Position numbers and translations under genes: made by a program. This document shows, in pieces, positions 1 to 64,000 of a stretch of 64,000 nucleotides of DNA (the first letter of the stretch is position 1; the number at the start of each line of letters is the position of its first letter). The notes under the pieces were generated by a model. That model was given only the letters and a program-made list of their open reading frames with translations, was not told the origin of the DNA and did not search any database. The DNA comes from a candidate division FCPU426 bacterium (GTDB lineage Bacteria; Oederibacteriota; PGYV01; Palsa-1178), in assembly GCA_003159495.1 (NCBI GenBank), contig PLPI01000054.1, positions 8,409 to 72,408 of the forward strand, written 5' to 3'.

Positions 1-50
1 AAAAAGTCCCGCCTGAACGGCCGGCTTTGCCTTTACTTTAATAATTATAA

Positions 51-89
51 ATTGTACTTTTTGGTTTTGCCTTTCAACTTTTACATTTT
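51..89 (+). repeat. Dispersed AT-rich intergenic repeat ('T motif', core TTTTTGGTTTTG); copy 1, preceded at 1-22 by an 'aaaaagtcccgcc' head also found at 23281
   Basis: attgtactttttggttttgcctttcaacttttacatttt. Near-identical cores at 13101, 17747, 20871, 23835 and, in reverse orientation, 55533, with a degenerate copy at 55654. Confidence 0.6.
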
Positions 90-165
90 CCGCTGTAATT
101 GTGAATTGATAATATGACCCGATATGCTATAATAATTGAAATATTTTTTTTGAAAGGCGGATAAT

Positions 166-795
166 TTGGATATATACGGTATTGCCGTTCAGATAGTTGT
201 GCTTGTATTTTCGGTCATAGTACATGAGGTGAGCCACGGGTTTGCGGCGTATAAACTCGGCGACCCGACGGCCAAAAGGGAGGGCAGGCTGACATTGAAT
301 CCGCTGCCCCATATTGACCCGTTTATGTCGATACTTATGCCCGTTTTTTTGATATTTACTCACGCGGGGTTCATAATCGGCGGGGCAAAACCCGTTCCCA
401 TTAATCCGCTTTATTTCAGCCATCACAGGCGCGATATAATGCTTACAAGCCTTGCCGGGCCGGGTTCGAACCTTCTGCTCGGGCTGGTTTGCGCGCTGCT
501 GCTTAAGGTAATCAGCGTGGTTCCGGCGGCGCAACTGCCGGCTGTTGAAATGCTTTTATCATACGGCCTTTTGATTAATGTCGGGCTGGCTGTTTTCAAT
601 CTTATACCTATACCGCCGCTTGACGGCAGCAAGGTGCTGGCTTTTTTCCTGCCCGCGCGCATGGAGGAGGCTTATTACCGTATAGAGCCGTTCGGCATAT
701 TTATAATCATGGCCCTTATGTTTACGGGGATGTTTAACTACATATTCCCGCCGATTTTTCATTTTGTTATGAACCTTTTCAGCATGCTTCAATGA
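166..795 (+). CDS. Peptidase M50 family (site-2 protease-like) integral membrane zinc metalloprotease
   Basis: HEVSHG (HExxH) inside a hydrophobic helix, polytopic 209-aa protein, LDGS motif near the C-terminus. Apparent TTG start. Confidence 0.7.
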   Translation: MDIYGIAVQIVVLVFSVIVHEVSHGFAAYKLGDPTAKREGRLTLNPLPHIDPFMSILMPVFLIFTHAGFIIGGAKPVPINPLYFSHHRRDIMLTSLAGPGSNLLLGLVCALLLKVISVVPAAQLPAVEMLLSYGLLINVGLAVFNLIPIPPLDGSKVLAFFLPARMEEAYYRIEPFGIFIIMALMFTGMFNYIFPPIFHFVMNLFSMLQ

Positions 796-814
796 AATAA
801 ACGGAGGATTTTTT

Positions 815-1792
815 ATGAAGACAGTTCTGTCGGGAATGAGGCCCACGGGAAAACTGCACCTGGGGCACCTTGAGGGAGTACTAAAAAGTTATATAGACAT
901 GCAGGATACATACAGGGCCTTTTATATGGTCGCGGACTGGCACGCCCTGACGACAAATTATGAATCACCGGAGATGACCGGCGATAACACCCTTGAAATG
1001 TTCAAGGACTGGCTCTCCGTCGGCATATCGCCTGATAAAGCCGTCATGTTCGTCCAGTCGGCGGTTTCGGAACACGCGGAACTTTTTCTTCTGCTTTCCA
1101 TGCTCACACCCGTGCCGTGGCTTGAGAGAAACCCGACATATAAGGAACAAAGGCAGGAACTTTCGGGAAAGGACCTTTCAACATTCGGATTTTTGGGTTA
1201 TCCCGTGCTGATGGCTGCGGACATACTGGTTTACAGGGCCGAAGTTGTGCCCATAGGCGAGGATCAGCGCCCGCATCTTGAGCTTGCCAGGGAAATGGTG
1301 CGCAGGTTTAACAACCTTTACGGCAATTTTTTTCCGGAACCGCAGGAGATACTCACAAAGTACCCCAAACTGCCCGGAATTGACGGCAGGAAAATGTCAA
1401 AGAGTTACAACAATGCCATATATCTCACGGATGACGAGAAAACCGTCAATGACAAGGCTTCAAAGATGTTCACCGACCCGGCAAAAATAAGAAAGAACGA
1501 CCCGGGCCATCCGGAAAACTGCGTTGTATGCGCCTTCCACAGGATATATAACGCCGCCGCATGCGAAACGGTCGAGGCGGAATGCAAAAGCGGCGCGCGC
1601 GGGTGTGTGGACTGCAAAAAACAGGTTGCGGTAAAAATAAACGAGAGGCTTGCCCCTATCAGGCTCAAACGCGCTGAAATAGACAAAGACCCGGGAATGA
1701 TAACCGGACTGATAGCCTCCGGCAATGCGAAGGCAAAAGCCGCGGCAGGCGAGACAATGAAGAACGTCAGGAAACTGATGAAACTGGCTTGA
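815..1792 (+). CDS. trpS: Tryptophan--tRNA ligase with a Cys-rich C-terminal segment
   Basis: Class I aaRS HIGH-type signature (RPTGKLHLGHL) and KMSKS. RBS GGAGG upstream. C-terminal C-x6-C-x2-C cluster. Confidence 0.9.
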   Translation: MKTVLSGMRPTGKLHLGHLEGVLKSYIDMQDTYRAFYMVADWHALTTNYESPEMTGDNTLEMFKDWLSVGISPDKAVMFVQSAVSEHAELFLLLSMLTPVPWLERNPTYKEQRQELSGKDLSTFGFLGYPVLMAADILVYRAEVVPIGEDQRPHLELAREMVRRFNNLYGNFFPEPQEILTKYPKLPGIDGRKMSKSYNNAIYLTDDEKTVNDKASKMFTDPAKIRKNDPGHPENCVVCAFHRIYNAAACETVEAECKSGARGCVDCKKQVAVKINERLAPIRLKRAEIDKDPGMITGLIASGNAKAKAAAGETMKNVRKLMKLA

Positions 1793-1819
1793 TAATAGCC
1801 GTAAAAAAACGGGAGCGAC

Positions 1820-2569
1820 ATGGCTGAAGAAGATTACCAGTTAAAGCTGGCTGTTTTTGAGGGGCCCTTTGACCTTTTACTTTACCTCATTAAAAAGAAC
1901 CAGATAGACATTTATGACATACCCATAGCCAAGATTACCGAGGAATACATCGGGTATCTTGATATGATGCAAAAAATGAACCTTGACGTGGCAAGTGAAT
2001 TTATCGTCATAGCGGCGACTCTTATTTACATAAAGGCAAAAATGCTTCTGCCGAAAGACGAGATACTCGAGGCGCAGGACGAGGACCCCAGGATGGAACT
2101 GGTCCAGCACCTTGTGGAATACTCCATGTTCAAGGAAATTTCCGAAAAGATGAGGATATACGAATCAAAGAAAAGGGACCTTTTTGAAAGGCTCTACCCG
2201 CTTAATGTGGCCAAGGAGGACCAGGAGCTTTCGCTTGATGTGTACGCCCTTGTAAAGGCGATGGACTCCGTGCTCGACAGGCTAAAGGAAAGAAAGACAA
2301 TTGTCATACCCGGCGAGCGCATGAAGGTAAAGGACAGGATGCATGAAATAATAGAAAAGCTGCGCGCTGCGAACGAGGCGGTGAGTTTCTTTGAGATGTG
2401 TGCGGCGAAAAACGACAGGATATATATAATAGCCCTCTTTCTGGCCATGCTTGAGCTTTTAAGGCTGAAGATAATAAGCGTGAACCAGAACGAGCTGTTT
2501 ACCGACATTAATATTTATTTAACACGGGATGATTTTGACGCAGCAATACTTCAGAATATGGGTGAATAA
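1820..2569 (+). CDS. scpA: Segregation and condensation protein A (kleisin)
   Basis: N-terminal FEGPFDLLLYLIKKNQIDIYDIPIA motif typical of ScpA. Immediately followed by scpB. Confidence 0.85.
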   Translation: MAEEDYQLKLAVFEGPFDLLLYLIKKNQIDIYDIPIAKITEEYIGYLDMMQKMNLDVASEFIVIAATLIYIKAKMLLPKDEILEAQDEDPRMELVQHLVEYSMFKEISEKMRIYESKKRDLFERLYPLNVAKEDQELSLDVYALVKAMDSVLDRLKERKTIVIPGERMKVKDRMHEIIEKLRAANEAVSFFEMCAAKNDRIYIIALFLAMLELLRLKIISVNQNELFTDINIYLTRDDFDAAILQNMGE

Positions 2570-2571
2570 AA

Positions 2572-3495
2572 ATGAGACAGGAAGAACTTGACAGGACTAT
2601 ACAGGCGCTGCTTTTTACCTCGGACAAGCCGTTATCCGGAGGCGTGATAGCCGGCGTTGTGGAAAAAAAGGAAAAGGAAGTGGCCGAGGCGGTGCAGCGC
2701 ATAAATTCCCACCTGCATGAGACGGGCTCGCCTGTTTCCATCAGGGAGATTGCAGGCGGCTATGAATTTTTGACGCTGCCGGAATACGCGCCGCACATCA
2801 AAAAGCTTTACAAGAACAGGTTCATGACGAGGCTCTCGAGGCCGTCGCTTGAAGTGCTTGCCATAATAGCGTACAAACAGCCCATAACAAAACAGGAAGT
2901 GGAATCCATCCGCGGGGTTAACTCCGACGGTGTTTACCACACGCTGCTCGAAAGAAAACTTGTGAAGATAGCCGGAAGAAAAGAGGCGCCTGGAAGGCCC
3001 CTTCTTTACGGCACCACAAAGGAATTTATGCAGTACCTGGGCATAAATTCAATGGACGACCTGCCGAAAATAGAAGAGATAAAATCAATACTTGAAAAAG
3101 ACGAGTTCACCGAAAGCTGGGAAGACAGGATAGAAGTGGCAAAAAACCAGGCACAGTTCCAGTTCGACCCGGAACAGGGCAAACAGACTCCGGGCGTAAA
3201 GGTTACATCGCTTGCCGAGGATTTATCGGCAATGGAAAAAGAAGATGCGGATTTAAAGGAAAAGTTTAAGGTTGAGAATGAGGAAAAAGAAAAAGAGAAT
3301 GGGGGCGATGACGTGGAAATTAAGGATGATGAAATAAAAGAGGATGATGAACTGAAAGGCGAAGGCGAAGACGGTGATGAAGACGAAGAAGACGAGGACG
3401 ATGACGATAAAGAAGATGAGGATGACGACGAAGACGAAGATGAGGACGATGACGATGAAGATGAAGATGAAGAGCAGGAGGATGAAAAGCAATGA
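2572..3495 (+). CDS. scpB: Segregation and condensation protein B with an ~120-aa poly-acidic C-terminal tail
   Basis: ScpB-like N-terminal tandem winged-helix region (IQALLFTSDKPLS...). The 3' third encodes almost pure D/E/K low complexity. Confidence 0.8.
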   Translation: MRQEELDRTIQALLFTSDKPLSGGVIAGVVEKKEKEVAEAVQRINSHLHETGSPVSIREIAGGYEFLTLPEYAPHIKKLYKNRFMTRLSRPSLEVLAIIAYKQPITKQEVESIRGVNSDGVYHTLLERKLVKIAGRKEAPGRPLLYGTTKEFMQYLGINSMDDLPKIEEIKSILEKDEFTESWEDRIEVAKNQAQFQFDPEQGKQTPGVKVTSLAEDLSAMEKEDADLKEKFKVENEEKEKENGGDDVEIKDDEIKEDDELKGEGEDGDEDEEDEDDDDKEDEDDDEDEDEDDDDEDEDEEQEDEKQ

Positions 3496-4280
3496 GCATG
3501 CGTAAGCCTGGTTCGGGCGGCGGCGAGTCAAAGCCCCGGCAGGACGAACTGCACGGCAACGGGATGAAACTCCAGCAGTTTATAGCGCATGCGGGTATAA
3601 CGTCAAGGCGCAAAGCCGAAGAATTCATCCGTGAAGGCAGGGTTACGATCAACGGCAGTGTTGTGAAAGATGTGACAGCACGGGTGAACGAATCAAAGGA
3701 CCATGTGAAAGTAGACGGCTCGCTCATACGACAGGAAGCTAAAATATATATTGTAATGAACAAACCCGAGGGATGCATAACGACGGTTTCCGACGACAAG
3801 GGCAGGCCGACTGTGGTTGACCTGTTAAAACCCACCATCAGGGAACGGATTTACCCGGTCGGCAGGCTGGATTTTAACACCACCGGGACGCTGATGCTGA
3901 CCAATGACGGAGATTTCGCCAACAGCGTCATGCACCCGAGTTTTGAAATCGAGAAAAAATATACCGCAAAACTTCAGGGCAGGATAAGCAGTTTTGCCTT
4001 GAACAGGCTGAAAAAAGGGGTTAAAATAGGCGACGAACGCAGGTTCGTAAGGCCTGCTGACGCAGGGTTGTACAAGCGAAACGATGCCAATGATGTAATT
4101 TACATAGTCATCAGGGAAGGCATGAACCACCAGGTAAAAAAAATGATAGAAGCCGTCGGAGCCTCGGTTGTCAGGCTTCGCAGGGAAAATGTGGGAAAAA
4201 TAAGCGACAGGGGGCTCTCCGCCGGGCAGTGGCGGTACCTGACGCCCGATGAGATTAAATATTTCAAAAGGGGCAAATGA
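3492..4280 (+). CDS. rluB: Pseudouridine synthase, RsuA/RluB family, with an S4 RNA-binding domain
   Basis: S4 domain (GITSRRKAEEFIREGRVTING) plus catalytic GRLD motif (YPVGRLDFNTTGTLMLTNDG). An alternative in-frame ATG lies at 3564. Confidence 0.7.
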   Translation: MSMRKPGSGGGESKPRQDELHGNGMKLQQFIAHAGITSRRKAEEFIREGRVTINGSVVKDVTARVNESKDHVKVDGSLIRQEAKIYIVMNKPEGCITTVSDDKGRPTVVDLLKPTIRERIYPVGRLDFNTTGTLMLTNDGDFANSVMHPSFEIEKKYTAKLQGRISSFALNRLKKGVKIGDERRFVRPADAGLYKRNDANDVIYIVIREGMNHQVKKMIEAVGASVVRLRRENVGKISDRGLSAGQWRYLTPDEIKYFKRGK

Positions 4281-4283
4281 CGG

Positions 4284-5351
4284 ATGAAAAATCTCGGCAG
4301 CGTAAGGAAGAAAATTGACGGCATAGACCTCAAAATAGCCGCGCTTTTGCAAAAACGCGCGGCTGTTTCAAAAAAGGTAGCCGGGATAAAACATCAGCAG
4401 GATAAAAAGATATACGACCCGGCGCGCGAGGTTGAGGTGTTAAAGAACGTCCTGGCCGTAAAGGGGGACCTTTCCCCCGAAGGGCTCAAGGCTATTTATA
4501 ACGAGATCATGTCCGAGTCGAGAAAACTCCAGAAAAAAATAAGCGTGGCATATCTGGGCCCGGTGGCGTCATATTCACACGAAGCAGCCATGAAGCATTT
4601 CGGGAAACAGACCGGATACCTGGCTGTAAATTCCATAAAAGAGGTATTTGAAGAGGTTGAAAAGGGCAACGCCGATTACGGCTGTGTGCCGATTGAAAAC
4701 TCCACCGAAGGCGCGGTGAATTATTCCTTTGATATGTTCGCCGATTCGGAACTGAAGATAATTTCAGAGACCATGCTGGACATAAATCACTGCCTTTTGT
4801 CCAATGAAAAATCCCTGAAAGATATAAAGGTTCTTTACGTACATCCGCAGACGCTCGGACAGTGCAGGGGATGGATAGATTCAAACCTTCCGGGTGTTGT
4901 CATAAAAGAGGCTTCGTCAAATTCAAAATCGGCCATGCTTTCGGCCTCTGAAAAAGGCTCCGCGGGAATTGCCGCGTCGCTTGCGTCGGCCGTTTACGGC
5001 GTAAAAATATTGGCAAACTCGATACAGGACCTCTCCGATAACGTGACCAGGTTCTTCATACTCGGCCGGCAGTCCACTGCAAAGACCGGGGACGACAAAA
5101 CTTCGATCATGGTTTCGATAAAGGACAAAGTCGGGGCGCTCTTTTTGTTGTTAAGGCCATTCACGAAATACGGCCTCAACCTGACCGGCATAGAGTCCAG
5201 GCCGTCAAAAAAGAAAGCATGGGATTATTTTTTCTTTGTTGATTTTTGCGGACATATGGCTGACGCCAGGGTAAAAAAGGCCCTTGCCGAGGTTGAAAAA
5301 CACTGCGGCGCGGTTAAAGTACTGGGTTCATACCCGAGATTTTCAAGATAA
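4284..5351 (+). CDS. pheA: Bifunctional chorismate mutase / prephenate dehydratase (P-protein)
   Basis: N-terminal AroQ chorismate mutase region, central PDT region, C-terminal ACT domain with ESRP and FFVD motifs. Confidence 0.85.
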   Translation: MKNLGSVRKKIDGIDLKIAALLQKRAAVSKKVAGIKHQQDKKIYDPAREVEVLKNVLAVKGDLSPEGLKAIYNEIMSESRKLQKKISVAYLGPVASYSHEAAMKHFGKQTGYLAVNSIKEVFEEVEKGNADYGCVPIENSTEGAVNYSFDMFADSELKIISETMLDINHCLLSNEKSLKDIKVLYVHPQTLGQCRGWIDSNLPGVVIKEASSNSKSAMLSASEKGSAGIAASLASAVYGVKILANSIQDLSDNVTRFFILGRQSTAKTGDDKTSIMVSIKDKVGALFLLLRPFTKYGLNLTGIESRPSKKKAWDYFFFVDFCGHMADARVKKALAEVEKHCGAVKVLGSYPRFSR

Positions 5352-5384
5352 AGGAATGCCGGAAGAAAAATACGTTTCCGGTTT

Positions 5385-5497
5385 GTTCCCGGTATATGAC
5401 ATTTTTATTGGATTGCCGCCCGGTATAATATAGACGGCCCCTGCGGGGCCATCATATGAGCGGCGCAAGGCCAATAAAAATGTCATATACCGGGAAC
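5385..5497. repeat. 113-bp MITE-like element with perfect 27-bp terminal inverted repeats
   Basis: 5385-5411 gttcccggtatatgacatttttattgg is the exact reverse complement of 5471-5497. The interior carries the GC hairpin ggcccctgcggggcc and a catatgagcggcgcaagg block shared with repeats at 23331 and 23747. Confidence 0.6.
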
Positions 5498-5589
5498 CAT
5501 GTAACAATGTGCCGTTTTTAGACGGTACAAAAGAATGAGCGTCTGAAGAATTTGTTGGTTTTTAATTTCAAAAATATAAAGGAGAAAAC

Positions 5590-6615
5590 ATGGCAAGGTC
5601 CGACCTTTACAAAAAAGCCGGCGTTGATATTGACGCGGCAGCCGGGGCCCTCAAAAGGGCAAAAACTTTCATCAAATCCACGTTTAATAAGAATGTCGCG
5701 GTCGATATAGGAAGCTTCGGCGGCGTTTATAAGATATCAAAGGACAAGTTCCTCGTTGCGTCGACGGACGGTGTCGGGACAAAGCTTAAAGTTGCGCAGC
5801 AGCTGGGCATCCACACAACGGTCGGACAGGATATAGTCAACCACTGCACGAACGATATACTTGTAATGGGAGCCAGACCGCTATTTTTTCTCGATTATTT
5901 TGGAACGGGAAAACTTGAGGGTAAAATACTCGTTGACGTGATTAACGGCCTTTCGAAGGCTTGCAGGGAGAACGGCTGCGTTTTGATAGGCGGCGAGACA
6001 GCCGAAATGCCCGGGCTTTATAAAAAAGGGGATTATGACCTGGTGGGGACGATTATCGGGGAAATAAACAATTCACGGATTATAACCGGTGAAAAGGTAA
6101 AACACGGCGATATTATACTGGGGCTTGCGTCGGCCGGGCTGCACACAAACGGATTTTCGCTTGCAAGGAGCGTTTTTGAGGCGGCGAAAATTCCATATAC
6201 TAAAAAAATAAGGGAACTCGGCACGACTCTCGGAGCGGCGCTTTTAAAACCGCACCGCTCATACCTGAATTCGGTGTTCCCGGCCGTGGAAAAATATTTC
6301 GGCTTCATTCACGGCATGGCACACCTGACGGGCGGCGGCTTTTACGACAATATAAACAGGGTGCTGCCGGACAACTGCGACGCGGTATGCCTGCGCGGTA
6401 CATGGCCGGTACTTCCAGTATTTAACCTTATCCAGAAAACCGGCAGCGTGGGGTGGCAGGAGATGCACAGGGTCTTTAATATGGGCATCGGCCTCACAAT
6501 GATTGTTGATAAGACCATGGCAAAAGAGATAGCGGCATTTATCGCAAAAAAAGGGGAAAAGGTTTTTGAAATAGGCCAGGTCATAAAAGGCAGCGGCAAA
6601 GTCATAGTCGAATAG
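5590..6615 (+). CDS. purM: Phosphoribosylformylglycinamidine cyclo-ligase (AIR synthetase)
   Basis: PurM N-terminal motif (DAGVDIDA), GETAEMPG motif, 341 aa. Strong RBS AAGGAG. Confidence 0.9.
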   Translation: MARSDLYKKAGVDIDAAAGALKRAKTFIKSTFNKNVAVDIGSFGGVYKISKDKFLVASTDGVGTKLKVAQQLGIHTTVGQDIVNHCTNDILVMGARPLFFLDYFGTGKLEGKILVDVINGLSKACRENGCVLIGGETAEMPGLYKKGDYDLVGTIIGEINNSRIITGEKVKHGDIILGLASAGLHTNGFSLARSVFEAAKIPYTKKIRELGTTLGAALLKPHRSYLNSVFPAVEKYFGFIHGMAHLTGGGFYDNINRVLPDNCDAVCLRGTWPVLPVFNLIQKTGSVGWQEMHRVFNMGIGLTMIVDKTMAKEIAAFIAKKGEKVFEIGQVIKGSGKVIVE

Positions 6616-6655
6616 TTTTTTTGGCGAACTATAACTATAATACAGGAGGTGTTTT

Positions 6656-7222
6656 ATGAGTCCCGTAATTAGCCCTGTTCTTACCGCTGTTCTGGTGGTT
6701 ATATTTGTGTCCATGGTAATCATAACCGGAATATTCAACAGGCTCGTGGCCTTAAAGAACAGGGCCGGCGAGGCATGGGCGCAGATAGACGTCCAGTTGA
6801 AATTAAGAAGCGACCTTGTGCCAAACCTGGTCGAGGCCGTCAAAGGCTACGCGGCCCACGAAAAATCGGTCCTTGAGAATGTGATAAAGGCGCGCGCCAT
6901 GGCAGCCGGGGCGGGCGGAGCGCAGAATGTTATAGAGGCCGATAACGCGTTAAGCGGGGCGTTAAAATCGCTTTTTGCGGTCACTGAAAATTATCCCGAA
7001 CTCAAGGCAAACGAGAATTTCATAAAACTGCAGGTGGAACTGGCGGGCATAGAGGAAAAAATAGCATACGCCAGGCAGTTTTACAACGAATGCGCCATGA
7101 AATACAACCAGTACCAGCAGGCCATGCCCGGAGTAATTTTTGCTTCCGCGTTCGGCCACAAGCAGGCCGTGTTTTTTCAGGTTGAGGATGCCGACAGACA
7201 GGCCCCGCAGGTAAAGTTCTGA
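6656..7222 (+). CDS. lemA: LemA family membrane protein
   Basis: N-terminal TM helix followed by the conserved LemA core (RLVALKNRAGEAWAQIDVQLKLRSDLVPNLVE). Confidence 0.8.
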   Translation: MSPVISPVLTAVLVVIFVSMVIITGIFNRLVALKNRAGEAWAQIDVQLKLRSDLVPNLVEAVKGYAAHEKSVLENVIKARAMAAGAGGAQNVIEADNALSGALKSLFAVTENYPELKANENFIKLQVELAGIEEKIAYARQFYNECAMKYNQYQQAMPGVIFASAFGHKQAVFFQVEDADRQAPQVKF

Positions 7223-7234
7223 CGGTAATATTCA

Positions 7235-8107
7235 ATGGTATATGAGGCAATAGAGCAAAACAAACGCAGTACATTCTTCCTGGTATTCTTTTTTATCCTG
7301 ATTATATCCGGCCTGGGTTATCTGATAGGAGAACTCTATAAAAATCCGTACACCGGGCTGATAATAGCTTTCTGCATATCGCTTTTTTCAGTGTGGACCT
7401 CATATTATTTCAGCGACTCGCTTATAATGGCTGTGAGCGGGGCGGTTGAAGCGGACAGGGCCATGTACACACAGTATATACTTTCCACAGAGGGGCTCTC
7501 CCTTGCGGCTGGGATAAAAATACCGAAAACTTATATTTTAAACAGCCCCTGCATTAACGCCTTCGCGACCGGCCGCGATTTGTCCCACGCGGCAATCTGC
7601 ATAACAACAGGGGCTTTTGAAAAACTCACAAAGACGGAGCTTGAAGGGGTTCTGGGCCACGAGATGAGCCATATAATTAATTATGACATACTCACCGGGG
7701 CCGTTTCAGCGGTGCTGGTGGGGATGACGGTGATACTCGCGGATATAATAAAAAGGAATATTTTCAGGAGCTCAATGGCAAGGGCGGGCGAAAGGCGCGG
7801 GTTGTTTTTTATAATAGGTTCGGTAATTGTGGCCGTACTGGCCCCGTTTGCCGCGCTGATAATAAGCTATGCGGTCTCTAGGCAGAGGGAATATCTTGCG
7901 GACGCTCAGTCCGTGCTGTTAACAAGGTATCCGCAGGGGCTCATTGGCGCCCTGGAAAAAATCAAAAAAGATTTCGCCCCGGCGCCCGGGCTGTATCAGG
8001 GGATGGAACACCTGTATATTTCAAATCCCTTTAAAATGGACGGCACTGCCATTTTTGCCACACACCCGCCGCTGGATGACAGGATAAACCGCCTCAAGTC
8101 AATGTGA
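7235..8107 (+). CDS. M48 family zinc metalloprotease (HtpX-like)
   Basis: HEMSH zinc-binding motif (GHEMSHIINYD), multiple TM helices, downstream glutamate ligand (REYLAD). The LemA/M48 gene pairing is a common arrangement. Confidence 0.75.
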   Translation: MVYEAIEQNKRSTFFLVFFFILIISGLGYLIGELYKNPYTGLIIAFCISLFSVWTSYYFSDSLIMAVSGAVEADRAMYTQYILSTEGLSLAAGIKIPKTYILNSPCINAFATGRDLSHAAICITTGAFEKLTKTELEGVLGHEMSHIINYDILTGAVSAVLVGMTVILADIIKRNIFRSSMARAGERRGLFFIIGSVIVAVLAPFAALIISYAVSRQREYLADAQSVLLTRYPQGLIGALEKIKKDFAPAPGLYQGMEHLYISNPFKMDGTAIFATHPPLDDRINRLKSM

Positions 8108-8146
8108 AACAGAGCAACTTTTTACTTCAGGTATTGTCTAATATAA

Positions 8147-8222
8147 CGGAGATGGAAAAGAGTAATTATATAAAGCTCCCTCACCTTTTAGATAATACTC
8201 TTTCTTCATCTCCGTTTTTTTT
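8147..8222 (+). terminator. Long-stem intrinsic terminator after the M48 protease gene
   Basis: Imperfect inverted repeat cggagatggaaaagagta (8147-8164) / tactctttcttcatctccg (8196-8214) followed by T8. Confidence 0.45.
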
Positions 8223-8234
8223 AAATATGAAAAG

Positions 8235-8960
8235 CTATTTAGAGGCCGAATCACCCGCAGGCGCGGTGGAATCCTCTTCAAACGCAAAACCATAGCTGAT
8301 ATTAACCATCCATGTACCCAGGCTTTTGTACTGCTTATCAAGCGAATATTGCCCCGTAAAAACCGGGTTTATCTTTATGCCCGCGAATGTATAGCTTGCG
8401 CCGATAGTTCCGGCGGCGGCTGTAAATGACGGGGTATAGCCGTTATCCCCGAAATTGTATCCGGCGTTAAGCCCGCCGTTGATGCCGATTCCAAAAAATT
8501 CGAGCTCCTGCGATACGCCGAGTTCGGCGTATCCGCCTTTGCCGAATATGGGGTCGAAATAATATGAAATGTAGGGTTTTGACGGTACATCAACGCTTAA
8601 CGTGCCGAAGAGTTCATTGGATGTGAAAAGCACCGAGGGGTGCGTATAAATCCAGTAACCGGACGACGCGGAGAGAAGCGGTATAAAAGGGACGGAATCG
8701 GTGAAAGAGACCCTGTAATCAGATTCCTCGAAAAGTCCGGTGTCAATTGAGTAGGATCCCCACCAGTCAAGGGTGAATTTATTGAGCCCGACGGATACTC
8801 CGGGCTGGATGACGGGCGTGTCGGATAAAAGCTGGCCCCTCCAGAGATATCTTCCGGCAAAAGCGCCGTAAACGGTTCCGGAAATTCCGGCAAAAACAGG
8901 TGTCAGGGAAGTAAAAATGAGAGAGGCAACAAGGATTAAAAATAAGGAAAGTTTTTTCAT
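8235..8960 (-). CDS. Hypothetical secreted / outer-membrane beta-barrel-like protein
   Basis: Start placed at MKKLSLFLILVASLIF, a typical signal peptide. Alternating hydrophobic/aromatic Gly-rich pattern. No recognisable catalytic motif. Confidence 0.5.
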   Translation of the reverse strand: MKKLSLFLILVASLIFTSLTPVFAGISGTVYGAFAGRYLWRGQLLSDTPVIQPGVSVGLNKFTLDWWGSYSIDTGLFEESDYRVSFTDSVPFIPLLSASSGYWIYTHPSVLFTSNELFGTLSVDVPSKPYISYYFDPIFGKGGYAELGVSQELEFFGIGINGGLNAGYNFGDNGYTPSFTAAAGTIGASYTFAGIKINPVFTGQYSLDKQYKSLGTWMVNISYGFAFEEDSTAPAGDSASK

Positions 8961-9137
8961 CAGAACCTCCGCGCAAGTAAGGTTAACAGCCTTTCCTATA
9001 ATATAGCATGTCTTAAAGCACAGGTCAATCTCCCGGCCGCCCGGATCTTCCATAATTTTTGCCTTTATTTATTTAAATGTTGATTATACCCGTTTCTGGC
9101 TGTATACTTTATTTGTTAATCAAACAGGCAGGAAAAA

Positions 9138-9419
9138 GTGAATAAAAAACTAATAAAAACAGCTGCTTTAATTTTAATATTGATTGTTACGTTTGCCGTT
9201 GCGGTTACGGCATTGCATCACCATGTCCGTGCCCATGACGGGGACAACTGCAAAATATGCTCTTTTATAATGGTTTTTACCGCGGCCGTCATACCGGCCG
9301 TAATATTGTTCCTTGCCGCCAGGGTATTTTGCGGCATGATTTTAGTCCCGGGAGAAGCAATATGTTCCGCGGAAAAGAGTTTTAACGTATCCCGTGCCCC
9401 TCCTTTTATTACAGCCTGA
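9138..9419 (+). CDS. Small two-TM membrane protein with a His/Cys-rich loop
   Basis: 93-aa ORF, GTG start with RBS. Motif HHHVRAHDGDNCKIC between two hydrophobic helices. First gene of the ABC transporter operon. Confidence 0.4.
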   Translation: MNKKLIKTAALILILIVTFAVAVTALHHHVRAHDGDNCKICSFIMVFTAAVIPAVILFLAARVFCGMILVPGEAICSAEKSFNVSRAPPFITA

Positions 9420-9545
9420 AGCCCCATATTCAATTAAATTCCAATATTAATATATAATACATTTTTTTTGTATTTATATAATTATATTTATATTATTTAT
9501 TGCTTCAAAAAAAGGTATTTATTACCATGGAGGATTTGCATAAAA

Positions 9546-10232
9546 ATGAAAATACTTGAAATGAAAAACATAAAGAAAAGCTACCGTTCGCCCGAAGGCG
9601 GGACCAACGACGTCATCGACATAGCAGAATTCAGCGTTGATGAAGGGGCGCAGGCTGCAATTGCCGGCGAGAGCGGGTCGGGAAAGACAACTTTTTTAAA
9701 CCTTATCGCGGGTATATTGCGGGCCGATGAGGGGAGTATCAGCATAGCCGGAAGGGATATGGAAACACTTACCGAAGGCGAACGCGACCTTTTAAGGGCG
9801 TCAACTATCGGTTATATTTTTCAAACTTTTAACCTTCTCCAGGGATACACGGCCATTGAAAACGTAATGCTTGGCATGATGTTCGGCCCCGGCGCGGACC
9901 GCGCGGCGGCGGAATCCCTGCTTGAAAGGGTGGGGCTTGAAAAACATTTTAATTACCTGCCAAGGCAAATGTCCGTCGGGCAGCAGCAGCGCGTTGCCGT
10001 GGCAAGGGCCCTGGCGAACCACCCGAAACTTGTGCTGGCGGATGAACCCACGGGGCACCTCGACCACAGGCGGGCCATGGAATCCCTTAAATTAATCAAG
10101 GATATCTGCATGGAAAAAGGGGCGGCGTTACTGCTCGTCAGCCATGACCGCGACGTCCTTTCAAGTTTTAAATCCGTAAAGGACCTCTCATCAATTAACA
10201 GGGCTGAAAAGGAAGGGGTGCAAAATGTTTAA
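9546..10232 (+). CDS. ABC transporter ATP-binding protein (MacB/LolD/FtsE-like)
   Basis: Walker A GESGSGKTT, signature MSVGQQQRVAVARAL, Walker B LVLADEPTGHLD. Confidence 0.85.
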   Translation: MKILEMKNIKKSYRSPEGGTNDVIDIAEFSVDEGAQAAIAGESGSGKTTFLNLIAGILRADEGSISIAGRDMETLTEGERDLLRASTIGYIFQTFNLLQGYTAIENVMLGMMFGPGADRAAAESLLERVGLEKHFNYLPRQMSVGQQQRVAVARALANHPKLVLADEPTGHLDHRRAMESLKLIKDICMEKGAALLLVSHDRDVLSSFKSVKDLSSINRAEKEGVQNV

Positions 10233-11493
10233 AAAAATAAGCACACTTTTTTTTCTAATAAGCCACAGCATGAAACAGCACGCCCTTTCTACGGCCATAA
10301 CAATACTCTCCGTCGCAATGGCAACCGGCCTTACGATGGCGGTTTTTTCCATGCAATACCAGACACGTACGGCTTTTACCGGAGGGACGGCTGGATTTGA
10401 CGCTGTGCTTGGAGCCAGGGGAAGCCAGCTTCAGCTTGTGATGAACGCCGTCTACCAGCTGGAAACATCGCCGGGAAATATCCCATGGTCGCTGTATCAG
10501 GCGGTTAAAAACGACCCGCGCGTCAAGCTTGCGATACCTTACGCGGTGGGTGACAATTATTTCGGGTACAGGATAGTCGGCACCACGGATGATATTTTCA
10601 CAAAATTTGAATACCAGGCAGGCAAACATTTTACAGTCAGGCCGGGCGGGAAATATTTTGACCCTTCAAAGAGGGAAGCCGTCATAGGAAGTTATGTGGC
10701 GGATAAGACCGGATTAAAGGAAGGCTCGCAGTTCAAACCCTATCACGGCCTGTACTTTGACCCAAAAATGCAGCATGACGAGATTTTTACAATTACAGGA
10801 GTTATGGAGCCGACAAACACGCCCTCTGACAGGGTAATCTGGATACCCATAGACGATGTTTACAGGATGAAGGGGCATGTCCTGCGCGGCAGCGGGACCG
10901 AATATACCGCCACCGAAGGAAAAGAAATACCGGATGCCGTAAAGGAAGTAAGCGCTGTAATGCTGAAATTTTACAGCCCGCAGGCCGGGTTCATGCTTGA
11001 CCAGACGATAAACAAACAGGGCCGTGTGGCCACTCTTGCCTGGCCCATCGGAAGGGTCATGGCTGATTTCTTTGACAAACTCGGGTGGGTTTCAAAGATA
11101 CTCGCGCTTGTTGCCTATCTTGTAATGCTTGTGGCCGGCGCATCGATACTCGCCAGCCTGTATAATACGATGAACGAGCGCCGCAGGGAATTCGCCATAT
11201 TGCGCGCCCTGGGCGCAAAACGCTCGAATGTATTTTCCTCGATAGTACTTGAGGCGGCGGTTATCGCCGGAGCCGGGTCAATAGCGGGATATATTGTTTA
11301 TTTTATTGTTTTCGCCTTTGCCTCGCTTATCGTCAGGCAGCAGACGGGAGTTGTCCTTGATATTTTCCGCATGCATTTTTCAATGCTCGCGGTGCCTGTC
11401 GGAATGACGCTGCTCGGCGCGGCTTCGGGGCTGATACCGGCTTTAAAGGCTTATTCCACAGATGTGTCAAAAAATCTGGACCCGATGTCGTAA
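10225..11493 (+). CDS. ABC transporter permease, FtsX/MacB-like, with a large periplasmic domain
   Basis: N-terminal TM helix, ~250-aa extracytoplasmic domain, C-terminal three-TM FtsX-type module. Overlaps the ATPase gene stop. Confidence 0.8.
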   Translation: MFKKISTLFFLISHSMKQHALSTAITILSVAMATGLTMAVFSMQYQTRTAFTGGTAGFDAVLGARGSQLQLVMNAVYQLETSPGNIPWSLYQAVKNDPRVKLAIPYAVGDNYFGYRIVGTTDDIFTKFEYQAGKHFTVRPGGKYFDPSKREAVIGSYVADKTGLKEGSQFKPYHGLYFDPKMQHDEIFTITGVMEPTNTPSDRVIWIPIDDVYRMKGHVLRGSGTEYTATEGKEIPDAVKEVSAVMLKFYSPQAGFMLDQTINKQGRVATLAWPIGRVMADFFDKLGWVSKILALVAYLVMLVAGASILASLYNTMNERRREFAILRALGAKRSNVFSSIVLEAAVIAGAGSIAGYIVYFIVFAFASLIVRQQTGVVLDIFRMHFSMLAVPVGMTLLGAASGLIPALKAYSTDVSKNLDPMS

Positions 11494-11521
11494 GCACGGA
11501 AAAAATATACGGAGGAAAAAA

Positions 11522-11992
11522 ATGAGAAACAGGATAATATTATTAATGGCCGCCGGTTTATTTTTTACCGCGGCATGCGCGCTTTACGCGCACGAGCATA
11601 AGGCGCCGCATAACGGACTTCTCGTTGAGTGCGGCGATGAATACGCGCACCTGGAACTTCTGGCGGCGCCGGGGGCCGGAAGGATAACAGGATGGGTGCT
11701 TGACGGCGAGGCTGAAAATCCCGTGAGGTTGAAACAAAAAAACATCCTGTTGAGGCTCTTTATAGGCGGGAAAAAAGTAATGCTTGCCTTAAAAGCCGTG
11801 GCTAACCCTTTGACGGGCGAGGTTGCGGGCGACACTTCTGAATTCACAGCGGTTCTGCCCGTATTAAAAGGCGTTACGCAATTTTCAGGCGCAGTAACCA
11901 TGATAAATGTCGGCGGTGTGGTATTTAAAAATCTGGCCTTTAATTACCCGGGCACAGACGAACAGGCGGCTGCACAGGAGAAAAATAAATGA
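11522..11992 (+). CDS. Hypothetical secreted protein or lipoprotein
   Basis: Signal peptide with a possible lipobox Cys (FFTAACALYA), His-rich segment HEHKAPH, RBS GGAGG. Start placed at the internal ATG of the longer ORF. Confidence 0.5.
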   Translation: MRNRIILLMAAGLFFTAACALYAHEHKAPHNGLLVECGDEYAHLELLAAPGAGRITGWVLDGEAENPVRLKQKNILLRLFIGGKKVMLALKAVANPLTGEVAGDTSEFTAVLPVLKGVTQFSGAVTMINVGGVVFKNLAFNYPGTDEQAAAQEKNK

Positions 11993-12630
11993 AAAACGGT
12001 TTATGGCGCGGAATTGCCCTGACTGCGGCATTTTTTATGGTGGCGGTTGCAGGTTCCGCAATGGAAGTCCGCGTGGATGGAAAAAGCATCACGCCGGTAA
12101 AGGAAGCGCCGGCCGCTCCACAGGTAAAGGCGGATGACTACGCAAAGATTGAGGCAATGCCCAATCCGGTCACTGCGTATCCAATGGTTGACGGATATCC
12201 GCTGGTAACATGGGAAACACTGGCGGCATATCCGTATGATTCGCCCAGCATGGAGGACCAGCGTTCCGTAAAAATAAGGATGAAAAAGAAACAATTTGCG
12301 CTGCCTGATTTTATAAAGAACCTGAATGGGAAAAAAGCCGCGGTGACCGGGTTCCTGATTCCAATGGACACCGATGATACGGGGCAGTACGCAACCTCCA
12401 TAGTTATAGTGCGCAGCCAGATGACATGCTGTTTCGGTGTTATACCGAAACTTAACGAATGGGTCATGGTGACAATGCCGAAGGGTAAAAAAGTCAAGGT
12501 GGTCATGGACGTGCCGACGACTGTTTACGGAACCCTGGATGTAGGCGAAAAATATGAGGACATGAAGGGCTGGACCCTTTACAGGATGATAGCCGACAAA
12601 ACATCCACGCAGAAAAACACCCTGTGGTAA
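11989..12630 (+). CDS. Secreted hypothetical protein (DUF3299-like) associated with the FtsX-type ABC system
   Basis: Signal peptide, conserved MTCCFG-type motif, 213 aa. Family assignment is from memory only. Confidence 0.45.
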   Translation: MKNGLWRGIALTAAFFMVAVAGSAMEVRVDGKSITPVKEAPAAPQVKADDYAKIEAMPNPVTAYPMVDGYPLVTWETLAAYPYDSPSMEDQRSVKIRMKKKQFALPDFIKNLNGKKAAVTGFLIPMDTDDTGQYATSIVIVRSQMTCCFGVIPKLNEWVMVTMPKGKKVKVVMDVPTTVYGTLDVGEKYEDMKGWTLYRMIADKTSTQKNTLW

Positions 12631-12656
12631 ACCGGGGCAATCCGGACAAATAAATA

Positions 12657-12685
12657 TTGACAAACAGGTAAATGCCGGGTATAAT
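12657..12685 (+). promoter_or_regulatory. Consensus sigma70-type promoter upstream of the nifU-like gene
   Basis: TTGACA (12657-12662), 17-nt spacer, TATAAT (12680-12685). Confidence 0.5.
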
Positions 12686-12792
12686 ATCACCAAGATAGTG
12701 ATATACAAGAAGTTTGGTGTTTACACCGCCTTAAATTTTGTTAAAGTATTTAAAGCGCGGCGGCGGCTCGCAAACTTAACAGGAGGCATAAG

Positions 12793-13020
12793 ATGCTTAA
12801 GGAAAAAGTGCAGAAAGTTATCGATGATTTAAGGCAGTATCTCCAGGCTGACGGCGGGGATATAGATCTGGTGGATGTCGATGAAACAAAGGGCGAAGTA
12901 AAAGTAAAACTCAAAGGGGCCTGCTCAGGATGCCCGATGGCACAAATAACCCTTACACAGGGGGTAGAGGCCAGGATAAAGGAAGAACTGCCTGAAATTA
13001 AGAGTGTTGTGGCGGTTTGA
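12793..13020 (+). CDS. NifU-like (Nfu-type) Fe-S cluster assembly domain protein
   Basis: 75-aa protein with GACSGCP (CxxC) motif typical of the NifU C-terminal/Nfu domain. Confidence 0.8.
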   Translation: MLKEKVQKVIDDLRQYLQADGGDIDLVDVDETKGEVKVKLKGACSGCPMAQITLTQGVEARIKEELPEIKSVVAV

Positions 13021-13067
13021 TGGAAAATTAAAAAGGTAAAATCTGAAACCAAAAAGAAATAAAAAAA

Positions 13068-13094
13068 GGCGGCGTTTTTACACCGCCTTTTTTT
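13068..13094. terminator. Intrinsic terminator between convergent genes
   Basis: ggcggcg-tttttaca-ccgcc hairpin followed by a T-run. An A-run precedes it, so it can serve both strands. Confidence 0.5.
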
Positions 13095-13100
13095 ATTTTA

Positions 13101-13134
13101 AATGTTCTTTTTGGTTTTGAGTTTTACATTTTAA
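13101..13134 (+). repeat. T-motif repeat copy 2
   Basis: aatgttctttttggttttgagttttacattttaa. Confidence 0.55.
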
Positions 13135-13141
13135 TCCCCTG

Positions 13142-14077
13142 TTATTTATCGGCGTACAGTTCGGGGTGTTCCATGAGAAAATGAACATGTGCCCTGATCT
13201 GTCTTGTCGAATCAAAAGAAAGGCCGAAATCCTTTTTAATCCTGTTTACGTTGAACATGAACGGGCTGTCGCTCCAGCCGAGGTTTTTCAGCCTTATTTT
13301 TGAACTTTTCGGAGATATCCCGTTTTTTCCGGCGTATTCCACGGCCCATATCGCGGCCTGTTCCCAGGTTGTAAAATTTTTCGCGAGGCCGTAGTAAACA
13401 TTGTTTGTCACACTGCTTTTAAGAAGCGCCGAATAAACTTTTGCAAGGTCGCCCGCCCAGATAAACTGCGTGCCGTCATTTTTAACGAGGTCTATCTGCG
13501 AGCCGGCACGGGCATTCGCACAGATATTAAAAAACCTTTTGTCGTTTTCCATCGAGCCTCCGTGCACCACCGGGTCGCCGAAAGTATACCCGGGCCTTAT
13601 GGTATTGAACTTTATCTTCTTGAAATAATTCGAATATGCCGAGATAAATAATTCAACAGAACCCTTGGTGGCGCCGTAAAAGTCGTTTGGTTTTGGCTTT
13701 TCCGTTTCGTCAATTGTGCGCGGCAGGCTGCCCTGCGCGGCTGTGGAAGAAGTGAAGATAAATTTTTTCGCCCCTTTTTTTACCGCTATCTCTATTAATG
13801 AAACAGATGACAGAGTCTCGTTTTTTATCATTTCCGGGCCGGTATCGCCCCAGCACAAGGCTATATGCACAACCGCATCGGGTTTGACAATGGCTTTTTC
13901 AACCGCTTTGAGATCCTCCATTGGTGCGCATACAATCTTTACGCCGGGAAGCATTGAAAGCGCCGGGACTTTTTCCGGTTTCCGCGCGAGAACTACAACC
14001 TCATGCCCCTCGTTGCTCAGCTGTTTTACAACATATGAACCTATAAAGCCGGTACCGCCGGTCACATATATACGCAT
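13142..14077 (-). CDS. NAD-dependent epimerase/dehydratase family protein (extended SDR)
   Basis: N-terminal Rossmann motif MRIYVTGGTGFIGS, 311 aa. Confidence 0.8.
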   Translation of the reverse strand: MRIYVTGGTGFIGSYVVKQLSNEGHEVVVLARKPEKVPALSMLPGVKIVCAPMEDLKAVEKAIVKPDAVVHIALCWGDTGPEMIKNETLSSVSLIEIAVKKGAKKFIFTSSTAAQGSLPRTIDETEKPKPNDFYGATKGSVELFISAYSNYFKKIKFNTIRPGYTFGDPVVHGGSMENDKRFFNICANARAGSQIDLVKNDGTQFIWAGDLAKVYSALLKSSVTNNVYYGLAKNFTTWEQAAIWAVEYAGKNGISPKSSKIRLKNLGWSDSPFMFNVNRIKKDFGLSFDSTRQIRAHVHFLMEHPELYADK

Positions 14078-14214
14078 TAAGAACCTCCTGATGTTTTTAA
14101 AATTATAACATAATAAACTTAAAAAAAATATTTGACATTTATTTAATAGATAATATAATTATCACATATAGGGGCGCGTTTTAAACCAGCTGAAAATTAA
14201 TGGAGGGGATAAGT

Positions 14215-15855
14215 ATGTCCGTATGCAGGCCGAAAATTTTCCTATTTTTATTATTTTTAGTTTCTGTTATTTTTTGTATCCAGGCGCGTGGAACAAGTTT
14301 TGACGTCGGAATTTACGGTGGCGGAAATAATGCCGCAATGATGGATTACAACAGCAGGATAGACAGCCTCAACAGTTTTAACTCAGCAAATGGGGCGCAG
14401 GCCACGCTTAAAAAATTCACCTATGAACCGGGAACATCGTTGATATTAAGCGGTGAGTTTGAAACAACCGCCGGCAGGTACGCAGTATATCTGAAAAACG
14501 ACTGGCTTATTATCGAAGAGAGGGGCAACAACGCAAAATGGGAGAATGGACTTACAGCGCAGTCGCTTAACGGCGACTATTCTGTTTTATATTCCGCCGC
14601 GGGCGCCAGATATTATTACAGCCCTGAGGGGATGCCGTTTATAGAGTTTTATATAAACGCCGACGCCGGGGTATGCGGTTATTTCTCCAATTATGCTTCC
14701 GAGTCCACATTCAAGTCCGACGGAACGCCTATCAATGATGAAAGAAAAGAATGGAAGACGGCCATTCCGGCGGCCAGCGCGGGCGCGGGAGGCAGATGGT
14801 GGTTGGGCAACGGCTTCGGGATTGGACTTGAAGCTGGCTACAGGCTGGCATCCGGCAAGGTCATGGTATCGGTGACAAATACCAACGGCGATGCCGCTTC
14901 CCAGGGAGAAGATGTTGTAAACTATTCCGGACCTTTTGTCAACGCGGGCGTCATATACAGGTTCGGCGGGGATACACGGGACAAAAAAAGCGGCCCCGTT
15001 ACCGACACGGTGGATCCGCAGTATCTTGAGATAACGGCCAAACTTTATTCCGACGCGCAGAAATATTATGAAGAAGGGCTGTTTAATCAGGCGGCGGAAA
15101 AAAATTCCGAGGCCATGAAACTTTCGCCGGATGACGGCCGGGTTATTGAACAGGCAAAGGCTATAAAAGCCGCCTCGGAAAAAAATGGCGGCGGTGAAAA
15201 TGTTGACAGATTAAAGGAAGAGGCGGAAAACTTAAGGAGATTGAAAAATTATCCGGGCGCCCGTTTGAAATACCTTGAGATAAGGGCGATAGAACCTGAA
15301 AATGGTTATGCGGTTTTTTATCTGAAGAATTTCGACGATAAGGCGTCGCAGTTCCTAAAAAAAGCCAGGGAATATCTCGCGGCAGATAACGCGGAAAAAG
15401 CCCTTGACGCCGCGGCAAAAGCGGTTGAATACGCGCCGGATGACGCGCAGGCGGCGGCGCTATACGCCTCTATAGCGCGGGACGGAATGATGAAAAAAAA
15501 GGCCGACAGGATATTCAACCGGGCGGTGGATTCATTCAGCAGGGGAGAATACGAAATTGCGGCGGGGTTATGGAAGGAAGTGCTTAATATAAACCCTTCT
15601 GATGAAGAGGCTAAAAAGAATATGGATAAGGCGGCTGAAAAAGCGGGCGAAAACCTCGAGGAAAAATCCATGGAGGCGCAAAAAGCGCACGAAGAGGCGG
15701 TGGCTCTGTACAAAATAGGAAACATGGACTCGGCGGCGGCCAAATGCGAGTTTGTACTGCGCCTCGACCCGGATGACCTTGACAGCAAAAAAATGCTGGA
15801 GGATATAAAGAAAATAAGAAAGGAAAACAACAAAGAGGCAATAATAAAAAGGTAA
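14215..15855 (+). CDS. Secreted protein with an N-terminal beta-rich (barrel-like) domain and C-terminal TPR-like repeats
   Basis: Signal peptide MSVCRPKIFLFLLFLVSVIF, Gly/aromatic-rich alternating N-terminal half, helical repeat C-terminal half. RBS GGAGGGG 6 nt upstream. A sigma70-like promoter (TTGACA ... TATAAT) sits at about 14133-14160. Confidence 0.55.
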   Translation: MSVCRPKIFLFLLFLVSVIFCIQARGTSFDVGIYGGGNNAAMMDYNSRIDSLNSFNSANGAQATLKKFTYEPGTSLILSGEFETTAGRYAVYLKNDWLIIEERGNNAKWENGLTAQSLNGDYSVLYSAAGARYYYSPEGMPFIEFYINADAGVCGYFSNYASESTFKSDGTPINDERKEWKTAIPAASAGAGGRWWLGNGFGIGLEAGYRLASGKVMVSVTNTNGDAASQGEDVVNYSGPFVNAGVIYRFGGDTRDKKSGPVTDTVDPQYLEITAKLYSDAQKYYEEGLFNQAAEKNSEAMKLSPDDGRVIEQAKAIKAASEKNGGGENVDRLKEEAENLRRLKNYPGARLKYLEIRAIEPENGYAVFYLKNFDDKASQFLKKAREYLAADNAEKALDAAAKAVEYAPDDAQAAALYASIARDGMMKKKADRIFNRAVDSFSRGEYEIAAGLWKEVLNINPSDEEAKKNMDKAAEKAGENLEEKSMEAQKAHEEAVALYKIGNMDSAAAKCEFVLRLDPDDLDSKKMLEDIKKIRKENNKEAIIKR

Positions 15856-15933
15856 GAGGATGCAATGTATTGTCCTTGATTTTGCCACGGGAAAATATTA
15901 CAATTATATCCACAAAAAAATCAGGGAGGCAAT

Positions 15934-16434
15934 ATGAAAAAGGCATCTTTAATTGTTGTTATGGTTCTTGCGGTTTTCAGTACGGGCTTATTTGCTTATG
16001 TCAGGGTTGCCGGACATGATTTAAGTTCGGAAGGTTATTATCTCGCGGATAGAGGGCTGGGCGTCGGTATTGTGGTAGGCTCGGGAGCGGAATTGAGCAT
16101 TAAGGACTGGGTCAGCCGTGAAAACGCACTGCAGTTTGATCTGGGATGGGATTTAACCAGCTCTAATTTTGGGATAGGGGCGGCTTATCTTATCCATAAT
16201 TTTAAGATTATTGAAGCCAGTGACATGAAAATTCCGCTTTATTTCGGAATCAAGGGTTGGGCAAATGTAGGCTCCGATTTGCTGGCCGGTATCCAGGTTC
16301 CGCTTGGAATTGACTGGATATTCAAGACCGCCCCGATAGACATTTTTCTTCAGATAGAACCGGGAATTGAAGTGATACCGCATACAATATTTGCGGGGAA
16401 CGCCGGGCTTGGGGTAAGATACTGGTTCAGATAA
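15934..16434 (+). CDS. Small outer-membrane beta-barrel-like protein
   Basis: Signal peptide, 166 aa, alternating amphipathic strands, aromatic-rich C-terminus (VRYWFR). Confidence 0.5.
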   Translation: MKKASLIVVMVLAVFSTGLFAYVRVAGHDLSSEGYYLADRGLGVGIVVGSGAELSIKDWVSRENALQFDLGWDLTSSNFGIGAAYLIHNFKIIEASDMKIPLYFGIKGWANVGSDLLAGIQVPLGIDWIFKTAPIDIFLQIEPGIEVIPHTIFAGNAGLGVRYWFR

Positions 16435-16453
16435 TAATTGAAAATAAAAAAAA

Positions 16454-16482
16454 GCCGGGGCTTAAAACCCCGGCTTTTTTTT
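16454..16482. terminator. Bidirectional intrinsic terminator
   Basis: A-run, gccgggg-cttaaaa-ccccggc hairpin, T8. Sits between convergent genes. Confidence 0.7.
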
Positions 16483-16483
16483 A

Positions 16484-17626
16484 TTACCAGAGTTTGTCGG
16501 CGCCGGTTTTTAAAAGTTTTCTGAGCATGAAGAGCGGTTTTATGTTTGCCGGCACTGCCGGGTATTTAAAGGCGAGCTTTATGAATTTAAACGGGTTTTT
16601 ATATGTATTGTCCCTTGAGTCAAAATATTCCCCCAGAAAATTAAGGACGCTTTCAGGCAGGGTAAAACAGCGCGACGCCAGGTATTTGAGCTCCTTTGAG
16701 GCAAAGGGCTGTTTTTTAATGACCTTCTCGTAAATTGCGGGAGATTCTTTTTTGCCCAGCCTGACTTCGCCGAAGATGCAGTAGGCGCATATTTTGCCTG
16801 AGAGCAGGGCTGAATGAATGCCCGCCAGAGTCACCGGGTTTACCAGCCCGGCGGCGTCGCCGACAAGAAATACGTTGTCGTTGAATATTTTATCTTTTAT
16901 TCCGCCTGATGGAATTGCACCGCGGCAGAAGCCAATATGGCCGGATTCCTCCACACCCAGGTGTTTTTTTATAAAACCCCTTAAAAGCTCCTTATCCGCG
17001 ACACAGCCGCCGGCGTTTATCTCTTTTGATTTGTCAAACAGCCACATATAATAACCTGATATGTGATCATAAAAAAAATCAATATATGCGCCTGAATCAT
17101 ATCTGTACGCCGGTTTGGGAAGCTTGTACTGGACCGCGTCCGCGAGTTTTCTGCGGTTGTTGAAAAACAGGGCGTCAATAATTGATTTCGGGCCGTCCGC
17201 TCCGACAAGGTATTTGCAGGTAAAGCTTCCGCTATTTGTAAAGACCTCGAATCCGGTTTCCGTCTTTTTTGCCGAAACAACAGTGTGCCTTAAAAAAGGC
17301 TTTGCCCCCGCGCCGACGGCGAGGTCAAAAACATGCCTGTCAAATTTCTCCCTGTTTATAAGGCATCCCGGCGATTTTACGGCGAAATATTTTCCGTTTG
17401 GAAAAAATATCCTGAATCCCTCTATTTTTTTGTCTATATACGAGCCGTGGAACAAACCGGCGGCTTTTAAGGAAGCCTCGCTCACAGCCTCGCCGCAGCA
17501 TACCGGAAAACCCGGGGCCCTGCGTCTCTCAAAAACGGCGCAGGAAATATTATTTTTAGCCAGCGTGTGGGCGGTTACGGACCCGGCCGGCCCGGCACCA
17601 ACAATAATGACGTCAAAGTGTTCCAT
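16484..17626 (-). CDS. FAD-dependent oxidoreductase, geranylgeranyl reductase family
   Basis: DVIIVGAGPAGS FAD-binding fingerprint and GDAAGLVNP motif. Start placed at MEHFDV; the longer ORF has no RBS support. Confidence 0.75.
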   Translation of the reverse strand: MEHFDVIIVGAGPAGSVTAHTLAKNNISCAVFERRRAPGFPVCCGEAVSEASLKAAGLFHGSYIDKKIEGFRIFFPNGKYFAVKSPGCLINREKFDRHVFDLAVGAGAKPFLRHTVVSAKKTETGFEVFTNSGSFTCKYLVGADGPKSIIDALFFNNRRKLADAVQYKLPKPAYRYDSGAYIDFFYDHISGYYMWLFDKSKEINAGGCVADKELLRGFIKKHLGVEESGHIGFCRGAIPSGGIKDKIFNDNVFLVGDAAGLVNPVTLAGIHSALLSGKICAYCIFGEVRLGKKESPAIYEKVIKKQPFASKELKYLASRCFTLPESVLNFLGEYFDSRDNTYKNPFKFIKLAFKYPAVPANIKPLFMLRKLLKTGADKLW

Positions 17627-17746
17627 TAAAAACTCCTTAAATTCAAAAGTTAAAATGCAAAACCAATAATTACAACTGTAAAAGTTGACAAGTGAAACAG
17701 GGCAAAGCCGCCCTGCTCCAATATTTTTATTACTTTGAAATTTAAT

Positions 17747-17787
17747 AGTTGCACTTTTTGGTTTTGACTTTTGACTTTTAACTTTTC
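17747..17787 (+). repeat. T-motif repeat copy 3, in a divergent promoter region
   Basis: agttgcactttttggttttgacttttgacttttaacttttcc. Confidence 0.55.
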
Positions 17788-17886
17788 CAACTAATTCCCT
17801 TGAAAAAACAAACAACTGTCATATAATATCATACATCACGGCAAAAAACCACGCCGCTGTTTGCGGGGAACGAGGATAAAACAGCC

Positions 17887-20103
17887 ATGGAAAAAACAAC
17901 AGTTTTTATTTTTTTTACGCTAATTTTATTCTTTCTTAACTTTAATCTGCTTGCCGCGCCTGAAAAAACCGACATGACGGTCAGCGCGCGCAGCACGGGA
18001 TTATACGGCGTTATTGAGGCGGCCATACCGTCAGATTTCGGGGCCATTAATCCTTATAATTACGATGATATACTTTGCAGGGCATATGTGACATTACCGG
18101 ACAACAGCAGCCGTATTATTGAGGGGTTTTACGGCAAAGATTATGATTATTCACCTGACACATCAGTTTATACCGAAAAAGGCGGGGCTTTCAGGGTCAG
18201 GATTAGCCCGTGGAAATACGGAAGATGGAAATTTTATGTCACAGTGGTGAAGGACGGCAGGGAAGTTTACAGGTCGCCCTTGAAATATTTTGAGGTAAGG
18301 GGAAAAAGGGAATCGGATGGTTTTTTGCGCGTTTCGGACAGCGACCCGCTGTTCCTTTCATTTTCATCCGGCAGGCCGTTTTTCGGCATAGGTATGAACA
18401 CAGCCTGGCCCTCTGATAAAGGGTTGAATGATTTTAAGGACTGGTTTGGAAAGATGCACGCGGCGGGAGCCAATACCGCAAGGGTATGGATGGCGCCGTG
18501 GTCGCTCGGCATTGAATGGGACGGCCAGCCCGGCAATTATGGAAACAGGCAGAAACAGGCTTTCATGCTCGATAAAACCCTGGAACTTGGCCGGGAAAAC
18601 GGAATATACATACTGCTCACGCTTGTTGCGCACGGGGAATTTTCTACAAAAACAAATCCCGAATGGGACAAAAATCCGTATAATATAAAAAACGACGGAA
18701 TTCTTGACAAACCCGAGGACTTTTTTACCAGTACGGCCGCAAAAAAAGCCTTTAAGAACCGCCTGCGCTACATAATTGCACGGTGGGGATATTCCGCGAA
18801 CATACTTGCATGGGAGCTCTTTAACGAAGTCGACCTTACCGATAATTATGATACTGCCGCGGTTTCGGCATGGCATTCGGAAATGGCCGATTTTATAAGG
18901 TCGCGGGATGTTTACAGGCACCTGCTCACAACATCATTTTCAAATCCTGACATGGATCCGGCCATCTGGAATTTGAGCCGGATGGATATAGTCCAGACCC
19001 ATTTATACAACATGAAGGACGAGGCCTCGCAGGTTTATGAGGCATGCAGGGCAAAGACGGAGAATTACGCAAAACCCCATATAATGGGTGAATTTGGCAT
19101 GGATACTGACGGGGATTTTGCGAAGAATAATTCCGACCCGTCCGGTATCGGGCTTCACAACGGACTCTGGGCCGGCGCAATGTCCCTCTCCTGTGCCGCG
19201 CCGCTGTCATGGTACTGGAAGGAATATATCGACCGCGACAACCTTTACGGTGAATTTTCTTCGCTGGAAAAATTCACGGCCGGGATAAACTGGCCGGCCG
19301 AGGGTTTTATAGACCTTCAGAACCGCCGGCTTTTCCTGAAAAAAGTCCCTGACGGCCAAAAAGGCGGGGATGTCACCATCTTTCCCGTTGATTCATGGGC
19401 AAAGGCGCAGAAGGACGAATTTATGGTAAAGGCGGACGGGACCATCACGAATAAAAATAATTTTATAGGCTATCTTTACGGCAGGGAGCATCCGGACATG
19501 AAAACCGTTCCGATAATAAGCTTCAATAACGAACAGCCGGTAAAACTTGTCATAAAGGTCGACAAGGTTTCGCAAGACAATACATTAAGCGTGAGCGTAA
19601 ATAATATAGCGGCTTTTTCCGCCACCATAAGCGCGTCGGCTTATCCATCGAAAAAATATATTGAACAGTATAAGGTCTGGCAGTCGGATATTTCCGGAGA
19701 ATATTCCGTGGATATTCCGGCGGGGGACAATGATGTGGCCGTTGAAAACAAGGGTGATGACTGGATACGGATAACGTCGATAAAACTTGAGGGTTTTTTA
19801 AATCCGGCGGTGGCCCCTGTTTTTGCGGCGGGGATGCAGTCAAAAGACATGGTCATGCTCTGGATAAAAAACAACAATTTCGGCTATTACAACCGCACGC
19901 CGCAGCAGCCGGTTCCGCCGTCCTATCTTGACATAACAGGGCTGAACCCCGGAAGGTACGTCATTGAATATTACGACACTTATTCCGCAAAGGCAATTTC
20001 CAGGGCCGATTATATCGTCGACGACGACTCAATGAGGCTCGAAGTGCCGGAAATCGAAAAGGATATAGCCGTGCGGATTGATAAATATAAAAAGGAGAAA
20101 TAA
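17887..20103 (+). CDS. Secreted glycoside hydrolase, clan GH-A / GH5-like
   Basis: Signal peptide. WELFNE(V) catalytic acid/base motif and HIMGEFG nucleophile motif typical of GH5-like (beta/alpha)8 hydrolases. 738 aa with extra N- and C-terminal beta-rich domains. Confidence 0.65.
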   Translation: MEKTTVFIFFTLILFFLNFNLLAAPEKTDMTVSARSTGLYGVIEAAIPSDFGAINPYNYDDILCRAYVTLPDNSSRIIEGFYGKDYDYSPDTSVYTEKGGAFRVRISPWKYGRWKFYVTVVKDGREVYRSPLKYFEVRGKRESDGFLRVSDSDPLFLSFSSGRPFFGIGMNTAWPSDKGLNDFKDWFGKMHAAGANTARVWMAPWSLGIEWDGQPGNYGNRQKQAFMLDKTLELGRENGIYILLTLVAHGEFSTKTNPEWDKNPYNIKNDGILDKPEDFFTSTAAKKAFKNRLRYIIARWGYSANILAWELFNEVDLTDNYDTAAVSAWHSEMADFIRSRDVYRHLLTTSFSNPDMDPAIWNLSRMDIVQTHLYNMKDEASQVYEACRAKTENYAKPHIMGEFGMDTDGDFAKNNSDPSGIGLHNGLWAGAMSLSCAAPLSWYWKEYIDRDNLYGEFSSLEKFTAGINWPAEGFIDLQNRRLFLKKVPDGQKGGDVTIFPVDSWAKAQKDEFMVKADGTITNKNNFIGYLYGREHPDMKTVPIISFNNEQPVKLVIKVDKVSQDNTLSVSVNNIAAFSATISASAYPSKKYIEQYKVWQSDISGEYSVDIPAGDNDVAVENKGDDWIRITSIKLEGFLNPAVAPVFAAGMQSKDMVMLWIKNNNFGYYNRTPQQPVPPSYLDITGLNPGRYVIEYYDTYSAKAISRADYIVDDDSMRLEVPEIEKDIAVRIDKYKKEK

Positions 20104-20105
20104 AT

Positions 20106-20843
20106 TTGAGGCATGAAATACTGGAACTTTTAAAGGACAAAAAAGCGCTGAAGGAAAAAGGGTTGTTCATAGTTGACACTGAAAAGATACTGGGCGAGGC
20201 CGTCGGGGCCGGGTTTGAAATCGCGCATCTTTTATATACCGAACACGCCCTGCCGGTCGTTGACAAATATATGGACAGGTTAAATGACGGGATTTATGAG
20301 ACGACAAAGGCAAGTTTTGTGGACAGGTTCGCAAATGTGAAAACCCACCAGGGGTTTATAGCCGTTGTGCGCAGCGTTAACAGGGAAATAAAGGGTTTTT
20401 CAGGCATAAACGCCATGGTCCTGCTTGATACGCTGCAGGACCCGGCAAATGTCGGGGCCATTATAAGAAGCGGCGCGGCATTCGGTTTTAATAATTTTCT
20501 GCTCAAAGACAGCGCGAATATTTACGGCGACAAGGCGATACGCGCTTCCGCCGGAGCGGCATTCAGGGTGAATTACAAAAACGTGGAATTGAACGAACTT
20601 GAGGGTTTAAGGACTGATTTTACATTCGTGGCAGCCGACGTTAAAAACGGGATAGACCTGAGGCGCGCAAAGGGTGCCATTAAGGGCAAATATATAATCA
20701 CACTCGGGAGCGAAGGGCAGGGGATATCCGAAGAAGTGAAAAAACTTTGCGATCTGAAGATAAATATTAATTATTCAGGGACCGTGGAATCGCTTAACGT
20801 GGCCGCCGCCGCAGCGATAATTTTTTACGAGATGGCAGTTTAA
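20106..20843 (+). CDS. TrmH/SpoU family RNA 2'-O-methyltransferase
   Basis: SpoU methylase motifs (DPANVGAIIRSGAAFG; C-terminal LNV(A)AAA knot motif). Apparent TTG start. Confidence 0.8.
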   Translation: MRHEILELLKDKKALKEKGLFIVDTEKILGEAVGAGFEIAHLLYTEHALPVVDKYMDRLNDGIYETTKASFVDRFANVKTHQGFIAVVRSVNREIKGFSGINAMVLLDTLQDPANVGAIIRSGAAFGFNNFLLKDSANIYGDKAIRASAGAAFRVNYKNVELNELEGLRTDFTFVAADVKNGIDLRRAKGAIKGKYIITLGSEGQGISEEVKKLCDLKININYSGTVESLNVAAAAAIIFYEMAV

Positions 20844-20870
20844 AATTAAATTTAAAGGGCAAAATCAAAA

Positions 20871-20909
20871 AGTTATAATTTTTGGTTTTGAATTTTAACT
20901 TTATAATTT
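20871..20909 (+). repeat. T-motif repeat copy 4, with an adjacent partial inverted copy (caaaatcaaaaag) on its 5' side
   Basis: agttataatttttggttttgaattttaactttataattt. Confidence 0.55.
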
Positions 20910-20920
20910 AAATAAAAAAA

Positions 20921-20944
20921 GCCCCCGAAAGGGGGCTTTTTTTA
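20921..20944. terminator. Bidirectional intrinsic terminator
   Basis: A-run, gccccc-gaaa-gggggc hairpin, T-run. Between convergent genes. Confidence 0.7.
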
Positions 20945-20951
20945 TTGTATG

Positions 20952-21590
20952 TTATTCAAATGCTATATCGGAAACCGCGATATTGACAGTGTCGCCGTCC
21001 GGGCTTGAAAAATGGAAGTTGATGTTATGCGCATTTTTCAGGACTTCTTCGATCGGAAATGTCTTTTTTGCCCATTTAGGCTGTTTTAAATCTTCCCTGA
21101 GATCGATTTTTACGGTCTCGCCGTCTTTGGAAAGGTATTTATTCAAGGCAACCTCGTAATCCGCATAGTCAGTCAGGCTTTTTGCGGTTTTTGCATCCTG
21201 CTGGCATTCGTTCGCGGAATAAGGGATTGCAAGCGTAAGGCGTCCGCCGGAAATAGAACCCTTGATTTTAAATGAAAGGGTCTTGTAGCCGGTTAAATCA
21301 ACGGGAACTGCCCCTTTTCCCTCGTAGCATCCGCATTTTTCTCCAAGCGTCAGCCCCATGCCGATATAGTCCCAGCCGAGTTTGTTGCCTGTTTTGCCCG
21401 ACATTTTTCCCGGCGTGAAAGTAACCTCTGAATTGCCGCCGCTGGACGAGTCGTTGTAGGAATACCACCATCCTCCGCATGCCGCCGGGTTCTTATCCGG
21501 GGTGTTGTCAACTATAAACTTATTCCCCGCCAGCACTGCCGCGTACATTGCAAGAACAATTACCGTAGCCATTACAAATGCTTTTTTCAT
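20952..21590 (-). CDS. Secreted beta-sandwich (carbohydrate-binding-module-like) protein, paralog of the anti-sigma sensor domain
   Basis: Signal peptide. Shares WxYNDSxxGGNS, DYIG, SLTxYADY and IDxRxDLxQP motifs with the C-terminal domain of the CDS at 21620-22456. Confidence 0.5.
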   Translation of the reverse strand: MKKAFVMATVIVLAMYAAVLAGNKFIVDNTPDKNPAACGGWWYSYNDSSSGGNSEVTFTPGKMSGKTGNKLGWDYIGMGLTLGEKCGCYEGKGAVPVDLTGYKTLSFKIKGSISGGRLTLAIPYSANECQQDAKTAKSLTDYADYEVALNKYLSKDGETVKIDLREDLKQPKWAKKTFPIEEVLKNAHNINFHFSSPDGDTVNIAVSDIAFE

Positions 21591-21619
21591 CTGAAACGCC
21601 TCCTTTGAAGTTTTTGTTT

Positions 21620-22456
21620 TTAATAAAATTCAAGCCTGTCTATCCAGATATCAACCCTGCGGCCGTTGCCGTTCATATACTGCCATTTAATAATATTGGC
21701 GTCGGACAACACATCCTCGATGGAAACCAGATATTCCGGTTTTGTCCCGGCCGGCTGTCTTAAATCTTTCCTGAAGTCGATCTTTACCTTTTTCCAGCGC
21801 GGGGTAATGTATTTTGTGATATCCGCCCCGTAATCGGCATAGCTGGTCAGCGACCTGCAGATGCCGCGTGAGGCGTCTATCCGGCGCGATTCGTGCGGCA
21901 GCATGAAAATAACATTTCCGGCAGTGACCGAACCTTTTATCATGAACTCAATACCGCTGAATTTTGAAAGGTCTATGCCGACGCATTCGGGGCAGGTTGA
22001 GTGGGGGCTTAAAAAAGTAGTTACCCCTATATAATCATCGCCGAGTTTTGTGCCGGCTGTTCCCGTTATCCTTACGGCGTAGCCTTTTCCCGTGCAGCCC
22101 GGGGAACTTTTTACAAAGCTGTTTTCGCCGTTCTTTGAGGCCGGCGGCCAGACGACGGAATTGCCGCCCTGCCAGCTGTCGTTATATGTGCACCACACCC
22201 CGCCGAGTTCGTTGACACTGCTGTTGGTGTAATTATAATCTATCCTCATATAATAAGCCGCGGCCGCGACGACGAATATAATGGCATATACAGGCATAAG
22301 GCGCATGAATATGTGTGGCATCCCGGAGGCCGAAGAGGCTTTTTTTATGAGGGCGGCCCTTAACTTTGACATATTTTTTTCCAGGCCAATATTCCCGAAT
22401 TCGATCTTATCACTTTTCATTTTATAAGCCCTCGCTTTCATTTTTCCCTGCGTCAT
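21620..22456 (-). CDS. Putative anti-sigma factor: short cytoplasmic N-terminus, one TM helix, extracytoplasmic CBM-like sensor domain
   Basis: Lies immediately downstream of, and overlapping, the ECF sigma gene. TM segment LMPVYAIIFVVAAAAYY. C-terminal domain paralogous to 20952-21590. Start codon uncertain. Confidence 0.5.
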   Translation of the reverse strand: MTQGKMKARAYKMKSDKIEFGNIGLEKNMSKLRAALIKKASSASGMPHIFMRLMPVYAIIFVVAAAAYYMRIDYNYTNSSVNELGGVWCTYNDSWQGGNSVVWPPASKNGENSFVKSSPGCTGKGYAVRITGTAGTKLGDDYIGVTTFLSPHSTCPECVGIDLSKFSGIEFMIKGSVTAGNVIFMLPHESRRIDASRGICRSLTSYADYGADITKYITPRWKKVKIDFRKDLRQPAGTKPEYLVSIEDVLSDANIIKWQYMNGNGRRVDIWIDRLEFY

Positions 22457-23060
22457 ATATAATGCCCGCGGCCGGATTTGGTTGCATTGAACCTCTTATC
22501 ATTGAAAGGCCGCGTGAAAGGATGGATTTTACAGTCCCCGCCTTTTTATTGAGCGCGGCGCTTATTTCGGATATCTTCATTGAATCAAAAAATCTCATGG
22601 AAAGGACTTCCTGGTAAAGCGGGGGAAGCTTTACCAGTTCCGCATGCACAAGAGCGAAAAGGCTGTTATTGTCTATTGCCTTCTGGGCGTTTTCAAGTTC
22701 CTCGTTCAGGCTGTTTGAGGAGCGCGGCTCGTAAGACGGTGAGTTTTCTATCAGCTCGTCAAGCGAAGCGGGCGCATATTTTTTTGACCTGAAATACATG
22801 TTAACTTCATTTGAGGCTATCCTGTAAAGCCATGCCGAAAACGACGCGCCCCGCCACCTGAACTGCCAGAGTTTGTTAAGGGCCTTGAAAAAAGTTTCTC
22901 CCGTTATGTCTTTGGCCGCTTCGGCATTGCCGGTGCGGTATGCCGCGTATTTTAATATTTTTAAGTGATAAAGGTCGAATAAAGCGCCAAAAGCGGCCGG
23001 ATCGCGCCGCGCCGCCTCGACCATTTCTTTTTCACTGATTTTATCCAAAGCCGCCTCCAT
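22422..23060 (-). CDS. RNA polymerase sigma-70 factor, ECF subfamily
   Basis: Region 2 (FGALFDLYHLKILKYAAYRTGN...AEDITGETFFKA) and region 4 HTH (LPPLYQEVLSMRFFDSMKISEISAALNKKAGTVKS). Start placed at MEAALDK. Confidence 0.8.
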   Translation of the reverse strand: MEAALDKISEKEMVEAARRDPAAFGALFDLYHLKILKYAAYRTGNAEAAKDITGETFFKALNKLWQFRWRGASFSAWLYRIASNEVNMYFRSKKYAPASLDELIENSPSYEPRSSNSLNEELENAQKAIDNNSLFALVHAELVKLPPLYQEVLSMRFFDSMKISEISAALNKKAGTVKSILSRGLSMIRGSMQPNPAAGIIYDAGKNESEGL

Positions 23061-23330
23061 AATTATGCTTTCATTATTATACAATGCACGGAGTAAAAAA
23101 AGGTTGCAAAATTCGGTGCCGCCCGGTATGTCGGCCCGGCTTGTGCTCGGTTGTTGCCGTGCGGGCGGAACTTTTTTAAGGCCGTCGTCCAAGTTTGCTT
23201 TAATGCCCGGTAAGAACATTGTTATTAAAGTTTTACCTCTGCTTAATTGACACGGTTCTTATTGTTGGACGCCAGCCATAAAAAAGTCCCGCCCGCACGG
23301 CACCAGGGTTACCGCATTTTCGCCCCTCTT

Positions 23331-23404
23331 AGGGGCCGGCTCATATGCCGGCCAGAACCAGCTCACAACCTCAATTTGTGAGCCGGCGCAAGGTTCATTA
23401 TTAA
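23331..23404 (+). repeat. GC-rich palindromic REP-like element R1, a 74-bp direct repeat of R2
   Basis: aggggccggctcatatgccggcc...gctcacaacctcaatttgtgagccggcgcaaggttcattattaa. 65 of 74 positions identical to 23747-23820. Internal palindromes ggccggc/gccggcc and gctcaca/tgtgagc. Confidence 0.6.
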
Positions 23405-23526
23405 TATTTATCCGGAACATTAGGCCGCGTAAAATGCGTCTAATATATCAAAGAGGAGTGAAGGTGCAGACTTTTATTTAAGCGGTATAACGGGTAAAAT
23501 GAAAGGAAAGGAAGGTGTGAAAATTA

Positions 23527-23708
23527 TGGAAGGAAAAAGGGATTACAGCGAGAAAGAGTCGAAAATAGAGGGAATAATGAGGACTTACAGTTTTGGCCGA
23601 AAAGCCGCTGAAAGAATATACGCCATGATAAAGGATACTGACATATTAAATTCTAATTTTCTGGATATTACGGATAGTGACCGCGATAAGGGACAAAAAA
23701 CAATGTAG
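23527..23708 (+). CDS. Small hydrophilic hypothetical protein flanked by the R1/R2 direct repeats
   Basis: 60-aa ORF with RBS AGGAAGGTG 8 nt upstream; an upstream in-frame ATG at 23499 would give 69 aa. No recognisable motif. Confidence 0.3.
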
Positions 23709-23746
23709 CGGGACACGCCGTTGGCTTGCCGTGTTTTTGTTTTCGT

Positions 23747-23820
23747 AGGGGCCGGCTCATATGCCGGCCCGAACCAGCTCCCAACCACATTTTATGCACA
23801 GGCGCAAGGTTCTTTATTAA
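23747..23820 (+). repeat. REP-like element R2, direct repeat of R1, fused to T-motif copy 5
   Basis: 88% identical to R1. Immediately followed by aattgtacttattggttttgcc (23835-23878). Confidence 0.6.
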
Positions 23821-23834
23821 CTTAAATAATTTTA

Positions 23835-23878
23835 AATTGTACTTATTGGTTTTGCCTTTTAGCCTTTACCTTATATTT
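23835..23878 (+). repeat. T-motif repeat copy 5
   Basis: aattgtacttattggttttgccttttagcctttaccttatattt. Same head-plus-tail arrangement as the element at the window start. Confidence 0.55.
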
Positions 23879-24054
23879 AAACAAAACAAACACTCCCTTA
23901 ACCAACCGTTATTTTATCTGTTTTTTAATTCTGCCTGTAAAATATTTACAAAAATCACAATGTTAGTTTTCACACACATTAATAAACACCTTAAAATAAA
24001 GGGTTTTATTGTATTGAACCATGTGGAAAATGGCTGATTTAACCCAAATTAGCC

Positions 24055-24083
24055 TTGACAGTGGCAGACAGGGGGGGTAAAAT
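24055..24083 (+). promoter_or_regulatory. Sigma70-type promoter of the mraZ/dcw operon
   Basis: TTGACA (24055-24060), 17-nt spacer, TAAAAT (24078-24083). Confidence 0.5.
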
Positions 24084-24091
24084 AGAGAAAA

Positions 24092-24126
24092 GTGGGATAA
24101 AGTGGCATGAAATGGATTGAAATGTC
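24092..24126 (+). promoter_or_regulatory. Putative MraZ operator: four direct repeats at 10-bp periodicity
   Basis: GTGGG-ataaa-GTGGC-atgaa-ATGGA-ttgaa-ATGTC immediately downstream of the promoter. Resembles the GTGGG-N5 direct repeats bound by MraZ in E. coli. Confidence 0.5.
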
Positions 24127-24224
24127 GTGCCGCCGGCCTATTTTATATAGCGCCTGTTTTAGGGGCAAGCTCTAATTATTTTGGATGAATTGGAGCCAAT
24201 TATAAATTTTGAGGTGAAAACGAA

Positions 24225-24656
24225 GTGGTAATAAAAACAGGTTTTGTGGGAAATTTCCGCCATAACCTTGATGTGAAAAACAGGGTTTCTCTGCCCGCCA
24301 AGATAAAAAAGTATATCGAAGAAGTGGCGGAGTCTCCCGAATATTCTTCAAGGATAATGCTTGCAAAGGGCGGCGATTGCATAGAGGGATTTATGGTGGC
24401 CGACTGGCAGCGCATGGTAGAACAGGTGCAGCAGAACATGAGCTTTAAACGAAATGCCGGGGACGAGGAACTTGAAGAAATCGCAATGACGGCGGACCAG
24501 GTACAGATCGACAAAAGCGGCAGGATAATGATAAATGCGGAACTTAAAAAATGCGCTGAAATAGGGAAAAACGTGGTGTTCGTGGGGGCCATTGACAGGT
24601 TCAGGATATGGAGTGCGGAGAAGTTCGATGAAAAATACAACGGAGGCGGCAGATGA
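24225..24656 (+). CDS. mraZ: Transcriptional regulator MraZ
   Basis: Duplicated MraZ fold with DxKxR(V/I)SLP motifs. First gene of the dcw cluster. GTG start with RBS GAGGTG. Confidence 0.85.
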   Translation: MVIKTGFVGNFRHNLDVKNRVSLPAKIKKYIEEVAESPEYSSRIMLAKGGDCIEGFMVADWQRMVEQVQQNMSFKRNAGDEELEEIAMTADQVQIDKSGRIMINAELKKCAEIGKNVVFVGAIDRFRIWSAEKFDEKYNGGGR

Positions 24657-24994
24657 GCTTAAAGACGGAATCGAAAAAGGTTGTTGTCCTTATTTTGAGG
24701 GGAAATATCGACATTGAAGACATGCTGGCGCTGAAAGGCATAGTCACATCATTCATAGAAAAGGAAAATTTCTTTTTTATACTGGATTTCTCCGGTGTTG
24801 ACCATATAAATGTATCCGGCATCGAGTATCTGAATGAACGCAAAGAACGCTCGCGCACCATGGCCGGGGATGTGAAAATAATAGGCGCTTCCGATTATGT
24901 AAAAAATCTTTTCCTGTACGCGGGTTACTGGGGGGAATTCGACTTTTTCCCGACAGAGGAAGACGCGATAAAATCATTTGAAAATATAATATGA
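24653..24994 (+). CDS. STAS-domain protein (anti-sigma-factor antagonist-like) inserted between mraZ and rsmH
   Basis: 113 aa. LDFSGVDHINVSGIEYL matches the SpoIIAA/RsbV-type STAS core with a candidate phosphorylatable Ser. Translationally coupled to both neighbours by overlapping stop/start codons. Confidence 0.6.
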   Translation: MSLKTESKKVVVLILRGNIDIEDMLALKGIVTSFIEKENFFFILDFSGVDHINVSGIEYLNERKERSRTMAGDVKIIGASDYVKNLFLYAGYWGEFDFFPTEEDAIKSFENII

Positions 24995-25911
24995 GTTTCA
25001 GCCACAAAAGCGTCCTGCTGGCCGAGGCTGTGGATTTTTTAAAGGCGGCCGGCAGCAGCGGGGTTTTTGTGGATGCGACTCTCGGGCTTGGCGGCCACAG
25101 CGGCGAAATATTAAGGCGGCTCGCTCCACAAGGCCGGCTGATAGGCCTTGACTGTGATGACAGGAACCTGCGGGAAGCCGCTGAAAAGCTCAAAGGCTAC
25201 GGGAACTTCAGGGCAATCAAGGCGAATTTCAGGGATCTTGACGCTGTTCTTCAAAATGAAGGCATAGAAAAGATAGACGGAATACTGTACGACCTTGGAG
25301 TATCCAGCGCCCACTTTGACGACGCCGCCAGGGGGTTCAGTTTTTCCAAAGAGGCTCCGCTTGACATGCGGCTCGACCCGGGCGCGGCACTGACCGCATA
25401 TGACGTGGTCAATTCGTATAAAAGGCCGGATTTGGAGCGCGTTATCAGGGATTATGGCGAGGAATATAAATACAAAAAAATAGCCGATTTTATAATTAAC
25501 AGGCGGCCGATAGAAACGACATCAAAACTCGCGGAGATAACGGCCCTGGCGAAACGTGGAATGAAGGAAAAAATAGACCCGGCAACGAGGGTGTTCCAGG
25601 CAATAAGGATAGAGGTTAATGACGAACTGGGCGCGCTTAAGGAATCGCTTGAAAAGGCCGTGGGAATGCTTCAAAGCGGCGGGGTTATTGCGGTAATATC
25701 GTTCCATTCGCTTGAGGACAGGATAGTAAAAAAGTACTTCGCGCTGGAAGCGTCGGACTGCGTCTGCGAAAACAAAAGGATGCCGTGCACATGCGGCCAT
25801 GTGAAAAGGATAAATTTGCTGACAAAAAAGGCTCTCATACCGGGAGACGCCGAAACGGCGGAAAACCCGAGGGCCAGGAGCGCGAAGCTCCGGGCTGCTG
25901 TTAAAATTTGA
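24991..25911 (+). CDS. rsmH: 16S rRNA (cytosine1402-N4)-methyltransferase
   Basis: MraW family motifs (DATLGLGGHS, SAM-binding, C-terminal RARSAKLR). Confidence 0.9.
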   Translation: MSFSHKSVLLAEAVDFLKAAGSSGVFVDATLGLGGHSGEILRRLAPQGRLIGLDCDDRNLREAAEKLKGYGNFRAIKANFRDLDAVLQNEGIEKIDGILYDLGVSSAHFDDAARGFSFSKEAPLDMRLDPGAALTAYDVVNSYKRPDLERVIRDYGEEYKYKKIADFIINRRPIETTSKLAEITALAKRGMKEKIDPATRVFQAIRIEVNDELGALKESLEKAVGMLQSGGVIAVISFHSLEDRIVKKYFALEASDCVCENKRMPCTCGHVKRINLLTKKALIPGDAETAENPRARSAKLRAAVKI

Positions 25912-25921
25912 GGAGAAGAAA

Positions 25922-26314
25922 TTGAGCGCAAGCAGGAAATTTTTAAGGATGATGAACCCGGCCCACAGTTCTTCGGGCAGGCAGATGCCAAAGGGTATAA
26001 TCCCGAAACTGGCGATAAGTTTTATCCTGCTGTTCGTCTGCCTGTGGTTCGGTATTCAGGCAAACTCAAAACTCAACAGTGAAGTGGTGTTGCTCAAGGA
26101 CCAGTGCGACAAACTGCGCATACGCTCAAAAATACTGGATTACCAGCTTTCGTCCATGATGACAGCCGATAAGCTTGAGACAGTGGCCGTTGCCAGGTAC
26201 GGTTTTAAAAAAATAAGGGACGACCAGATAATCGTCGTCAGCAGGCAGGAACCATTAATGGATAAAATAATTGACGGTGTAAGGTCGATCTTTTCAAGGC
26301 AAAAGGACATTTAA
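25922..26314 (+). CDS. ftsL: Cell division protein FtsL-like
   Basis: Small bitopic protein (single TM plus coiled-coil/leucine-rich periplasmic segment) in the canonical position between rsmH and ftsI. Confidence 0.55.
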   Translation: MSASRKFLRMMNPAHSSSGRQMPKGIIPKLAISFILLFVCLWFGIQANSKLNSEVVLLKDQCDKLRIRSKILDYQLSSMMTADKLETVAVARYGFKKIRDDQIIVVSRQEPLMDKIIDGVRSIFSRQKDI

Positions 26315-26330
26315 AGCCGGGGAGTGAATT

Positions 26331-28445
26331 TTGGCGAACGACAAACATGACATTAACAGCAGGATAGAGATTATATATTTTGCGTTTACCGCGGTTTTTG
26401 TCGTTTTTGCGTTCCAGCTGGTAATACTGCAGGTGTTCCAGTACGGAAAATTCAGGGACCTGGCGCAGAAACAGCACCTTGAGACCGTGAAGCAGCAGAT
26501 TGGACGCGGTTCGATATTTACGGCCGACGGGAAAAAGCTGGCCATGTCAATCAAGGCATATTCCGTCTGCGCAAACCCGGGCGAGATAAAAAACAGGGCG
26601 GCCGTCGCGGATTATCTTTCAAAAAAGCTCGGCATAAGCAGGGCCGAAATATTTTCAAAGCTTAACACAAAAAAAGCATTTGTTTATATAGACAGAAAGG
26701 TGGATATAGACAAAGCGACATCGATATTTGACAGGGATATACCCGGCGTCTTTCCGCTTGTGGAGGAAAAACGCTACTATCCGCTCCAGGAAAACGGGGC
26801 AAATTTGGTGGGGTTTACCGGAATAGACGGCAACGGCCTTGAGGGGCTTGAAGGGTCCTTCGAAAAGTATTTACGCGGGAAGGTCGGGTTCATGCTGGTC
26901 AAACGCGATGTCAAGGGGCGCCCCATAATGACGGACACCGTGCAGGTAAAAAAAGCGGAAGCCGGCGGAGATCTTTATCTTACGATAGATTCAAACATAC
27001 AGTATTACGCACAGCAGGAACTCAAGACCGCGGTTGAGAAATACAAAGGCAAAACAGGCATGCTGGTGTCGCTGAATCCCAATACGGGCGCAATTTACGC
27101 GATGGCAAACTATCCGACTTTTAACCCGAATGATTTTAACAGGTACCCGGCGGAACTCAGAAAGAACAGGACCGTGACCGACGTTTTTGAACCGGGCTCG
27201 ACTTTCAAAATATTCACAATGGCGGCGATATTAAAGGACAGGCCGGCCGCATACAATGACAGGGTTTTTTGCGGAAACGGAAAAATGGCATTCGGCGACA
27301 GATGGGTGCATGACAATGAAAAACACGGATGGCTAACAGTACCCGATGTTATAAAATTTTCATCCAATATCGGCATGGTGGAGCTTGCCATGAAGCTCAG
27401 CAGGGACAGGCTTTATGATGAATATTCGGCTTTTGGATTCGGCAGGGAAACCGGTTCGGACCTTCCGGGAGAAGTAGGCGGAATTCTCCGCCCGGTTTCC
27501 CAGTGGGACGACTCGACAATGTCATCGATCCCTTACGGCCAGGAAGTGGCGGTAACGGCGGTACAGCTCGCGCGCGCTTATGCGGCTGTCGCAAACGGCG
27601 GATATTTGATAACCCCGTATATAGTTGACAGGGTGGTAAAGAACGGCTCGGTGGTGTACACGCACCCGCAGCCGCAGAAAGTAAAAATACTGGATGACGC
27701 GACCAGGGAGAAACTTATAAAAATGCTTGAAATGGTTGTTGAAAAGGACGGGACCGGAAAGAAAGCCGCTATGGCCGGCTACCAGGTTGCCGGAAAAACA
27801 GGGACGGCGCAAAAGCACAATCCAAACGGAAAGGGCTATGCTACGAATAAATACGTGTGTTCATTTATAGGATTTGTCCCCGCGGAAGATCCGCAAATAC
27901 TGACACTTGTCGTTGTAAACGAACCGGCTGCCATCTGGGCATTCGGAGGCGATGTGGCGGCGCCGGCCTTTAAAAATCTTTCGGGCGACATGATATCATA
28001 CCTTCACGTGGCCCCCGTCACCGGGGCGAAAACTTCGCCGCAGAACGCGGCCGCGGAAACAACGGTGAAAATGACTGATTTTTATATGAAACAGTTTACC
28101 GAGGCAAAGAGGGCGCTTTCGGCTGCATCGATAAAACTTGAAAAAATCGGCTACGGAAAAACAATCATAATGCAGAAACCCGCCGCAAATACTGAAATGA
28201 AAACGGGCGATACGGCGGTTGTATACCTGGCCGATACGGACGCAAAAGAAGGGCTGCGCATTTATATGCCGGACCTTAAAGGGTTGACCATAAGGAACGC
28301 CATAGAAATATTAAAGGTTTACGGGCTGAATGTAAAATGCGTAGGCAGCGGCACTGCCGTATCCCAGCAGCCAAACCCCGGTGTTGCGGTAAAAAAGGGA
28401 TCCGAATGCACGGTCAGCTTTGAACTTCAGGGGCGCCCGTTATGA
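26331..28445 (+). CDS. ftsI: Peptidoglycan D,D-transpeptidase FtsI (class B PBP) with two C-terminal PASTA domains
   Basis: STFK active-site serine motif (GSTFKIFT), SSN, KTGT. The last ~130 aa form two PASTA-like repeats. Confidence 0.85.
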   Translation: MANDKHDINSRIEIIYFAFTAVFVVFAFQLVILQVFQYGKFRDLAQKQHLETVKQQIGRGSIFTADGKKLAMSIKAYSVCANPGEIKNRAAVADYLSKKLGISRAEIFSKLNTKKAFVYIDRKVDIDKATSIFDRDIPGVFPLVEEKRYYPLQENGANLVGFTGIDGNGLEGLEGSFEKYLRGKVGFMLVKRDVKGRPIMTDTVQVKKAEAGGDLYLTIDSNIQYYAQQELKTAVEKYKGKTGMLVSLNPNTGAIYAMANYPTFNPNDFNRYPAELRKNRTVTDVFEPGSTFKIFTMAAILKDRPAAYNDRVFCGNGKMAFGDRWVHDNEKHGWLTVPDVIKFSSNIGMVELAMKLSRDRLYDEYSAFGFGRETGSDLPGEVGGILRPVSQWDDSTMSSIPYGQEVAVTAVQLARAYAAVANGGYLITPYIVDRVVKNGSVVYTHPQPQKVKILDDATREKLIKMLEMVVEKDGTGKKAAMAGYQVAGKTGTAQKHNPNGKGYATNKYVCSFIGFVPAEDPQILTLVVVNEPAAIWAFGGDVAAPAFKNLSGDMISYLHVAPVTGAKTSPQNAAAETTVKMTDFYMKQFTEAKRALSAASIKLEKIGYGKTIIMQKPAANTEMKTGDTAVVYLADTDAKEGLRIYMPDLKGLTIRNAIEILKVYGLNVKCVGSGTAVSQQPNPGVAVKKGSECTVSFELQGRPL

Positions 28446-31384
28446 AAAAAATGAACTTGAAAACCCTGCTTGGAAACTCCGGCTCATATACCGTTTTGCA
28501 GGGGGCCGCGGATATGGATATAACGGATATCGCCGAATCGGCTTCCACGGCGAAAAATGGATCCGTGTTTTTCTGCGTCCGGGGGATAAAAAAAGACGGA
28601 CATGATTTCATTCCGGAAGCGGTAAAAAACGGGGTATCCGCCATAATAGTTGAAAATGACGTAAGGGTAAAAGAAGGCACGGCGGTCATCAGGGTAAAAA
28701 ACGCCAGGGAAGCCATGTTTTACGCGGCTGACAAATTTTACGCCGGTGAAAAGAAAAAAGTCAGTGTGATTGCGATAACAGGGACAAAGGGAAAGACCAC
28801 GGTATCGTATCTTATAGATGCGCTATTAAAGCAACAGACGGGCCGGGAAAACGCCGTGGTAGGAACCATAGGATACAGGATAGGAAAAAAACATTATCCC
28901 GCCGGCAATACCACGCCTTCAAATATAAAGGTTCATAAGCTTATAGCCATGGCCGCGCGCGCCGGGATAAAATATTTTATCATTGAGGCGTCCTCGGAGG
29001 CGCTTGACCAGGGCAGGCTGAGGAATATTGATGTGGATTCCGTTGTGGTTACGAACGTCACCAGGGATCATTTTGATTACCATAAAAATTTCGCCAATTA
29101 TCTGAAGGCAAAAATGATCGTGATATCGAACATGAAAAAGGGCGGAAGGTTTGTCGTCAATATCGACTCGAAAGGCAGCAGGGAAATGGTTGCCGGGGCG
29201 CGGGCGAAAACCGCGGACATTATTACATGCTCGACTAAAAAAAAGGCCGGCATAAGGCTCCTGAAATATTCGCTGGATATCAAAGGCACGGATTTTACGC
29301 TGGATGTAAAGGGAAAGAAGATGGAAATATCGACGGAACTTGTGGGCATGCATAATATTTACAACATTATGTCGGCTATAGGCGCGGTTAAGGGGATAGT
29401 ATCCGGGAATAATATGATAAAAGCACTGGCTGATTTCAAAACTGTCGACGGCAGGCTTGACAGGGCATACAGCGGGGAATTTGACGTTATTGTGGATTAT
29501 GCGCATACGCCTGATTCGATGGAAAAAACACTGACTGCGCTCAACGCCCTGAAAAAGGGGCGGGTTATAACGGTCTTCGGAGCCGGCGGCAACAAGGACC
29601 GTGGAAAAAGGCCGTTGATGGGGGCCATCGCGGAAAAGCTCAGTGACGAGGTCATCGTGACATCCGATAACCCGCGCTACGAGGAACCCGGAAAAATAAT
29701 AGCTGACATTATGAATGGCGTCAGGCGGAAAAAAGATATCATGATAGTTCCCGACAGGAGGCTGGCCATTGCCGCCGCCGTAAAGAAAGCAGTTAAGGAC
29801 GATATTGTGCTCATAGCCGGAAAGGGCCATGAAACCTACCAGGAAATAAAGGGAAAAAGGCACCCGTTCGAGGACAAGAAGGTTGCACTTGAAATGATAA
29901 AAAAACACAGGGGCGTAAAAAAAATATATTTATCCGGGTTATTAAAAAACATGAATTACAGCTTGCTTTCGGGGGGCACGGAAATTGAAATAAAAGGCGT
30001 CGAAGATAATTCATGGAGGGTTAAAAAGGGATTTCTTTTTATAGCTGTAAAGGGATTTTCCCATGACGGCCATGATTATATCGCCGAAGCCGTAAAACGC
30101 GGAGCGGCCGCCGTGCTGGTTGAAAAAAAAGTCAGGGTGCGCGGCGCGGCTGTGATAAAGGTTAAAAATACCAGGGAAGCGCTGTTTGAGATTACGGACA
30201 GGTTTTTCAGCGGCACGAAGGGAAAAATAAAAATAATAGGCGTTACCGGGACAAACGGGAAAACCACGGCGGTTTACATGACGGACGGCATACTAAGGGC
30301 TGAATACGGCGGGAAGAACGCCGTTGCCGGAACCATAGAATACAAGGTCGGAAAAAACTATTATCCGTCCATTAACACAACGCCGTCGAACGTGATCCTT
30401 CACAGGCTCATAGAAGAGGCCGTGGGGAAAAAGTTGAAATATTTTATAATGGAAGTTTCCTCGCACGCGCTGGACCAGGACAGGATAAAGAATATCGAAC
30501 TTGATACCGCCGTTGTTACCAATGTAACGCGGGATCATTTTGATTACCATAAAAATTTCAGGAATTACCTCGCGGCAAAACTGAAAATAGTTGATGCGAT
30601 GCGGGAGGGCGGAAGGCTTGTCATAAATCTTGACGATGCCAGCTCCGGGAAATTCATCGCCGCCGCAAAAAAACGCCGGCTGAAAATACTGACATATTCC
30701 CTGAATAAAAAAAGGGCTGATATAAAGCCGGTCTCTTACAGCCTCGATATTAACGGCGTTACCGCGGAACTAGACATAAAGGGCAGCAGGGAAACGATAA
30801 GATGCAACCTTCCGGGCATTCATAATCTTTACAATATGATGTCAGCCGTTGGAGCGTGCCTCAACGAAGCCAGGATAAAATCGATAAAAAGAGGCATTGA
30901 AAACCTGAAAAGCGTGAACGGCAGGACCGAGATGGTTTATGACGGAAATTTTAAGGTGATGGTGGATTACGCGCACACGCCTGACGCGCTTGAACAGGTC
31001 CTTTCAACGCTTGCAAAGGTGAAAAAGGGAAGGCTCATAACCGTATTCGGGGCGCCGGGCAACAGGGACAGGGGCAAGAGGCCCCTTATGGGAAAAGTGG
31101 CCGAAAAACTCAGCGATACAGTGATAATAACTTCGGATAACACTGAAAATGAAAAACCAATGGACATAATAAACGAGGTTCTCGGAGGAGTCAGAAATCC
31201 CGGAAAGGCCGTAGTGGAGCCGGACAGAAGAAAAGCGATAAGGCTCGCAATAGGCGGGGCAAAACCCGGGGATGTGGTGCTCATCGCGGGCAAGGGCCAT
31301 GAAAAGTACCAGGACATTATGGGCAAAAAGTCAGCGTTCGAGGATAAAAACGAGGCGTTAAAAGCGCTGAAAGCGGCAAAATGA
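28442..31384 (+). CDS. murE: Tandem-fused double Mur ligase: two complete MurE-like modules in one 980-aa ORF
   Basis: Module 1 (aa 1-~500): P-loop GTKGKTT, DYAHTPD, GNKDRGKR, DNPR (meso-DAP-type). Module 2 (aa ~504-980, begins at an internal Met at nt 29951): P-loop GTNGKTT, DYAHTPD, GNRDRGKR, but DNTE in place of DNPR. No stop codon between the modules. Confidence 0.85.
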   Translation: MKKMNLKTLLGNSGSYTVLQGAADMDITDIAESASTAKNGSVFFCVRGIKKDGHDFIPEAVKNGVSAIIVENDVRVKEGTAVIRVKNAREAMFYAADKFYAGEKKKVSVIAITGTKGKTTVSYLIDALLKQQTGRENAVVGTIGYRIGKKHYPAGNTTPSNIKVHKLIAMAARAGIKYFIIEASSEALDQGRLRNIDVDSVVVTNVTRDHFDYHKNFANYLKAKMIVISNMKKGGRFVVNIDSKGSREMVAGARAKTADIITCSTKKKAGIRLLKYSLDIKGTDFTLDVKGKKMEISTELVGMHNIYNIMSAIGAVKGIVSGNNMIKALADFKTVDGRLDRAYSGEFDVIVDYAHTPDSMEKTLTALNALKKGRVITVFGAGGNKDRGKRPLMGAIAEKLSDEVIVTSDNPRYEEPGKIIADIMNGVRRKKDIMIVPDRRLAIAAAVKKAVKDDIVLIAGKGHETYQEIKGKRHPFEDKKVALEMIKKHRGVKKIYLSGLLKNMNYSLLSGGTEIEIKGVEDNSWRVKKGFLFIAVKGFSHDGHDYIAEAVKRGAAAVLVEKKVRVRGAAVIKVKNTREALFEITDRFFSGTKGKIKIIGVTGTNGKTTAVYMTDGILRAEYGGKNAVAGTIEYKVGKNYYPSINTTPSNVILHRLIEEAVGKKLKYFIMEVSSHALDQDRIKNIELDTAVVTNVTRDHFDYHKNFRNYLAAKLKIVDAMREGGRLVINLDDASSGKFIAAAKKRRLKILTYSLNKKRADIKPVSYSLDINGVTAELDIKGSRETIRCNLPGIHNLYNMMSAVGACLNEARIKSIKRGIENLKSVNGRTEMVYDGNFKVMVDYAHTPDALEQVLSTLAKVKKGRLITVFGAPGNRDRGKRPLMGKVAEKLSDTVIITSDNTENEKPMDIINEVLGGVRNPGKAVVEPDRRKAIRLAIGGAKPGDVVLIAGKGHEKYQDIMGKKSAFEDKNEALKALKAAK

Positions 31385-32730
31385 AAATTAATTTAAGCGA
31401 AATTTACAGGGTGTTTAACACAGGTTTTGAGGGCAGGGACGTGAGCGTTCCCGACATATGCACGGATACACGCACCCTTAAAAAAGGGGATGTATTTTTC
31501 GCCCTTATCGGAGACACCGACGGCCACAGGTATGCCGCCCAGGCTTTTTACAACGGAGCTTCGGCGATCATTGTTGAAAAATATGCCGAAGGCGTTGAAA
31601 CGGCAAAACAGATAAAGGTAAAGGACACGACGCGGGCGCTGCTGACGCTGGCCGCATATTATTACAAAAAATTCGGGAAATTAAAATGCGCGGCCGTCAC
31701 GGGAAGCAACGGCAAGACGACAACCAAGGAACTGCTTGCGGCGATGCTGTCCGAAAAGTACGAAACGCTTAAAAGCGAAAAAAGCTTTAATAACGCGATA
31801 GGGCTCCCGCGCACTGTTTTTAAGCTCAAGGATAAGTTCGACGCGGCTGTTTTTGAAATCGGGATGAACCATGCGGGCGAGATTAAAAATCTGGTTTCAG
31901 CCATCAGCCCGCGGGTGTCAATAATTACCAATGTTGGAAGGGCCCATATCGCTTTTTTCAGGGACGGCCTGAAGGGCATAGCAAAGGCCAAGGCCGAAAT
32001 TATGACGGGGATGGAGCCGGGCGGGGTTGTCGTGATAAACGCCGACGATGACTTTGCGGGTTTTATGGAACGGGAAGCCGCAAAAAGGAAGTTAAATACC
32101 GTGACTTTCGGGATAAAAAACAAGGCCGATGTAAGGGCCGTGGATATTGTAACCGCGGCTGACGGGACGTACTTTAAGGTTAACTGCCTTAAAGAAAGGT
32201 TTTTTACCGGGCTAAAAGGCGGGTATAACATTTACAACGCTGCAGCGGCGGTCGCTGCGGCCATGGCCTTCAAAGTGCCGGGAAAGTCCATAAAAAATGC
32301 GCTGGCCGGATTTAAGATGGAAGGGTTCATGAGGTTTGAAAAGGTCAGGCTGAAAAATTCGGTGCTGCTGATAAATGACTGTTATAACGCAAACCCGGAT
32401 TCTTTTTCCGCCTCCATAGAGGCGTTGAAAAAAGAGGGGTATAAATCTGTGGTGGCGGTCATGGGCGACATGCTTGAACTGGGTAAAAGCTCGGCCGCAA
32501 TGCACATTGAGATAGGAAAAAAGTTCAGGGAAATTCCGCTGAAAAACTTTTTTGTTTACGGCAAATACTCCGGACAGGTAAAAAAAGGATACGGGGAAAA
32601 AGCGCGCGTTTACACCGACAGGGAAAAACTGTCACGCGTCCTTAAGCAGGCGGTGGAGAAGGGCGATACTGTTTTTGTAAAAGGCTCCAGGGGAAACAAA
32701 CTTGAGGAAATTGTGGAAGTATTAAAATAA
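31381..32730 (+). CDS. murF: UDP-N-acetylmuramoyl-tripeptide--D-alanyl-D-alanine ligase
   Basis: MurF-type N-terminus, P-loop GSNGKTT, position in the dcw cluster. Confidence 0.85.
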   Translation: MKINLSEIYRVFNTGFEGRDVSVPDICTDTRTLKKGDVFFALIGDTDGHRYAAQAFYNGASAIIVEKYAEGVETAKQIKVKDTTRALLTLAAYYYKKFGKLKCAAVTGSNGKTTTKELLAAMLSEKYETLKSEKSFNNAIGLPRTVFKLKDKFDAAVFEIGMNHAGEIKNLVSAISPRVSIITNVGRAHIAFFRDGLKGIAKAKAEIMTGMEPGGVVVINADDDFAGFMEREAAKRKLNTVTFGIKNKADVRAVDIVTAADGTYFKVNCLKERFFTGLKGGYNIYNAAAAVAAAMAFKVPGKSIKNALAGFKMEGFMRFEKVRLKNSVLLINDCYNANPDSFSASIEALKKEGYKSVVAVMGDMLELGKSSAAMHIEIGKKFREIPLKNFFVYGKYSGQVKKGYGEKARVYTDREKLSRVLKQAVEKGDTVFVKGSRGNKLEEIVEVLK

Positions 32731-32827
32731 AAGAGGCACTGTCGGATCAGGTATTGTGGCAGGGATTTTCCTACAGTACCAAAAGAAGCGGCAAGAGCAA
32801 TAAATTTTATAAATGAGGTGCCATGGA

Positions 32828-33913
32828 ATGTTTTATCATTTGGTTTATCCGCTTCACGTATACCTGTCGTTTTTAAATGTATTCAGGTATATAACGGTAC
32901 GCGCGGCGTTCGCCGCAATAACCGCTTTTACAATAAGCATTTTTATAGGCAAGCCTGTAATAGCGTGGCTTAAAAAATTGTCGGTAACCCAGGTAATAAG
33001 GGAAGAAGGGCCCAAAGAGCACCTTAAAAAGAAAGGCACCCCGACAATGGGCGGCCTCATAATGCTTGCGTCGTTTTTTATCTCAATGGGGCTCTGGGGA
33101 AGATATGACAACAGTTATACATACATACTGCTTTTTGCGGCATTTTGGTTCGCGCTCATAGGCTTTCTCGATGATTTTTTGAAGCTGAAGATAGGGACGA
33201 AGGGGCTCGCGGGGGAATGGAAGCTTTTGATGCAGTTTGCCGGTGCGTTCGTGATAGTGGCCATGTACCTGACTTACGAGGATCCGTCGTTTTTATACAA
33301 GACTTATCTCAATCTGCCGTTCTTTAAAAATCCGGTTAACCTTCCGGTATGGCTCTATGTTGTGTTTGCCATGCTCATAATCGCGGGATGGTCAAACGCC
33401 GTGAATTTTACCGACGGAATGGACGGGCTGGCGTCCGGGCTTTCCCTTTTTGTATTCGGGACCTTTGTAGTTATGTCGTATATAATAGGCAACGTTAAAA
33501 TAAGCGATTACCTGTTTTTGATGTACGTGGCGAAGGCGTCGGAAGTAACCGTTGTGTGCGCCGCTTTTACCGGATCGCTTCTCGGATTTTTGTGGTTTAA
33601 CGCGTACCCTGCCGAGGTTTTCATGGGAGATATAGGCGCGCTCATGCTTGGCGGAGTTATTGGGACAATTGCCGTGCTGATAAAGCAGGAACTGCTGCTG
33701 CTTATAGTGGGGGCGATATTTGTGGCCGAGGTGGCTTCCGTAATACTGCAGGTGGGTTCATTCAAGCTTACCGGGAAAAGGATATTCAAGATGGCGCCGC
33801 TGCATCATCATTTTCAGTTAAAAGGTGTGGCGGAGCCCAAGCTTATAATAAGGTTCTGGATAATTGCTGTTATCGTCCTGTTGTTTACATTGAGCACGCT
33901 GAAGCTGAGGTGA
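32828..33913 (+). CDS. mraY: Phospho-N-acetylmuramoyl-pentapeptide transferase
   Basis: Polytopic membrane protein with MraY motifs (NAVNFTDGMDGLA). RBS GAGGTG 7 nt upstream of ATG 32828; the longer ORF from 32813 is less likely. Confidence 0.9.
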   Translation: MFYHLVYPLHVYLSFLNVFRYITVRAAFAAITAFTISIFIGKPVIAWLKKLSVTQVIREEGPKEHLKKKGTPTMGGLIMLASFFISMGLWGRYDNSYTYILLFAAFWFALIGFLDDFLKLKIGTKGLAGEWKLLMQFAGAFVIVAMYLTYEDPSFLYKTYLNLPFFKNPVNLPVWLYVVFAMLIIAGWSNAVNFTDGMDGLASGLSLFVFGTFVVMSYIIGNVKISDYLFLMYVAKASEVTVVCAAFTGSLLGFLWFNAYPAEVFMGDIGALMLGGVIGTIAVLIKQELLLLIVGAIFVAEVASVILQVGSFKLTGKRIFKMAPLHHHFQLKGVAEPKLIIRFWIIAVIVLLFTLSTLKLR

Positions 33914-33916
33914 CGA

Positions 33917-35275
33917 ATGATTGAACTTGATGGAAAAACCGTACTTGTAATTGGCGCCGGGAAAAGCGGCGTCTCCGCCGCCAGGTTCCTGCTGGCAAGG
34001 GGCGTAAAGAGGATAATTTTAAGCGACACCAAACCCAGGGCAAAATTTGACGCGGAAGCGCTGGAGCTTGAGAAAAAAGGTGTTGAAATAGAGGCGGAGG
34101 CGCACCGGGATTCGTCATTTCTCGAGGCCGACATAATCATCCTGAGCCCGGGCGTGCCCATACAGGAAAAATGGCGCGAAGTGTCAAATAAGTACAACAA
34201 ACTGCTTGTGGGAGACGTTGAATTTGCGTCGCAGTTTACAAAGGCGAAAATAGTGGCGATAACAGGCACAAACGGCAAGACCACGGTTACGACCCTCATG
34301 TATGAAATAATGAAAGCGCAGCTGGGCGAAAAGGTCGCTCTGGCCGGAAATATCGGGATACCGTTCTGCGACATATTAAGGGAGGAGAAAGACCCTGAAT
34401 ATATAGTCATAGAGGTCTCAAGCTTCCAGCTTGAGGCAATAAGGGATTTTAAGCCCGAAGTCGCGGTGATACTCAACGTTACGGATGACCACCTTGACAG
34501 GTACAGGACCATCCAGGAATACGCCGAGGCCAAGGCGAATATTTTCAGGAACCAGGGGCCGGACGAACACCTGATACTTAACATGGAGGACAAATTTACA
34601 AGCATAATGACCTCCATGGCAAAATCGCAGAAACATTATTTCAGCGCGTACAGGCCTTTTGATACGGGCTATTATTTTGACGGAAAAAGTTTCATCAAAA
34701 GCGACGGCGATACAAAAGAAGTATTGTTTCCGGCGGATTCTATAAAACTTATCGGGCGGCATAATTATGAAAATGTGCTGGCGTGCATCATGGCCTCGGA
34801 TATTTTAAAACTTGACAGGGCCGCCGCAATAAAAACAATACAGGATTTTTCCGGGCTCCGCCACAGGATAGAATTTGTCGGAGAGGTAAACGGCGTCAGA
34901 TGTTATGACGATTCAAAGGGGACAAATGTTGACGCGGTATTAAAGGCTCTGGACACTTTTTCGGAGGACATGGCGCTTATACTGGGCGGCAGGGAAAAAG
35001 GAACCGATTTTACCCCCATACTCAACGCGCTTAAACCGGGAGTAAGGGCGGTAATTGCCCTGGGAGAGAACAGGGAAAAGATAAAATCAATATTTTCGCC
35101 AAAGGTCACGGTTCTGGAGGCTGCCTCAATGGAAGAGGCGGTCAACCTGGGGCTCAATGTGGGCGGCATAAAGGTGCTTTTGCTTTCTCCGGCATGCGCC
35201 TCATTTGATCTTTTCAAAAATTACGCCCACAGGGGCGATGAATTTAAAAAATTTGTGCAAAAGGCGGCTGCGTAA
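33917..35275 (+). CDS. murD: UDP-N-acetylmuramoylalanine--D-glutamate ligase
   Basis: N-terminal Rossmann motif GAGKSGVSAARFL, P-loop GTNGKTT. Confidence 0.9.
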   Translation: MIELDGKTVLVIGAGKSGVSAARFLLARGVKRIILSDTKPRAKFDAEALELEKKGVEIEAEAHRDSSFLEADIIILSPGVPIQEKWREVSNKYNKLLVGDVEFASQFTKAKIVAITGTNGKTTVTTLMYEIMKAQLGEKVALAGNIGIPFCDILREEKDPEYIVIEVSSFQLEAIRDFKPEVAVILNVTDDHLDRYRTIQEYAEAKANIFRNQGPDEHLILNMEDKFTSIMTSMAKSQKHYFSAYRPFDTGYYFDGKSFIKSDGDTKEVLFPADSIKLIGRHNYENVLACIMASDILKLDRAAAIKTIQDFSGLRHRIEFVGEVNGVRCYDDSKGTNVDAVLKALDTFSEDMALILGGREKGTDFTPILNALKPGVRAVIALGENREKIKSIFSPKVTVLEAASMEEAVNLGLNVGGIKVLLLSPACASFDLFKNYAHRGDEFKKFVQKAAA

Positions 35276-35277
35276 AG

Positions 35278-36381
35278 ATGGCGTCAAAATCCAGGCCGGG
35301 AGTCGACTACATGCTGTTTATAACATGCGTAATGCTTATGCTTTTTGGCATACTCATGGTTTATGACGCAAGCTCTGCTTTCGCCAGTGAAACCACGGGA
35401 GACTCGGCCTATTTTTTTAAAAGGCAGGTGGTATGGGCGGTGCTGGGCATAATAACGGGATTTTATTTTTACACCAGGGATGACCGCCAGCTGGATAAAA
35501 TGATAGTGCCTGGAATAATAGTTGCGATAGTCCTTTTGTTCGCCGTGCATGTGCCCGGGCTGGGGCGCAGGGTGGGCGGGGCAAAAAGATGGCTCCGTCT
35601 AGGGCCGTTTTCATTCCAGCCGTTCGAGCTGGCCAAGATATTTTATGTTCTTTATATGTCCAAGCTTTTTACAGACGATAACAGCCCTCTTATGAAGAAG
35701 ATAACGCGTTCCGCCATGGTGACGGCAATAGTGGCGCTCGGGCTTATTTTTCAGAAGGACCTCGGAGGCACTGCCATCATAATGTTGCTATATTTTGCGA
35801 TGCTTCTGATGGCGGGCGTGCCTGTGTGGTTCTTTGGAGGAGCCCTGGCTGCAGCCGTGGGCCTGGTGGTACTGCTCATAAAAGTCGAACCTTACAGGAT
35901 GCAGAGGATGCTGGCTTTTACGGACCCGTGGAAGGATTTTTACGGTTCCGGATGGCAGGTTGCGCAGTCGCTCATATCGGTCGGTTCGGGAGGGATACTC
36001 GGCGTCGGATTTTCCAACAGCCAGCAGAAATTCCTTTATCTGCCCACGCCCCATACGGATTATATATTTTCGATAATCGGGGAGGAACTCGGGTTATGGG
36101 GGGCGATTCTGGTGATATTCGGGTTTTTTATGATATTATCCCGCGGTATTTTTATCGCCATTAACTCAAAGGACAAATTTTACAAATTCATGGCCGTGGG
36201 ATTGACGCTTGCGATAACATCCCAGGCGGTGATAAATATAGGGGTCGCGATCGGCATTATGCCGTCAAAAGGGACCACACTGCCGTTTATAAGCGCGGGA
36301 GGCTCGTCGCTGCTTATTACATGCATTGCCGCGGCATTGCTCCTTTCCGCATCGCGCAAGGCTTACGGCGGAAATAATTGA
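35278..36381 (+). CDS. ftsW: SEDS-family peptidoglycan glycosyltransferase FtsW
   Basis: Ten-TM SEDS protein (FtsW/RodA family) between murD and murG. Confidence 0.85.
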   Translation: MASKSRPGVDYMLFITCVMLMLFGILMVYDASSAFASETTGDSAYFFKRQVVWAVLGIITGFYFYTRDDRQLDKMIVPGIIVAIVLLFAVHVPGLGRRVGGAKRWLRLGPFSFQPFELAKIFYVLYMSKLFTDDNSPLMKKITRSAMVTAIVALGLIFQKDLGGTAIIMLLYFAMLLMAGVPVWFFGGALAAAVGLVVLLIKVEPYRMQRMLAFTDPWKDFYGSGWQVAQSLISVGSGGILGVGFSNSQQKFLYLPTPHTDYIFSIIGEELGLWGAILVIFGFFMILSRGIFIAINSKDKFYKFMAVGLTLAITSQAVINIGVAIGIMPSKGTTLPFISAGGSSLLITCIAAALLLSASRKAYGGNN

Positions 36382-37463
36382 GGGCCATATTTGCGTGCGG
36401 CGGGACCGGCGGCCATATTTATCCGGCAATAGCCGTGGCGGAAGAGCTGTTAAGGTCCGACAAAAACGCCCGGGTGCTTTTTGTGGGGACCATGGACGGC
36501 ATGGAAAACAGGATAGTAAAGGGGCGTGGATTTGATTTTAAGGCTCTTGGGGCCAGGCCCTTAATACGGAAATTTACGGCGGCAAATATAGTAAACGCGT
36601 TTTTTGTGGTGAAGTCGTTCTTTACAGCATTAAAGATTGTCGGCGATTTTAAGCCTGACGCGGTGTTCGGCACCGGGGGATTCGCGTCTTTTCCGGTGGT
36701 GCTTGCCGCCGCGCTCCTTGGAAAAAGGGCCGTGATACACGAACCGAACATGGCGCCCGGGCTGGCCAACATATGGCTTTCCGGTTTTGCGTCGGCTGTA
36801 ACGCTGGGATTCGCCGAAACGAAGAATATTTTCCGGGGCAAAAACGTTTTTGTGACGGGAAATCCGCACAGGGCGAACCTGCTTTTAAAAAGGAAACCCG
36901 GGGCATATAAAAAATTCGGTCTTTCTCCCGGGTTAAAGACGGTGCTCATAATGCCGGGTTCGCGCGCCGCCAGGTCGATAAATGAGGCCTTTGCCGGGGT
37001 TATTACGGGCTTCAAAAAGGAGCTGAAAAAGACCCAGTTCATATGGATGACCGGAAAAGAGGGCTTTGACGCGGCTAAAAAAACGGTAAAAGCTTCAAAG
37101 ACAAGGGCGGCTGTAATGGAATTTGTGGATGACGCGCCGGCGGCGTATTCAATAGCGGACGCCGGTATAATGAGGACCGGCGCCGGCACGCTCACGGAAA
37201 TAGCGGCGGTCAAACTTCCCTGCGTGCTTGTGCCTTACCCGTTCGCAACGGCGAACCACCAGGAAAAGAACGCGGCGGTATTTGAAAAGCTCGGCGCCGC
37301 AGTTGTTATAAAGGACGCGGCGCTTACGCCGCAGGCGCTGTACGCGGGCATTGAAAAGACGCTTGATGCGGGAAAGTCCGCGGCAATGAAAAAGGAACTG
37401 AAAAAGATATACAGCGGCAACAGCGCCGGGAATATTGTAAAAATATTAAAAGGAGATATTTGA
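36378..37463 (+). CDS. murG: UDP-N-acetylglucosamine--N-acetylmuramyl-(pentapeptide) pyrophosphoryl-undecaprenol GlcNAc transferase
   Basis: GGTGGHIYPA motif, GT28 two-domain organisation. Confidence 0.9.
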   Translation: MRAIFACGGTGGHIYPAIAVAEELLRSDKNARVLFVGTMDGMENRIVKGRGFDFKALGARPLIRKFTAANIVNAFFVVKSFFTALKIVGDFKPDAVFGTGGFASFPVVLAAALLGKRAVIHEPNMAPGLANIWLSGFASAVTLGFAETKNIFRGKNVFVTGNPHRANLLLKRKPGAYKKFGLSPGLKTVLIMPGSRAARSINEAFAGVITGFKKELKKTQFIWMTGKEGFDAAKKTVKASKTRAAVMEFVDDAPAAYSIADAGIMRTGAGTLTEIAAVKLPCVLVPYPFATANHQEKNAAVFEKLGAAVVIKDAALTPQALYAGIEKTLDAGKSAAMKKELKKIYSGNSAGNIVKILKGDI

Positions 37464-38827
37464 TGAAAAATGAGGTTAAAAACATACATTTTATAGGCAT
37501 AGGCGGCTCCGGCATGAACGGGCTCGCCGAGATATTTATAAATCTGGGTTATAAAGTGACGGGTTCGGATTTGAAAGAATCCGAAAACACAGGCAGGATA
37601 GCGAAAATTGGCGGAAAAATATTTATCGGGCATAATGAGAAAAATGTAAAAGGGGCGGATATAGCCGTATATTCCAACGCGGTGCCCGAAACAAACCCCG
37701 AGATAACGCGGGCTAGAAAAATGAAAATACCGGTTTTGCCGCGCGCCGTCATGCTTGACGAGGTCATGAGGCTCAAGTACGGTATAGCCATAGCGGGCTC
37801 GCACGGGAAAACAACAACCACTTCCATGCTTGCCACTATATTCATGGAGGCAAAGCTTGACCCCACATACATAGTGGGAGGGGTTGTAAAATCCGGAGGG
37901 GTGCACGCCAGGGCCGGAAAGGGCAGGTATGTGATAGCGGAGGCATGCGAGGCTTTCGGCTCGTTTTTACACCTGAACCCGGTCATAGCCGGAGTCACCA
38001 ACATAGACAATGACCACCTGGATTATTACAAAAAAATGGACGCGCTAAAGGAGGCCTTTGTTAATTTTATCAATAAGGTGCCTTTTTACGGTGCCGCTTA
38101 TCTGAACGGCGATGACGTGAATATCAAATCCGTCAGGGATGAAATATTTGTAAAGGCGGTTTATTTCGGGTTCGACAGGTCAAACGACATTTATGCCGCA
38201 AATGTCCACTTTAAGGGATTCATGCAGAGGTTCACCGTGATATATCACGGGAAAAACCTGGGGGTATTTGAGCTTAATATTCCGGGCAGGCACAACGTCC
38301 AGAACTCCCTTATGGCAATAGCCATAGCAATCGATACCGGGATAAAAACAGCCGTGATAAAACGCGGGCTGAAAAAATTCAAGAATGTAAAGAGGCGCTT
38401 TAACCTTTATAAAATGAAGAATTTTACATTGATAGACGATTACGCGCACCACCCCATGGAAATACTTAAGGTGCTGGAAACCGGAAAGGAAATGACAAAA
38501 GGCGGTGTTATAGCGGTTTTTCAGCCCCATTTGTTTTCGAGGACACAGCAGCTGTACAGGGAATTCGCAAAAGCCCTGTCCACTGCCGATATGGTAATAC
38601 TGGACAAGATATACCCGGCAAGGGAAGCGCCGATTATCGGAGTGACTTCGGCCCTTATTTCCGACGCGATGAAACAATCGGGCTATAAGAATGTTTTTCT
38701 GGAGAACGACTGGGGCTCCATTTCGGAAAGGCTGCGCAGGACGGTAAAAAAAGGCGATATGGTATTTTTAATGGGCGCAGGCAATATTAATGAACTCAGG
38801 GGTGAAATTGAGAAATGGGCAAAGTAA
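37460..38827 (+). CDS. murC: UDP-N-acetylmuramate--L-alanine ligase
   Basis: IHFIGIGGSGMNGLA N-terminal motif, P-loop GSHGKTT. Confidence 0.9.
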   Translation: MMKNEVKNIHFIGIGGSGMNGLAEIFINLGYKVTGSDLKESENTGRIAKIGGKIFIGHNEKNVKGADIAVYSNAVPETNPEITRARKMKIPVLPRAVMLDEVMRLKYGIAIAGSHGKTTTTSMLATIFMEAKLDPTYIVGGVVKSGGVHARAGKGRYVIAEACEAFGSFLHLNPVIAGVTNIDNDHLDYYKKMDALKEAFVNFINKVPFYGAAYLNGDDVNIKSVRDEIFVKAVYFGFDRSNDIYAANVHFKGFMQRFTVIYHGKNLGVFELNIPGRHNVQNSLMAIAIAIDTGIKTAVIKRGLKKFKNVKRRFNLYKMKNFTLIDDYAHHPMEILKVLETGKEMTKGGVIAVFQPHLFSRTQQLYREFAKALSTADMVILDKIYPAREAPIIGVTSALISDAMKQSGYKNVFLENDWGSISERLRRTVKKGDMVFLMGAGNINELRGEIEKWAK

Positions 38828-39726
38828 AAGGCGGATTTTTTGCGGAGCTTAAAAAGAACGGGGTTGAGTTTTACCCCGGATGCGGGATAAAAGAGAGGAC
38901 CACCTTTAAAATCGGCGGTACTGTATACTGCCGTATTTTTGCGAAGCGCCTTGACGAGCTCTCTGCCGCGGTAAAAACCGCAAAAAAATGGGGCAAAAAG
39001 ATATTTGTCATGGGAAGCCTCTCGAACGTGCTCATTACCGATAAAAAGATAAATAAAGTCTTTATAGAACTGGGCGGTGAATTTTATGATATCAGAAAGA
39101 CGGGCCCGTCTTCGGTTTACGCGGGAGCAGGAGCGAAGATTGGCTCCCTTACGGCTTTTGTCATAAAGAACGGACTTGCCGGAATTGAATTTATGGCCGG
39201 TATTCCCGGGACGATGGGCGGCGCCGTGTATATGAATGCCGGGGCATATGGAAAGGGAATAGGCGCGTATATTAAAAAGATTCATTTCATGGACAGGGCG
39301 GGGCAATGCGGAATAATAGAAAATCCGGAAAAGGCGTTTTCTTACAGGCATTCAATATTCCAGGAAAACGGATATATTGTGACCGGAGCCGAACTCGGGC
39401 TAAAAAAAGGTGTTGCCGCCGAAATCAGGAAGGAAATTATGCTTTTGATAAAAACAAGGCACGCAAAGCACCCGTGGAAAGCCTTTTGTGCGGGGAGCTT
39501 TTTTAAAAACTCGCCGGAGTGTCCGGCCGGGAGCCTTATTGAACGGGCCGGTTTAAAGGGCAAAAAGGTGGGAGACGCCATGGTTTCGTTAAAACACGCC
39601 AACTTCCTTATTAATACGGGGAACGCAGGATACGGAGATGTGGTGAAACTCGCTAAAAATGTGAAGCAGACTGTTTATAAGAAGTTCGGCGTAAAACTTG
39701 AAGAGGAAGTAAGGTATATAAAATAA
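38815..39726 (+). CDS. murB: UDP-N-acetylenolpyruvoylglucosamine reductase
   Basis: FAD-binding PCMH-type N-terminal domain and MurB C-terminal domain, 303 aa. Confidence 0.85.
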   Translation: MGKVKGGFFAELKKNGVEFYPGCGIKERTTFKIGGTVYCRIFAKRLDELSAAVKTAKKWGKKIFVMGSLSNVLITDKKINKVFIELGGEFYDIRKTGPSSVYAGAGAKIGSLTAFVIKNGLAGIEFMAGIPGTMGGAVYMNAGAYGKGIGAYIKKIHFMDRAGQCGIIENPEKAFSYRHSIFQENGYIVTGAELGLKKGVAAEIRKEIMLLIKTRHAKHPWKAFCAGSFFKNSPECPAGSLIERAGLKGKKVGDAMVSLKHANFLINTGNAGYGDVVKLAKNVKQTVYKKFGVKLEEEVRYIK

Positions 39727-39778
39727 GCGGGCGTGATGTGTAAAGGCCGCTAAAGAACGTAAAGGAGAACATTTGACT

Positions 39779-40696
39779 ATGGGTAAAAGAAAAGGGAAAA
39801 AACTGCGCATAGGCGTCATAATGGGCGGAATTTCCAGCGAACGCGAAGTTTCGTTAAATAGCGGCGCCGCGATAATCAAAGAATTAAGGGCAAACGGCGA
39901 GAACGTTATTGCCATTGACCTCAAGGAACGTTCCATGGCGAAAATAGAAAAGGCGGACATTGATGTGGCCGTAATAGCGCTTCACGGGACCTGCGGGGAG
40001 GATGGGGCGGTTCAGGGGATGCTTGACTTTCTCGGAATACCCTACACGGGAAGTGATTTGCTTTCGTCCGCTATCGGCATGAACAAGGAAAAGTCAAAGG
40101 TAATCATGGCTTTTCACGGGATACCCACTGCTCCGTGGAAGGTGATGGACAAAAAAAGCGAAATAAATTCGTTAAAATTGGGATATCCGGTTGTTTTTAA
40201 GCCTGTATCCGAGGGGTCTTCGGTAGGCGTGAGCATTGTGAAGGACAAAAAAGAGGCTTTGAAGCTTTTTGACAAAACAAGGAAATTCGGGCCGGTTTTA
40301 GCCGAGAAATTTATAAAGGGAGTTGAAATTACCGCGCCGGTTTTTGACGGAAAGGTGCTGCCGTTGATAGAGATAGTCGCGGCGAACGAGTTTTATGATT
40401 ATGAATCAAAATATACAGAGGGCATGTCGCGCCATATTATTCCGGCACGTATTACCCCGGCCGAGGCAAAACTGGCGCGCAGGACCGCGCTGCTTGTGCA
40501 CGAATACATTGGCTGCAGTGATTATTCGCGCGTCGACATGATAGTGGCCGGCGGCAGAGTATGCGTAATAGAGATTAACACCCTTCCGGGAATGACATCG
40601 CTTTCGCTCTTTCCGGATGCGGCCCGCAGGGCGGGAATCAGTTTTTATGAGTTGATAATGACACTGGTAAATAAAGCAGTGTCAAGGAGCAGATAA
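39779..40696 (+). CDS. ddl: D-alanine--D-alanine ligase
   Basis: ATP-grasp fold, IALHGTCGEDG and GSSVGV motifs. RBS AAGGAG precedes ATG 39779. Confidence 0.9.
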   Translation: MGKRKGKKLRIGVIMGGISSEREVSLNSGAAIIKELRANGENVIAIDLKERSMAKIEKADIDVAVIALHGTCGEDGAVQGMLDFLGIPYTGSDLLSSAIGMNKEKSKVIMAFHGIPTAPWKVMDKKSEINSLKLGYPVVFKPVSEGSSVGVSIVKDKKEALKLFDKTRKFGPVLAEKFIKGVEITAPVFDGKVLPLIEIVAANEFYDYESKYTEGMSRHIIPARITPAEAKLARRTALLVHEYIGCSDYSRVDMIVAGGRVCVIEINTLPGMTSLSLFPDAARRAGISFYELIMTLVNKAVSRSR

Positions 40697-41310
40697 TGAA
40701 AAGTTTTGGAAAAAGATATTCGACGCTCAACACGAGAATGTCGGCCAGAAGCGAGCCGTTATTCAGGCAGTTTCCGGCTGTCGCGCGCAGGCTTTTTCTC
40801 GGGGCCGTGCTTGTAACTATTTTTGCGGCAAGCGTGAACCTGCTGGTCAAATCCGTGATAGGCAAATTTTCATTTTCGATGCCGGAGATAAGCCTGCCCC
40901 GCATCAGCATAATGAATTCGGCGAGGTTCCAGATGATAGGGGCTGAAAAGTGCATAGTCATGAGCGACGGATCGACAAAACCCAGGGACGGGGGCCCGGC
41001 GGCGGATATGTCCACGCTGCCCGTATTGTCAGGGCTGGAGCCCGACGAGCAGAGGCCGGAATATAAGGAAGCGTTAAAAGAGGCGCTCTCTATCGCCCCG
41101 AATTATCTTGAAAAAATATCGGAAGTGAACATAAGCGACCCGAAGAACATGATGATGATATCCATGGACGGGTCGAAAATATTATTCGGCGATTCCGTGA
41201 CGCGGGATAAGCTGGATAATTACATAATCGCCCTGGGAAAAATGAAAGAGCTGGGCAGGGATTTTAAGGTCATGGACCTGCGTTTTTCAGACAGGGTAGT
41301 ATTAAAATAA
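40696..41310 (+). CDS. ftsQ: Cell division protein FtsQ-like
   Basis: Bitopic protein (one TM, periplasmic POTRA-like region) in the canonical slot between ddl and ftsA. Sequence divergent. Confidence 0.5.
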   Translation: MKSFGKRYSTLNTRMSARSEPLFRQFPAVARRLFLGAVLVTIFAASVNLLVKSVIGKFSFSMPEISLPRISIMNSARFQMIGAEKCIVMSDGSTKPRDGGPAADMSTLPVLSGLEPDEQRPEYKEALKEALSIAPNYLEKISEVNISDPKNMMMISMDGSKILFGDSVTRDKLDNYIIALGKMKELGRDFKVMDLRFSDRVVLK

Positions 41311-41325
41311 AAAGGAGAGTCAAAC

Positions 41326-42597
41326 ATGCAGCAGGGGGACGGAAGTATTATAGCGGCTGTTGACATAGGCACGACAAAGGTATGCACCGTTATAGCGGAG
41401 GTGCGTGACGATGAAATAAACGTCGTCGGAGTCGGCTGGACCGAGAACAGCGGCGTTTCCAAGGGAACTATAATCAACATTGCGGAAACCACGGAAGCCA
41501 TTAAAAAGTCAGTTGAAAAAGCCGAGGAGATGGCGAAGGTAAGGATAGACACCGTCCTGGCGTCGATTTCAGGAAAACACATAAACGGAATGAAGGGCCA
41601 CGGCGAGACGGCGCTTTCCAACCAGAGGCAGAAGGAAATAACGGAGGAAGACAAGCACCGGGCCATGGAAGGGGCCACAAGCGTGAGGCTTTCCCATGAC
41701 AGGGAAACACTGCATGTGGTGCCCATACAGTATATAGTTGATACACAGGACGAGATTGAGGATCCTCTTGGAATGACCGGAATGAAACTTGAAGTTGACG
41801 CATACATGATAACGGGCTCGATTACATCCATTGACAATGTAAAAAAAGTCGTTGAACGCGCGGGCTACCACTGCGAGGATATGATACTGCAGGGGCTGGC
41901 TTCATCGCAGGCGGTGCTTTATCCCGATGAAAAGGATGTGGGAGTGCTTTTGCTGGATATAGGCGGAGGCACCACCGATATAGCGCTGTTTTACAGAAAA
42001 TCCCTGAGGTTCGTCAGGGTTATTCCGGTCGGAGGGCAGTTCATAACGAACGACATAGTTCAGGGGCTTCAGACGCCGAAATATGTCGCCGAGGAACTCA
42101 AAAAAAAGTACGGCATGTCTGAAGCCGCGCAGGCGGCGGATCCGGCAGGCGAGTCTGCGGCCCCCGGGGAAATGATCGAGGTTCCGGACATGGGCTCTTC
42201 AAAGGTGGAAAAAGTCGAACGCAGCACCCTGACAAAATTTATAAAGCCGAGGGTACAGGAACTTATCAAGTTCGTCGAGGAAGAACTGAAAAAAGAGGGG
42301 ATAGACCGCTCAATGTATGCCGGGGGCATAGTGTTAACCGGAGGCACGGCGCAGTTGAAGGGAATCGACCGGCTTTTCAAGGAGGAAATGAATTTAAGGG
42401 TGCGTATCGGCGCGCCGCTGAAAGAAAAGATAGTTGGCCTGTATGATATTGTAAGCACCCCGGAATACGCGACTGTAATAGGGCTTATTGAACATTATAT
42501 ACGGGAACACGGCCATGAAAGTTTTACGGGCGGCGGCGGCGGAAGCATGGGCGGCGTATGGAGCTGGCTGAAAAAAAATATTTTCGATAAAATATAA
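41326..42597 (+). CDS. ftsA: Cell division protein FtsA
   Basis: Actin-fold motifs (AVDIGTTKVCTVIAE; LLDIGGGTTDIA), C-terminal amphipathic tail. Confidence 0.9.
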   Translation: MQQGDGSIIAAVDIGTTKVCTVIAEVRDDEINVVGVGWTENSGVSKGTIINIAETTEAIKKSVEKAEEMAKVRIDTVLASISGKHINGMKGHGETALSNQRQKEITEEDKHRAMEGATSVRLSHDRETLHVVPIQYIVDTQDEIEDPLGMTGMKLEVDAYMITGSITSIDNVKKVVERAGYHCEDMILQGLASSQAVLYPDEKDVGVLLLDIGGGTTDIALFYRKSLRFVRVIPVGGQFITNDIVQGLQTPKYVAEELKKKYGMSEAAQAADPAGESAAPGEMIEVPDMGSSKVEKVERSTLTKFIKPRVQELIKFVEEELKKEGIDRSMYAGGIVLTGGTAQLKGIDRLFKEEMNLRVRIGAPLKEKIVGLYDIVSTPEYATVIGLIEHYIREHGHESFTGGGGGSMGGVWSWLKKNIFDKI

Positions 42598-42610
42598 GGG
42601 AGGCGCAAAA

Positions 42611-43735
42611 ATGAGTGAACTCGACGGAAAGTTAAAGTTTGAACTGGCGGAAGCCGGGGATTTTACAGGTACGGGGATAAAGATAAAGGTGATAGGCGTC
42701 GGCGGGTGCGGTTGTAACATCATAAACGACATGACGGAATTCGGCCTTAAAGACGCGGAAATCCTCGCCGTCAACACCGATTTACAGTCGTTAAACAGGG
42801 TCACCGCGGCTGAAAAAATACAGATAGGCTCCAGGCTTACAAAAGGCGGCGGAGCGGGTTCCAATCCGGAAAACGGCGAACGCGCGGCCGAGGAAGACAG
42901 GGACCTGCTGGAAAATAAATTGCGCGGCACCGATATGCTGTTTATCACCTGCGGCGTGGGCGGAGGCACGGGTTCGGGGGCCGCGCCGGTGATCGCGGAT
43001 ATCGCAAGGGGGCTGGATATCCTCACGATTGGGGTCGTCGTTACGCCGACTACAATGGAGCTTCAGACAGAGAAGAAAAGAAAGATTGTCGAACATGCCA
43101 TGTCCAGGCTGAAGGAAAAACTAAATTCGATAATAACAATATCAAACCAGAAGATACTTGATATTTTTGAGGGGGACATGACGCTGCCCCAGGCTTATAA
43201 GGAGGCGAACCGCGCGCTGATAAACATAGTGGACGGCATAGTCTCGATGATAGCCAAACCCGGCATGCAGAATATTGATTTTGAGGATGTCAAGGCGACC
43301 TTAAAACAGAAAGGCGATACTTTTTTGGGCATAGGCCGCGCCAGCGGGACGGACAGGGCAAAAAAGGCCTTTGACAGGGCGCTGAAGAATCCTTTTATAG
43401 GCGATGTTGATGTGCTTGGCGCCAAAGAAATGCTCATCAATTTTGTGGGCAACATAACCGTAGGAGAACTGAAGGAAATAGAAAATTTTAAGAAGTTGAC
43501 CGGGCCGGATGTATCGCTGAAATACGGGTTTGTCTGCGACGAAAGTTTTGAGGATGAAGTGGAGGTTGTAATACTGATGTCCGGCATAAACGCAATGTCC
43601 GCGGAAAAATGCGGCGATGCCGCGCCGGAAAAAGTGGAGAAAACCGCCGAGTTGATTAATTTGAACGTAAAGCAGATGATGGAAAATAATTATGAGAATG
43701 TGGAAATACCGACTTTTCAGCGGTATATAAATTAA
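42611..43735 (+). CDS. ftsZ: Cell division protein FtsZ, with Cys substitutions in the T1 glycine loop
   Basis: GVGGCGCNIIN (T1 loop) and GGGTGSGAAPVIA tubulin signature. Confidence 0.9.
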   Translation: MSELDGKLKFELAEAGDFTGTGIKIKVIGVGGCGCNIINDMTEFGLKDAEILAVNTDLQSLNRVTAAEKIQIGSRLTKGGGAGSNPENGERAAEEDRDLLENKLRGTDMLFITCGVGGGTGSGAAPVIADIARGLDILTIGVVVTPTTMELQTEKKRKIVEHAMSRLKEKLNSIITISNQKILDIFEGDMTLPQAYKEANRALINIVDGIVSMIAKPGMQNIDFEDVKATLKQKGDTFLGIGRASGTDRAKKAFDRALKNPFIGDVDVLGAKEMLINFVGNITVGELKEIENFKKLTGPDVSLKYGFVCDESFEDEVEVVILMSGINAMSAEKCGDAAPEKVEKTAELINLNVKQMMENNYENVEIPTFQRYIN

Positions 43736-43744
43736 GGTGGAAAA

Positions 43745-44941
43745 ATGAAAAAAGTTATTGCGGCGGTTGTGCTGGCAATTTTTGCGGCATTCCCGGCCCT
43801 TGCGGACGTTCCGGCGGCGCTTGACGGGCTCGCCGTCTCCGGAATAACAGCGGAATATGACTGGACCCTTAACAGGGTGGTTTTGAGCAACGGGGAGGAG
43901 AGGGTGGTTGTCATAATTAACTATCCTTATCTGATAAGCGGGGATAAGATGATAAGGCTTGATGCGCCTCCGGTTATAGAAGGCTCCGGGGTTATGATTT
44001 CCGCTTATACCGCCGCCAGGATAAAAGAGGAACTGCCGGAGCGGCCGCAGGCCGTCACCCCGGAAACAATAACAATAAAAGCGGACGCTGCCCCGGAAAA
44101 AACAGCTGTAACGGCCAGGGGAACAACCGGAGAAGTAAAAGCGCAATATTACGCCGCAACGCCCGTGGCGTTAAAAAGGGCGTATACGGCGAAATATAAA
44201 GCAAGGGTAAAAAAATCCAATCCCGCCTCAGTCACGCAGCCCGTAATACCGGCGGCAGCAACGCCCGTAATTGAGGCCAAAGGCGGTAAACCGTTAAGGC
44301 GCAGGCTGGTGGTTATTGATCCGGGACACGGGGGAAAGGATTCCGGCGCGCTGGGACACCACGGGCTCAAGGAAAAAGATGTCGTGCTTGCCGTCGCCCT
44401 TGACGTGAAAAAAGACATGAACGATTATCCGGCCGATGTGCTTATAACAAGGGATACAGATGATTTTATAACGTTAAAAGGCAGGACCGTGTTCGCGAAC
44501 GCGAGAAAGGCCGATATTTTTGTATCCATTCACTGCAATTCATCTCCTGATTCGCAGGTATGCGGGACAAGGACTTATATATATAACAGGGTGGCTTCGT
44601 CAAAAGAAGCCGCAGAGGCGGCCAGATATGAAAACGGGCAGGAGGGAAGTTTTGAGTTCCTGATGAATGACCTGAGAAAAAGCGCGTATGAATACCTTTC
44701 AATCGAACTGGCCGGGAATATCCAGCACGCCATGAGCGATGAACTGAAATTTAAATGGATGCCGGCGGCAAGGGCCCCTTTTTATGTTCTTGCAAATACG
44801 GACATGCCGGCCGTGCTTGTGGAAACAGCCTTTATTTCAAACAATATGGAAGAACAGGAAATGGAAACACCCGGTTTCAGGGACAAAATTGCAGACGGCA
44901 TCGCAAAAGGAATAGAGGAATACTTTGCAAAGATACAGTGA
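43745..44941 (+). CDS. N-acetylmuramoyl-L-alanine amidase (AmiC-like) with an N-terminal targeting domain
   Basis: Signal peptide, Amidase_3 motifs (VIDPGHGGKDSGA ... IHCNSS). Confidence 0.8.
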   Translation: MKKVIAAVVLAIFAAFPALADVPAALDGLAVSGITAEYDWTLNRVVLSNGEERVVVIINYPYLISGDKMIRLDAPPVIEGSGVMISAYTAARIKEELPERPQAVTPETITIKADAAPEKTAVTARGTTGEVKAQYYAATPVALKRAYTAKYKARVKKSNPASVTQPVIPAAATPVIEAKGGKPLRRRLVVIDPGHGGKDSGALGHHGLKEKDVVLAVALDVKKDMNDYPADVLITRDTDDFITLKGRTVFANARKADIFVSIHCNSSPDSQVCGTRTYIYNRVASSKEAAEAARYENGQEGSFEFLMNDLRKSAYEYLSIELAGNIQHAMSDELKFKWMPAARAPFYVLANTDMPAVLVETAFISNNMEEQEMETPGFRDKIADGIAKGIEEYFAKIQ

Positions 44942-44947
44942 TACACA

Positions 44948-45808
44948 TTGAAGAACACGCTGCCCGCCGGATTTAAAATTATTAAAAAAATGGGGCTCCC
45001 GCTTATATGTTGCGAAGCCATTTCAAAAATCCCGGGGTTTACACAGGTCTTTACCACCCGCGCGGGAGGCGTAAGTAAAAAGCCCTTTGATTCGCTTAAT
45101 GTCGGCGTTCATACCGGGGATAATTTTAAAAAAGCCGTTATAAACATATCAAGGCTTGAAAAAAGCCTGGCAATAAAATACGCGGGAGCCGCAAGACAGG
45201 TGCATGGCAGTGATGTTATAATATTGAAGAACCGCGCGTTAAAATTCACAGGCGCTGAAATCAGGAAAATGACGGATGTTGAAGCCGATGCCCTTATTAC
45301 AGACATACCCGGGCTTGCTGTCGGAGTAAGGCTTGCCGACTGCGCCGGGACGGTCATAATAGATCCGGTAAAAAAAACCGTGGCAGCGGTGCATTCCGGA
45401 TGGCGCGGCATTGCGAATAAGATACCGGCAAAAACCGTAAAAATGATGAAAAAACATTTTGGCTCCAAACCCGCTGATTTAACAGCCTCTGTTTCGCCGG
45501 CGATAGGGCCGTGTTGTTACGAAATCGGCGCCGATGTCCTGAAATTGAAAAAACAGAAAGTGTTTCGAGGGATTTTTACGAAAAAAAACGGCCGTAATTA
45601 TATGAACCTGTGGAAAGGCGTAAAAAATCTCCTTGTAAATGAGGGGATAAAACCCAATAATATTCATATTTGTTCCATGTGCACATATGACAACCCGGAA
45701 CTCTTTTATTCGCACAGGCGCGATAAGGGAAAAACCGGACGCATGATGGCTCTTGGATTTTTCAAAAAAAAAGCAGGCATAAAAAAGGCGGAGGAACACC
45801 ATGGCTGA
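44948..45808 (+). CDS. pgeF: Peptidoglycan editing factor PgeF (YfiH/DUF152 laccase-domain protein)
   Basis: FTTRAGGVS, ADCAG and HSGWRG motifs. Start may be the internal Met at 44990. Confidence 0.75.
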   Translation: MKNTLPAGFKIIKKMGLPLICCEAISKIPGFTQVFTTRAGGVSKKPFDSLNVGVHTGDNFKKAVINISRLEKSLAIKYAGAARQVHGSDVIILKNRALKFTGAEIRKMTDVEADALITDIPGLAVGVRLADCAGTVIIDPVKKTVAAVHSGWRGIANKIPAKTVKMMKKHFGSKPADLTASVSPAIGPCCYEIGADVLKLKKQKVFRGIFTKKNGRNYMNLWKGVKNLLVNEGIKPNNIHICSMCTYDNPELFYSHRRDKGKTGRMMALGFFKKKAGIKKAEEHHG

Positions 45809-46601
45809 TGATATGCAAAGCGGCTCTGACAGGGATGCAATTGACAGAAAACTGGGCGACGAGTGGAGCGAATGGGCGGGAGACCTTTCAAAATATGAAA
45901 AACAGATAAATGAAGGAAAGGCGCTTTTCCTGACATATTATTTTGCGGCGCTTTTTGCCGTAACGGCCGTTTCGATGGCCGTTTATTATATGATATCGCC
46001 AAGGCTCTACGGTTTCAGCCCGGCTCTTGACGCTGTAGTGATGTGGGCCGTGGCGGGTGTGTTTACAGCCGTATTTGTATGGTCGCTGATGCTTTTTATA
46101 ACCGTGGTTACCGGCAGAAATATCATGCTCGCGTTTAAAAGCGAAGGGCTGCATGTTGAATGGCTCTATCCGGCGGTATTTAAAATAGCGGCTGTGTTCG
46201 GAATATCAAGGGACAGGGTCGGGAACTCGCTTGTAAAGGTAAATAACGCGCTGATATTCGCCACAAAAAAAAGGTTTTCCGCGTCAAACCTGCTCGTACT
46301 GCTCCCCAGGTGCCTTGATCCTGAAATGAGGCTGAAAGTCGCGGAAGTAACAAAAAAATATTCGTGCCGTGTATTTACCGCGACGGGCGGGTCGTCGGCA
46401 AGGCAGATGGTGAAAAAAATCAGGCCGGACGCGATAATAGGCGTGGCGTGCGAACGGGACCTGGTGGCTGGAATGTCAGATTCCCCCAAAGTAATACCCA
46501 TAATAGCGATAACAAACATAAGGCCGCACGGGCCGTGCAAGGATACGGTGATAGATGTTGATGAACTTGAAAATGCGATCAGGTTCCTTGTAAAAAATTG
46601 A
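45801..46601 (+). CDS. Hypothetical membrane protein (possibly DUF116-like) at the end of the dcw cluster
   Basis: Three TM helices, C-terminal soluble domain with a Cys pair. Overlaps the pgeF stop. Confidence 0.4.
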   Translation: MADDMQSGSDRDAIDRKLGDEWSEWAGDLSKYEKQINEGKALFLTYYFAALFAVTAVSMAVYYMISPRLYGFSPALDAVVMWAVAGVFTAVFVWSLMLFITVVTGRNIMLAFKSEGLHVEWLYPAVFKIAAVFGISRDRVGNSLVKVNNALIFATKKRFSASNLLVLLPRCLDPEMRLKVAEVTKKYSCRVFTATGGSSARQMVKKIRPDAIIGVACERDLVAGMSDSPKVIPIIAITNIRPHGPCKDTVIDVDELENAIRFLVKN

Positions 46602-46672
46602 GCAAAGTTGGTACTGCCGGATCAGGTAATGTTAGCGGGGTTTTCCGCCAGTGCCAAAGTTAATCCGGGTGG

Positions 46673-47287
46673 TTAGAAAAAGCGGCGGACGCCGAGCTTG
46701 TATATAAGGTACGGGTTGCCGGCGTTGAAATCATTTTCAGCAGAGGGGTTCGAGTTATAACTGAAAAAGACAGCGGTGCTTTCTATGAACAAAAGCGTGT
46801 CTTCGGTTATTTTGGAACGCATTCCAAAAATGGGGTTGAAAAATCCAACAAGTATGGTCCTGTTGCCGTTTAAGGCGGCGTTAACCCCGAGGCCGGCGTA
46901 AAAGTATTCATGAAAATCATAATAAAAGTTCAGTTCCGTAAGGCCGGCTATATCGCCGCCAGGAAGATAAACAGCGCCGACAAATATTGAAGCCCGGGTG
47001 TTGCGTGTTATAACCCTGTTGTATGTAATGCCGGGTATTGCCAGGGTATCAAGGCCGATGTCAATTCCTATCGCCTGGGTATAGTGAAGCGCCGGCTGGG
47101 GAGTCGGCACGGGGGTGTTTATCACGGATTGATCCGGTGTTTCCGCCGGAGTTGCTGTCTGTGATGCTGTTTCCACCGCGTTGTTTTCCCGTGAAGCGTC
47201 ATAAGCATAAGCGGGGATGGAAGAAATAAACAAGGCGGTTGTAATTAATAATGCGGTTAAAGCCGTTGTCTTTGACATTTTACACAC
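46673..47287 (-). CDS. Outer-membrane beta-barrel-like hypothetical protein
   Basis: Signal peptide, alternating beta-strand pattern, C-terminal RRFF. Confidence 0.45.
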   Translation of the reverse strand: MCKMSKTTALTALLITTALFISSIPAYAYDASRENNAVETASQTATPAETPDQSVINTPVPTPQPALHYTQAIGIDIGLDTLAIPGITYNRVITRNTRASIFVGAVYLPGGDIAGLTELNFYYDFHEYFYAGLGVNAALNGNRTILVGFFNPIFGMRSKITEDTLLFIESTAVFFSYNSNPSAENDFNAGNPYLIYKLGVRRFF

Positions 47288-47359
47288 ACTCCGAAAACAG
47301 GTTTTTAGGATCCCGAGCTTTTAATTTTCCACCCATGCTATTTATGATATAATTATATC

Positions 47360-48292
47360 ATGAAAAAAATACTAATTGCCCTGTTTTTTTTATCTTTTTC
47401 CGCCGCCCTGTTTTCCTGGGTTTGTGACGGCTGCCCCGCGGCATATAAATATAATTATGACGGAAGCGACGCGTTTGGCTCTCGAAGTTACCTGCCGGAC
47501 ATGGCATCGGACCTCGAGGACAACCACGGCATAAGGGTCTTTATAAAAATAGACCATGATGCTGAAAAGTATGACACGGAAAGTACGGCGAAAGACTATT
47601 TCAACTCCCTGGATTTCACACCGCAGGACAGGGCCGTTGTTATATTTACCTCGGAAAAGAACCACGAATCATCCATAATGCTTTCGGACAGCTTGAAGAC
47701 TGTTTTCAACGGCAATTACGTGAAAAACCTTCAGGACGACGTTCTGGATTCCCTGCAGGGAAAATGGTACATTGATTACAGGCATGTGCTTGCAAAAGTT
47801 CTGGGTTCTTTTGTTTATATGCTTGAAAAACAAAACATGACTGCTGCGCAGATAGACGACGCCAGGCCGCATATGATTATCGCGGACGACGCGCTTTACA
47901 ATATATCGCTCCTGCCTGTAATAAGGGACATAATCGCCCTTTTTTACATGGAGCCGCTGTCGTTTATATTCTATTTTCCTTTTGTAATGTATTTTCTCAT
48001 GGTCCGATGGGCAGGGTGCGGCGGCGGCAGGATGAGGTTTGTTTTTTCCAACATTATATGGGGCGCATTAATGATATTTTTCGCGGCCCTTATAATCAAC
48101 CGCGTGAATATATATCTTAATGAATATGTTTCGGCGCTGATGATAATATGCGGATTTAACGTACCGGTTTACGCGCTGTTGTACTGGTTTTACAGGGATT
48201 CCATCGGATCCGCGGCGTATAGTTATTTAAATGACGTTACCGGCGGGTTTGACAAACTTAACATATTTGAGGGGAACAGATGGGAAAAATAG
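47360..48292 (+). CDS. Hypothetical membrane-anchored protein (possible TPM-like domain)
   Basis: Signal peptide, ~150-aa soluble domain, then a C-terminal block of TM helices. Confidence 0.35.
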   Translation: MKKILIALFFLSFSAALFSWVCDGCPAAYKYNYDGSDAFGSRSYLPDMASDLEDNHGIRVFIKIDHDAEKYDTESTAKDYFNSLDFTPQDRAVVIFTSEKNHESSIMLSDSLKTVFNGNYVKNLQDDVLDSLQGKWYIDYRHVLAKVLGSFVYMLEKQNMTAAQIDDARPHMIIADDALYNISLLPVIRDIIALFYMEPLSFIFYFPFVMYFLMVRWAGCGGGRMRFVFSNIIWGALMIFFAALIINRVNIYLNEYVSALMIICGFNVPVYALLYWFYRDSIGSAAYSYLNDVTGGFDKLNIFEGNRWEK

Positions 48293-48365
48293 CGGTTCCG
48301 GATTCCGGTTTTTCCGGAGCTGAAACGGAAAGGCTTCCATGGAATATAAATAAGAGGGTGAAAAA

Positions 48366-50561
48366 ATGAAATATTTGAAGCTGGCCGTGTTCGCAAATGT
48401 GGAGGGATTTTTAACGTATTCATATTCCGGGGAAGAGAAGGGGATAACAGGCTGCAGGGTCAGCGTCCCGCTCGGAAAAAAAACAGCGACCGGCGTTGTA
48501 ATATCATGCATGGACAGGCCCGATATCCCGGCTGAAAAAGTAAAAGAAATTAACAGGGTGCTGGATATTTATCCCGTCCTGACCGCGGAAATGATAAAGC
48601 TCGGGTTGTGGGTATCGTCTTATTACCTCTGCGCCCCGGGAATCGTGTTTTCAACCATGCTGGCGCCGCTTTACAGGGTGGCATCGGACGGCATATTAAA
48701 ACTGACCGGAGCCGTCGGAAAATTTGATGGCGCGGCCGGGGAGATAATCAATTACCTTAAGGCAAAACCGGGAGGGTGGGCGAAACTTAAGGATGTTAAC
48801 CGCCACCTGAAAGTCAGGGGGCTCAAAAGCGCCATCGCGGCCCTTGCAAAAGCCGGAGTAATAGCCATATCCGAAAAGGAAAAGACAAAAGGGATAAAAA
48901 ACAAAAGGGAAAAACCCGCATCCATGCCGGAAGAGGCCGCGGCAGATATCGTGTTGAATGCGGAGCAGGCCGGCGCGGTAATGCAGATTTCCGGGGCCAT
49001 ATCGGAGGGAAAGCACAAAACATTCCTGCTCTTCGGCGCAACCGGATCCGGCAAGACAGAGGTTTATATCAGAACGGTAAAAAAGGCGCTCTCCGCGGGG
49101 CTTGACTGCATAGTGCTGGTACCGGAAATATTTTTGACGCCGCAGACAGTTTCAAGGTTCAGCTCGGTTTTCAGGGAAAATGTGGCAATTTATCACAGCG
49201 GCCTGAAGCCTTCGGAGCGGATGCACGAGTGGGAAAGGATAAAAAACGGCGGGGCGCATGTTGTCGTGGGGACAAGGTCGGCGGTATTCGCGCCGCTTAA
49301 AAAATTGGGGCTTATAATAGTGGACGAGGAATTTGACACTTCGTATAAACAGGAGAACGATCCGAGATATTCGGCGAGGGATACGGCCGTTTACAGGGCT
49401 TCCATTAATTCCGCGGTCGCGGTGGTGGGAAGCGCAACCCCGTCGGTTGAGTCGTTTTATAACGCGCAGAGCGGAAAATATACAATGCTCAGGCTGCACG
49501 ACAGGGTAATGGGAAGGCCGATGCCGAATATACATGTCGTGGACCTTAAGACGGACCTCAACAAAAGCAGGGATTTATTTTTCTCGGACGAATTCATAAG
49601 GCAGATGAGGGAGGCTGTAGAGGCGGGCGAACAGGCCATTTTATTTATCAACCGCAGGGGTTATTCCGGTTATAATTACTGCCCGGAATGCGGCCATATA
49701 GAGAAATGCGTGAATTGCGACATACCTCTTGTTTACCACAGCCACACGGGGAGCCTGAAGTGCCATTACTGCGGTTTTGAGAAAAAAACAGTATTGATAT
49801 GCCCGGCGTGCGGAAAGCCTGTTTTTTACAAGGGCGCCGGAACGCAGAGGGTTGAGGATGTTGTATCAAAATTTTTTCCCGATAAGAAAATAGAACGGGT
49901 GGATATTGACACCATGGACGACAGGGAAAGGTACCTGGATGTTTATACCAGGTTAAAGAACAGGGAAATAGACATTCTTGTGGGCACCCAGATGGTGGCG
50001 AAAGGCTTTGATTTTCCCGGGGTGACATTTGTCGGGGTTGTTGCGATAGATGCCGTGTTGAACCTGCCGGACTTCAGGTCCGAGGAGAGGGTTTTTCAGC
50101 TGCTGATGCAGGTTGCCGGAAGGGCGGGAAGGGGGGACAAACCGGGCAGGGTTGTCATCCAGACATTTAACCCGGAAAATCCGGCTATAGCGGACGTTAA
50201 GGCATACAGGACCGAGGAGTTCCTGACGGCCCAGTTAAAACTGCGCAAAGAGGCGGGGTATCCGCCCTTTAAAAAAATGGTCCAGGTTATAATACAGGAT
50301 GTCTCTTTTGAAACCGCCGTTGATAATGCCATGCGCGCCCTTGAAACAGTAAAGCAGGCGGTAAAAATATCAAAGATAAGGTCAATTGACATACTGGGGC
50401 CTTCAGAGGCTCCTCTTTCGAGGCTGAGGAACAAATACAGGCAGTCGATAATCTTAAGGTCGACTGAAAGGCAGGCGCTTAATATCATCGCGGCGGAACT
50501 TAAAAAACTCGGAAGGTTCATGGATATTTCGGTCACTGTGGACCCCGTAAACACGCTTTAG
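48366..50561 (+). CDS. priA: Primosomal protein N' (replication restart helicase PriA)
   Basis: Walker A GATGSGKTEVY, DEEFD box, Cys4-type zinc-binding region (CPECG...CVNCD...CHYCG...CPACG). Confidence 0.9.
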   Translation: MKYLKLAVFANVEGFLTYSYSGEEKGITGCRVSVPLGKKTATGVVISCMDRPDIPAEKVKEINRVLDIYPVLTAEMIKLGLWVSSYYLCAPGIVFSTMLAPLYRVASDGILKLTGAVGKFDGAAGEIINYLKAKPGGWAKLKDVNRHLKVRGLKSAIAALAKAGVIAISEKEKTKGIKNKREKPASMPEEAAADIVLNAEQAGAVMQISGAISEGKHKTFLLFGATGSGKTEVYIRTVKKALSAGLDCIVLVPEIFLTPQTVSRFSSVFRENVAIYHSGLKPSERMHEWERIKNGGAHVVVGTRSAVFAPLKKLGLIIVDEEFDTSYKQENDPRYSARDTAVYRASINSAVAVVGSATPSVESFYNAQSGKYTMLRLHDRVMGRPMPNIHVVDLKTDLNKSRDLFFSDEFIRQMREAVEAGEQAILFINRRGYSGYNYCPECGHIEKCVNCDIPLVYHSHTGSLKCHYCGFEKKTVLICPACGKPVFYKGAGTQRVEDVVSKFFPDKKIERVDIDTMDDRERYLDVYTRLKNREIDILVGTQMVAKGFDFPGVTFVGVVAIDAVLNLPDFRSEERVFQLLMQVAGRAGRGDKPGRVVIQTFNPENPAIADVKAYRTEEFLTAQLKLRKEAGYPPFKKMVQVIIQDVSFETAVDNAMRALETVKQAVKISKIRSIDILGPSEAPLSRLRNKYRQSIILRSTERQALNIIAAELKKLGRFMDISVTVDPVNTL

Positions 50562-50568
50562 GCCCGGT

Positions 50569-52323
50569 ATGTTTAAATTCCCGGAAAACCCGGCCGCCCG
50601 GGCGGCGGTTGTTGCGCTGTTAACCATTCCGTTTTTTTATCTTTATTTATCCGCGTCTCCGCCCGCTTTTAATAACAACGATTCTCCCGAGACAATAACC
50701 GCGTGCTATACCCTTGATATAATGCATCCGCCGGGATACCCCCTTTATGCCATGGCCGGCAGGCTTTTTACATTTATTCCGGCGGGTTCGGCCGCGTTCA
50801 GGGTGCACATCATGTCGGCGTTTTTTGCCATGCTGGCGCTGGCCGTTATTTTTGAAATATCCGCGGGGGAGCCTTTTGCCCTGATCCTTCTGGGGCTTGC
50901 GCCGGTCTTTATGGCGCAGGCGGCCGACGCCAAAGGCGGGATTTACACGCTGAATATGCTGTTCCTTGCGCTTGTAATACTGCTCTGCCAAAAAATGAGC
51001 CGGGAATTCAGGAACAAAGAGATGTATCTTGCCGCATTCATCCTCGGGCTTTCTCTCGCAAACCACTGGCCGAGCACCGTTGTTATCGCGCCGGCGGTTG
51101 TGCTGCAGCTTTTTTTTAACAGGAAACAAATTACCATTCGCGCGTTGTCGGCCGCTTTTTTTCTGTTTTTAACAGGGCTCACCCCGTATATTTATCTGCC
51201 AATAAGGGCGGCGGCCAATCCGGAAATGAATTTCGGGAACCCGGGGACAATGGAAGGATTTTTATGGGTGGTTTTAAGGCGGGGTTACATTCAGCCCGGA
51301 ACAACAACAAAAATTATTTTTATGCAGCTTGTGAGATTTCTGAATGTCATGGCCGGGAGCTTTTCATTTTTTCTGTTATTCGCGGCGGCGGGCATATATC
51401 ATTTAAGGAAACAACCGCGCATGCTGGCGGTGCCGGCGCTGATATTTTTGTGCAATTTTTTTGCCGTTGTTTTTTTTAACACCAGCATGCCTGAAAATAT
51501 TGGGCTGGCCGATATTTTCTTGATGCCGTCGCTGCTGGTGACGGCGCTTTTTGTATCTTACGGGATTTCAGCTTCGATAAAAAAATTAAAGGGCAATACC
51601 GCCCGGACCCTTGCAGCCTCTGCATGCGCCGTCATGATATTTTCCGGCGCGGTCAGTTATGAAAAGATAAGCTGCAACCGTAATTATACCGCATATGATT
51701 ACGGCATAAACATCCTTGAGACAATGGAAGAAGGGGCGCTTTACATCCCGGAGGGGGATTCGAACCTTTACCCGCTTTATTACTTAAGGGGCGTTGAGAA
51801 GAAGAGGCGGGACATTATAATAATGCCGGTTACGGATATAGCCTATAAATGGTTCAGGGGAAATATGGCGGAAAAATACGGCAGGCTTTATCCTGACATT
51901 TTCGGTGAGCCGGATAAAAATCCCGCCGATTACATACACGCAATTGTCTTATCGCCGGAAATAAGGGACAAATACAGGAGTTACTACAATCAGAAATACG
52001 CATCCCTTTTTACTTTTTCGGGAAGCCGGGAACAAAAGGGCGTATTGATAAAATTTACGGGGCGGCCCGCAGTCCAGCCGTACTGTGATTTCAGCATTTA
52101 TTCATACCGGGGGATATTTGACGGACCCGGTTTTAAGCCGGATGGTTACAATTATTATTACGATAAAATGGTTTCGGCGTGGTACGCAGCCTCCATTTTT
52201 AATCAGGCAATGGAGCTCAAAAGAGACGGAAACGGCAGCGCGGCGGGAATGCTGCTTGCCGAGTCAATGCGTTTCCCGCAAATTGATGCGGCCCTGAAAA
52301 GCGGCCTCGCGGGGCGGTACTGA
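50569..52323 (+). CDS. DUF2723-like polytopic membrane protein (putative GT-C-fold glycosyltransferase) with a C-terminal TPR-like region
   Basis: N-terminal DSPE...MHPPGYPLY motif characteristic of DUF2723/TMEM260-type proteins. At least 10 TM helices. Confidence 0.55.
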   Translation: MFKFPENPAARAAVVALLTIPFFYLYLSASPPAFNNNDSPETITACYTLDIMHPPGYPLYAMAGRLFTFIPAGSAAFRVHIMSAFFAMLALAVIFEISAGEPFALILLGLAPVFMAQAADAKGGIYTLNMLFLALVILLCQKMSREFRNKEMYLAAFILGLSLANHWPSTVVIAPAVVLQLFFNRKQITIRALSAAFFLFLTGLTPYIYLPIRAAANPEMNFGNPGTMEGFLWVVLRRGYIQPGTTTKIIFMQLVRFLNVMAGSFSFFLLFAAAGIYHLRKQPRMLAVPALIFLCNFFAVVFFNTSMPENIGLADIFLMPSLLVTALFVSYGISASIKKLKGNTARTLAASACAVMIFSGAVSYEKISCNRNYTAYDYGINILETMEEGALYIPEGDSNLYPLYYLRGVEKKRRDIIIMPVTDIAYKWFRGNMAEKYGRLYPDIFGEPDKNPADYIHAIVLSPEIRDKYRSYYNQKYASLFTFSGSREQKGVLIKFTGRPAVQPYCDFSIYSYRGIFDGPGFKPDGYNYYYDKMVSAWYAASIFNQAMELKRDGNGSAAGMLLAESMRFPQIDAALKSGLAGRY

Positions 52324-53060
52324 TGAAAAAAACGCTTGCCGGAAAAAAGGACGCGTTCGGGCTCGGACTGCTTGAATATATGGAAAAAGGAACCAGCAGC
52401 GAGATAATAGAGCGCGAAGACGGGGTTATGTTCTATGCATATAACGGGGAATATTTCACGCCGTATAAAAAATGGCCTTATTATGAAAAACAGGCAATTA
52501 AATACGCCGCCGGCAGGGTCCTCGACATAGGGTGCGGAGCCGGGCGCCACGCAGTTTACCTTCAGCAAAAAGGGATGGATGTGTTGGGGATAGACAATTC
52601 ACCGCTGGCGGCCGAGATTAGCAGAAAAAGGGGGGTCAGGAAGGTAAAAAAAATGGATATTGAAAAAATCACGCCGAAGCTCGGCAGATTCGGTACAATT
52701 CTCATGCTGGGAAACAATTTCGGGCTTTTCCAGAATAAAAAAAGAATGAAAAAAATACTCGGCGTGCTTTATAAAATGACCGCGGACGACGCGGTTATTA
52801 TAGCCGAAACAATGGACCCCCACAGGCTGCCGGGCTCCGGGCAGGGTGAATATGTAAAACGCAACGTTGAGTCGGGCCGGCCGGCCGGTTTTGTCAGGAT
52901 GCGCATATTAATAAGGGAAGTTATCGGGCCGTGGTTTGATTATCTTTATGTATCAAAAAAAGAAATGGTGGAAATGCTTGAGGGTACGCCGTGGCGCGTA
53001 AAAAGATTCTTTGGCTGTATTATGCCTTCATATACCGCGGTCATTGAAAAACGCAGGTAA
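52323..53060 (+). CDS. Class I SAM-dependent methyltransferase
   Basis: VLDIGCGAGRHAVYL motif I. Start overlaps the upstream gene's stop. Confidence 0.75.
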   Translation: MKKTLAGKKDAFGLGLLEYMEKGTSSEIIEREDGVMFYAYNGEYFTPYKKWPYYEKQAIKYAAGRVLDIGCGAGRHAVYLQQKGMDVLGIDNSPLAAEISRKRGVRKVKKMDIEKITPKLGRFGTILMLGNNFGLFQNKKRMKKILGVLYKMTADDAVIIAETMDPHRLPGSGQGEYVKRNVESGRPAGFVRMRILIREVIGPWFDYLYVSKKEMVEMLEGTPWRVKRFFGCIMPSYTAVIEKRR

Positions 53061-53164
53061 ATTTTGGGGCCGTAAAGCGGGTTTTTTATCCACTGAGGGG
53101 TATTTCAGGCAACACAGGGGCCGTTAAATGTGATATAATAAAATTTAAGATAAAAAATCAGGAG

Positions 53165-53422
53165 ATGTATATGGCAAAATGTCCAGGATATCCGAAAAAG
53201 GCGGCTTCGCTGTGGGGAAGCAGCCCGTCAAAGTCTTTGTTCTTTTGCTGCTGTGGTTCGTCCAAGATAAAAATCATGTCGCCAGGGCCGACTTATGAGC
53301 AGAAGAAATCAGGCATACCGGTGACCGAAGCTGCCGCGGGCCTCGTTATTTCATGCCCGAAATGCCACGTGAAGCACAAACTGAAAAGCGCGGCCCCGGG
53401 GTTTGATATTATACATCTGTAG
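53165..53422 (+). CDS. Small Cys-rich (zinc-ribbon-like) hypothetical protein
   Basis: CPG...CCCG...CPKC arrangement in 85 aa. Weak call. Confidence 0.3.
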   Translation: MYMAKCPGYPKKAASLWGSSPSKSLFFCCCGSSKIKIMSPGPTYEQKKSGIPVTEAAAGLVISCPKCHVKHKLKSAAPGFDIIHL

Positions 53423-53493
53423 AAGCAGCGGAATCGATTTTAAGGCGGTTTAAAATTTTGAAATAATATTCATTTTTATTTACGGAGGGAATT

Positions 53494-53883
53494 GTGGCAA
53501 AAGCTGAGGGGAAGAGTTATAAGTTCGACGGCGAGTCAAAAATAGATACGACAGTACTTGAAACCATAGGTTATGACGGCGAAGAACAGTCCATTGAATA
53601 TACAACAAATGAATTTTCCTCGGTGTGCCCCTTTTCCGGACTTCCCGATTTTGCTAAAGTAACAATAAAGTATATTCCTGCCGGAAAAATAGTCGAACTA
53701 AAATCCCTGAAATATTATTTTATTTCATTCCGCAATGTCGGCATCTACCAGGAAAAAGCGACCGACCGGATATTCAAGGATATTTACTCCCTTCTGAAAC
53801 CAAAATATATGATGGCGGAAACAATTTACAATACCCGCGGCGGGATTGACTCGAAATGTTTTATTGAAAAGGGAAAGAAATAA
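53494..53883 (+). CDS. queF: NADPH-dependent 7-cyano-7-deazaguanine (preQ0) reductase
   Basis: Type I QueF motif E(F/Y)xSxCP (TNEFSSVCPFSGLPDF), T-fold, 129 aa. GTG start with RBS GGAGGG. Confidence 0.85.
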   Translation: MAKAEGKSYKFDGESKIDTTVLETIGYDGEEQSIEYTTNEFSSVCPFSGLPDFAKVTIKYIPAGKIVELKSLKYYFISFRNVGIYQEKATDRIFKDIYSLLKPKYMMAETIYNTRGGIDSKCFIEKGKK

Positions 53884-53947
53884 GGCAAACTGCAGTTAAA
53901 AGCGGAAAGATTATCCTGCCGGAATTAAATAAATAAGAGGGACTCAT

Positions 53948-55528
53948 ATGAAAAAAACATTAATAGCCTTATTATTGCCCCTATTATTCCTCTCCTGTGT
54001 GAAAAATGAACCTTCCACGGAACAAAAGCTTTCGTCGGAAAACAGGCAGGCGGTTCTATCCGGGCTCACCGATATGTGGCGCAAAAACGACGCGGTAAAC
54101 ATGGCCTCCGCGGCGGTTCTGCTTGATAAAAAAGATACAGGTGAGCAGGCGGCGTTCGCGCTTTCAAACATTTCCGCTCCGGCCGTAAATAATATTGTGC
54201 TTTCCGGCATGAATGACGGGAAAGACAACGACGCCAGGCTGCTTTATTATTGCCTGTCATTTAAAACACATCCCGTGGACGATTTTATTGTTTCACGCTC
54301 GGCCGCGCATTACGGGAAATATAAAGGGGAAGCGCTAACTGCGATTAATCTCATCGCCGGCGGGCAGGATACGGCGCTGAAGGCGGCGGCCTCGTTTGAA
54401 AAGAAAAAGATATTTTTAAATCCGGCGCTTTCACGGGAATTTATACTCAGGATAGGCGAACAAAGATATCCGCGCCTTTATGATTTTCTCTCTTCCGTTT
54501 ATCTCACCCACAGGGAACTGCGCCCTTTTGCCGCATGGGCAATGCACAGGATAAAAAAATCCGGCCGGATAAAATACGACTTTAAAGACAGGGTGATTGT
54601 AAAAAACGGTTATTTCAGCAAAGATTCCAATAATCCGGTTATTCCTACGTCGGCCGGGACGTACAAAGCGTGGCATACCGCGAACCCCGACATACTTGTT
54701 AAAGACGACGAACTGTACTTTTACTACAGGACCGGTAACGGGACGGACAGGATATCGCTGATGACGGTGCCTTTACAAATATTTAACGGGACAAATATGC
54801 TGGATTATCCGAATAATCCGATAATAGGGACGTCGCAGAAGGGTTTTGACAGCAGGGGGGTGCTCGACCCGTCGGCAGTCGTTTTTAACGGTAAAATATT
54901 TCTTTATTACAGCGGGCTCGGCGACGGCGAGGACTCGGTAGGGCTGGCGGTTTCAAAGGACGGGAATAATTTCACAAAATATGAAAAAAACCCGGTTTTA
55001 ACCGGAAGGGCCCCGGATGTCATCATTAAAGACGGGATACTTTACATGTATTATGTGGTGGTTAACGAGGCAGAAGGTTATTCAATATACCTTGCTACAT
55101 CAAGCGATGGTTATAATTTTATTCCTTTCGGGACATCGCCGGTATTCGCGCCGGACGATACGCCGGGGGCGTGGGACGGTAAAAGCGTGACAACTCCCAG
55201 GATAACTGAAAAGGACGGCGTCTATTACATGCTATATTGCGGGGATGACAAATACAGGGATTATCCGCCGTTTTTCGGGCTGGCATTCTCATATGACATG
55301 ATACACTGGTACAGGTCGACGCAGAACCCGGTATTTTCCAGGGGAAAGAAAAACGATTTTGACGACGGCGCCATATGGTTCGGCGACCTTTTCCCGTATA
55401 ACAACAAATGGTACCTGTATTATGAAGGCTGGGGCGGCGGCGCGAGCCACGGTTCCGAATACGGAGCCGGAGGCCACTCGCAGATAGGGATGGCTACCGG
55501 GGAATTTGATATAGCGCAGATGCTTTAA
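53948..55528 (+). CDS. Lipoprotein with N-terminal helical repeats and a C-terminal five-bladed beta-propeller glycosidase-like domain (GH43/GH130-like)
   Basis: Lipobox LLFLSC. C-terminal half has repeated D-P/G-x-hydrophobic-x-x-x-G-x-hydrophobic-Y-hydrophobic-Y-Y blocks typical of furanosidase-superfamily propellers. Confidence 0.45.
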   Translation: MKKTLIALLLPLLFLSCVKNEPSTEQKLSSENRQAVLSGLTDMWRKNDAVNMASAAVLLDKKDTGEQAAFALSNISAPAVNNIVLSGMNDGKDNDARLLYYCLSFKTHPVDDFIVSRSAAHYGKYKGEALTAINLIAGGQDTALKAAASFEKKKIFLNPALSREFILRIGEQRYPRLYDFLSSVYLTHRELRPFAAWAMHRIKKSGRIKYDFKDRVIVKNGYFSKDSNNPVIPTSAGTYKAWHTANPDILVKDDELYFYYRTGNGTDRISLMTVPLQIFNGTNMLDYPNNPIIGTSQKGFDSRGVLDPSAVVFNGKIFLYYSGLGDGEDSVGLAVSKDGNNFTKYEKNPVLTGRAPDVIIKDGILYMYYVVVNEAEGYSIYLATSSDGYNFIPFGTSPVFAPDDTPGAWDGKSVTTPRITEKDGVYYMLYCGDDKYRDYPPFFGLAFSYDMIHWYRSTQNPVFSRGKKNDFDDGAIWFGDLFPYNNKWYLYYEGWGGGASHGSEYGAGGHSQIGMATGEFDIAQML

Positions 55529-55532
55529 TAAT

Positions 55533-55686
55533 TTAAAATTTAAAAGGCAAAACCAAGAATTGCAATTTAACCCCATATAATTAATAAATTTATGTTGTTA
55601 TTTTTGTTGATTTTTAAGCGTCTCACCCGGTTTTGAACGGCAGAAAACAGCCGCTCTACTTTTTGGTTTATAATTTTAATTTTTGC
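55533..55686. repeat. Inverted pair of T-motif copies (55533-55570 reverse; 55654-55686 forward) bracketing about 85 bp, a MITE-like arrangement
   Basis: The reverse complement of 55533-55570 is aattgcaattcttggttttgccttttaaattttaaat; 55654-55686 is ctctactttttggtttataattttaatttttg. Confidence 0.45.
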
Positions 55687-55690
55687 GTTT

Positions 55691-55714
55691 CAGAATCCGG
55701 TTTTCCGGATTCTG
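55691..55714. terminator. Perfect 10-bp stem hairpin between convergent genes
   Basis: cagaatccgg-tttt-ccggattctg. Flanking T/A runs are weak. Confidence 0.4.
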
Positions 55715-55717
55715 AAT

Positions 55718-56434
55718 TTACCAGGGCAGTATCTTGCGTTCCTTATAAAACAACCCCGACTTCAGTTTTGACGCGTCTTCCGTGGCCAGCCAGACTGGGG
55801 TGTCAATGCCTTCGGGAATCTCAAGCATTGCGTTGGGGCCGCCGAGGTCGGTTTTTACCCAGCCCGGATCAACCGCGTATATTTTAACTTTTGTGTCCTT
55901 TAAATGGTCGGCAAATGCCCAGGTCAGCTGGTTTACGGCGGTTTTTGAAATTGAATATGAAATGTGCGGCCCCATCCTTGGTACGGAAAGCTGGGCCAGG
56001 CCCGAGGAGAAATTAATTATCCTGGCGTCCGCTGATTTCTTCAGAAGGGGCAAAAATTTTGATATCATCCAGAGCGTGCCGCGCAGATTGATGTTCATTA
56101 TTTTTTCAAAAAGTTTCAGGTTTATGGTTTCTATCTTTGTTTCCAGCGGTTCGGAATTTATGCCGGCGTTATTTACAAGGACGTCGATAACAGGATGTTT
56201 TTTTGATATGTCCGTAAAGGCCCTGTTTATGCTTCCGATTTTTTCCACATCGCATTCAACAAACTCAACATTGAGCCCCTTTGCCTTTAAGGCTGCGACG
56301 GACCTTGAACCGCTCTTTCTCTCCCTGCAGGCCATTATAACCAGGGCCCCTAACGACGCAAATTTTTCCGACATAGCAAACCCCATGCCGCGCGTGGCGC
56401 CTGTCACTATTACTGTTTTGCCTTTTAAGTCCAT
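55718..56434 (-). CDS. Short-chain dehydrogenase/reductase (SDR) family oxidoreductase
   Basis: TGATRGMG cofactor-binding motif, catalytic YxxxK (YSISK). Confidence 0.85.
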   Translation of the reverse strand: MDLKGKTVIVTGATRGMGFAMSEKFASLGALVIMACRERKSGSRSVAALKAKGLNVEFVECDVEKIGSINRAFTDISKKHPVIDVLVNNAGINSEPLETKIETINLKLFEKIMNINLRGTLWMISKFLPLLKKSADARIINFSSGLAQLSVPRMGPHISYSISKTAVNQLTWAFADHLKDTKVKIYAVDPGWVKTDLGGPNAMLEIPEGIDTPVWLATEDASKLKSGLFYKERKILPW

Positions 56435-56638
56435 ATAAAAACCTCCTGTAATGTTTTTAATATTATACCCCGCGCTTTTGAAATGTCAAAACCTCACGCG
56501 AATAACAGGAGAAATAAAATTGCACGTGCAAACGCAATTGCGGATTATGACTTCTGTTTTGACGCGCCTGTGTTATAATTAAAAAACAGGATTCAGGGCC
56601 GGCCCCTGAAAAAAACAAAGCATTATGAGGAGTTGATT

Positions 56639-57196
56639 ATGGGCGTGATGAACGACAAGTGGATAGTGAAAAGCGCAAAAAAGGGGATGATAGAACCATT
56701 TGAGTCCAGCCAGGTTGGAAAGGGCGTTATATCATTCGGGGTGTCGTCATACGGATATGACATGCGCATCGCGGATGAGTTCAAAATATTTAACCCGAAA
56801 AGCCTTGAGTTCGCGGACCCGAAAAATTTTAATGACAGCCACTTTACCCCTTTCAAGGGGGAAATATGCGTCATACCGCCAAATTCTTATGTGCTTGCCA
56901 GGAGCGTGGAATATTTCCGTATCCCGCGCAATATAATGACGATTACATTCGGCAAATCAACCTACGCAAGAAGCGGCGTCATTGTCAACGTGACCCCTTT
57001 TGAGCCGGAGTGGGAGGGGTTTGTCACAATATCAATAGCCAATTTAACCGGAGTGCCGGCGAAAATTTACGCTTTCGAGGGAATTGCACAGGTGATTTTT
57101 CTAAAGGCGGAACAGGTCTGCGGGACATCCTACGCGGATAAAAAAGGCAAATATCAGGCGCAGAAAAATATCACAACCGCCAGAATAGAAAAATAA
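56639..57196 (+). CDS. dcd: dCTP deaminase
   Basis: dUTPase-fold Dcd N-terminus (ILSDKWI-like MNDKWIVK ... [11 protein letters not shown]). RBS GAGGAG 7 nt upstream of ATG 56639. Confidence 0.85.
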
Positions 57197-57205
57197 GGGG
57201 CAAAA

Positions 57206-58042
57206 ATGGGATTATTAGGAATACACGGATCGATTAGCGGGTCGCTTTCGAACGCGATTGTTGAGGCGGATAAGCTGGGCTGTGAAGCGCTTCAGATATT
57301 CACGGCAAACCAGCGCATGTGGGCGGTTAAGGACCCTTCCGGGGAGGATATCACGGAGTTTGCGTCAGCGTGGAAAAAATCATCCATAAAGAAAATAGTC
57401 TCGCATAATTCATACCTGGTAAATCTGGCCAGTTTTAAGCCGGAACTTCTGGAAAAATCGCGCGCGGCTTTTATGGCGGAAATGCGCAGGGTGGCCGTTT
57501 TGAAGCTTGACGCTCTGATCCTTCATCCGGGAAGTTTTACGGGAGGGGATTACGAAGGCGGGGTAAGGAATATCACGGATTCGATAAACGGGGCTTTTGC
57601 GCAGGTGAAGGATTTTCCCTCGATGCTGCTGCTCGAGACAACCGCTGGTTCCGGAAGTTCCATCGGCGGAAAATTCGAGGATATGGCGCTCATGATAAAA
57701 AAGATAAAACACAGAGAAAAAGTCGGGGTCTGTTTTGACACTGCGCATGTCTTTGAGGCCGGGTATGACACGAAAAACGATTACAAAAAGGTCTTTGAGG
57801 AATTTGACAGGGTCGTGGGGCTGGAAAGAATAGGATGTTTTCATATTAATGATTCGAAAACAGAATTTGCCAGCAAGGCGGACAGGCACTGGCACATCGG
57901 CCAGGGGCATATAGGCGGGGAGTTTTTTAAAAAGCTCGTCAACGACAGAAGGTTTAAAAACATCCCCATGATTCTTGAAACACCCAAAGAGGGCGGCATG
58001 GACATGGAAAATCTTAAGCTTCTTCATAAAATGGCCCGTTAA
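57206..58042 (+). CDS. nfo: Deoxyribonuclease IV (endonuclease IV)
   Basis: TIM-barrel AP endonuclease family 2 motifs (IGIHGSISG; LLETTAGSG; CFDTAH; HINDSK). Confidence 0.9.
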   Translation: MGLLGIHGSISGSLSNAIVEADKLGCEALQIFTANQRMWAVKDPSGEDITEFASAWKKSSIKKIVSHNSYLVNLASFKPELLEKSRAAFMAEMRRVAVLKLDALILHPGSFTGGDYEGGVRNITDSINGAFAQVKDFPSMLLLETTAGSGSSIGGKFEDMALMIKKIKHREKVGVCFDTAHVFEAGYDTKNDYKKVFEEFDRVVGLERIGCFHINDSKTEFASKADRHWHIGQGHIGGEFFKKLVNDRRFKNIPMILETPKEGGMDMENLKLLHKMAR

Positions 58043-58060
58043 AAATGGCGGCATGAAAAA

Positions 58061-59359
58061 TTGAAGGAATTTCACAAGGGAAACCTGACAAATCATATAA
58101 TAGACCTCTCGTGGCCCATGCTTCTGGGAAATTTATTGCTCAACGGAGCGGCCGCTTTTGAGCTTTTTATGCTTGGCAAAATCGGGGTGGAAACCCTGGC
58201 CGCCTATTCCATCGCCATGTCCTCGGTGTGGGCGCTTTTCAATTCTGTTCATGGAGGCCTTATAAACGCGGCAATGGCGGTTGTTTCAAGAAAATATGGC
58301 GCAAAACAGCACGAGGAAATAAATGCGGCGCTTCCAGGCATGCTTTTTACCGGCGTTATTTTCTTTTCTGCATTTGCGCTTATATGCTACGCCGTAATGG
58401 TTCCGGCGTTCATATTCTTCGGGGCAAAAGGGGCGGTTTTACGGCAGGTCACAGGATATATGTCAATGTCACTTGTGCTCAGTTTCATAATGCCGTTTTA
58501 CTCGCAACTGCTGGGTGTGGCGCGCGGGATCGGGGATTCAATTACCCCGCTCAGGATAATCTGCGTTATTGTGCCGCTTAACATTCTGCTGAATGCGGTT
58601 TTTATAGGGCTGATGGGGCTGGGCATAATGGGCGCGGCTTATTCTGCGGTTGCAACCTATGTGGCCGGGGCGGCGTTATATACCATGGTATTTATCCGAG
58701 GCATTGGCGGAATAAAATTAAGGCCGGGTCCTTTAAGAAACCGGCTTTTTTTTTCGTATTTCAGGCTTTCAGTAAAGTCGATACTGCAGAACTTCACCAA
58801 CGACGCCGGGTCAATGATTATGCTCAGGATAATATCTCCGTTCGGAAACGCATTCATTGCGGCTTACGGCATTGTTTCAAGGCTTATAAATTTTCTTATG
58901 ATGGCCGGCTGGCCCATATGCAATTCGGGAGGCGTGATAGTCGGGCATAACCTGGGGGCCGGGATCAGGAAAAGGGCCATAGAGACGATAATGGCGAGCA
59001 CCAAGGTGTTTTTATGGATTACAGTGCCGACGGCGGTGTTGTTTTTCTTTTGGGCGGTTCCCATTATGGGGGCATTTTCCGCGGATGCCGCGGTAATAGG
59101 ATTTGGCAGGTTGTTCCTTATGATAATAGCCCCGGCGCTTTTGTTCATGGCCCTTGGTCAGGCATGCCAGAGCGGTTTTTCCGGGGCGGGATTTATCGGA
59201 ACGCCGACTTCGGTTAACATTCTGGCCTTCATTATAAATAATCAGGCCATTTCTCTCAGTGGCGCTGGACAGGCTGCCCTCAACCGGGCCTTCGGGGGTT
59301 TTCTGGGCGACGAGCGTTTCTTTCGTATTTTACGGAATAGTTTACTGGTTCATATATAA
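58061..59359 (+). CDS. MATE family efflux transporter
   Basis: 12-TM MATE topology with characteristic N-terminal region (NLTNHIIDLSWPMLLGNLL). C-terminus appears divergent. Confidence 0.8.
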   Translation: MKEFHKGNLTNHIIDLSWPMLLGNLLLNGAAAFELFMLGKIGVETLAAYSIAMSSVWALFNSVHGGLINAAMAVVSRKYGAKQHEEINAALPGMLFTGVIFFSAFALICYAVMVPAFIFFGAKGAVLRQVTGYMSMSLVLSFIMPFYSQLLGVARGIGDSITPLRIICVIVPLNILLNAVFIGLMGLGIMGAAYSAVATYVAGAALYTMVFIRGIGGIKLRPGPLRNRLFFSYFRLSVKSILQNFTNDAGSMIMLRIISPFGNAFIAAYGIVSRLINFLMMAGWPICNSGGVIVGHNLGAGIRKRAIETIMASTKVFLWITVPTAVLFFFWAVPIMGAFSADAAVIGFGRLFLMIIAPALLFMALGQACQSGFSGAGFIGTPTSVNILAFIINNQAISLSGAGQAALNRAFGGFLGDERFFRILRNSLLVHI

Positions 59360-59393
59360 GAACGAAAGATGGGCAAACAAGGAGATTTGAAGA

Positions 59394-60755
59394 ATGGCTG
59401 AATTTCCAAGGGAACTTGAAAAAGGGGATATAGTCCGCCACCTTTTATACCTGAGCGTGCCTTTATTGATAGTGAACCTCATGCAGAACTTTTTTTCCGT
59501 TTTTGACATGTTCCTGCTCGGAAAACTTGGGGTCCACGCGCAGTCGGCCATTTCCATAATAGGGTTCATACTCTCGACTTTCTGGTCGATGCAGGGCGGA
59601 CTGGGCGCGGGCGCAATGGCCATAGCTTCGCGCTGCTGCGGAAAAAAGGATTACGGCGAGCTGAAAAAGACAATGGTAAACACACTCTTCGCGGCATACG
59701 CGCTGACCCTGATTTACGTCATAACGGCTTTTATTTTCCGAGACCGCCTGCTTATTTACTTCGGGGCCAGGGGCGAGACGCTGGAACTTTCAAAATATAT
59801 ATTTACGACATGCCTGATATCCGTTTTAAACGACAGCGGCCTGTGGATTTTTTTTGCGGTATTAAGGGCCTCCGGGCAGATAAAACGCCATTTTTACCTG
59901 CTGGTTGTTTCCATACTGCTGAATACAATACTGGAGCCGACGCTGATATTCGGTTGGGCCGGGTTCCCAAAACTGGGGCTAATGGGCGCGCCAATGGCAA
60001 GGTTCATTTCATATTTTACAACCACATTCGTCATGATTTCCATCCTTACAAATACCAGCAGTGTCCTGCGCATCGACTGGAAAAAGGCGCGGCTTGACTG
60101 GAAATTCCTCGTGCAATATATTAAAATATCGGTTCCGGCCATGATACAGGGTTTGCTTTCAAATTTCGCGTCGCTTGTGATGTTAAAGATAGCGGCCCCG
60201 TCGGGCGACGCCCTGCTGGCCACGCTCGGCATAGGAAGCAGGCTCGATGTTTTTGTGATGATGATAGGCTGGGCGATTGGAGGCTCCACATCCGTGCTGG
60301 TGGGCCATAACCTGGGGGCCGGCGATGTTAAAAGGGCGAAGGATTCGGTGGTTACGAGCCTGAAAATATACACTGGCTTTACCCTTGCCTGCTTTATGAT
60401 ATATTTCAATTTTTCCGGATGGGTGATAAGGATATTTAACAATGACCCGGCAGTGGTAAATTACGGCATTTCATATCTGAAAATAGTTCCGTTCTTTTAC
60501 CTTTTTATGGGAGTCGGATTAATCACCGCCAGCGCCTTTAACGGTTCGGGAGAGACAAAAACACCCATGATAATTAATATGATAGCGTTTTTTGCCATTC
60601 AGATACCGGTGGCAATATTTCTGTCAAGGATACCCGGCATCGCGGAAAAGGGGATATTCATTGCGATAGCTTCGGTATTTTTATTCCAGGGAATAGCGGG
60701 ATGGATTACGTATAAACAGGGCGGATGGATAGGAAAAAAGGCGGCCGCGGTTTAA
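59394..60755 (+). CDS. MATE family efflux transporter (tandem paralog)
   Basis: MATE N-terminal motif (IVRHLLYLSVPLLIVNLMQN), 453 aa, 12 TM. Confidence 0.85.
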   Translation: MAEFPRELEKGDIVRHLLYLSVPLLIVNLMQNFFSVFDMFLLGKLGVHAQSAISIIGFILSTFWSMQGGLGAGAMAIASRCCGKKDYGELKKTMVNTLFAAYALTLIYVITAFIFRDRLLIYFGARGETLELSKYIFTTCLISVLNDSGLWIFFAVLRASGQIKRHFYLLVVSILLNTILEPTLIFGWAGFPKLGLMGAPMARFISYFTTTFVMISILTNTSSVLRIDWKKARLDWKFLVQYIKISVPAMIQGLLSNFASLVMLKIAAPSGDALLATLGIGSRLDVFVMMIGWAIGGSTSVLVGHNLGAGDVKRAKDSVVTSLKIYTGFTLACFMIYFNFSGWVIRIFNNDPAVVNYGISYLKIVPFFYLFMGVGLITASAFNGSGETKTPMIINMIAFFAIQIPVAIFLSRIPGIAEKGIFIAIASVFLFQGIAGWITYKQGGWIGKKAAAV

Positions 60756-60765
60756 AGGGGGCTTT

Positions 60766-61368
60766 GTGGAATTTGACTGGGTTAAATCAATTCTTACAAA
60801 CAGCTTGTTTTATATTGTTTTTATGGCGGCTTTTTACATTGTATTTGCCAGGTTCAGGTCAAAAACAGAAGCCACCGCGAACACATATGTTTTTATTTAT
60901 TCATTGCTTGTCAATGTCATCACGCTCGGAATAGTTATGACACTTTCCAACCCCAACCTTGATGAAAACTTGTGGTCCTTCTCCCTTTTTTTCGCGCCTG
61001 CGGTGCTTGGAATTCCCATGACATTATTCGGAATATCGCTGGTGCCTCTGGTGCTGATGTGCCTTATTCCGCTGGTGCTTGTATTTCACGCGGTGAGGAT
61101 GGATGTCTATATCGGGGCCATAGGGGTTTCCTTCGCGGCCACACTGCTTGCCGCCGGATGGCTGCAATACTACGTTGTGGGATGGGGCGTGGCGCACGGG
61201 TTTAAGACGCTCGGAGAAAAAATAAAAAAGAAGGGCGCTGTCATTGTGATATATTTAATGATATTAATTGTCGTGACATTGATGGGTGTTTTTGCCTGGT
61301 CAAGGATGCACGACATGCTTGATGCTGTTTACCTTCAAAAGAGGCAGGAGATAAAGTACTGGCAGTAA
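60766..61368 (+). CDS. Hypothetical polytopic membrane protein
   Basis: Six predicted TM helices. Start codon uncertain (GTG/ATG). Confidence 0.4.
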   Translation: MEFDWVKSILTNSLFYIVFMAAFYIVFARFRSKTEATANTYVFIYSLLVNVITLGIVMTLSNPNLDENLWSFSLFFAPAVLGIPMTLFGISLVPLVLMCLIPLVLVFHAVRMDVYIGAIGVSFAATLLAAGWLQYYVVGWGVAHGFKTLGEKIKKKGAVIVIYLMILIVVTLMGVFAWSRMHDMLDAVYLQKRQEIKYWQ

Positions 61369-61480
61369 TATGCAGTATAACATTTTCTTCCATTTTGACC
61401 CCGCCTTTGGTATTATTCTATAAGCGGCAATTGAAAGTGTTTGCCGCCCTGACCGGATTATTTATCCAGAGGAGAAAAAC

Positions 61481-62785
61481 ATGAGAAACAATATTATCCA
61501 TCCCGGAGCGGATGAACTTGTTTATGAGATACGCGAGATAGTCAATGTGGCAAATAAGATAGAAAAGACGGGCGTTCCCATAATATGGGAAAATATCGGC
61601 GATCCCGTGGCAAAAGGGGAAAAGGTGCCGGACTGGATAAGGGATATTGTAGCGGACACTGTAAAAAATGATAATTTGAGTTTCGCGTATTCGCCGACAA
61701 AGGGGCTTCTGGCAACACGCGAATACATCGCATACGAGCGCAACCTCGAGGGCGGCGCGCAGATAACGGCGGAGGATATCCTTTTTTTTAACGGGCTCGG
61801 GGACGCAATAGCGACTGTTTACAATTACCTGAACAAGAACGCCCGTGTCATGGGTCCGAACCCTGCTTACTCCACACATTCATCGGCGGAGGCGGCGCAC
61901 GCCGGTTCGGCGCACATAACATACCGGCTCGACCCTAAAAACAGCTGGTATCCGGATTTGAAGGATATGCGGGAAAAGATAATAAGCCATCCGGAGATAA
62001 GCGCAATACTTATCGTCAATCCGGACAATCCTACGGGAATGGTTTATTCAAAGGAAATGATAAAACAGGTTGTGGACCTGGCGCGCGAGTTTGACCTTTT
62101 TTTAATTTCCGACGAGATATATTCAAACCTTTTTTACGGCGGAGTTGAGCATAAAAAACTTGCGTCGGTGATCGGGGATGTGCCGGGAATTGCCATGCGC
62201 GGAATATCAAAGGAATTTCCGTGGCCGGGCTCAAGGTGCGGCTGGGTGGAATTTTATAACACTTCAAAGGACCCAAAATTCGCGAGGTACGCAAAAACCA
62301 TAATAGACGCCAAGATGCTCGAGGTATGCGCCACCACTCTCCCGCAGAAAGTACTGCCGAAAGTCATGGGAGACCCGAGATATTATCCGTACCTTGCGCA
62401 GAGGAACGCGAAGTACCAGGAAAAATCGCAGATAGCCTATGATATTTTCTCGAAAATTCCCGGAATAACGGTTAACAAGGCATATGGAGCGTTTTACATG
62501 ACTGTATTATTCAATGAAGGAGTCTTAAAACAGGGGCAGTCCCTGAAACCAATGAATAAGCAAGCCGGTGATATTATAGCCCCGCTTCTGGATACCGATA
62601 TGCAGGATAAAAAATTTGTCTACCACATGCTGGCGTCAAGGGGCATCTGCGTAGTCCCGCTTTCAACGGGGTTTAATTCCGATTTGAACGGATTCAGGAT
62701 GACGCTGCTTGAACCGGATATGAAAAAATTTAAGGTAATAATGAACGATATAGCTGCCGCGGTAAAAGAATATATAAAATCGTAG
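61481..62785 (+). CDS. Pyridoxal-phosphate-dependent aminotransferase, class I/II (AlaT-like)
   Basis: Fold-type I aminotransferase. PLP-lysine motif SKEFPWPGSRCGW. 434 aa. Confidence 0.8.
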   Translation: MRNNIIHPGADELVYEIREIVNVANKIEKTGVPIIWENIGDPVAKGEKVPDWIRDIVADTVKNDNLSFAYSPTKGLLATREYIAYERNLEGGAQITAEDILFFNGLGDAIATVYNYLNKNARVMGPNPAYSTHSSAEAAHAGSAHITYRLDPKNSWYPDLKDMREKIISHPEISAILIVNPDNPTGMVYSKEMIKQVVDLAREFDLFLISDEIYSNLFYGGVEHKKLASVIGDVPGIAMRGISKEFPWPGSRCGWVEFYNTSKDPKFARYAKTIIDAKMLEVCATTLPQKVLPKVMGDPRYYPYLAQRNAKYQEKSQIAYDIFSKIPGITVNKAYGAFYMTVLFNEGVLKQGQSLKPMNKQAGDIIAPLLDTDMQDKKFVYHMLASRGICVVPLSTGFNSDLNGFRMTLLEPDMKKFKVIMNDIAAAVKEYIKS

Positions 62786-62846
62786 TCATGATTTATTACT
62801 TAATAATAGTTATGTGTTTTCTAATTTAAATTCATACGGAGGTCTT

Positions 62847-63665
62847 ATGGATTACTTTCATTCGTTGATAATGGGCATAATACAGGGAATCACGGAGTTT
62901 TTACCGGTCAGTTCCAGCGCGCACCTGGCGCTCTACCCTAAAATATTCAATGTCCATTCCGCCCTGCTGGACTCGGTGAGTTATGACGTCGCGCTTCACG
63001 CCGGGACGCTGGTGGCGCTTGTTGTATTTTTCTGGAAAAGGATAATGGTTCTGCTCGGAGCGTTTTTTAAGGGGCTGGGTTCGGCCGAAGCGCGTAAAAC
63101 CCGGGATTTCAGGATGGGGCTTTTTATCATTATAGCGACCATTCCCGGGGCGATTGTGGGATTTAAGTGGAACAAATATATTGAGGAAACATTCCGTGAT
63201 CCGGTAAAGATCGGCATCCTTCTCGCGGTTTTCGGCCTTGTTTTGTGGCTCGCTGACGCAATCGGAAAAAAAACCAGGGTAACCGGGGAAATGAATTTTT
63301 TTGATTCCGCAATCATTGGAATCGCACAGGCGCTGGCTTTGATACCCGGAGTATCGCGTTCCGGCATCACGATAACAGCGGGAATGTTCCTTGGATTTAA
63401 AAGGGAAGACGCCGCGGAGTTCTCGTTTATAATGAGTATTCCCATTGTGGCGGGTGCTTTTTTACTTGAATTTAAGCATCTTATAAAAACGGCGTCCGCG
63501 GACGGGCTCGGACTTTCGTTTATCGGATTTGCCGCGGCCGCCATAACCGGCATTATCACGATAAAATTCATGCTTGATTTTGTGAGGAAAAATTCATATG
63601 TGCCGTTTGTGATTTACCGCGTTGTCTTCGGCATAGTGCTGGTCGCCTCTTTTGTAAAGTGGTAG
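62847..63665 (+). CDS. uppP: Undecaprenyl-diphosphatase
   Basis: BacA/UppP motifs (GITEFLPVSSSAHL ... PGVSRSGITI). Confidence 0.9.
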   Translation: MDYFHSLIMGIIQGITEFLPVSSSAHLALYPKIFNVHSALLDSVSYDVALHAGTLVALVVFFWKRIMVLLGAFFKGLGSAEARKTRDFRMGLFIIIATIPGAIVGFKWNKYIEETFRDPVKIGILLAVFGLVLWLADAIGKKTRVTGEMNFFDSAIIGIAQALALIPGVSRSGITITAGMFLGFKREDAAEFSFIMSIPIVAGAFLLEFKHLIKTASADGLGLSFIGFAAAAITGIITIKFMLDFVRKNSYVPFVIYRVVFGIVLVASFVKW

Positions 63666-63666
63666 C

Positions 63667-64000
63667 ATGAAGATAAAATTTCTGGGAACAGGCACGTCGC
63701 ACGGCGTCCCTGTTGTCGGATGCTTGTGCCCTACATGCTCGTCTACGGACCCGAGGAATAAAAGATACCGTTCGTCAATCTGGGTTTCAAAGCCCGGGTC
63801 AAGCATTGTTGTGGATACTTCAGCCGAGTTCCGGCTCAGATGCCTGGAATATTCGATAAAGCGCATTGACGCCATTCTTTTAACCCACGCGCACGCGGAC
63901 CACATTGCCGGACTGGATGATATAAGGATATACAACGACACCCAGTCCATGGACATTCCGCTCTTCTGCGACGCCTCAACCGCACGGGATATAAAACAGA
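63667..64000 (+). CDS. MBL-fold metallo-hydrolase (partial; 3' end beyond the window)
   Basis: HxHxDH zinc motif (LLTHAHADHIAGLD). ORF runs off the window end. Confidence 0.6.
   Translation, partial: MKIKFLGTGTSHGVPVVGCLCPTCSSTDPRNKRYRSSIWVSKPGSSIVVDTSAEFRLRCLEYSIKRIDAILLTHAHADHIAGLDDIRIYNDTQSMDIPLFCDASTARDIKQ

Follow-up and report, generated by a model that had tools for sequence, protein, structure and literature searches.

The window, by which we mean the whole 64,000-nt stretch that was analysed, carries ten copies of an arm motif at six intergenic sites. At four of these sites the arms form divergent inverted pairs (Table 1). The original prediction had described seven copies of an AT-rich repeat at a density of about one per 9 kb. 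All seven exist, give or take a few bases, but three minus-strand partners had been overlooked, and the spread is uneven: five of the six sites crowd into the first 24 kb, after which there is none until 55 kb. The copy regarded as degenerate is a plus arm lying where a partner is expected, and its position and orientation match other pairs, but it is marginal when taken alone (E = 2.1).

Table 1. Arms and accompanying hairpins in the window, with orthologous arms in related loci (L numbers).
Feature	Position	Strand	Profile E or source	Context	Orthologous arm
Solo arm, model positions 1-42	47..88	+	1.9e-9	Tandem junction, ~20 nt upstream of M50-peptidase gene promoter TTGATA-N16-TATAAT	
Pair 1 left arm, weak	13025..13066	-	1.4; inverted-repeat pairs I7, I9, I17	T-rich end 4 nt from NifU-like stop codon (13020)	L101 4635+
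G+C-rich canonical bidirectional terminator hairpin between pair 1 arms	13057..13098	.	terminator scan	Fold -44.9 and -47.6 kcal/mol, z = -8 and -9	
Pair 1 right arm	13097..13138	+	1.8e-6	End 3 nt from epimerase gene stop codon (gene 13142-14077, minus strand)	L101 4572-
Pair 2 left arm, divergent junction	17639..17680	-	1.3e-8	End 12 nt ahead of FAD-oxidoreductase start codon; Shine-Dalgarno directly after arm	L229 1308-
Short central hairpin CAGGGC...GCCCTG	17698..17715	.		Inside the 63-nt spacer of pair 2	
Pair 2 right arm	17744..17785	+	4.6e-9	14 nt upstream of TTGAAA-N16-TATAAT promoter (17800-17827) of 738-aa gene	L229 1315+
Pair 3 left arm, convergent junction	20841..20882	-	2.2e-5	Overlaps right arm at common TTATAA centre; SpoU-methylase stop codon (20843) within arm	L229 4454-
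Pair 3 right arm	20868..20909	+	7e-6	Canonical terminator directly after	L229 5407+; L173 10615-
Canonical G+C-rich bidirectional terminator	20911..20946	.		Just beyond pair 3	
Solo arm	23832..23873	+	2.6e-9	Downstream of small ORF (23499-23708) and repeat D6 copy; ~180 nt upstream of mraZ promoter (24055-24083)	
Pair 4 left arm, convergent junction	55529..55570	-	5.2e-9	Begins one base past glycoside-hydrolase stop codon (55528)	
Pair 4 right arm, degenerate	55649..55690	+	2.1; repeat family D3	Followed by hairpin 55692-55716, then SDR gene stop codon (55718)	

The upstream DNA (L243) holds no partner for the first solo arm; other repeats and a canonical terminator were found there. The L229 orthologue of pair 2 has a spacer of only 6 nt and lacks the central hairpin.

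The 12-mer TTTTTGGTTTTG (up to one mismatch) was counted in the window. It occurred 8 times versus 1.47 expected, and none of 100 shuffles reached 8, which confirmed that the motif is more frequent than chance. All 8 matches fall inside arms and none in coding DNA. A 45-column profile recovered eight strong window arms (E 2e-9 to 2e-5). The predicted restriction to intergenic DNA also held: in 506 kb of related loci, 90% of it coding, 77 of the 78 arms reach no more than 15 nt into a predicted gene.

The arms share one architecture. The 44-nt arm core reads TTwaAr-TTGTAM-TTnTTGG-TTTTGMM-TTTTRAM-TTTTDAM-TTT, with T-blocks at a 7-nt period and a sharp outer edge; G17, G18 and G23 are invariant, and a weaker T/A pattern is present upstream. 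The whole element is about 110-190 bp long, non-coding, with stop codons in all frames, and imperfectly palindromic, consisting of an A-rich arm, a variable spacer that often holds a small hairpin, and a T-rich arm. Adjacent arms always lie minus then plus (26/26), so that the A-rich arm precedes the T-rich arm on both strands. Their spacers are unrelated in sequence between copies and range from overlapping arms (the window pair at 20.8 kb) or 6 nt up to 228 nt. Solo arms occur besides pairs.

A single arm is T-rich and not self-complementary, and folds weakly (median -2.4 kcal/mol). Long hairpins were found in seven of the nine pairs folded (z = -5.6 to -11); the other two, window pair 4 with its degenerate arm (z = -0.17) and the L192 pair (z = -1.6), folded no better than shuffled sequence. 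With large, branched stems rich in A·U, the pair hairpins fall short of the G+C threshold applied in the terminator scan. The median energy of the inner hairpin is -12.5 kcal/mol, and closure lies right beside UUnUUGGUUUUG in 30 of 48 folds. No Rfam family matched the element at gathering score, and the sub-threshold matches were generic terminator hairpins only. Integron attC sites were considered and rejected: as read from the sequence, the core sites run GTTAAAA ... TTTTAAC, the reverse of RYYYAAC ... GTTRRRY, and the genes flanking the arms are housekeeping genes on both strands, whereas attC sites belong to cassette arrays beside intI.

Among the matches listed, every full-length copy came from a Spirochaetia MAG or a related metagenome contig; these gave at least 81 non-redundant arms, all ascertained with a pattern covering arm positions 6-29. 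In the sampled sequence there is roughly one site every 10-40 kb, and 336 kb outside the window added only 8. A genome of typical size would then carry some hundred sites or more. This distribution bears on the idea of a DNA uptake sequence for natural transformation, with inverted pairs doubling as terminators as in DUS/USS. The two orientations are equally frequent, the motif is conserved in related species, and inverted pairs of an oriented motif with T-rich flanks lie downstream of genes, as DUS/USS pairs in terminators do. DUS/USS, however, occur about once per kb, and known uptake sequences are far shorter than the 44-nt arm. The arms are much sparser, and which way they point depends on the neighbouring gene and the partner arm. 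The idea fails because the core is confined to full 44-nt arms and absent from the roughly 90% of sequence that is coding. We consider an uptake function very improbable.

Gene context, assigned with a home-made gene finder, is biased toward gene 3' ends and convergent junctions. When intergenic gaps of 60 nt or more are counted, arms are present at 12/19 convergent, 27/113 tandem and 5/26 divergent junctions (convergent versus the rest, 12/19 versus 32/139: odds ratio 5.7, p = 6e-4). A gene 3' end is faced by 41 of 72 arms, and 34 of these 41 lie -15 to +8 nt from the stop codon. ORFs also enter arms and take arm TAA triplets as stop codons. Canonical G+C-rich terminators lie inside or beside three window pairs, but their frequency is similar at junctions with arms (16%) and without arms (12%).

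Three copies had been placed in promoter regions. Their positions agree with this, but the actual sigma-70 promoters are located beyond the arms, in the DNA that separates arm from gene. Each arm could instead be itself an outward-firing promoter, TTGTAM-N17-TAACTT, with its start at the arm edge. Consistent with this, 12 arms stop 10-35 nt short of a start codon and are followed at once by a Shine-Dalgarno sequence, leaving no space for another promoter, and the FAD-oxidoreductase gene at 17626 has nothing but the element upstream. The weak T/A pattern upstream of the core sits at the position of an UP element, and promoters are known from Correia and Neisseria REP2 repeats (PMC3184786). However, the arm hexamers match just 6-7 of 12 consensus positions. 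They are the same in arms facing 3' ends (41/72) and arms facing 5' ends, and the supposed spacer would be the most conserved part of the arm. The A at -11 is present in only 73% of arms and is replaced by C in the arm preceding the L229 FAD-oxidoreductase gene. Moreover, of the 14 arms at a greater distance from a start codon, 12 are accompanied by a real promoter (at least 9/12 matches) outside the arm. The case for a promoter role is weak, and we regard outward-firing promoters as quite improbable. The arms abutting a Shine-Dalgarno sequence are mostly at tandem junctions or after a tRNA gene, in keeping with intercistronic RNA made by read-through.

The consensus is retained at orthologous sites across species. 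In 10 orthologous arm pairs, with flanks 75-79% identical, identity was 92% at high-information positions and 46% at variable positions; random arm pairs gave 93% and 45%. Beside the arms, comparable retention was seen only at -35, -10 and Shine-Dalgarno boxes. The divergent-junction pair at 17.7 kb in the window is retained in L229. Arm-to-arm covariation was absent (154 observed versus 160 expected), so what selection maintains is not the pairing as such.

These data also bear on a purely selfish, non-autonomous transposable element, whose arms would be terminal inverted repeats for a transposase encoded elsewhere, with no host function. The inverted 44-nt ends with a sharp outer boundary, the small non-coding body and the ORFs that run into arms and stop at arm TAA triplets would all suit such an element. 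In one case a presence/absence difference was found, L193 having a pair where the orthologous L233 junction has a 50-nt gap; in five other orthologous site comparisons both genomes have arms. Gene content also changes exactly at arms (L229 versus the window; L217). Against a selfish origin, no direct repeat marking a target-site duplication was found at the outer edges of 25 pairs, the spacers differ in length and sequence among copies, and about 0.5 Mb of carrier loci contained no autonomous copy. In addition, the consensus persists in orthologous arms whose variable positions have been randomised, a state not expected of old unselected insertions. A true MITE (E2) does reside in the same genomes, bounded by terminal inverted repeats and flanked by an 8-bp target-site duplication. 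Its residence there would suit a MITE origin of the arms, but its copies, in contrast to theirs, are 81-89% identical along their full length. Taken together, a selfish MITE is unlikely.

It had been proposed that the motif is bent AT-rich DNA bound by a nucleoid protein. The curvature check did not bear this out: the T-tract period is 7.0 nt and not 10.5 nt (spectral power 2.36 versus 0.03), so the T-tract bends cancel (vector sum 0.73 of 5), and no phased A/T-tract curvature was found. The arms could still be double-stranded DNA sites, without bending, for an abundant chromosomal protein (nucleoid-associated protein, gyrase or insulator) at the edges of transcription units. Such sites would account for arms that are conserved individually, with no partner covariation, and retained even at a divergent junction, and high information over 44 bp suggests several contacts. 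Dyad-symmetric pairs of about 150 bp at 3' ends also resemble gyrase and IHF binding at BIMEs (PMC3184786). On the other hand, the invariable minus/plus order is neither required nor expected of independent sites, and the 7-nt register is out of helix phase and sums to no bend. Sites of nucleoid proteins are usually short and degenerate, whereas the arm motif is a long near-invariant run, and no candidate protein can be named. It is likely that the arms are bound by some protein, but as a full account, double-stranded binding sites seem a minor possibility.

The best reading is a new boundary element of the REP/BIME, SPRITE or Correia kind, to which ERIC also belongs. Tentatively, from the sequence, we take the motif to be one arm of a lineage-specific palindromic repeat of uncultured spirochaetes that may terminate or attenuate transcription in both directions and block 3' exonucleases, its arms being read by a factor. 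The element would be transcribed as a 3' UTR, or as intercistronic RNA within operons. The proximal A-rich arm would pair with the distal U-rich arm while the latter emerges, and this pairing would give a hairpin and then successive U-tracts, the same in either direction. Minus-then-plus is the only arm order that places the U-tracts 3' of the hairpin on both strands. Since hairpin and U-tracts would be identical both ways, the element could terminate or attenuate transcription bidirectionally and block 3' exonucleases at transcription-unit boundaries. We infer this function only from the anatomy of the element. Each arm would also be read sequence-specifically, in its 7-nt register, by a putative and possibly multimeric factor, which is probable because the arms are conserved singly, with no partner covariation.

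Several observations count against termination. The element is not simply a substitute terminator, because G+C-rich terminators are equally frequent with and without arms. Divergent-junction pairs are conserved although nothing there needs terminating. A role of the U-tracts fails to explain the invariant G17, G18 and G23, and some arms are solo. The two pairs that fold no better than shuffled sequence, the absent arm-to-arm covariation and the low site density outside the window count against this reading as well.

The boundary element was compared with known repeat systems. The suggested resemblance to REP/BIME (including REPIN; Enterobacteriaceae, Pseudomonas) held for many-copy extragenic inverted pairs with variable linkers, the 3'-end and convergent bias, positions conserved among relatives, co-transcription (which is inferred here) and pair centres targeted by small insertions. 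It did not hold for the unit itself. A REP unit is a G+C-rich imperfect palindrome with a 5' GTAG, whereas the arm is T-rich, built of 7-nt T-tract units, not self-palindromic and without a stem-loop of its own. To our knowledge, the arm has no evident sequence similarity to the REP consensus. REPINs go with a cognate RAYT (Y1 transposase) gene flanked by the repeats; the genes inspected in the window and in loci close by included no transposase. Comparable insertions of IS elements into REPs are indicated by the reference list of PMC3184786.

REP, ERIC and Correia repeats are co-transcribed and affect mRNA stability, and Correia (CREE/NEMIS, Neisseria) and ERIC elements have been reported with promoters, terminators, IHF sites and RNase processing sites (PMC3184786). 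Like the element described here, the co-transcribed, 100-160 bp Correia and ERIC repeats are intergenic imperfect palindromes with long inverted ends. Those repeats, however, duplicate a TA target site and have a conserved interior; here neither was found (25 pairs; interiors unrelated). SPRITE, a repeat resembling a terminator, is likewise concentrated at convergent 3' ends (PMC3184786). It occurs in another phylum, and the likeness is one of description. The hairpin here is long and A·U-rich, G+C-rich terminators are often adjacent to it, and its arms are individually conserved.

The core 12-mer of the repeat, TTTTTGGTTTTG, was counted in the window with no more than one mismatch. It occurred 8 times (1.47 expected), a number never reached by the shuffles. 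A 45-column profile built from the alignment of the window copies detected 8 strong arms (an arm is a single copy of the T-rich 44-nt motif) with E values of 2e-9 to 2e-5, besides a weaker and a degenerate one. The 12-mer count and the profile search showed that the seven copies of the original prediction were all real, but three minus-strand partners had been overlooked. Divergent inverted pairs occupied 4 of the 6 sites in the window. The density was 6 sites per 64 kb, and 8 further sites were found in 336 kb of the other loci. No tRNA or tmRNA was detected within the window, and no Rfam family reached its gathering score there; a permissive Rfam search matched generic terminator look-alikes only. 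At 5545-5590, AATTTGTTGGTTTTTAATTTC lies directly 5' of the Shine-Dalgarno of the gene at 5590 and resembles a shortened, decayed arm (profile E = 11).

Arms of the repeat detected in the window by the profile
Feature	Position	Strand	Site	Remark
Strong arm	47-88	+	solo
Weaker arm	13025-13066	-	13.1 kb pair
Strong arm	13097-13138	+	13.1 kb pair
Strong arm	17639-17680	-	17.7 kb pair
Strong arm	17744-17785	+	17.7 kb pair
Strong arm	20841-20882	-	20.9 kb pair
Strong arm	20868-20909	+	20.9 kb pair
Strong arm	23832-23873	+	solo
Strong arm	55529-55570	-	55.6 kb pair
Degenerate arm	55649-55690	+	55.6 kb pair	named in the original prediction; profile E = 2.1

The conserved block of the arm (model positions -1 to 42) reads TTwaAr TTGTAM TTnTTGG TTTTGMM TTTTRAM TTTTDAM TTT. 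It has numerous invariant positions and a sharp outer edge past position 42, and inward of the core about 20 nt of a weaker T/A pattern follow. The copies were ascertained by a pattern search, by which positions 6-29 were partly fixed while positions 30-42 and the partner arms were free. The T-blocks recur with a period of 7.0 nt (spectral power 2.36 versus 0.03 at 10.5 nt). Because of this period the bends of the tracts would cancel (vector sum 0.73 of 5), which contradicts the bent-DNA part of the earlier proposal of sites for a nucleoid protein.

Adjacent arms stood in the order minus then plus in all 26 cases, and either strand reads an A-rich arm, a spacer and a T-rich arm. This order does not fit double-stranded binding sites for a putative chromosomal protein, a reading with which the independent conservation of each arm would agree but which we consider unlikely. 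The spacers measured 6-228 nt, mostly 42-63 nt, and the arms of the window pair at 20841-20909 overlap. Spacer sequences were unrelated from copy to copy, with a short central hairpin being frequent. A lone arm was unstructured (median -2.4 kcal/mol). Long hairpins were predicted for 7 of the 9 folded pairs (z = -5.6 to -11); the exceptions were the 55.6 kb pair with its degenerate right arm (z = -0.17) and a pair in the related locus L192 (z = -1.6). The inner part alone gave a median of -12.5 kcal/mol and closed beside a UUnUUGGUUUUG tract in 30 of 48 folds. The arm subtypes GTAC and GTAA were not significantly associated with the left or right end.

Gene contexts were assigned with a home-made codon-usage gene finder, which reproduces public gene calls and replaced a first ORF-based classification that mis-called several sites. 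Although the loci are 90% coding, 77 of the 78 arms lay outside genes, in agreement with the intergenic restriction noticed originally. The core was confined to the arms and missing from coding DNA, which argues against the suggestion that the arms are DNA uptake sequences and leaves it extremely improbable.

A gene 3' end was faced by 41 of the 72 classifiable arms, and the distance to the stop codon was -15 to +8 nt in 34 of these. For roughly half of the 41 arms, the gene ends at one of the TAA triplets of the arm itself, which the heptads supply in all three frames. The 5' end was faced by 31 arms. Twelve of them stop 10-35 nt short of the start codon, with the Shine-Dalgarno directly after the arm; another 14 lie at 36-160 nt, and in 12 of these 14 the stretch between arm and gene contains a sigma-70 promoter with 9 or more of 12 matches. 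That the arms themselves act as outward promoters is very unlikely, since their hexamers match only 6-7 of 12 positions, A at -11 is present in only 73% of arms, and the 3'-facing arms are no different. A sigma-70 promoter within the arm was rejected as weak. The consensuses for sigma-54, sigma-28, ECF, SigH, Bacteroidetes -33/-7, IHF (WATCARNNNNTTR), EbfC (GTnAC) and integron attC gave no acceptable arm match by eye.

When gaps of 60 nt or more were considered, arms were present at 12 of 19 convergent, 27 of 113 tandem and 5 of 26 divergent junctions (convergent versus all others, odds ratio 5.7, p = 6e-4). Canonical G+C-rich terminators were rare (16% with arms versus 12% without); in the window they lie inside the 13.1 kb pair and beside the 20.9 kb pair. 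As their frequency was equal with and without arms, the idea that the element substitutes for canonical terminators was rejected.

The arms of the 13.1, 17.7 and 20.9 kb pairs were found at orthologous positions in the related loci L101 and L229/L173, with spacer lengths that differ between orthologues (63 versus 6 nt at 17.7 kb). Ten orthologous arm pairs with 75-79% identity in their coding flanks showed 92% identity at high-information positions and 46% at low-information ones, nearly the values of random, non-orthologous pairs (93% and 45%). Thus the variable positions have been randomised since the species split, and the consensus has been held at each site. On sequence comparison, this retention in place points to purifying selection, and continual homogenisation would be less likely. 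Beside the arms, similar conservation was observed only in the -35, -10 and Shine-Dalgarno boxes. No covariation was detected between the arms of a pair (154 matches versus 160 expected), so what is maintained is the sequence of each arm and not arm-to-arm pairing.

At one orthologous junction, with a protein-coding gene on one side and a tRNA gene on the other, the related locus L193 (about 1000-1180) carries an arm pair and a G+C-rich hairpin, whereas L233 (about 1655-1700) has only about 50 nt without arms, so gain or loss happens. This single case of presence and absence, together with the inverted ends and the arms entered by ORFs, would suit a purely selfish MITE or REPIN. Such an origin is nevertheless doubtful: no target-site duplication was seen at the element, the interiors are unrelated between copies, the consensus is kept in place at orthologous sites, and a co-resident MITE-like repeat shows how a mobile element looks in the same genomes. 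At the exact centre of the fused pair at 20841-20909, L229 (4443-5401) possesses an additional gene for 205 aa that has no Pfam match and is flanked by arms of its own, through either a deletion in the window lineage or a cassette-like insertion in L229. In L146 (1955-2541), two divergent arms are separated by 586 nt containing a gene for 124 aa that belongs to the '23S rRNA intervening sequence protein' family (PF05635, E = 1e-20); here, too, the insertion lies in the middle of a pair. On one side the contig L217 (1-1500) matches L060 and on the other L149, each with 100% identity, and the join falls in a 34-nt arm stretch that L060 and L149 have in common; either true recombination at the repeat or a chimeric assembly would account for it.

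Among the matches listed in the one-genome-per-species scan, most were single chance matches (Prochlorococcus, Bacteroidota and others). With the full 45-column profile, the matches listed were only Spirochaetia MAG loci (CAZMGF01, CAYUDX01, JAJFUW01), except for an isolated lower-scoring match in a Bacteroidetes MAG (L059, 23 bits), which we treated as chance or mis-binning. The spirochaete locus L101 shares synteny with window 9657-16573 (nucleotide identity 65-72%), which makes the window organism a relative. The metagenome scan gave at least 47 loci carrying at least 86 full copies. With the window counted in, the collection amounted to at least 81 non-redundant arms; the carrier loci have a GC content of 42-52%. 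A single match of the search pattern in viral contigs was due to chance, and the literature on the core sequence and on spirochaete intergenic repeats yielded nothing specific. The element was matched by no Rfam family or viral copy, nor by the literature found.

Repeats scattered between genes have been well characterised in proteobacteria and firmicutes but very little in spirochaete chromosomes. In a 2011 review, the Borrelia chromosomes were without reported dispersed intergenic repeats (PMC3184786). From its architecture and placement, the element belongs with the intergenic palindromic repeats REP/BIME, SPRITE, ERIC and Correia (PMC3184786), a class assignment much firmer than the function suggested for it. 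It resembles them in the fixed A-rich-then-T-rich order, in its preference for 3' ends and convergent junctions, in a hairpin-plus-U-tract geometry that is the same in both directions, and in filling whole intercistronic gaps from stop codon to Shine-Dalgarno. The REP/BIME likeness first proposed stood for architecture and placement. The element is unusual for its non-palindromic heptad arms and its consensus retention at orthologous sites.

The arm order, junction bias, hairpin-U-tract geometry and gap occupation would fit a transcribed element, and we tentatively suggest that such an element could terminate or attenuate transcription in both directions and also form a barrier at the 3' end. 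A simple terminator role is disfavoured, since canonical terminators lie alongside the element, a pair at a divergent junction is conserved between species, and solo arms occur; for a general terminator the copy number is too low. The arm-by-arm conservation, the invariant G residues and the 7-nt register suggest that the arms may be read sequence-specifically by a putative factor. It is a rather speculative, improbable extension that this factor would be lineage-specific, multimeric and nucleic-acid-binding, reading about six 7-nt T/U-tract units and marking transcription-unit boundaries, with the element as a factor-dependent bidirectional terminator/insulator under purifying selection and not a decaying mobile element. 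The arm only loosely resembles the NusG-type pause motif TTNTTT.

The arm profile is a compact means to annotate intergenic DNA and explain contig breaks in this uncultured Spirochaetia group. That the consensus of a repeat has demonstrably been kept at its sites from species to species speaks for a role at the host level, and the unusual 7-nt register makes a concrete prediction on the putative binding factor. If the boundary-element reading is true, it would aid operon-end prediction in genomes in which few 3' ends (12-16%) have a canonical terminator.

Several other repeats were observed. An unrelated palindromic repeat of about 140 bp lies at window 5367-5504 (arms 5385-5420 and 5462-5497) and recurs in L130 (11513-11652), L132 (three copies), L140, L166, L220 and L231; copies in other spirochaete contigs are 81-89% identical over the whole length. 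In L130 it sits within an arm-pair spacer, where its ends read TACTGTCGGAAAATCC and the target-site duplication is 8 bp long (CAACTTGG); the repeat looks like a true MITE. Two 49-nt intergenic copies (32735-32783 and 46610-46658; 78% identical; GGCACTGTCGGATCAGG...GGGATTTTCCTACAGTACC) may be ends-only remnants of this MITE, because their ends resemble its inverted ends. A long-range inverted repeat, GCCGTSCRGGCGGAACTTTTTTA ... TAAAAAAGTCCCGCCYGMACGGC, with arms about 72 nt apart, was found at 23152-23192 / 23265-23305, at window 1-25 with L243 9690-9860, in L132 (980-1133) and in the L210 spacer. One copy straddles the annotated 5' end of a sigma-factor ORF (22422-23219). A structured leader would be one reading of this repeat, and a third palindromic repeat another. 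A 78-nt direct repeat (23327-23404 and 23743-23820; 87% identical) contains a GGGGCCGGC...GCCGGCCC hairpin and has a small ORF (23499-23708) between its two copies; a similar sequence precedes the window start (L243, about 9604-9680).

Among the genes of the window, one 980-aa ORF (28442-31384) has two complete Mur-ligase modules, with halves 72-78% DNA-identical in places, and is apparently a MurE-MurF-type fusion. A STAS-domain gene (24653-24994) has an unusual location at the beginning of the division/cell-wall cluster, where it separates mraZ from rsmH. The ScpB gene ends in a GAA/GAC-rich imperfect tandem repeat (3350-3493) that codes for an acidic Asp/Glu tail.

Follow-up and report, generated by a model that had tools for sequence, protein, structure and literature searches.

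A perfect inverted repeat between pheA and purM is probably the core of a dispersed non-coding hairpin repeat in a candidate division FCPU426 bacterium

REP/REPIN elements with RAYT transposases, like the palindrome elements derived from IS200/IS605, form extragenic hairpins without target duplications. REPs are short (20–40 nt), carry a conserved 5' tetranucleotide, occur in inverted pairs and flank a RAYT gene, and elements of the REP and IS200/IS605 type probably move in folded single-stranded form, hence their orientation bias. The attC sites are imperfect palindromes of 57–141 nt that are found at the 3' end of genes in the gene orientation and are recognised by their structure while their sequence is free; they conserve the base (RYYYAAC...GTTRRRY) and vary the tip. 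Correia elements combine conservation of their terminal repeats with a TA duplication, and ERIC elements are found in both orientations with the whole sequence conserved.

The Correia elements (NEMIS) of Neisseria are non-coding intergenic repeats of ~100–200 bp with inverted repeats of ~26 nt; they are co-transcribed with their neighbours, their hairpins are cleaved by RNase III, some contain promoter boxes, and their presence or absence differs at the strain level (PMC10969869). ERIC (and YPAL) of enterobacteria and yersiniae are imperfect palindromes of ~127 bp in transcribed intergenic or intercistronic regions, which alter the stability of flanking mRNA segments (including effects of RNase E) and whose copy number varies strongly among related taxa (PMC10969869).

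Here we describe an element in a 64,000-nt stretch of DNA from a candidate division FCPU426 bacterium (the window, i.e., the whole stretch that was analysed). An initial annotation had called it a MITE-like 113-bp element with perfect 27-bp terminal inverted repeats. The repeat itself was confirmed: the left arm at 5385–5411 (GTTCCCGGTATATGACATTTTTATTGG) and the right arm at 5471–5497 (both listed on the plus strand) are exact reverse complements over 27 nt, and the 27-mer is found in the window only at these two sites when up to 3 mismatches are allowed (0 of 100 shuffles had any match). Perfect inverted repeats of at least 14 nt and at most 150 nt apart number five in the window versus none in 20 shuffles. 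The apex (loop) region at 5412–5470 (plus strand) is the most conserved part of the family described below, and compensatory changes are seen in its stem pairs. It contains, all on the plus strand, GCCGCCCG (5415–5422), a TATAAT hexamer (5424–5429), a subfamily-specific GC hairpin GGCCCCTGCGGGGCC (5436–5450), the inner block CATATGAGCGGCGCAAGG (5453–5470) and AGCGGCGCA (5458–5466); the initial annotation had placed the hexamer and the GC hairpin correctly. We note that CCCGGTATA is found three times in the element (at 5388, at 5419 and inverted at 5486–5494). The 238-nt spacer that holds the element is predicted to fold stably, with -97 kcal/mol for the plus strand (z = -9.6) against -88 kcal/mol for the minus strand.

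The gene upstream is pheA (chorismate mutase/prephenate dehydratase; ORF at 4284–5351, plus strand, with Pfam domains CM_2, PDT and ACT; stop codon TAA at 5349–5351), and the gene downstream is purM (AIR synthase; ORF at 5590–6615, plus strand, with AIRS and AIRS_C). Homologues of PheA are named prephenate dehydratase, and they come under organism names such as Candidatus Goldbacteria/Goldiibacteriota. Eight contigs of other samples that match the window fully or at 99.9% identity carry this 238-nt spacer without a single base difference. In the sister species (L013; 95% amino-acid identity in PheA and ~90% DNA identity) the pheA-purM spacer is 73 nt long and lacks the element, with BLAST homology between the two running up to position 5356 of the window and then again from 5560. 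In two relatives whose PheA is 78% identical, the spacer measures 61–70 nt and is homologous to that of the sister species, and a more distant one (L009, 72% PheA identity) has a 134-nt pheA-purM spacer, again without the element. Because the relatives have short, element-free spacers, the ancestral state was empty and the window lineage gained ~180–200 nt; in the best-supported reading, the copy was acquired after the split from the ~90%-identical sister species. The relatives without the element share with the window a conserved motif upstream of purM (TTTGTTGGTTTTTAATTTC...) and the ribosome-binding site AAAGGAG (together 5551–5589, plus strand), so the insertion left both of them intact. 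Its place, downstream of the pheA stop codon and upstream of this motif and the ribosome-binding site, meant that neither gene was damaged.

The 113 bp cannot be the whole element, as had been proposed, because the segment absent from the sister species measures ~180–200 nt. Judging from these comparisons, the 113-nt hairpin forms the centre of a larger unit of roughly 180 nt (about 5357–5536). The left flank of the inserted unit (5357–5384, plus strand) was delimited by the end of sister-species homology at 5356, by flank alignment and by folding; it holds a local hairpin at 5358–5382 (GCCGGAAG...TTTCCGGT) followed by TTT, and shows ~65% similarity to its counterparts in other copies, for which the consensus is (G)TACCGGCGGAAA...GGGTTTT. 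The right flank (5498–5536, plus strand) has an uncertain right boundary, with BLAST homology to the sister species coming back only at 5560. It holds a local hairpin at 5508–5529 (TGTGCCGTT-TTTA-GACGGTACA), and within it GACGGTAC is similar to TTTCCGCCGGTAC, the right-hand outer repeat seen in other copies. No pairing between the left and right flanks was seen in the window copy.

The element is non-coding. In 60 public JGI contigs a 47-aa 'hypothetical protein' (MTFLLALRRS...; 5343–5486, minus strand) is annotated across it. Searches of 5.8 billion and of 1.84 billion proteins returned no relatives of this ORF (only itself and low-complexity proteins), and frame-shifting indels in other copies break it; by these comparisons the ORF is not a gene, and is an artefact of gene calling across the repeat. 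For the window and three further loci, no Rfam family reached its gathering threshold, and a permissive search gave only microRNA-precursor hairpins below threshold (30 bits versus 245, and 39 versus 59). A hammerhead-like CAGAUGAG in the apex was dropped as a candidate, since no ribozyme model scores.

We searched for other copies by pattern scans with 18-mers and then with covariance models over metagenome contigs. The inner-arm 18-mer identified two new cores in one sample, one between purH and a class-I aminoacyl-tRNA-synthetase-like gene (L017, 5774–5888) and one between an ABC ATPase and a miaB-like gene (L018, 9953–10067). A first covariance model, built from these two cores and the window core, found L018b (L018 3694–3806), L018c (L018 5050–5143), its counterpart L019c at the corresponding locus in L019 (which shares 99.7% identity with the L018 contig) and a copy in L009 (1456–1548), and further loci were found by covariance model in L026 (L026_1 at 3790–3883 and L026_2 at 1076–1170). 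Beyond the window this gives eight more copies at seven other loci, i.e., eight loci in all. A second covariance model, built from nine copies, confirmed every copy at 77–127 bits; it found one true copy only within the 64-kb window, and none in L007, L011, L013, L020, L023 and L027. The cores of subfamily A are ~95% identical to each other. Extrapolating roughly from three unselected copies in ~90 kb, the density would be about one copy per 30 kb. Uniqueness in the genome, which the initial annotation had named as grounds for refutation, was thus not what we observed, although the further copies are on other contigs, whose assignment to the window species relies on matching DNA distances.

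L019 shares an ENA sample with a window-identical contig, and the DNA distances to two reference organisms match (window to L008, 75.9%, versus L019 to L020, 76.6%; window to L009, 70.6%, versus L019 to L026, 71.3%), so L017, L018 and L019 most likely belong to the species of the window. The copies are confined to contigs most likely of this species and of one related species, where their neighbours are unrelated housekeeping genes; as far as the accessible data show, the family would be restricted to a few related Goldbacteria-like populations. Among 185,579 representative genomes (the source genome not being one of them), the terminal 18-mer gave only two single-arm chance matches, in a Methanosarcinaceae MAG and a Rhizobium. 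Empty sites were found elsewhere as well: L020–L022 (permease 88% identical) have stop-to-start junctions of 13–14 nt at all three L019 sites, where the L019 spacers with copies inside measure 202, 173 and 204 nt. Together with the pheA-purM site, this makes four empty sites in relatives. We also observed that the L018 (5026–5190) and L019 (11168–11332) versions of one 165-nt element have 5–6 differences, mostly in the arms, with one version perfectly paired and the other not, which could reflect a mutational hot spot, population heterogeneity or an assembly error at the hairpin.

From outside to inside, each unit consists of an outer inverted repeat, a linker, the long arms and the apex. The outer inverted repeat, (G)TACCGGCGGAAA(A) ... 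TTT(T)CCGCCGGTAC, is strong in L018c (GGTACCGGCGGAAA/TTTCCGCCGGTACC; z = -7.8), weak in four copies (z ~ -2), and its pairing is not detectable in the window copy, L009 and L026_1; for this reason the exact ends of the window copy are uncertain. The linker terminates in GGGTTT(T). The outer 12–20 nt of the long arms are completely different between subfamilies, the inner part is similar across subfamilies ((GAC)TTTTTT(A)AGG), and the apex GCCGCCCG-ATATTATAAGGGTTTTAG-CGGCGCC is nearly constant across copies. The window subfamily has an additional apex hairpin, GACGGCC(C/T)C...G(G/A)GGCCATC. Around the same apex, L018c, L009 and L026 have quite different arms, making the arms the least conserved part of the family.

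Pairing is nevertheless kept in these arms. In an alignment of the nine copies made by hand (which MAFFT left at 123 columns), 95.6% of cells are standard pairs, versus 38–49% when the partner column is slid, both sides have changed in 22 of 45 pairs, and the observed covariation was reached by 0 of 500 shuffles. G-U pairs make up 4 of 341 cells, and the arm mismatches are A.C (6) and G.U (3), i.e., no RNA-specific (G-U) signal was found in the arms. With A.C mismatches at least as frequent as G.U, what is kept is Watson-Crick complementarity on both strands, which is not specific to RNA. Template switching in quasi-palindromes is an established mutational process, and the covariation would fit equally well with a sense RNA, with a requirement for a DNA hairpin, or with such copying from arm to arm. 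The perfection of the arms had been taken to suggest recent mobility; since complementarity is kept across copies whose arms are completely different, arm perfection alone is no clock.

Other repeats in the window were compared with the element. A second long inverted repeat at 23152–23305 (no strand assigned; 41-nt arms, 88% complementary, 72-nt loop) has arms (GCGGGCGGAACTTTTTTAAGG) resembling those of L018c and a loop that is in part similar to the family apex; it matches the family model at 25 bits (E ~4e-5) with no strand preference. Given both likenesses, it is probably a distant family relative within a superfamily. Homologues of this repeat are found in L013 (5695–5842, at another locus) and in L001 (5579–5743, just left of the window start), and the repeat adjoins a sigma-factor gene (22422–23219, minus strand) at its predicted 5' end, or overlaps that end. 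The initial annotation had also seen the inner block recurring in two direct repeats of 78 nt, R1 (23327–23404) and R2 (23743–23820), which are 87% identical. This did not hold: at up to 3 mismatches the 18-mer has no match but itself (at least one match was found in 8 of 100 shuffles), R1 and R2 have in common with the block only GGCGCAAGG and GAGC across a 1-nt indel, and the family covariance model, run unfiltered, does not match them. With the 18-mer, the alignment and the covariance model all negative, kinship between R1/R2 and the pheA-purM element was rejected. R1 and R2 flank a small ORF (23499–23708, no Pfam match), and each holds a GC hairpin (GGCCGGC-TCATAT-GCCGGCC).

The window has further repeats and features. 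A motif of ~34 nt (AATTGTACTTTTTGGTTTTGCCTTT..ACTTTTA) is found in inverted pairs 60–100 nt apart (13031–13132, 17645–17780 and 55530–55685), one of them between convergent genes, around a terminator, and in single copies (50–83, 20871–20904 and 23835–23868; a degenerate one at 5551–5580). A weak form of the motif, conserved in relatives, lies just upstream of the purM ribosome-binding site. The motif may be promoter-like, or it may mark the two ends of a further small element with inverted repeats. A single 980-aa ORF (28442–31384) in a dcw-type cell-wall cluster has two full Mur ligase domain sets and is apparently a MurE-MurF fusion, whose paralogous halves are mirrored by DNA repeats (28841–29117 and 30308–30584). 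A run of GAA/GAC/GAT codons at 3350–3493 encodes an acidic low-complexity C-terminal tail of ScpB.

Direct signs of mobility were looked for. No consistent target-site duplication was found among the copies, and none borders the 27-nt arms (TTT/GTTCCC...GGGAAC/CAT, slashes marking the arm ends). Direct repeats of 7 nt are present at four copies (in the window, AGGAATG at 5352–5358 and AAGAATG at 5531–5537), but 75–97% of shuffled flanks also give 7-nt repeats, and they are not placed consistently with respect to the outer repeat. Pfam identified no transposase, integrase or Y1/RAYT protein in the 30 window ORFs scanned or in the Pfam tables of the loci, and the ~300 kb of locus sequence with such tables contain no Y1/RAYT or integrase gene. 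Four scans of viral contigs (arm, inner block, apex and outer repeat pair) gave no match, blastn of the 194-nt unit found nothing in plasmids or phages, and no IS with these ends was found in the genomes, viral contigs, plasmids and phages searched.

The element resembles Correia/NEMIS in its size, as a non-coding intergenic repeat with inverted repeats, and in its presence/absence variation. Unlike in Correia, its long arms vary and are not the ends, no duplication is demonstrable, and the strict sense orientation of the window-element family is no feature of Correia. Like ERIC, the family consists of palindromes in intercistronic regions; unlike ERIC, it is found in another phylum and has a conserved tip with free arms. 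Membership in either family is implausible from their host range (Neisseria; enterobacteria) and from the lack of a blastn match in plasmids or phages, and the likeness is functional only. From REPs the window element differs in being a single nested hairpin of 75–90 bp in which none of the REP features was seen; with this different architecture, and with no Y1_Tnp match on the scanned ORFs or in the locus tables, it does not belong to the REP/REPIN-RAYT elements. With attC the family shares the orientation along the gene and a structure that is kept over sequence, but it conserves the tip, its neighbours are syntenic housekeeping genes and not cassettes, and no integrase is present; its ends (GTTCCCG/CGGGAAC in the window copy, ATCCCCG elsewhere) do not place it among integron attC sites either.

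Taking these results together, we consider it probable that the inverted repeat in the window forms the core of a single copy, ~180 nt long, from a family of dispersed non-coding hairpin repeats. The best-supported account of the family is one of previously undescribed small palindromic intergenic repeats, MITE-, ERIC- and Correia-like and non-autonomous, and that of the pheA-purM copy is a recent, harmless insertion with no special relation to purM. The element would have been moved or copied in trans by an enzyme encoded elsewhere, and this enzyme would read the folded hairpin with the conserved apex and base, not the sequence of the 27-nt arms. Once inserted, the element would be co-transcribed with its neighbours and form a very stable hairpin in the mRNA, which may be cut by a double-strand-specific RNase or act as a barrier to exonucleases. 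Any effect on pheA or purM would then be a by-product through mRNA processing or stability; that their expression is affected at all we infer solely by analogy with Correia and ERIC.

All seven copies between co-directional genes are in sense orientation (two-sided binomial p ~0.016), and the eighth locus has convergent flanking genes. Copies begin within ~2–20 nt of a stop codon and reach almost to the ribosome-binding site that follows. The sense orientation, too, is among the evidence for the dispersed-repeat reading. Two other readings are in our view unlikely. According to the first, the host has selected the elements to punctuate operons, with the mRNA hairpin serving as an RNase III site or a stability barrier that sets the expression levels of the neighbours. 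In its favour are the placement between stop codon and ribosome-binding site in sense orientation, the pairing kept through many double changes and the slightly better fold of the sense strand in six of seven units. The same ABC-transporter operon junctions that hold the L019 copies are occupied in L023 (9846–9936 and 11127–11228) and L026 (11171–11260) by long hairpins of an unrelated family with GTCTCA/GATCTCA-like short units, which indicates that these junctions have been repeatedly colonised by hairpin elements. However, the element is dispensable, as relatives manage with junctions of 13–14 nt and the pheA-purM site of the sister species is empty; the complementarity is not RNA-specific; and selection against gene disruption alone would also restrict insertions to junctions. 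Several further perfect palindromes of 26–31 nt are found within 21 kb in L023.

The second of the two, which we would give no better chance, is a structure-specific single-stranded DNA mobile element, its folded hairpin being cut and pasted either by an HUH/Y1 enzyme of the IS200/IS605 or REP/RAYT kind or by a recombinase that recognises folded DNA. Integron integrases read attC as folded DNA, and replication-coupled strand-specific insertion is established for IS608 and ISDra2. The strict orientation bias of the copies suits insertion of this kind, and a missing target-site duplication, a stem that is free in sequence and kept in structure, and a conserved apex and base are all in its favour. 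Against it, Y1/RAYT and integrase genes are missing from the ~300 kb with Pfam tables, the sequence 5' of the element shows no short target motif that is conserved, and both the REP palindrome with its tetranucleotide and the attC core sites (RYYYAAC/GTTRRRY) are absent. A more specific proposal, for which we see a slim chance, takes the element as defined by structure and not as a MITE at all: the tip GCCGCCCG-ATATTATAAGGGTTTTAG-CGGCGCC and the base would be recognised with the Watson-Crick stem left free, and copies would either be inserted strand-specifically into stop-codon/ribosome-binding-site junctions by an enzyme acting on folded single-stranded DNA, or be kept by the host as an intercistronic processing signal.

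We think it quite improbable that the element is a portable promoter or small-RNA gene, in which the TATAAT-like box of the apex drives the downstream gene and keeps the element non-polar in operons. Eight of nine copies have a TATAAT/TATTAT box in the same place within the apex, three copies lie in junctions without another promoter, the organism does use canonical TTGACA-N17-TATAAT promoters (e.g. at 12657–12685), and Correia elements carry promoters (PMC10969869). Yet no -35 box is found at 16–18 nt, the nearest candidate being ATGACA 22 nt upstream of the TATAAT, and a sigma-70 promoter scan of the element made no call; one copy has CATGAT instead, and the box is an A/T palindrome, which in the other subfamily gives TATAAT when the opposite strand is read.

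A classical MITE, in which the 27-nt arms are the terminal inverted repeats bound by a DDE transposase, is in our view very improbable, even though the inverted repeat is perfect and the element is small, intergenic and multi-copy with known empty sites. We used the definition of a MITE given in PMC10969869 (section 2.1). The element is small (<500 bp; core 113 nt, unit ~180 nt) and non-coding, and has dispersed copies with insertion polymorphism (eight loci, four empty sites). As for terminal repeats (~4–30 bp), the perfect 27-nt repeat sits inside the inserted segment: the segment missing from the sister species (L013) reaches ~28 nt to the left and at least 40 nt to the right of the arms. 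The arms are also the part that differs most around the common apex (in L018c, L009 and L026), no duplication borders them, and no IS with GTTCCCGGTATATGAC-type ends was found; a related autonomous IS is lacking in the window, the loci, the plasmids, the phages and the viral contigs. The element is not AT-rich either (GC content 0.50 in the core and 0.46 in the unit, against 0.476 in the window). The label MITE-like is therefore kept in part: the element is repeated, non-coding, hairpin-forming and polymorphic for presence, but the arms, being least conserved, overrun by the unit and without a bordering target-site duplication, are not supported as transposon termini.

The remaining idea, a purM-specific riboswitch or attenuator (the initial annotation had considered a cis-regulatory structure ahead of purM) or an intrinsic pheA terminator, draws on the placement between the two genes, the very stable fold and the small hairpin followed by TTT at 5358–5384, but is extremely improbable and was rejected, because the same core lies in unrelated junctions beside purH/aaRS, ABC transporter and miaB genes and is absent from close relatives with the same pheA-purM order, and also in view of the lack of an Rfam match (purine and ZTP riboswitches included) and of a U-tract following the 27-bp stem.

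If the dispersed-repeat reading is right, it adds, for a candidate phylum without cultured members, a family of small palindromic intergenic repeats that had not been described before, and corrects an annotation artefact, the 47-aa 'hypothetical protein'. The family has an unusual combination of a conserved tip, arms that are completely turned over yet stay perfectly complementary, a strict sense orientation and a preference for stop-codon/ribosome-binding-site junctions. Should there be no dedicated mechanism behind this combination, the repeats would be ordinary selfish DNA and the pheA-purM copy would have no regulatory meaning; should there be one, the family would offer a handle on hairpin-DNA mobilisation without target duplications, or on the punctuation of operon transcripts.

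Follow-up and report, generated by a model that had tools for sequence, protein, structure and literature searches.

A predicted autoregulated ECF sigma factor cassette with a CBM-like membrane sensor and a secreted sensor paralog in a Goldbacteria (FCPU426) genome

Three adjacent minus-strand genes, here called sigma, B and A, together with two promoters, probably constitute an autoregulated, self-contained ECF sigma factor signalling cassette in a Goldbacteria (FCPU426) genome, a reading that we favour by a modest balance of the evidence. The conserved sigma-B-A module in Goldbacteria and some Myxococcota MAGs is a new finding; the cassette itself is a variation on known envelope signalling devices, the principle of which is not new. 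The module lies in a stretch of 64,000 nucleotides that was analysed in full (the window), and the three open reading frames named in a preliminary description of this DNA were all found in place on the minus strand. The features are as follows.

20911..20946, both strands: bidirectional intrinsic terminator (terminator scan), ending the sigma-B-A operon and a convergent SpoU methyltransferase gene
20952..21590, minus strand: A, secreted paralog of the B sensor domain, 212 aa (BLASTP, hhalign, AF2)
21620..22420, minus strand: B, single-pass membrane protein and putative minimal anti-sigma factor, 266 aa from M13 (ORF reaches 22456; start from alignment)
21623..22204, minus strand: extracytoplasmic CBM11/CIA30-like beta-sandwich of B, residues 85-278 of the ORF (AF2 model)
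22247..22312, minus strand: TM helix of B, about residues 49-70 of the ORF, with an Ala-rich C-terminal half, VVAAAAYYM (AF2 helix 48-66; hydrophobic stretch conserved in the alignment)
22313..22420, minus strand: cytoplasmic segment of B, ~36 aa (about 36-40), with a degenerate helix 1, a helix 2 (N-x3-L-[KR]-x-A-L) and a K/R patch
22422..23060, minus strand: sigma, ECF (group 4) sigma-70 factor, 212 aa (Pfam Sigma70_r2 and Sigma70_r4_2; TIGR02937)
22455..22487, minus strand: P2, second motif copy and predicted sigma-dependent promoter for B-A, ATGCAACC-N16-GCATTATATAT, within the 3' end of sigma
23077..23109, minus strand: P1, ECF-type promoter motif, predicted to be autoregulatory, TTGCAACC-ttttttt...-GCATTGTATAA, beginning 49 nt before the sigma ATG

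The three genes form a single terminator-bounded unit, and among related loci the module was kept while the flanking genes varied. The order sigma-B-A was present in Goldbacteria and in four Myxococcota/'Deltaproteobacteria' MAGs with unrelated flanks, and sigma and B adjoined in 29 of 29 loci across two phyla. The terminator scan predicted a 16-pair stem on the plus strand and a GC-rich 5-pair core followed by a T-run on the minus strand. No additional copy of A, B or sigma was found by tblastn of the 64-kb window, and Rfam models at gathering thresholds had no match in the whole window, not even in the kilobase preceding the operon, which has few ORFs. Furthermore, a sister (type 2) module consists of sigma and B without A, and its third slot is occupied by a secreted CBM/GH-like protein of 770 aa, conserved in nine of nine loci, with weak matches to CBM27/CBM4_9/CBM17_28 and GH30C/Alpha-L-AF_C. 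The type 2 sigma gene lacks P1 and is preceded by GGDEF genes (a GAF-GGDEF operon). The preliminary description had also drawn in a neighbouring gene (17887-20103), which is GH5-related (PDB 9gmj, E 5.6e-72; weak GH5 mannanase matches). This link proved to be unsupported, as the gene lies on the opposite strand with the SpoU methyltransferase gene and the bidirectional terminator in between, and in those loci for which the flanks of the module were inspected, it did not turn up among the genes called or surveyed there; a functional tie was rejected on these grounds.

The assignment of the first gene as an ECF sigma factor was borne out. Its product contains Sigma70_r2 (residues 27-94, E 3.2e-13) and Sigma70_r4_2 (residues 138-186, E 2.4e-11) and no other domain, i.e., regions 2 and 4 only, and scored 79.4 bits against TIGR02937 (sigma70-ECF), over the cut-off of 42.9. 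The start codon is backed by alignment with three orthologues. Among the nearest named NCBIfam equivalogs (BldN, SigW, SigY, SigM, SigV, and SigX), all of which gave scores under their cut-offs, the best was BldN with 112.7 bits against a cut-off of 206, and SigW reached 83 against 209. The protein is not assignable to any named ECF subgroup.

P1 and P2 have in common the motif TGCAACC-N16-GC[A/G]TTATA, and their PWM scores of 28.7 and 26.3, respectively, are above the maximum of 21.2 obtained in 20 shuffles of the window. The motif has an AAC-containing -35 and a CGT-type -10 and stands upstream of the sigma factor's own gene; we take this to be the AAC/CGT character of known ECF promoters of the B. 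subtilis sigmaW/X/M type. We infer that sigma recognises this motif. Sixteen of 27 related loci, Myxococcota included, have a P1-type motif, which precedes the sigma start by 30-78 nt. P2 is 67 nt ahead of the B start and is overlain by the final ~20 sigma codons. With a PWM score of at least 16, P2-type motifs were detected in 22 of 29 loci, in nine of which its distance to the B start is again exactly 67 nt, and the motif was kept at coding and intergenic sites alike. Not all modules have two promoters, since those of Myxococcota are without P2; in loci without P2, the sigma stop and the B start overlap or nearly abut. Beyond the P1 and P2 sites, just three matches were present in the 566 kb of related loci scanned, one of them being the P2 of locus L001 itself, placed farther upstream. 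The sole other strong site in the window is inside a MatE gene, and none was found upstream of CAZyme genes in the sequences scanned. With 14-15 specified bases, the motif would be expected to match public metagenomes by chance thousands of times. A perfect sigma-70 consensus (TTGACA-16-TATAAT) also occurs antisense within B (22212-22239). It was dropped as a conserved feature because it is made by D-Y-N and V-N codons and is missing from L006 and L007, the loci most closely related to this one.

The start of B required revision. The 35-nt overlap of sigma and B in the preliminary description is an artefact of the ORF limits: most of the 30 aligned B homologues begin at the position of M13, whose ATG at 22420 lies 1 nt past the sigma stop codon and is preceded by GAGGG, and the upstream ATG of the ORF (22456) sits within the -10 element of P2. 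B adjoins sigma and has the general traits of a membrane anti-sigma factor, being an N-in, single-pass protein with an outer domain of ~195 aa. Ahead of the TM helix, proteins of three clades (types 1 and 2 of Goldbacteria, and Myxococcota) have the two-segment helical pattern EKD[LI]I.KL ... N..[LI][KR].AL, and this helix pattern, the K/R patch directly before the single TM helix and the TM helix itself persist even at ~35% sequence identity. In the AF2 monomer, the beta-sandwich was modelled confidently (residues 80-278, pLDDT >90), and it contains three invariant cysteines (C155-P-x-C158 and C200). The cytoplasmic segment was modelled at low confidence (pLDDT 35-69), with the second helix only (residues 26-42 in ORF numbering, pLDDT 50-69). 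No Pfam domain was found in any of the 49 B homologues, and anti-sigma Pfam families had no match at E<=1 in 30 B-family members. The segment also departs from the class I anti-sigma domain (~80-90 aa, four helices, often with HxxxCxxC), having no Cys/His motif. The anti-sigma architecture proposed earlier stood as regards the short N-in segment, the one TM helix and the large outer domain, and B is invariably adjacent to sigma. The N-terminus, which amounts to ~36-40 residues with a low-confidence helix and no Pfam match, did not model as a canonical anti-sigma domain, a partial failure of the check that the preliminary description had set for itself. The two-helix clamp is an accepted class of anti-sigma domain, represented by CnrY and NepR (PMC6101532), and the B segment may hold a domain of this class II type. 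Context and architecture together make B a candidate minimal anti-sigma factor.

It could be argued that B does not inhibit sigma at all and is merely a membrane-anchored, glycan-binding member of the regulon expressed from P2, with sigma controlled otherwise (for example by transcription only, or in type 2 by the GAF-GGDEF operon that precedes it). A weakly conserved cytoplasmic segment of ~36-40 aa with no recognisable anti-sigma domain, the sigma-type promoter that B has of its own, and the location of a P1-less type 2 sigma after GGDEF genes would fit this reading. We nevertheless regard it as quite unlikely, given that sigma and B stay together in every locus of both phyla and overlap or nearly abut where P2 is missing, and that a mere anchor would not be expected to conserve its N-terminal helix pattern along with the K/R patch and the TM helix. 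Further, an ECF sigma factor with a sigma-dependent partner but no inhibitor would be constitutively on.

The product of the third gene is a paralog of the B sensor domain, as had been proposed. A has a strong SD (AAGGAGG), its gene starts 29 nt past the B stop, and a Sec-type signal peptide of about residues 1-22 (21525-21590; MKK, a hydrophobic stretch and VLA|G) was read from the sequence. BLASTP aligned A with the last ~195 residues of B at 34% identity (E 9e-32), and the motifs that had suggested their kinship (W.YNDS..GGNS, DYIG, SLT.YADY, KID.R.DL.QP, and E[ED]VL) are all in the alignment. The relation of the two beta-sandwiches was upheld by profile comparison of the families (hhalign, 212 columns, probability 100%, E 9.5e-62). 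A has 47 homologues, three with a precomputed PF08547 match. In the phylogenetic tree, the A and B proteins fall into one clade each, and the subtrees of the two are congruent, which indicates an old duplication passed on as a unit. The A protein of the window and its closest relatives (P0051 and P0052) are without a ~20-residue hairpin that is kept in B and all other A proteins, and the binding properties of the window A may therefore differ.

The suggestion of a CBM-like fold was supported, with CBM11 being the best PDB match for both the A and B models (for A, pLDDT 80.6; 1v0a, E 3e-8), in line with a beta-jelly-roll that can be superposed on CtCBM11 of the CAZy family CBM11 (23% identity). 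The kinship was seen solely by structure comparison, since the A-family profile found nothing meaningful among PDB sequences (best E 0.26, unrelated proteins). Neither A nor B of the window reached any Pfam threshold, including those of CBM_11, the family of the CBM11 from C. thermocellum Lic26A-Cel5E (PDB 1v0a and 6r3m), and of CIA30 (PF08547; NDUFAF1, 7zkq). In contrast to these families, the window family has its own motifs (LT.[WY]ADYE, DLRKD[FL]KQP.W, and IE.VL) and conserved cysteines, and its domain is employed here both in a membrane-anchored sensor and on its own in secreted form. The domain profile had just 277 matches at E<=1e-3 against 1.84 billion representative proteins. The long matches include tandem CBM11/CIA30 repeats and fusions to GH5 (P0107), GH8 (P0113, P0124, and P0130), GH10 (P0117), and CotH (P0104), and these relatives carry the hallmark motifs of the family. 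These GH5/GH8/GH10 fusions also back the CBM-like nature of the domain, which would behave like a CBM; glycan responsiveness of the module is suggested only by the fold and the domain fusions.

A non-glycan ligand is possible because the family is nearer by sequence to CIA30, a family of assembly factors, than to CBM_11: at E<=1, CIA30 matched 18 of 31 aligned A-family members (best 6.1e-7), and CBM_11 matched 2 of 31 A relatives and 3 of 30 B relatives. On this basis the sensor might bind a protein or lipid-linked envelope component (e.g., unassembled envelope proteins), and the cassette would be a general envelope-stress module. This is very unlikely in our view, since the relatives that score best against the profile are joined to catalytic domains of GH5, GH8, and GH10 and have the family-specific motifs, CBM11 is the top structural match, and the third gene of type 2 modules has CBM/GH-like signatures. 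The host phylum also speaks against it, as Goldbacteria degrade cellulose and have more CBM11 than any other CBM (PMC7031533).

Among the roles for A put forward in the preliminary description, that of a regulated product is the best supported, with B and A sharing a sigma-type promoter and an enzyme-like protein standing in the place of A in the sister module. The CBM/GH-like protein at this position in type 2 modules suggests that the third gene is an effector slot of the cassette. Alternatively, although we consider this doubtful, A could be a copy of the sensor turned into a periplasmic co-regulator, which gates the proteolysis of B and sets the threshold as RseB does on RseA and CnrX on CnrY. 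A would then pair homotypically with the outer beta-sandwich of B or compete for its ligand, and being produced from sigma's own promoters it would add a second negative feedback loop. The gene is indeed located directly 3' of the anti-sigma-like gene and co-transcribed from P2, a position held by accessory regulators in operons of the rpoE-rseA-rseB type. A has also been co-inherited with B, with congruent trees, since before the Goldbacteria/Myxococcota dispersal, and has the same fold with many conserved positions in common. However, type 2 modules have B without A, so that the B family works without needing A, the slot is filled there by an enzyme-like secreted protein, and the window A has lost the hairpin that B retains.

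The mechanism that we propose, with somewhat better than even confidence, treats A as an output. In the uninduced state, the two-helix cytoplasmic segment of B (~36-40 residues) would clamp sigma in the class II style of CnrY and NepR. Binding of a beta-linked glycan or oligosaccharide to the outer domain would lead to loss of B, most likely via regulated proteolysis, and the freed sigma would fire both promoters, P1 raising the supply of all three proteins and P2 adding B and A with no extra sigma. P2 would thereby re-supply the anti-sigma factor in excess, which amounts to a built-in negative feedback. A would be a sigma-dependent output produced along with the anti-sigma factor, most likely a free glycan-binding protein for the same class of ligand as the sensor, and it could also buffer the signal through ligand competition. 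A bolder and unlikely variant makes A a sensor-mimic regulator expressed from sigma's own promoters, either shielding B from site-1 cleavage by heterodimerising with it until the ligand removes A, or acting as a ligand decoy. If this variant were true, the coupled dual promoters would always yield anti-sigma factor and mimic in excess of sigma, and the cassette would gauge the ligand against a self-made copy of its own receptor. To our knowledge, a paralog-based extracytoplasmic feedback or partner switch has not been described for ECF systems.

Several known systems resemble parts of the proposed cassette. In C. (Acetivibrio) thermocellum, SigI/RsgI and the ECF-like sigma24C/Rsi24C are biomass-sensing pairs in which outer modules (CBM3, CBM42, PA14, and GH10 in RsgI-type proteins, GH5-like in Rsi24C) sense polysaccharide (PMC3990059, PMC6582324, PMC10328401). 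The likeness extends to a sigma gene beside a single-pass membrane anti-sigma or anti-sigma-like gene with a CAZy-type outer module, known or predicted autoregulation, several paralogous pairs per genome and a cellulolytic host. Nevertheless, the sigma factor here is a plain ECF protein (regions 2 and 4) instead of a sigmaI, the sensor is of the CBM11/CIA30 type, B has just ~36-40 cytoplasmic residues, and RsgI_N had no match in B or its relatives; the module is not a member of the SigI/RsgI system, and it may work like it. Unlike these pairs, it also belongs to a host outside the Firmicutes. A LolC/MacB-like permease gene in the window is the sole indication that this host may be diderm, which would place the sensor in the periplasm. 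The host phylum is known solely through metagenomes and single cells. We know of no free secreted sensor paralog or internal second promoter described for SigI/RsgI or sigma24C/Rsi24C.

CnrH/CnrY/CnrX and NepR are comparable in the very short putative two-helix anti-sigma moiety, and CnrYXH further in the separate extracytoplasmic protein encoded in the operon (CnrX, the periplasmic sensor there). There is no sequence similarity to either, and CnrY is nearly without an outer domain and unrelated to CnrX, whereas in the present module the sensor is part of B, and A, the additional protein, is a paralog of that sensor. RpoE/RseA/RseB presents the same order of a sigma factor, a single-pass anti-sigma or anti-sigma-like protein and a soluble periplasmic protein, together with an ECF promoter that is autoregulated or predicted to be so and regulated proteolysis as the expected mechanism. 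In contrast, RseA has a class I domain, RseB binds lipid/LPS and is not a paralog of the periplasmic domain of RseA, and neither has homology to A or B.

The module defines, in a candidate phylum of cellulolytic bacteria, an uncharacterised ECF sigma group of 'hypothetical proteins' with no Pfam domain, and its description comes with an exactly defined promoter motif, with predictions of the start sites and with a candidate for a minimal anti-sigma factor. The CBM/GH-like enzyme of the sister module ties the family to carbohydrate turnover. If the model is true, the cassette would be a compact, portable glycan-responsive switch, made of a promoter of 33 nt, a sigma gene of ~640 nt, an inhibitory peptide of ~40 residues and a sensor of the CBM type, and would be of interest to synthetic biology and to the study of how uncultured degraders control their use of polysaccharides. 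The conserved free copy of the sensor provides a testable case of receptor duplication for output or feedback.

A three-gene operon on the minus strand (23060 to 20952) encodes, head to tail, an ECF sigma factor, a membrane protein with an outer sensor domain (B) and a secreted paralog of that domain (A). The features discussed below are as follows.

24225-24656, plus strand: mraZ, which opens a long division and cell-wall cluster (rsmH, an ftsL-like gene, a PBP gene and others)
23109-23077, minus strand: P1, promoter motif beginning 49 nt before the sigma start (position weight matrix (PWM) score 28.7)
22422-23060, minus strand: ORF of the sigma factor, 212 aa
22487-22455, minus strand: P2, second motif copy within the last sigma codons, 67 nt before the B start (PWM score 26.3)
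21620-22456, minus strand: 278-codon ORF of B, with a likely start at M13 (ATG 22420)
22247-22312, minus strand: transmembrane helix of B, Ala-rich in its C-terminal half (VVAAAAYYM)
20952-21590, minus strand: ORF of A, 212 aa

The sigma factor contained Pfam regions 2 and 4 and nothing else, and its score of 79.4 bits against the NCBIfam ECF superfamily cut-off of 42.9 confirmed the assignment made in the preliminary description. It reached no named NCBIfam equivalog (the top one, the BldN family, scored 112.7 against a cut-off of 206). The overlap between sigma and B described there held for the ORFs (35 nt) but not for the likely genes. The position of M13 is the start in most of 30 aligned homologues, and ATG 22420 lies one base 3' of the sigma stop codon with a GAGGG Shine-Dalgarno sequence; B is therefore most likely a protein of 266 aa, and the overlap is only apparent. 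The location of ATG 22456 within the -10 element of P2 again supports M13. A gap of 29 nt separates the B stop from A, whose Shine-Dalgarno sequence (AAGGAGG) is strong. A GC-rich hairpin with a T-run follows A, and the same hairpin terminates a convergent SpoU methyltransferase gene. Upstream, between the operon and mraZ, approximately 1 kb (23220-24225) has no convincing ORF; it is rich in hairpins and gave no Rfam match at gathering thresholds.

The last ~195 residues of B are 34% identical to A (E 9e-32), and alignment of the two family profiles over 212 columns gave an E value of 9.5e-62. The proposed paralogy was thus borne out, and every shared motif cited for it is present in both proteins. 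In a neighbour-joining tree of the domain, all A proteins were split from all B proteins and the subtrees within the two clades were congruent, which points to an old duplication and to joint inheritance of the pair. Named homologues of A and B came from Candidatus Goldbacteria/Goldiibacteriota/FCPU426 MAGs, some of which carry a 'Spirochaetia' label from automatic pipelines. No B homologue had a Pfam domain, and those named by their source were always 'hypothetical protein'.

A sigma gene precedes B in all 29 non-redundant loci, and the modules occur in two variants. Type 1 (sigma-B-A) is found in the window, in most Goldbacteria loci and in four Myxococcota/'Deltaproteobacteria' MAGs (L029-L032), with unrelated flanking genes on both sides. 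Type 2 (loci L002, L020-L025, L027 and L028) lies directly 3' of one or more GAF-GGDEF genes; here sigma and B are followed by a secreted protein that is conserved and 760-780 aa long. This third protein has a CarboxypepD_reg domain, an N-terminal CBM-like domain (F-E-x-G-T-x-E-G-W) and a C-terminal GH30C/Alpha-L-AF_C-like sandwich, with weak matches to CBM27, CBM17/28, CBM4_9 and GH30C/Alpha-L-AF_C. Several genomes carry both cassettes, whose promoter motifs are nearly identical, so cross-talk between their sigma factors is possible.

Alignment of the regions upstream of sigma genes yielded the motif TGCAACC(T-rich)-N16-GC[A/G]TTATA, which matches the AAC/CGT character of ECF promoters. The search for such a promoter, suggested at the outset, thus located one copy upstream of the operon (P1) and one before B (P2). 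Both scored above the highest value over 20 shuffles of the window (21.2) with a matrix made from 31 sites. Across the related loci, a threshold of 16 returned 16 P1 sites, 22 P2 sites (9 at exactly -67) and only 3 further matches in 566 kb. P2 is retained both in loci where it falls within the sigma coding tail and in those where it falls in an intergenic gap, and the Q-P...I-I ending of some sigma proteins is just a translation of the promoter sequence. P2 occurs without P1 in type 2 modules, and P1 without P2 in Myxococcota modules. If the sigma factor reads this motif, as we infer, the cassette would be autoregulated and P2 would be an extra sigma-dependent promoter for B and A. Both would then be made in excess of sigma, giving a built-in negative feedback with B as the anti-sigma factor.

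A third strong match (58650-58683, plus strand; TTGCAACC-N17-GCGTTATATAC; PWM 27.1 against the shuffle maximum of 21.2) lies in the middle of ORF 58061-59359, the first gene of a tandem MatE (MATE efflux) pair. Among related MatE genes it is kept, synonymous codon choices included, in L034/L035 (89% amino-acid identity) and also in L037 (only 50%), and is gone in L036 (80%). The site could serve the downstream MatE gene as an internal sigma-dependent promoter, or could have arisen by chance. Antisense to B (22212-22239, plus strand) there is a perfect sigma-70 consensus (TTGACA-16 nt-TATAAT, 12/12); it arises from D-Y-N and V-N codons, is missing from the closest relatives and is probably incidental.

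The preliminary description also linked the module to a nearby GH5-like gene (17887-20103, plus strand), and this link was not upheld. The gene is convergent with the module, behind SpoU and the terminator, no counterpart was seen beside the module in other loci with flanks examined, and the PWM scan of the window placed no motif site ahead of it. Its secreted 738-aa product strongly matched the recently solved PDB entries 9gmj/9gpc, 'DUF5060 domain-containing protein' (E 5.6e-72 for 9gmj), with weak GH5 mannanase matches and, in Pfam, sub-threshold DUF5060 only.

AlphaFold2 with family alignments predicted confident beta-sandwiches for A (mean pLDDT 80.6) and B (mean 83.9; residues 80-278 above 90), and Foldseek returned identical top matches for both. 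Among 1.84 billion representative proteins, a profile search found only 277 relatives at E<=1e-3, which makes the family a small one. B-like proteins (270-295 aa, with the domain beginning near residue 60-85) are numerous, and so are long multidomain proteins. In ten long relatives scanned, the domain was fused to a GH5 cellulase, GH8 (three times), GH10, CotH or tandem CBM11/CIA30 repeats; the GH5, GH10 and CotH fusions are lipoproteins that keep the family-specific motifs. Given these fusions, and that Goldbacteria are cellulolytic with CBM11 as their most abundant CBM (PMC7031533), carbohydrate binding is the best reading of the domain. Such a role, in line with the carbohydrate-binding likeness proposed earlier, is inferred from fold and fusions. 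No Pfam model matched A or B of the window; CIA30 was touched by 18 of 31 A-family members, and CBM_11 or CBM30 by a few relatives. Three cysteines are invariant in B (C155-P-x-C158 and C200, ORF numbering; outer domain 21620-22204), and their CPxC spacing resembles redox-active motifs; A (20952-21524) and the GH-fused relatives have only two, at partly different positions. A of the window and its closest relatives, P0051 and P0052, lack a ~20-residue hairpin (at about residues 57-62; consensus KFE..K.G..YAA.MKG) that every other A protein has; in B, the corresponding segment is highly conserved.

B is probably an anti-sigma factor. It invariably adjoins sigma; where no promoter intervenes (Myxococcota), the sigma stop and B start abut or overlap; and it is a single-pass, N-in protein with a K/R patch ahead of the helix. 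Its cytoplasmic pattern M-E-E-K-D-[LI]-I-x-K-L ... L-P-x-N-[RK]-x-x-L-[KR]-x-A-L is conserved across three clades that share only about 35-45% identity. Adjacency and topology thus agree with the anti-sigma architecture first described, but other features of the N-terminal segment speak against it: it has only about 36-40 residues and no zinc motif, matches no anti-sigma Pfam family and was modelled as a single low-confidence helix. The segment does not qualify as a class I domain; a two-helix clamp of the kind seen in class II anti-sigma factors (CnrY and NepR, for example; PMC6101532) would be compatible with it. Clamps of this class would not be expected to fold alone. The [AV]AA of the transmembrane helix is conserved among type 1 B proteins. 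RsiW and RseA carry Ala-rich cryptic degradation tags that are exposed after site-2 cleavage, and the similar half-helix of B hints at regulated intramembrane proteolysis.

Functionally, the nearest systems are those of C. thermocellum (PMC3990059): the SigI/RsgI pairs, which sense polysaccharides, and sigma24C/Rsi24C, an ECF-like pair with a GH5-like sensor. The present module falls outside the SigI/RsgI family because its sigma factor is of the ECF type and B lacks an RsgI_N domain. It differs from the C. thermocellum pairs in that B has a minimal cytoplasmic segment and a sensor of the CBM11/CIA30 type, a free paralog is conserved, and there is a second, internal promoter. Literature searches joining anti-sigma with CIA30 found nothing, and those with CBM11 gave no title or abstract on such a module.

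Of the roles first offered for A, that of regulated product is favoured. Co-expression with B from sigma-type promoters would place A in the sigma regulon, and in type 2 modules, where B occurs without any A, its slot is taken by a secreted CBM/GH-like enzyme. In a rival reading, A would be a duplicate of the sensor that acts as a modulator in the manner of RseB or CnrX, or as a decoy, and its operon position and long co-inheritance with B leave room for this. We favour A as the output of the system, a free glycan-binding protein for the ligand class of the sensor, with signal buffering as a possible side effect.

Follow-up and report, generated by a model that had tools for sequence, protein, structure and literature searches.

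A stretch of about 1 kb upstream of the dcw cluster in an uncultured peat bacterium appears almost empty of genes, yet holds two long direct repeats, R1 and R2, on either side of a small open reading frame (ORF), which raises the question of what these repeats are. A sequence-only reading of the window (the whole 64-kb stretch of DNA that was analysed) had proposed three candidates: a family of structured regulatory RNAs, REP/BIME-like elements, and the ends of a small mobile cassette carrying the ORF. We conclude that R1 and R2 probably both represent a long form of the GTAG-tagged REP that is specific to this lineage, lying in a BIME-like mosaic around a real small gene. The locus itself was matched at 100% by a Stordalen Mire metagenome scaffold (L001), and many other assemblies carry the same locus.

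The borders of the gap were set by its neighbouring genes. On the left, an ORF of 265 aa can be read up to 23219, as an upstream in-frame extension of the sigma factor gene; the Pfam and NCBIfam domains begin at 23063 and the sigma proteins of relatives are 208-216 aa long, and the start was therefore placed at 23063 (Table 1; TIGR02937 score 79 bits against a cut-off of 43). The intergenic gap consequently runs from 23064 to 24224. The sequence-only reading was thus correct in describing a low-coding kilobase, apart from the 60-aa ORF within it, but had begun the gap too far to the right, past 23219. The conserved spacer beside the sigma gene probably holds that gene's own promoter. On the right, the control region of mraZ contains a sigma-70 promoter (TTGACA at 24055-24060, TAAAAT at 24078-24083) and four GTGG-type boxes with 10-nt spacing at 24090-24129 which, from established knowledge, we take to be a putative MraZ operator. 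A tRNA-derived att site was also considered for R and discarded, as ARAGORN detected no tRNA or tmRNA in the window.

Table 1. Features in and beside the sigma factor-mraZ gap and at the start of the window (positions in the 64-kb window).
Feature	Position	Strand	Basis
Second mosaic end: I1 right arm (1-24) and T copy (35-86)	1-86	+	alignment, nhmmer
ECF-family sigma factor gene, start ATG 23063	22422-23063	-	Pfam Sigma70_r2 and r4_2; NCBIfam TIGR02937
Sigma-side conserved spacer (TATACAATGC..AAAAAGGTTGC.AAAA)	23064-23112	.	aligns with L022 5849-5895 and L044 3610-3675
Putative degenerate repeat remnant GCCGCCCGGTATGTCGGCCCGG	23113-23152	+	by eye, weak assignment
I1, palindromic (MITE/ERIC-like) repeat, 155 nt	23153-23307	+	inverted-repeat search, fold, nine-copy alignment
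R1, decayed long-form REP	23327-23404	+	repeat search, folding, alignment
Predicted ECF-type promoter of small ORF (GGAAC 23414-23418, 18-nt spacer, CGTCTAAT 23437-23444)	23414-23444	+	conserved in relatives
Conserved 60-aa protein gene, RBS AGGAAGG 23510-23516	23526-23708	+	homologs, codon comparison
R2, intact long-form REP	23743-23820	+	repeat search, folding, alignment
T, AT-rich repeat, core TTGTACTTATTGGTTTTGCCTTTTAGC	23817-23872	+	nhmmer, mismatch scan
mraZ control region, conserved	23945-24224	+	promoter scan 11/12; L044, L046, L048
mraZ, first dcw cluster gene	24225-24656	+	Pfam MraZ, E 8e-19

A repeat search of the window recovered R1 and R2 as one two-copy family in direct orientation, 78 nt in length with 87% identity and a start-to-start distance of 416 nt, which confirmed the pair first described as 74-bp direct repeats with 65 of 74 positions identical; no third copy was found by this search within the 64 kb. 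The 22-mer GGGGCCGGCTCATATGCCGGCC occurred exactly twice in the window (23332 and 23748) and in none of 100 shuffles, and in a gapped alignment the similarity reached about 30 nt further to the left (roughly 23296-23404 against 23717-23820). In the long form a T-rich leader is followed by the (G/T)TAG tag, then by an 8-bp GC stem closing a loop of 6 nt, and finally by a tail of about 45 nt. In R2 the tag reads GTAG (23745-23748) and the stem GGGCCGGC/GCCGGCCC pairs 23749-23756 with 23763-23770 around the loop TCATAT (23757-23762). In R1 the tag reads TTAG (23329-23332), the loop TCATAT lies at 23341-23346, and the stem (23333-23340 with 23347-23354) has lost its last pair. The tail of R1 holds a second hairpin that is private to this copy. 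Two internal palindromes had been reported for the repeats; GGCCGGC/GCCGGCC is present in both, but GCTCACA/TGTGAGC occurs in R1 only and neither in R2 nor in the copies of relatives. Because the final 15 nt of R2 (AAGGTTCTTTATTAA) were also found in a relative that has no REP (L044), they were attributed to the sequence flanking the T motif, and the last 15 nt of R1 resemble the start of that flank. Both copies folded better than shuffled sequence (z -3.9 and -3.1). R1 and R2 have leader and tail in common, and the copies in other genomes lack both.

The ORF between the repeats, noted beforehand for its good ribosome-binding site, is a real gene under purifying selection and has its own predicted promoter. 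Its homologs (P0002-P0007) are 56-59 aa long and 71-83% identical, with a near-invariant common core (KIEGIMRTYSFGRKAAERIYAMIKDTDILNSNFLDI). Over the 36 codons of the core, the window and locus L018 differed by 18 synonymous and 2 nonsynonymous codons, and the synonymous excess was alike in all six pairwise comparisons of the core. Sequence searches of Pfam, NCBIfam and PDB gave no family or structure match for the protein. ECF promoters carry AAC in the -35 and CGT in the -10 motif, and on that basis the pair GGAAC-N17/18-GCGTCTAATA is a predicted ECF-type promoter. It stands ahead of the ORF in every context read (the window, L044, L022, L024 and L018), in each of which an ECF sigma gene adjoins the small ORF or lies nearby. 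The hairpin directly after the ORF (23712-23742) was rejected as a terminator, its folding energy of -8.4 kcal/mol (z +0.5) being no better than that of shuffles. Downstream of the gene the one strong structure is the stem-loop of R2, which possibly protects or buffers the 3' end of the gene's transcript.

Two further repeats accompany R. In the palindrome I1, arms of 41 nt flank an asymmetric, conserved centre, and the whole folds into a near-perfect hairpin (dG -74 kcal/mol, z -10); across nine aligned copies from the clade the 32-pair outer stem was kept, with compensatory changes at 6 pairs. I1 was found only in this clade, with 0 matches in viral contigs. The segment AAAAAGTCCCGCC, read earlier as a head preceding R1, is indeed present but is not a separate element, being the right arm of I1. 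The head-plus-T-tail arrangement that the sequence-only reading saw at positions 1-100 is also there, made up of an I1 right arm and a T copy (Table 1); the body of this I1 lies just upstream of the window, at 9697-9858 of L026, with a long-loop REP before it and T after it. The AT-rich T motif after R2 belongs to a genuine repeat family of about ten copies in the window (7 strong and 3 weak nhmmer matches), and a scan allowing 3 mismatches gave 4 matches in the window against 0 in shuffles. Copies of T lie on both strands, and two inverted copies often enclose a GC hairpin where genes converge or diverge, so that the statement that all elements lie in + orientation upstream of + strand genes does not hold. 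The putative degenerate remnant to the left of I1 resembles, by eye, a decayed REP hairpin and the inner left part of the palindrome upstream of purM. The order of modules differed from locus to locus: R-I1-T in L026, I1-R in L036, R-I1 in L032, R-R-I1-R-I1 in L030 and R alone in L037. R, I1 and T are separate modules that cluster as a BIME-like mosaic.

Outside the window, copies of R were found in relatives as three to four head-to-tail units (L030/L043), as single copies (L032, L036, L037 and L046, inverted in the last), and in L026 just upstream of the window, L002 and an unrelated high-GC contig (L035). Besides R1 and R2, eight further distinct copies from the same clade carry the GTAG tag. 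Their stems vary (CCGGC, CGGCC, CGGAC, CCGCC) with complementarity kept, and in two copies a nested palindrome of 38 nt is inserted between the loop and the 3' stem. The sequence-only reading had proposed that conserved structure be examined by covariation, and the stem of the REP hairpin does covary: in an alignment of ten distinct copies 96% of cells were paired, two stem positions showed compensatory double changes (CG/GC; GC/AU/CG), and the covariation score lay above all slid controls and was reached by 0 of 500 shuffles. All clade copies are intergenic. Five were counted in about 137 kb of unbiased clade sequence, and the exact pattern gave 4 copies in a relative's genome (CAYUDX01) and 10 stretches in a JGI metagenome scan, counts that come from incomplete genomes and from exact-match scans that miss diverged copies. 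A generic scan of the window for TAG followed by any GC hairpin gave 9 matches against 8.2 in shuffles, among which only R1, R2 and the element upstream of purM are meaningful.

The hairpin also extends well beyond the clade. The pattern GTAGGGGCSGVCYYRYRTGBCSGCCC gave 142 matches on 108 IMG/VR contigs with GC contents of 38-70%, where chance would give about 0.03 by a rough estimate from the information content of the pattern and an assumed collection size; 137 of the 142 were perfectly paired, though the pattern permitted unpaired combinations. The breadth and exactness with which the tagged hairpin is conserved, on viral-classed contigs as well, are mildly unusual. On the viral contigs its orientation was not clearly biased with respect to neighbouring genes, and clustering of the ORFs within 1.5 kb of the hairpin on these contigs gave no recurrent transposase-like family, only phage structural genes. 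A literature search for the exact letters of the hairpin yielded nothing but coincidental matches to primers. No RAYT homologue was detected at E < 1 by phmmer with E. coli RayT in the window and the fetched relative and viral loci (about 1.2 Mb), and the search of all ORFs of at least 80 aa stayed empty with --max and E 200, with the single query being a distant one and the loci covering a small part of any one genome.

Its anatomy places R among the GTAG-tagged REPs, whose superfamilies are described as having stems of 6-13 bp and an unpaired GTAG tag and occurring as singletons, dimers or clusters (PMC3733652). R is a short imperfect palindrome with an unpaired GTAG-type tag (GTAG in R2, TTAG in R1), and its hairpin is kept through complementary stem changes. 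The candidate of a REP/BIME-like element was therefore borne out, by the GTAG-type tag, the covarying GC-rich hairpin, the extragenic position, the clustering with other modules and the widespread hairpin family.

Comparison with orthologous loci separated the stable from the changing parts of the region. The closest relative found (L044; MraZ 98% identical) matches the window in gene order all the way from the SpoU methylase gene to the dcw cluster, with 89-92% nucleotide identity in the flanks. Its order is sigma gene, I1, partial T, 190 nt, ECF promoter, ORF, I1, AAGGTTCTTTATTAA, T and the conserved mraZ promoter; R1 and R2 are both absent from this locus, and I1 lies on either side of the ORF instead. 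In L022, more distant but with the same left synteny, about 50 nt without repeats separate the sigma gene from the ORF promoter. The mraZ locus of that same species (L046) has an inverted REP with another stem type about 210 nt upstream of the mraZ -35 box. Upstream of mraZ, only about 23945-24224 is conserved among the orthologous loci. What is stable, then, is the ORF with its promoter and the mraZ control region; the surrounding repeats turn over, and this comparison shows R to be dispensable for the genes on either side. Without R, the ORF and its ECF-type promoter are found at the same locus in L044 and L022 and in other contexts in L018 and L024, and R occurs without the ORF in L036, L032, L037, L030 and L026. 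BLAST of R, I1 and T against the ORF-carrying loci of relatives found no R next to an ORF copy. Four independent assemblies stop inside R1 or R2 (L007 at 23325, L008 at 23351, L009 and L010 at 23757). In a contig from a metagenome-assembled genome (L002) homology begins at 23154, inside the left arm of I1, and the left neighbour is a different one (a Thy1-family gene), which reflects either recombination at the repeat or an assembly chimera.

The geometry of the locus invites the idea that R1 and R2 are att-like or terminal direct repeats at the ends of a mobile cassette, for example an R-bearing circle integrated into a chromosomal R. The repeats bracket exactly the promoter, the ORF and its 3' hairpin, their similarity runs past the core of the family into leader and tail, a head-T arrangement without the middle exists at the window start, and in another species an identical small protein with its downstream gene stands in two left contexts (L022 against L024). 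We nevertheless consider this very unlikely, given that the adjacency of ECF sigma gene and ORF is common to L022 and L044, both of which lack R, that no ORF copy elsewhere is flanked by R and no R copy elsewhere flanks an ORF, and that neither an integrase nor a transposase lies in or beside the unit. Homologs of the ORF in other contexts were what the sequence-only reading itself had said would speak against its proposal; they were found without R (L044, L022, L018, L024), they explain the ORF, and with R in turn occurring without the ORF the cassette fails. Still more improbable is a cis-acting structured RNA (leader, riboswitch or attenuator) serving the small ORF from R1 and mraZ from R2, for all that both copies fold better than shuffled sequence and, in + orientation, precede + strand genes. 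R1 is placed upstream of the two divergent promoters: the conserved spacer on the sigma side lies to its left and the -35 box of the small ORF's promoter to its right, and no promoter-like + strand site comes before it; it is therefore unlikely to act as RNA. The conserved promoter of mraZ itself begins about 235 nt downstream of R2. Rfam was empty at the gathering threshold over the 64-kb window, and an E-value threshold gave only spurious sub-threshold matches in 23000-24300. The REP hairpin alone is conserved, its neighbour in R1 being private to that copy, and on viral contigs the REP hairpin family shows no orientation bias to genes. In L044 both genes and both promoters are retained without R1 and R2. 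On these grounds the candidate of a structured regulatory RNA family was given up.

A further alternative dispenses with any transposase and derives the pair from local duplication, recombination or gene conversion alone in a decaying cluster, the hairpins being kept only because they are palindromes or because they serve the host (as a binding site for gyrase, IHF or another protein, or by protecting mRNA 3' ends). It draws on the leader and tail common to R1 and R2, on the 15 nt of the R2/T junction that remain in L044 without the REP, on the rearrangement or chimerism associated with I1 in L002 and on the lack of a RAYT in the 1.2 Mb searched. However, a 26-nt tagged hairpin found in many unrelated contexts and organisms, from 38 to 70% GC, requires a dispersal mechanism or strong sequence-specific selection and not only local duplication, and we judge this account unlikely as a complete explanation. 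The tagged hairpin, of the form GTAGGGGC-NNNN-loop-NNNN-GCCC, could instead be what a broadly distributed enzyme or host factor recognises, or a hitch-hiker between phage and host, and in this clade it might form a composite non-autonomous element with I1 and T. Near-exact conservation across 38-70% GC and more than 100 viral-classified contigs speaks for this view, with no RAYT or recurrent neighbour gene found; we hold it to be decidedly unlikely, though if it were true the tagged hairpin would exceed an ordinary species-level REP family.

Under the preferred reading of R as a long-form GTAG-tagged REP, the small gene and its ECF-type promoter would be the older occupants of the locus, beside the ECF sigma gene, and the repeats would have come later, with the mosaic filling two permissive spacers that flank the gene. 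The repeats appear to turn over fast, being swapped, truncated or absent in close relatives. REP units may spread as single-stranded hairpins cut at GTAG by a RAYT encoded elsewhere in the genome; action of a RAYT-type Y1 transposase on a single-stranded hairpin has been proposed for GTAG REPs (PMC3733652, PMC2817692). The R1/R2 pair may additionally have been shaped by local duplication or recombination, as suggested by the leader and tail that the two have in common and that other copies lack, which fits local duplication better than two independent transpositions. Any effects of the repeats on expression would be incidental, and the repeats would serve as substrates for recombination.

The setting of R1 and R2 is an ordinary bacterial repeat landscape, neither a new regulatory RNA nor a gene cassette. 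The 1.1-kb region upstream of the dcw cluster that seemed empty is now explained as one small, predicted ECF-dependent gene, the conserved promoter and putative operator of mraZ, and repeats, selfish or neutral, that total about 450 nt. Direct-repeat geometry of the kind seen here should not be taken for a cassette or a regulatory RNA. Such repeats break metagenome assemblies and may yield chimeric or rearranged contigs. The tagged hairpin on environmental and viral contigs offers a modest lead for cataloguing REPs and transposases outside Proteobacteria.

Several known systems resemble parts of this mosaic. Like ERIC/IRU, Correia and other MITE-like repeats, I1 is an imperfect palindrome of 150-160 nt that is intergenic, multi-copy and variable between close relatives, and compensatory changes maintain its long hairpin; unlike them, it has an asymmetric conserved centre and was found only in this clade. 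Its inverted arms, size and copy number (nine in the clade) fit a MITE, and neither a target-site duplication at the junctions read nor a parent IS was found. As in enterobacterial BIMEs, REP units are joined in variable order to other short conserved modules in intergenic positions; BIMEs alternate REP orientation regularly and use S, L, r and l linkers, whereas the REPs of this clade are co-oriented (head-to-tail in L030, direct in R1/R2) and their partners are I1 and T, so that the array does not qualify as a classical BIME. REPs of the classical type usually number more than 100 per genome, and in comparison the apparent copy number of R is low (2 in the 64-kb window). In most published GTAG families inverted dimers predominate (PMC3733652), whereas R units stand mostly alone or head-to-tail. 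R also differs in its loop of 6 nt against 2-4 nt in most families, in the leader and tail specific to its lineage, which bring the unit to about 105 nt, in that no RAYT partner was found in about 1.2 Mb, and in that many members of the hairpin family lie on contigs classified as viral. With the GTAG-tagged REPs (Di Nocera, De Gregorio and Rocco 2013, PMC3733652), such as SMAG of Stenotrophomonas and those of E. coli and Pseudomonas, R nonetheless has in common the unpaired GTAG tag at one end, a GC-rich stem that at 8 bp falls inside the range of 6-13 bp, sub-families set apart by complementary stem changes, an extragenic distribution as singletons and clusters, long-loop variants with self-complementary inserts, and the occurrence of one family in distant organisms.

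The tagged hairpin of the REP-like repeat R (GTAG, an 8-bp GC stem and a 6-nt loop; GTAGGGGCSGVC-YYRYRT-GBCSGCCC) occurred 142 times on 108 IMG/VR contigs classed as viral (L051-L158), with GC contents of these contigs from 38 to 70%. Two sub-types of the hairpin were nucleotide-identical between an unrelated high-GC soil contig (L035) and the studied clade (~47% GC). Long-loop variants on a contig that includes sequence just upstream of the window start (L026) and on a contig of GCA_003142155.1 (L002) carried a self-complementary insert of 38 nt (CCTTCGATAAACTCAGGATCATGAGCTTGYCGAATGATG) that separates the loop from the 3' stem and resembles a nested insertion.

Coordinates of the repeat elements, control region and genes described in this part
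Feature	Locus	Coordinates	Strand	Position or composition
Long-loop REP variant	L026	9601-9666		
Long-loop REP variant	L002	5536-5601		
I1-like short palindrome and tRNA-like gene	L159	18950-19450		~6.4-6.9 kb past window end
Genes for 278-aa and 212-aa proteins	Window	20952-22456	-	Downstream of ECF sigma gene
Palindromic element, 113 nt	Window	5385-5497		Upstream of purM
mraZ promoter and boxes	Window	24055-24129		TTGACA-17-TAAAAT, then four boxes
STAS-domain protein gene	Window	24653-24994		Between mraZ and rsmH
Inverted T pairs	Window	13027-13134, 17641-17783, 20848-20907, 55531-55686	-,+	

The purM-upstream element has perfect inverted arms of 27 nt with a TAG-plus-hairpin inside, and a second copy with 93% identity lies ahead of an unrelated gene in a relative (L036 164-265). 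Because GAGCGGCGCAAGG is common to this element and the tail of R, it may represent a fourth repeat family in the mosaic of R, the 155-nt palindromic repeat I1 and the AT-rich repeat T. Paired inverted T motifs, at sites between convergent or divergent genes, were found to enclose GC-rich hairpins, and these arrangements resemble long palindromic elements, or else bidirectional terminators of extended length.

On L002 (8900-9000, compared with window 23154) a Thy1-family gene replaces the ECF sigma gene as neighbour. The switch point falls within I1's left arm, and the I1 interior also differs from that of the window. Either I1 copies have recombined with one another here or the assembly is chimeric. 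At L159, a short I1-like palindrome (arms GCGGGCGGGACTTTTTTAAG) is followed by a tRNA-like gene, a partial second copy comprising the 3' two-thirds of that gene ~200 nt downstream, and a T motif; this order may be what a small integration event left behind.

P0003, a homolog of the conserved 60-aa small protein, is encoded identically in two assemblies but in different settings: it follows FlgD in one (L024 1500-2900) and the ECF sigma gene in the other (L022 5890-7250), with homology beginning exactly at the -35 box. The downstream genes of 84 aa and 83 aa (the latter called as 58 aa in L024) accompany P0003 at both sites. An rve_3 transposase gene adjoins the segment in L024. Downstream of the ECF sigma gene of the window, the 278-aa and 212-aa proteins had no family match, and both genes are syntenic in the relatives L022 and L044. 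The 278-aa protein has a hydrophobic segment following its N-terminal part and may act as the anti-sigma factor.

An insert such as the STAS-domain gene is unusual for a dcw cluster, yet this gene was conserved in every relative examined. The boxes 3' of the mraZ promoter (AAGTGGGATA, AAGTGGCATG, AAATGGATTG and AAATGTCGTG) are spaced at 10 nt, and promoter and array are also kept in L044, L046 and L048. This array is probably the operator for MraZ autoregulation.
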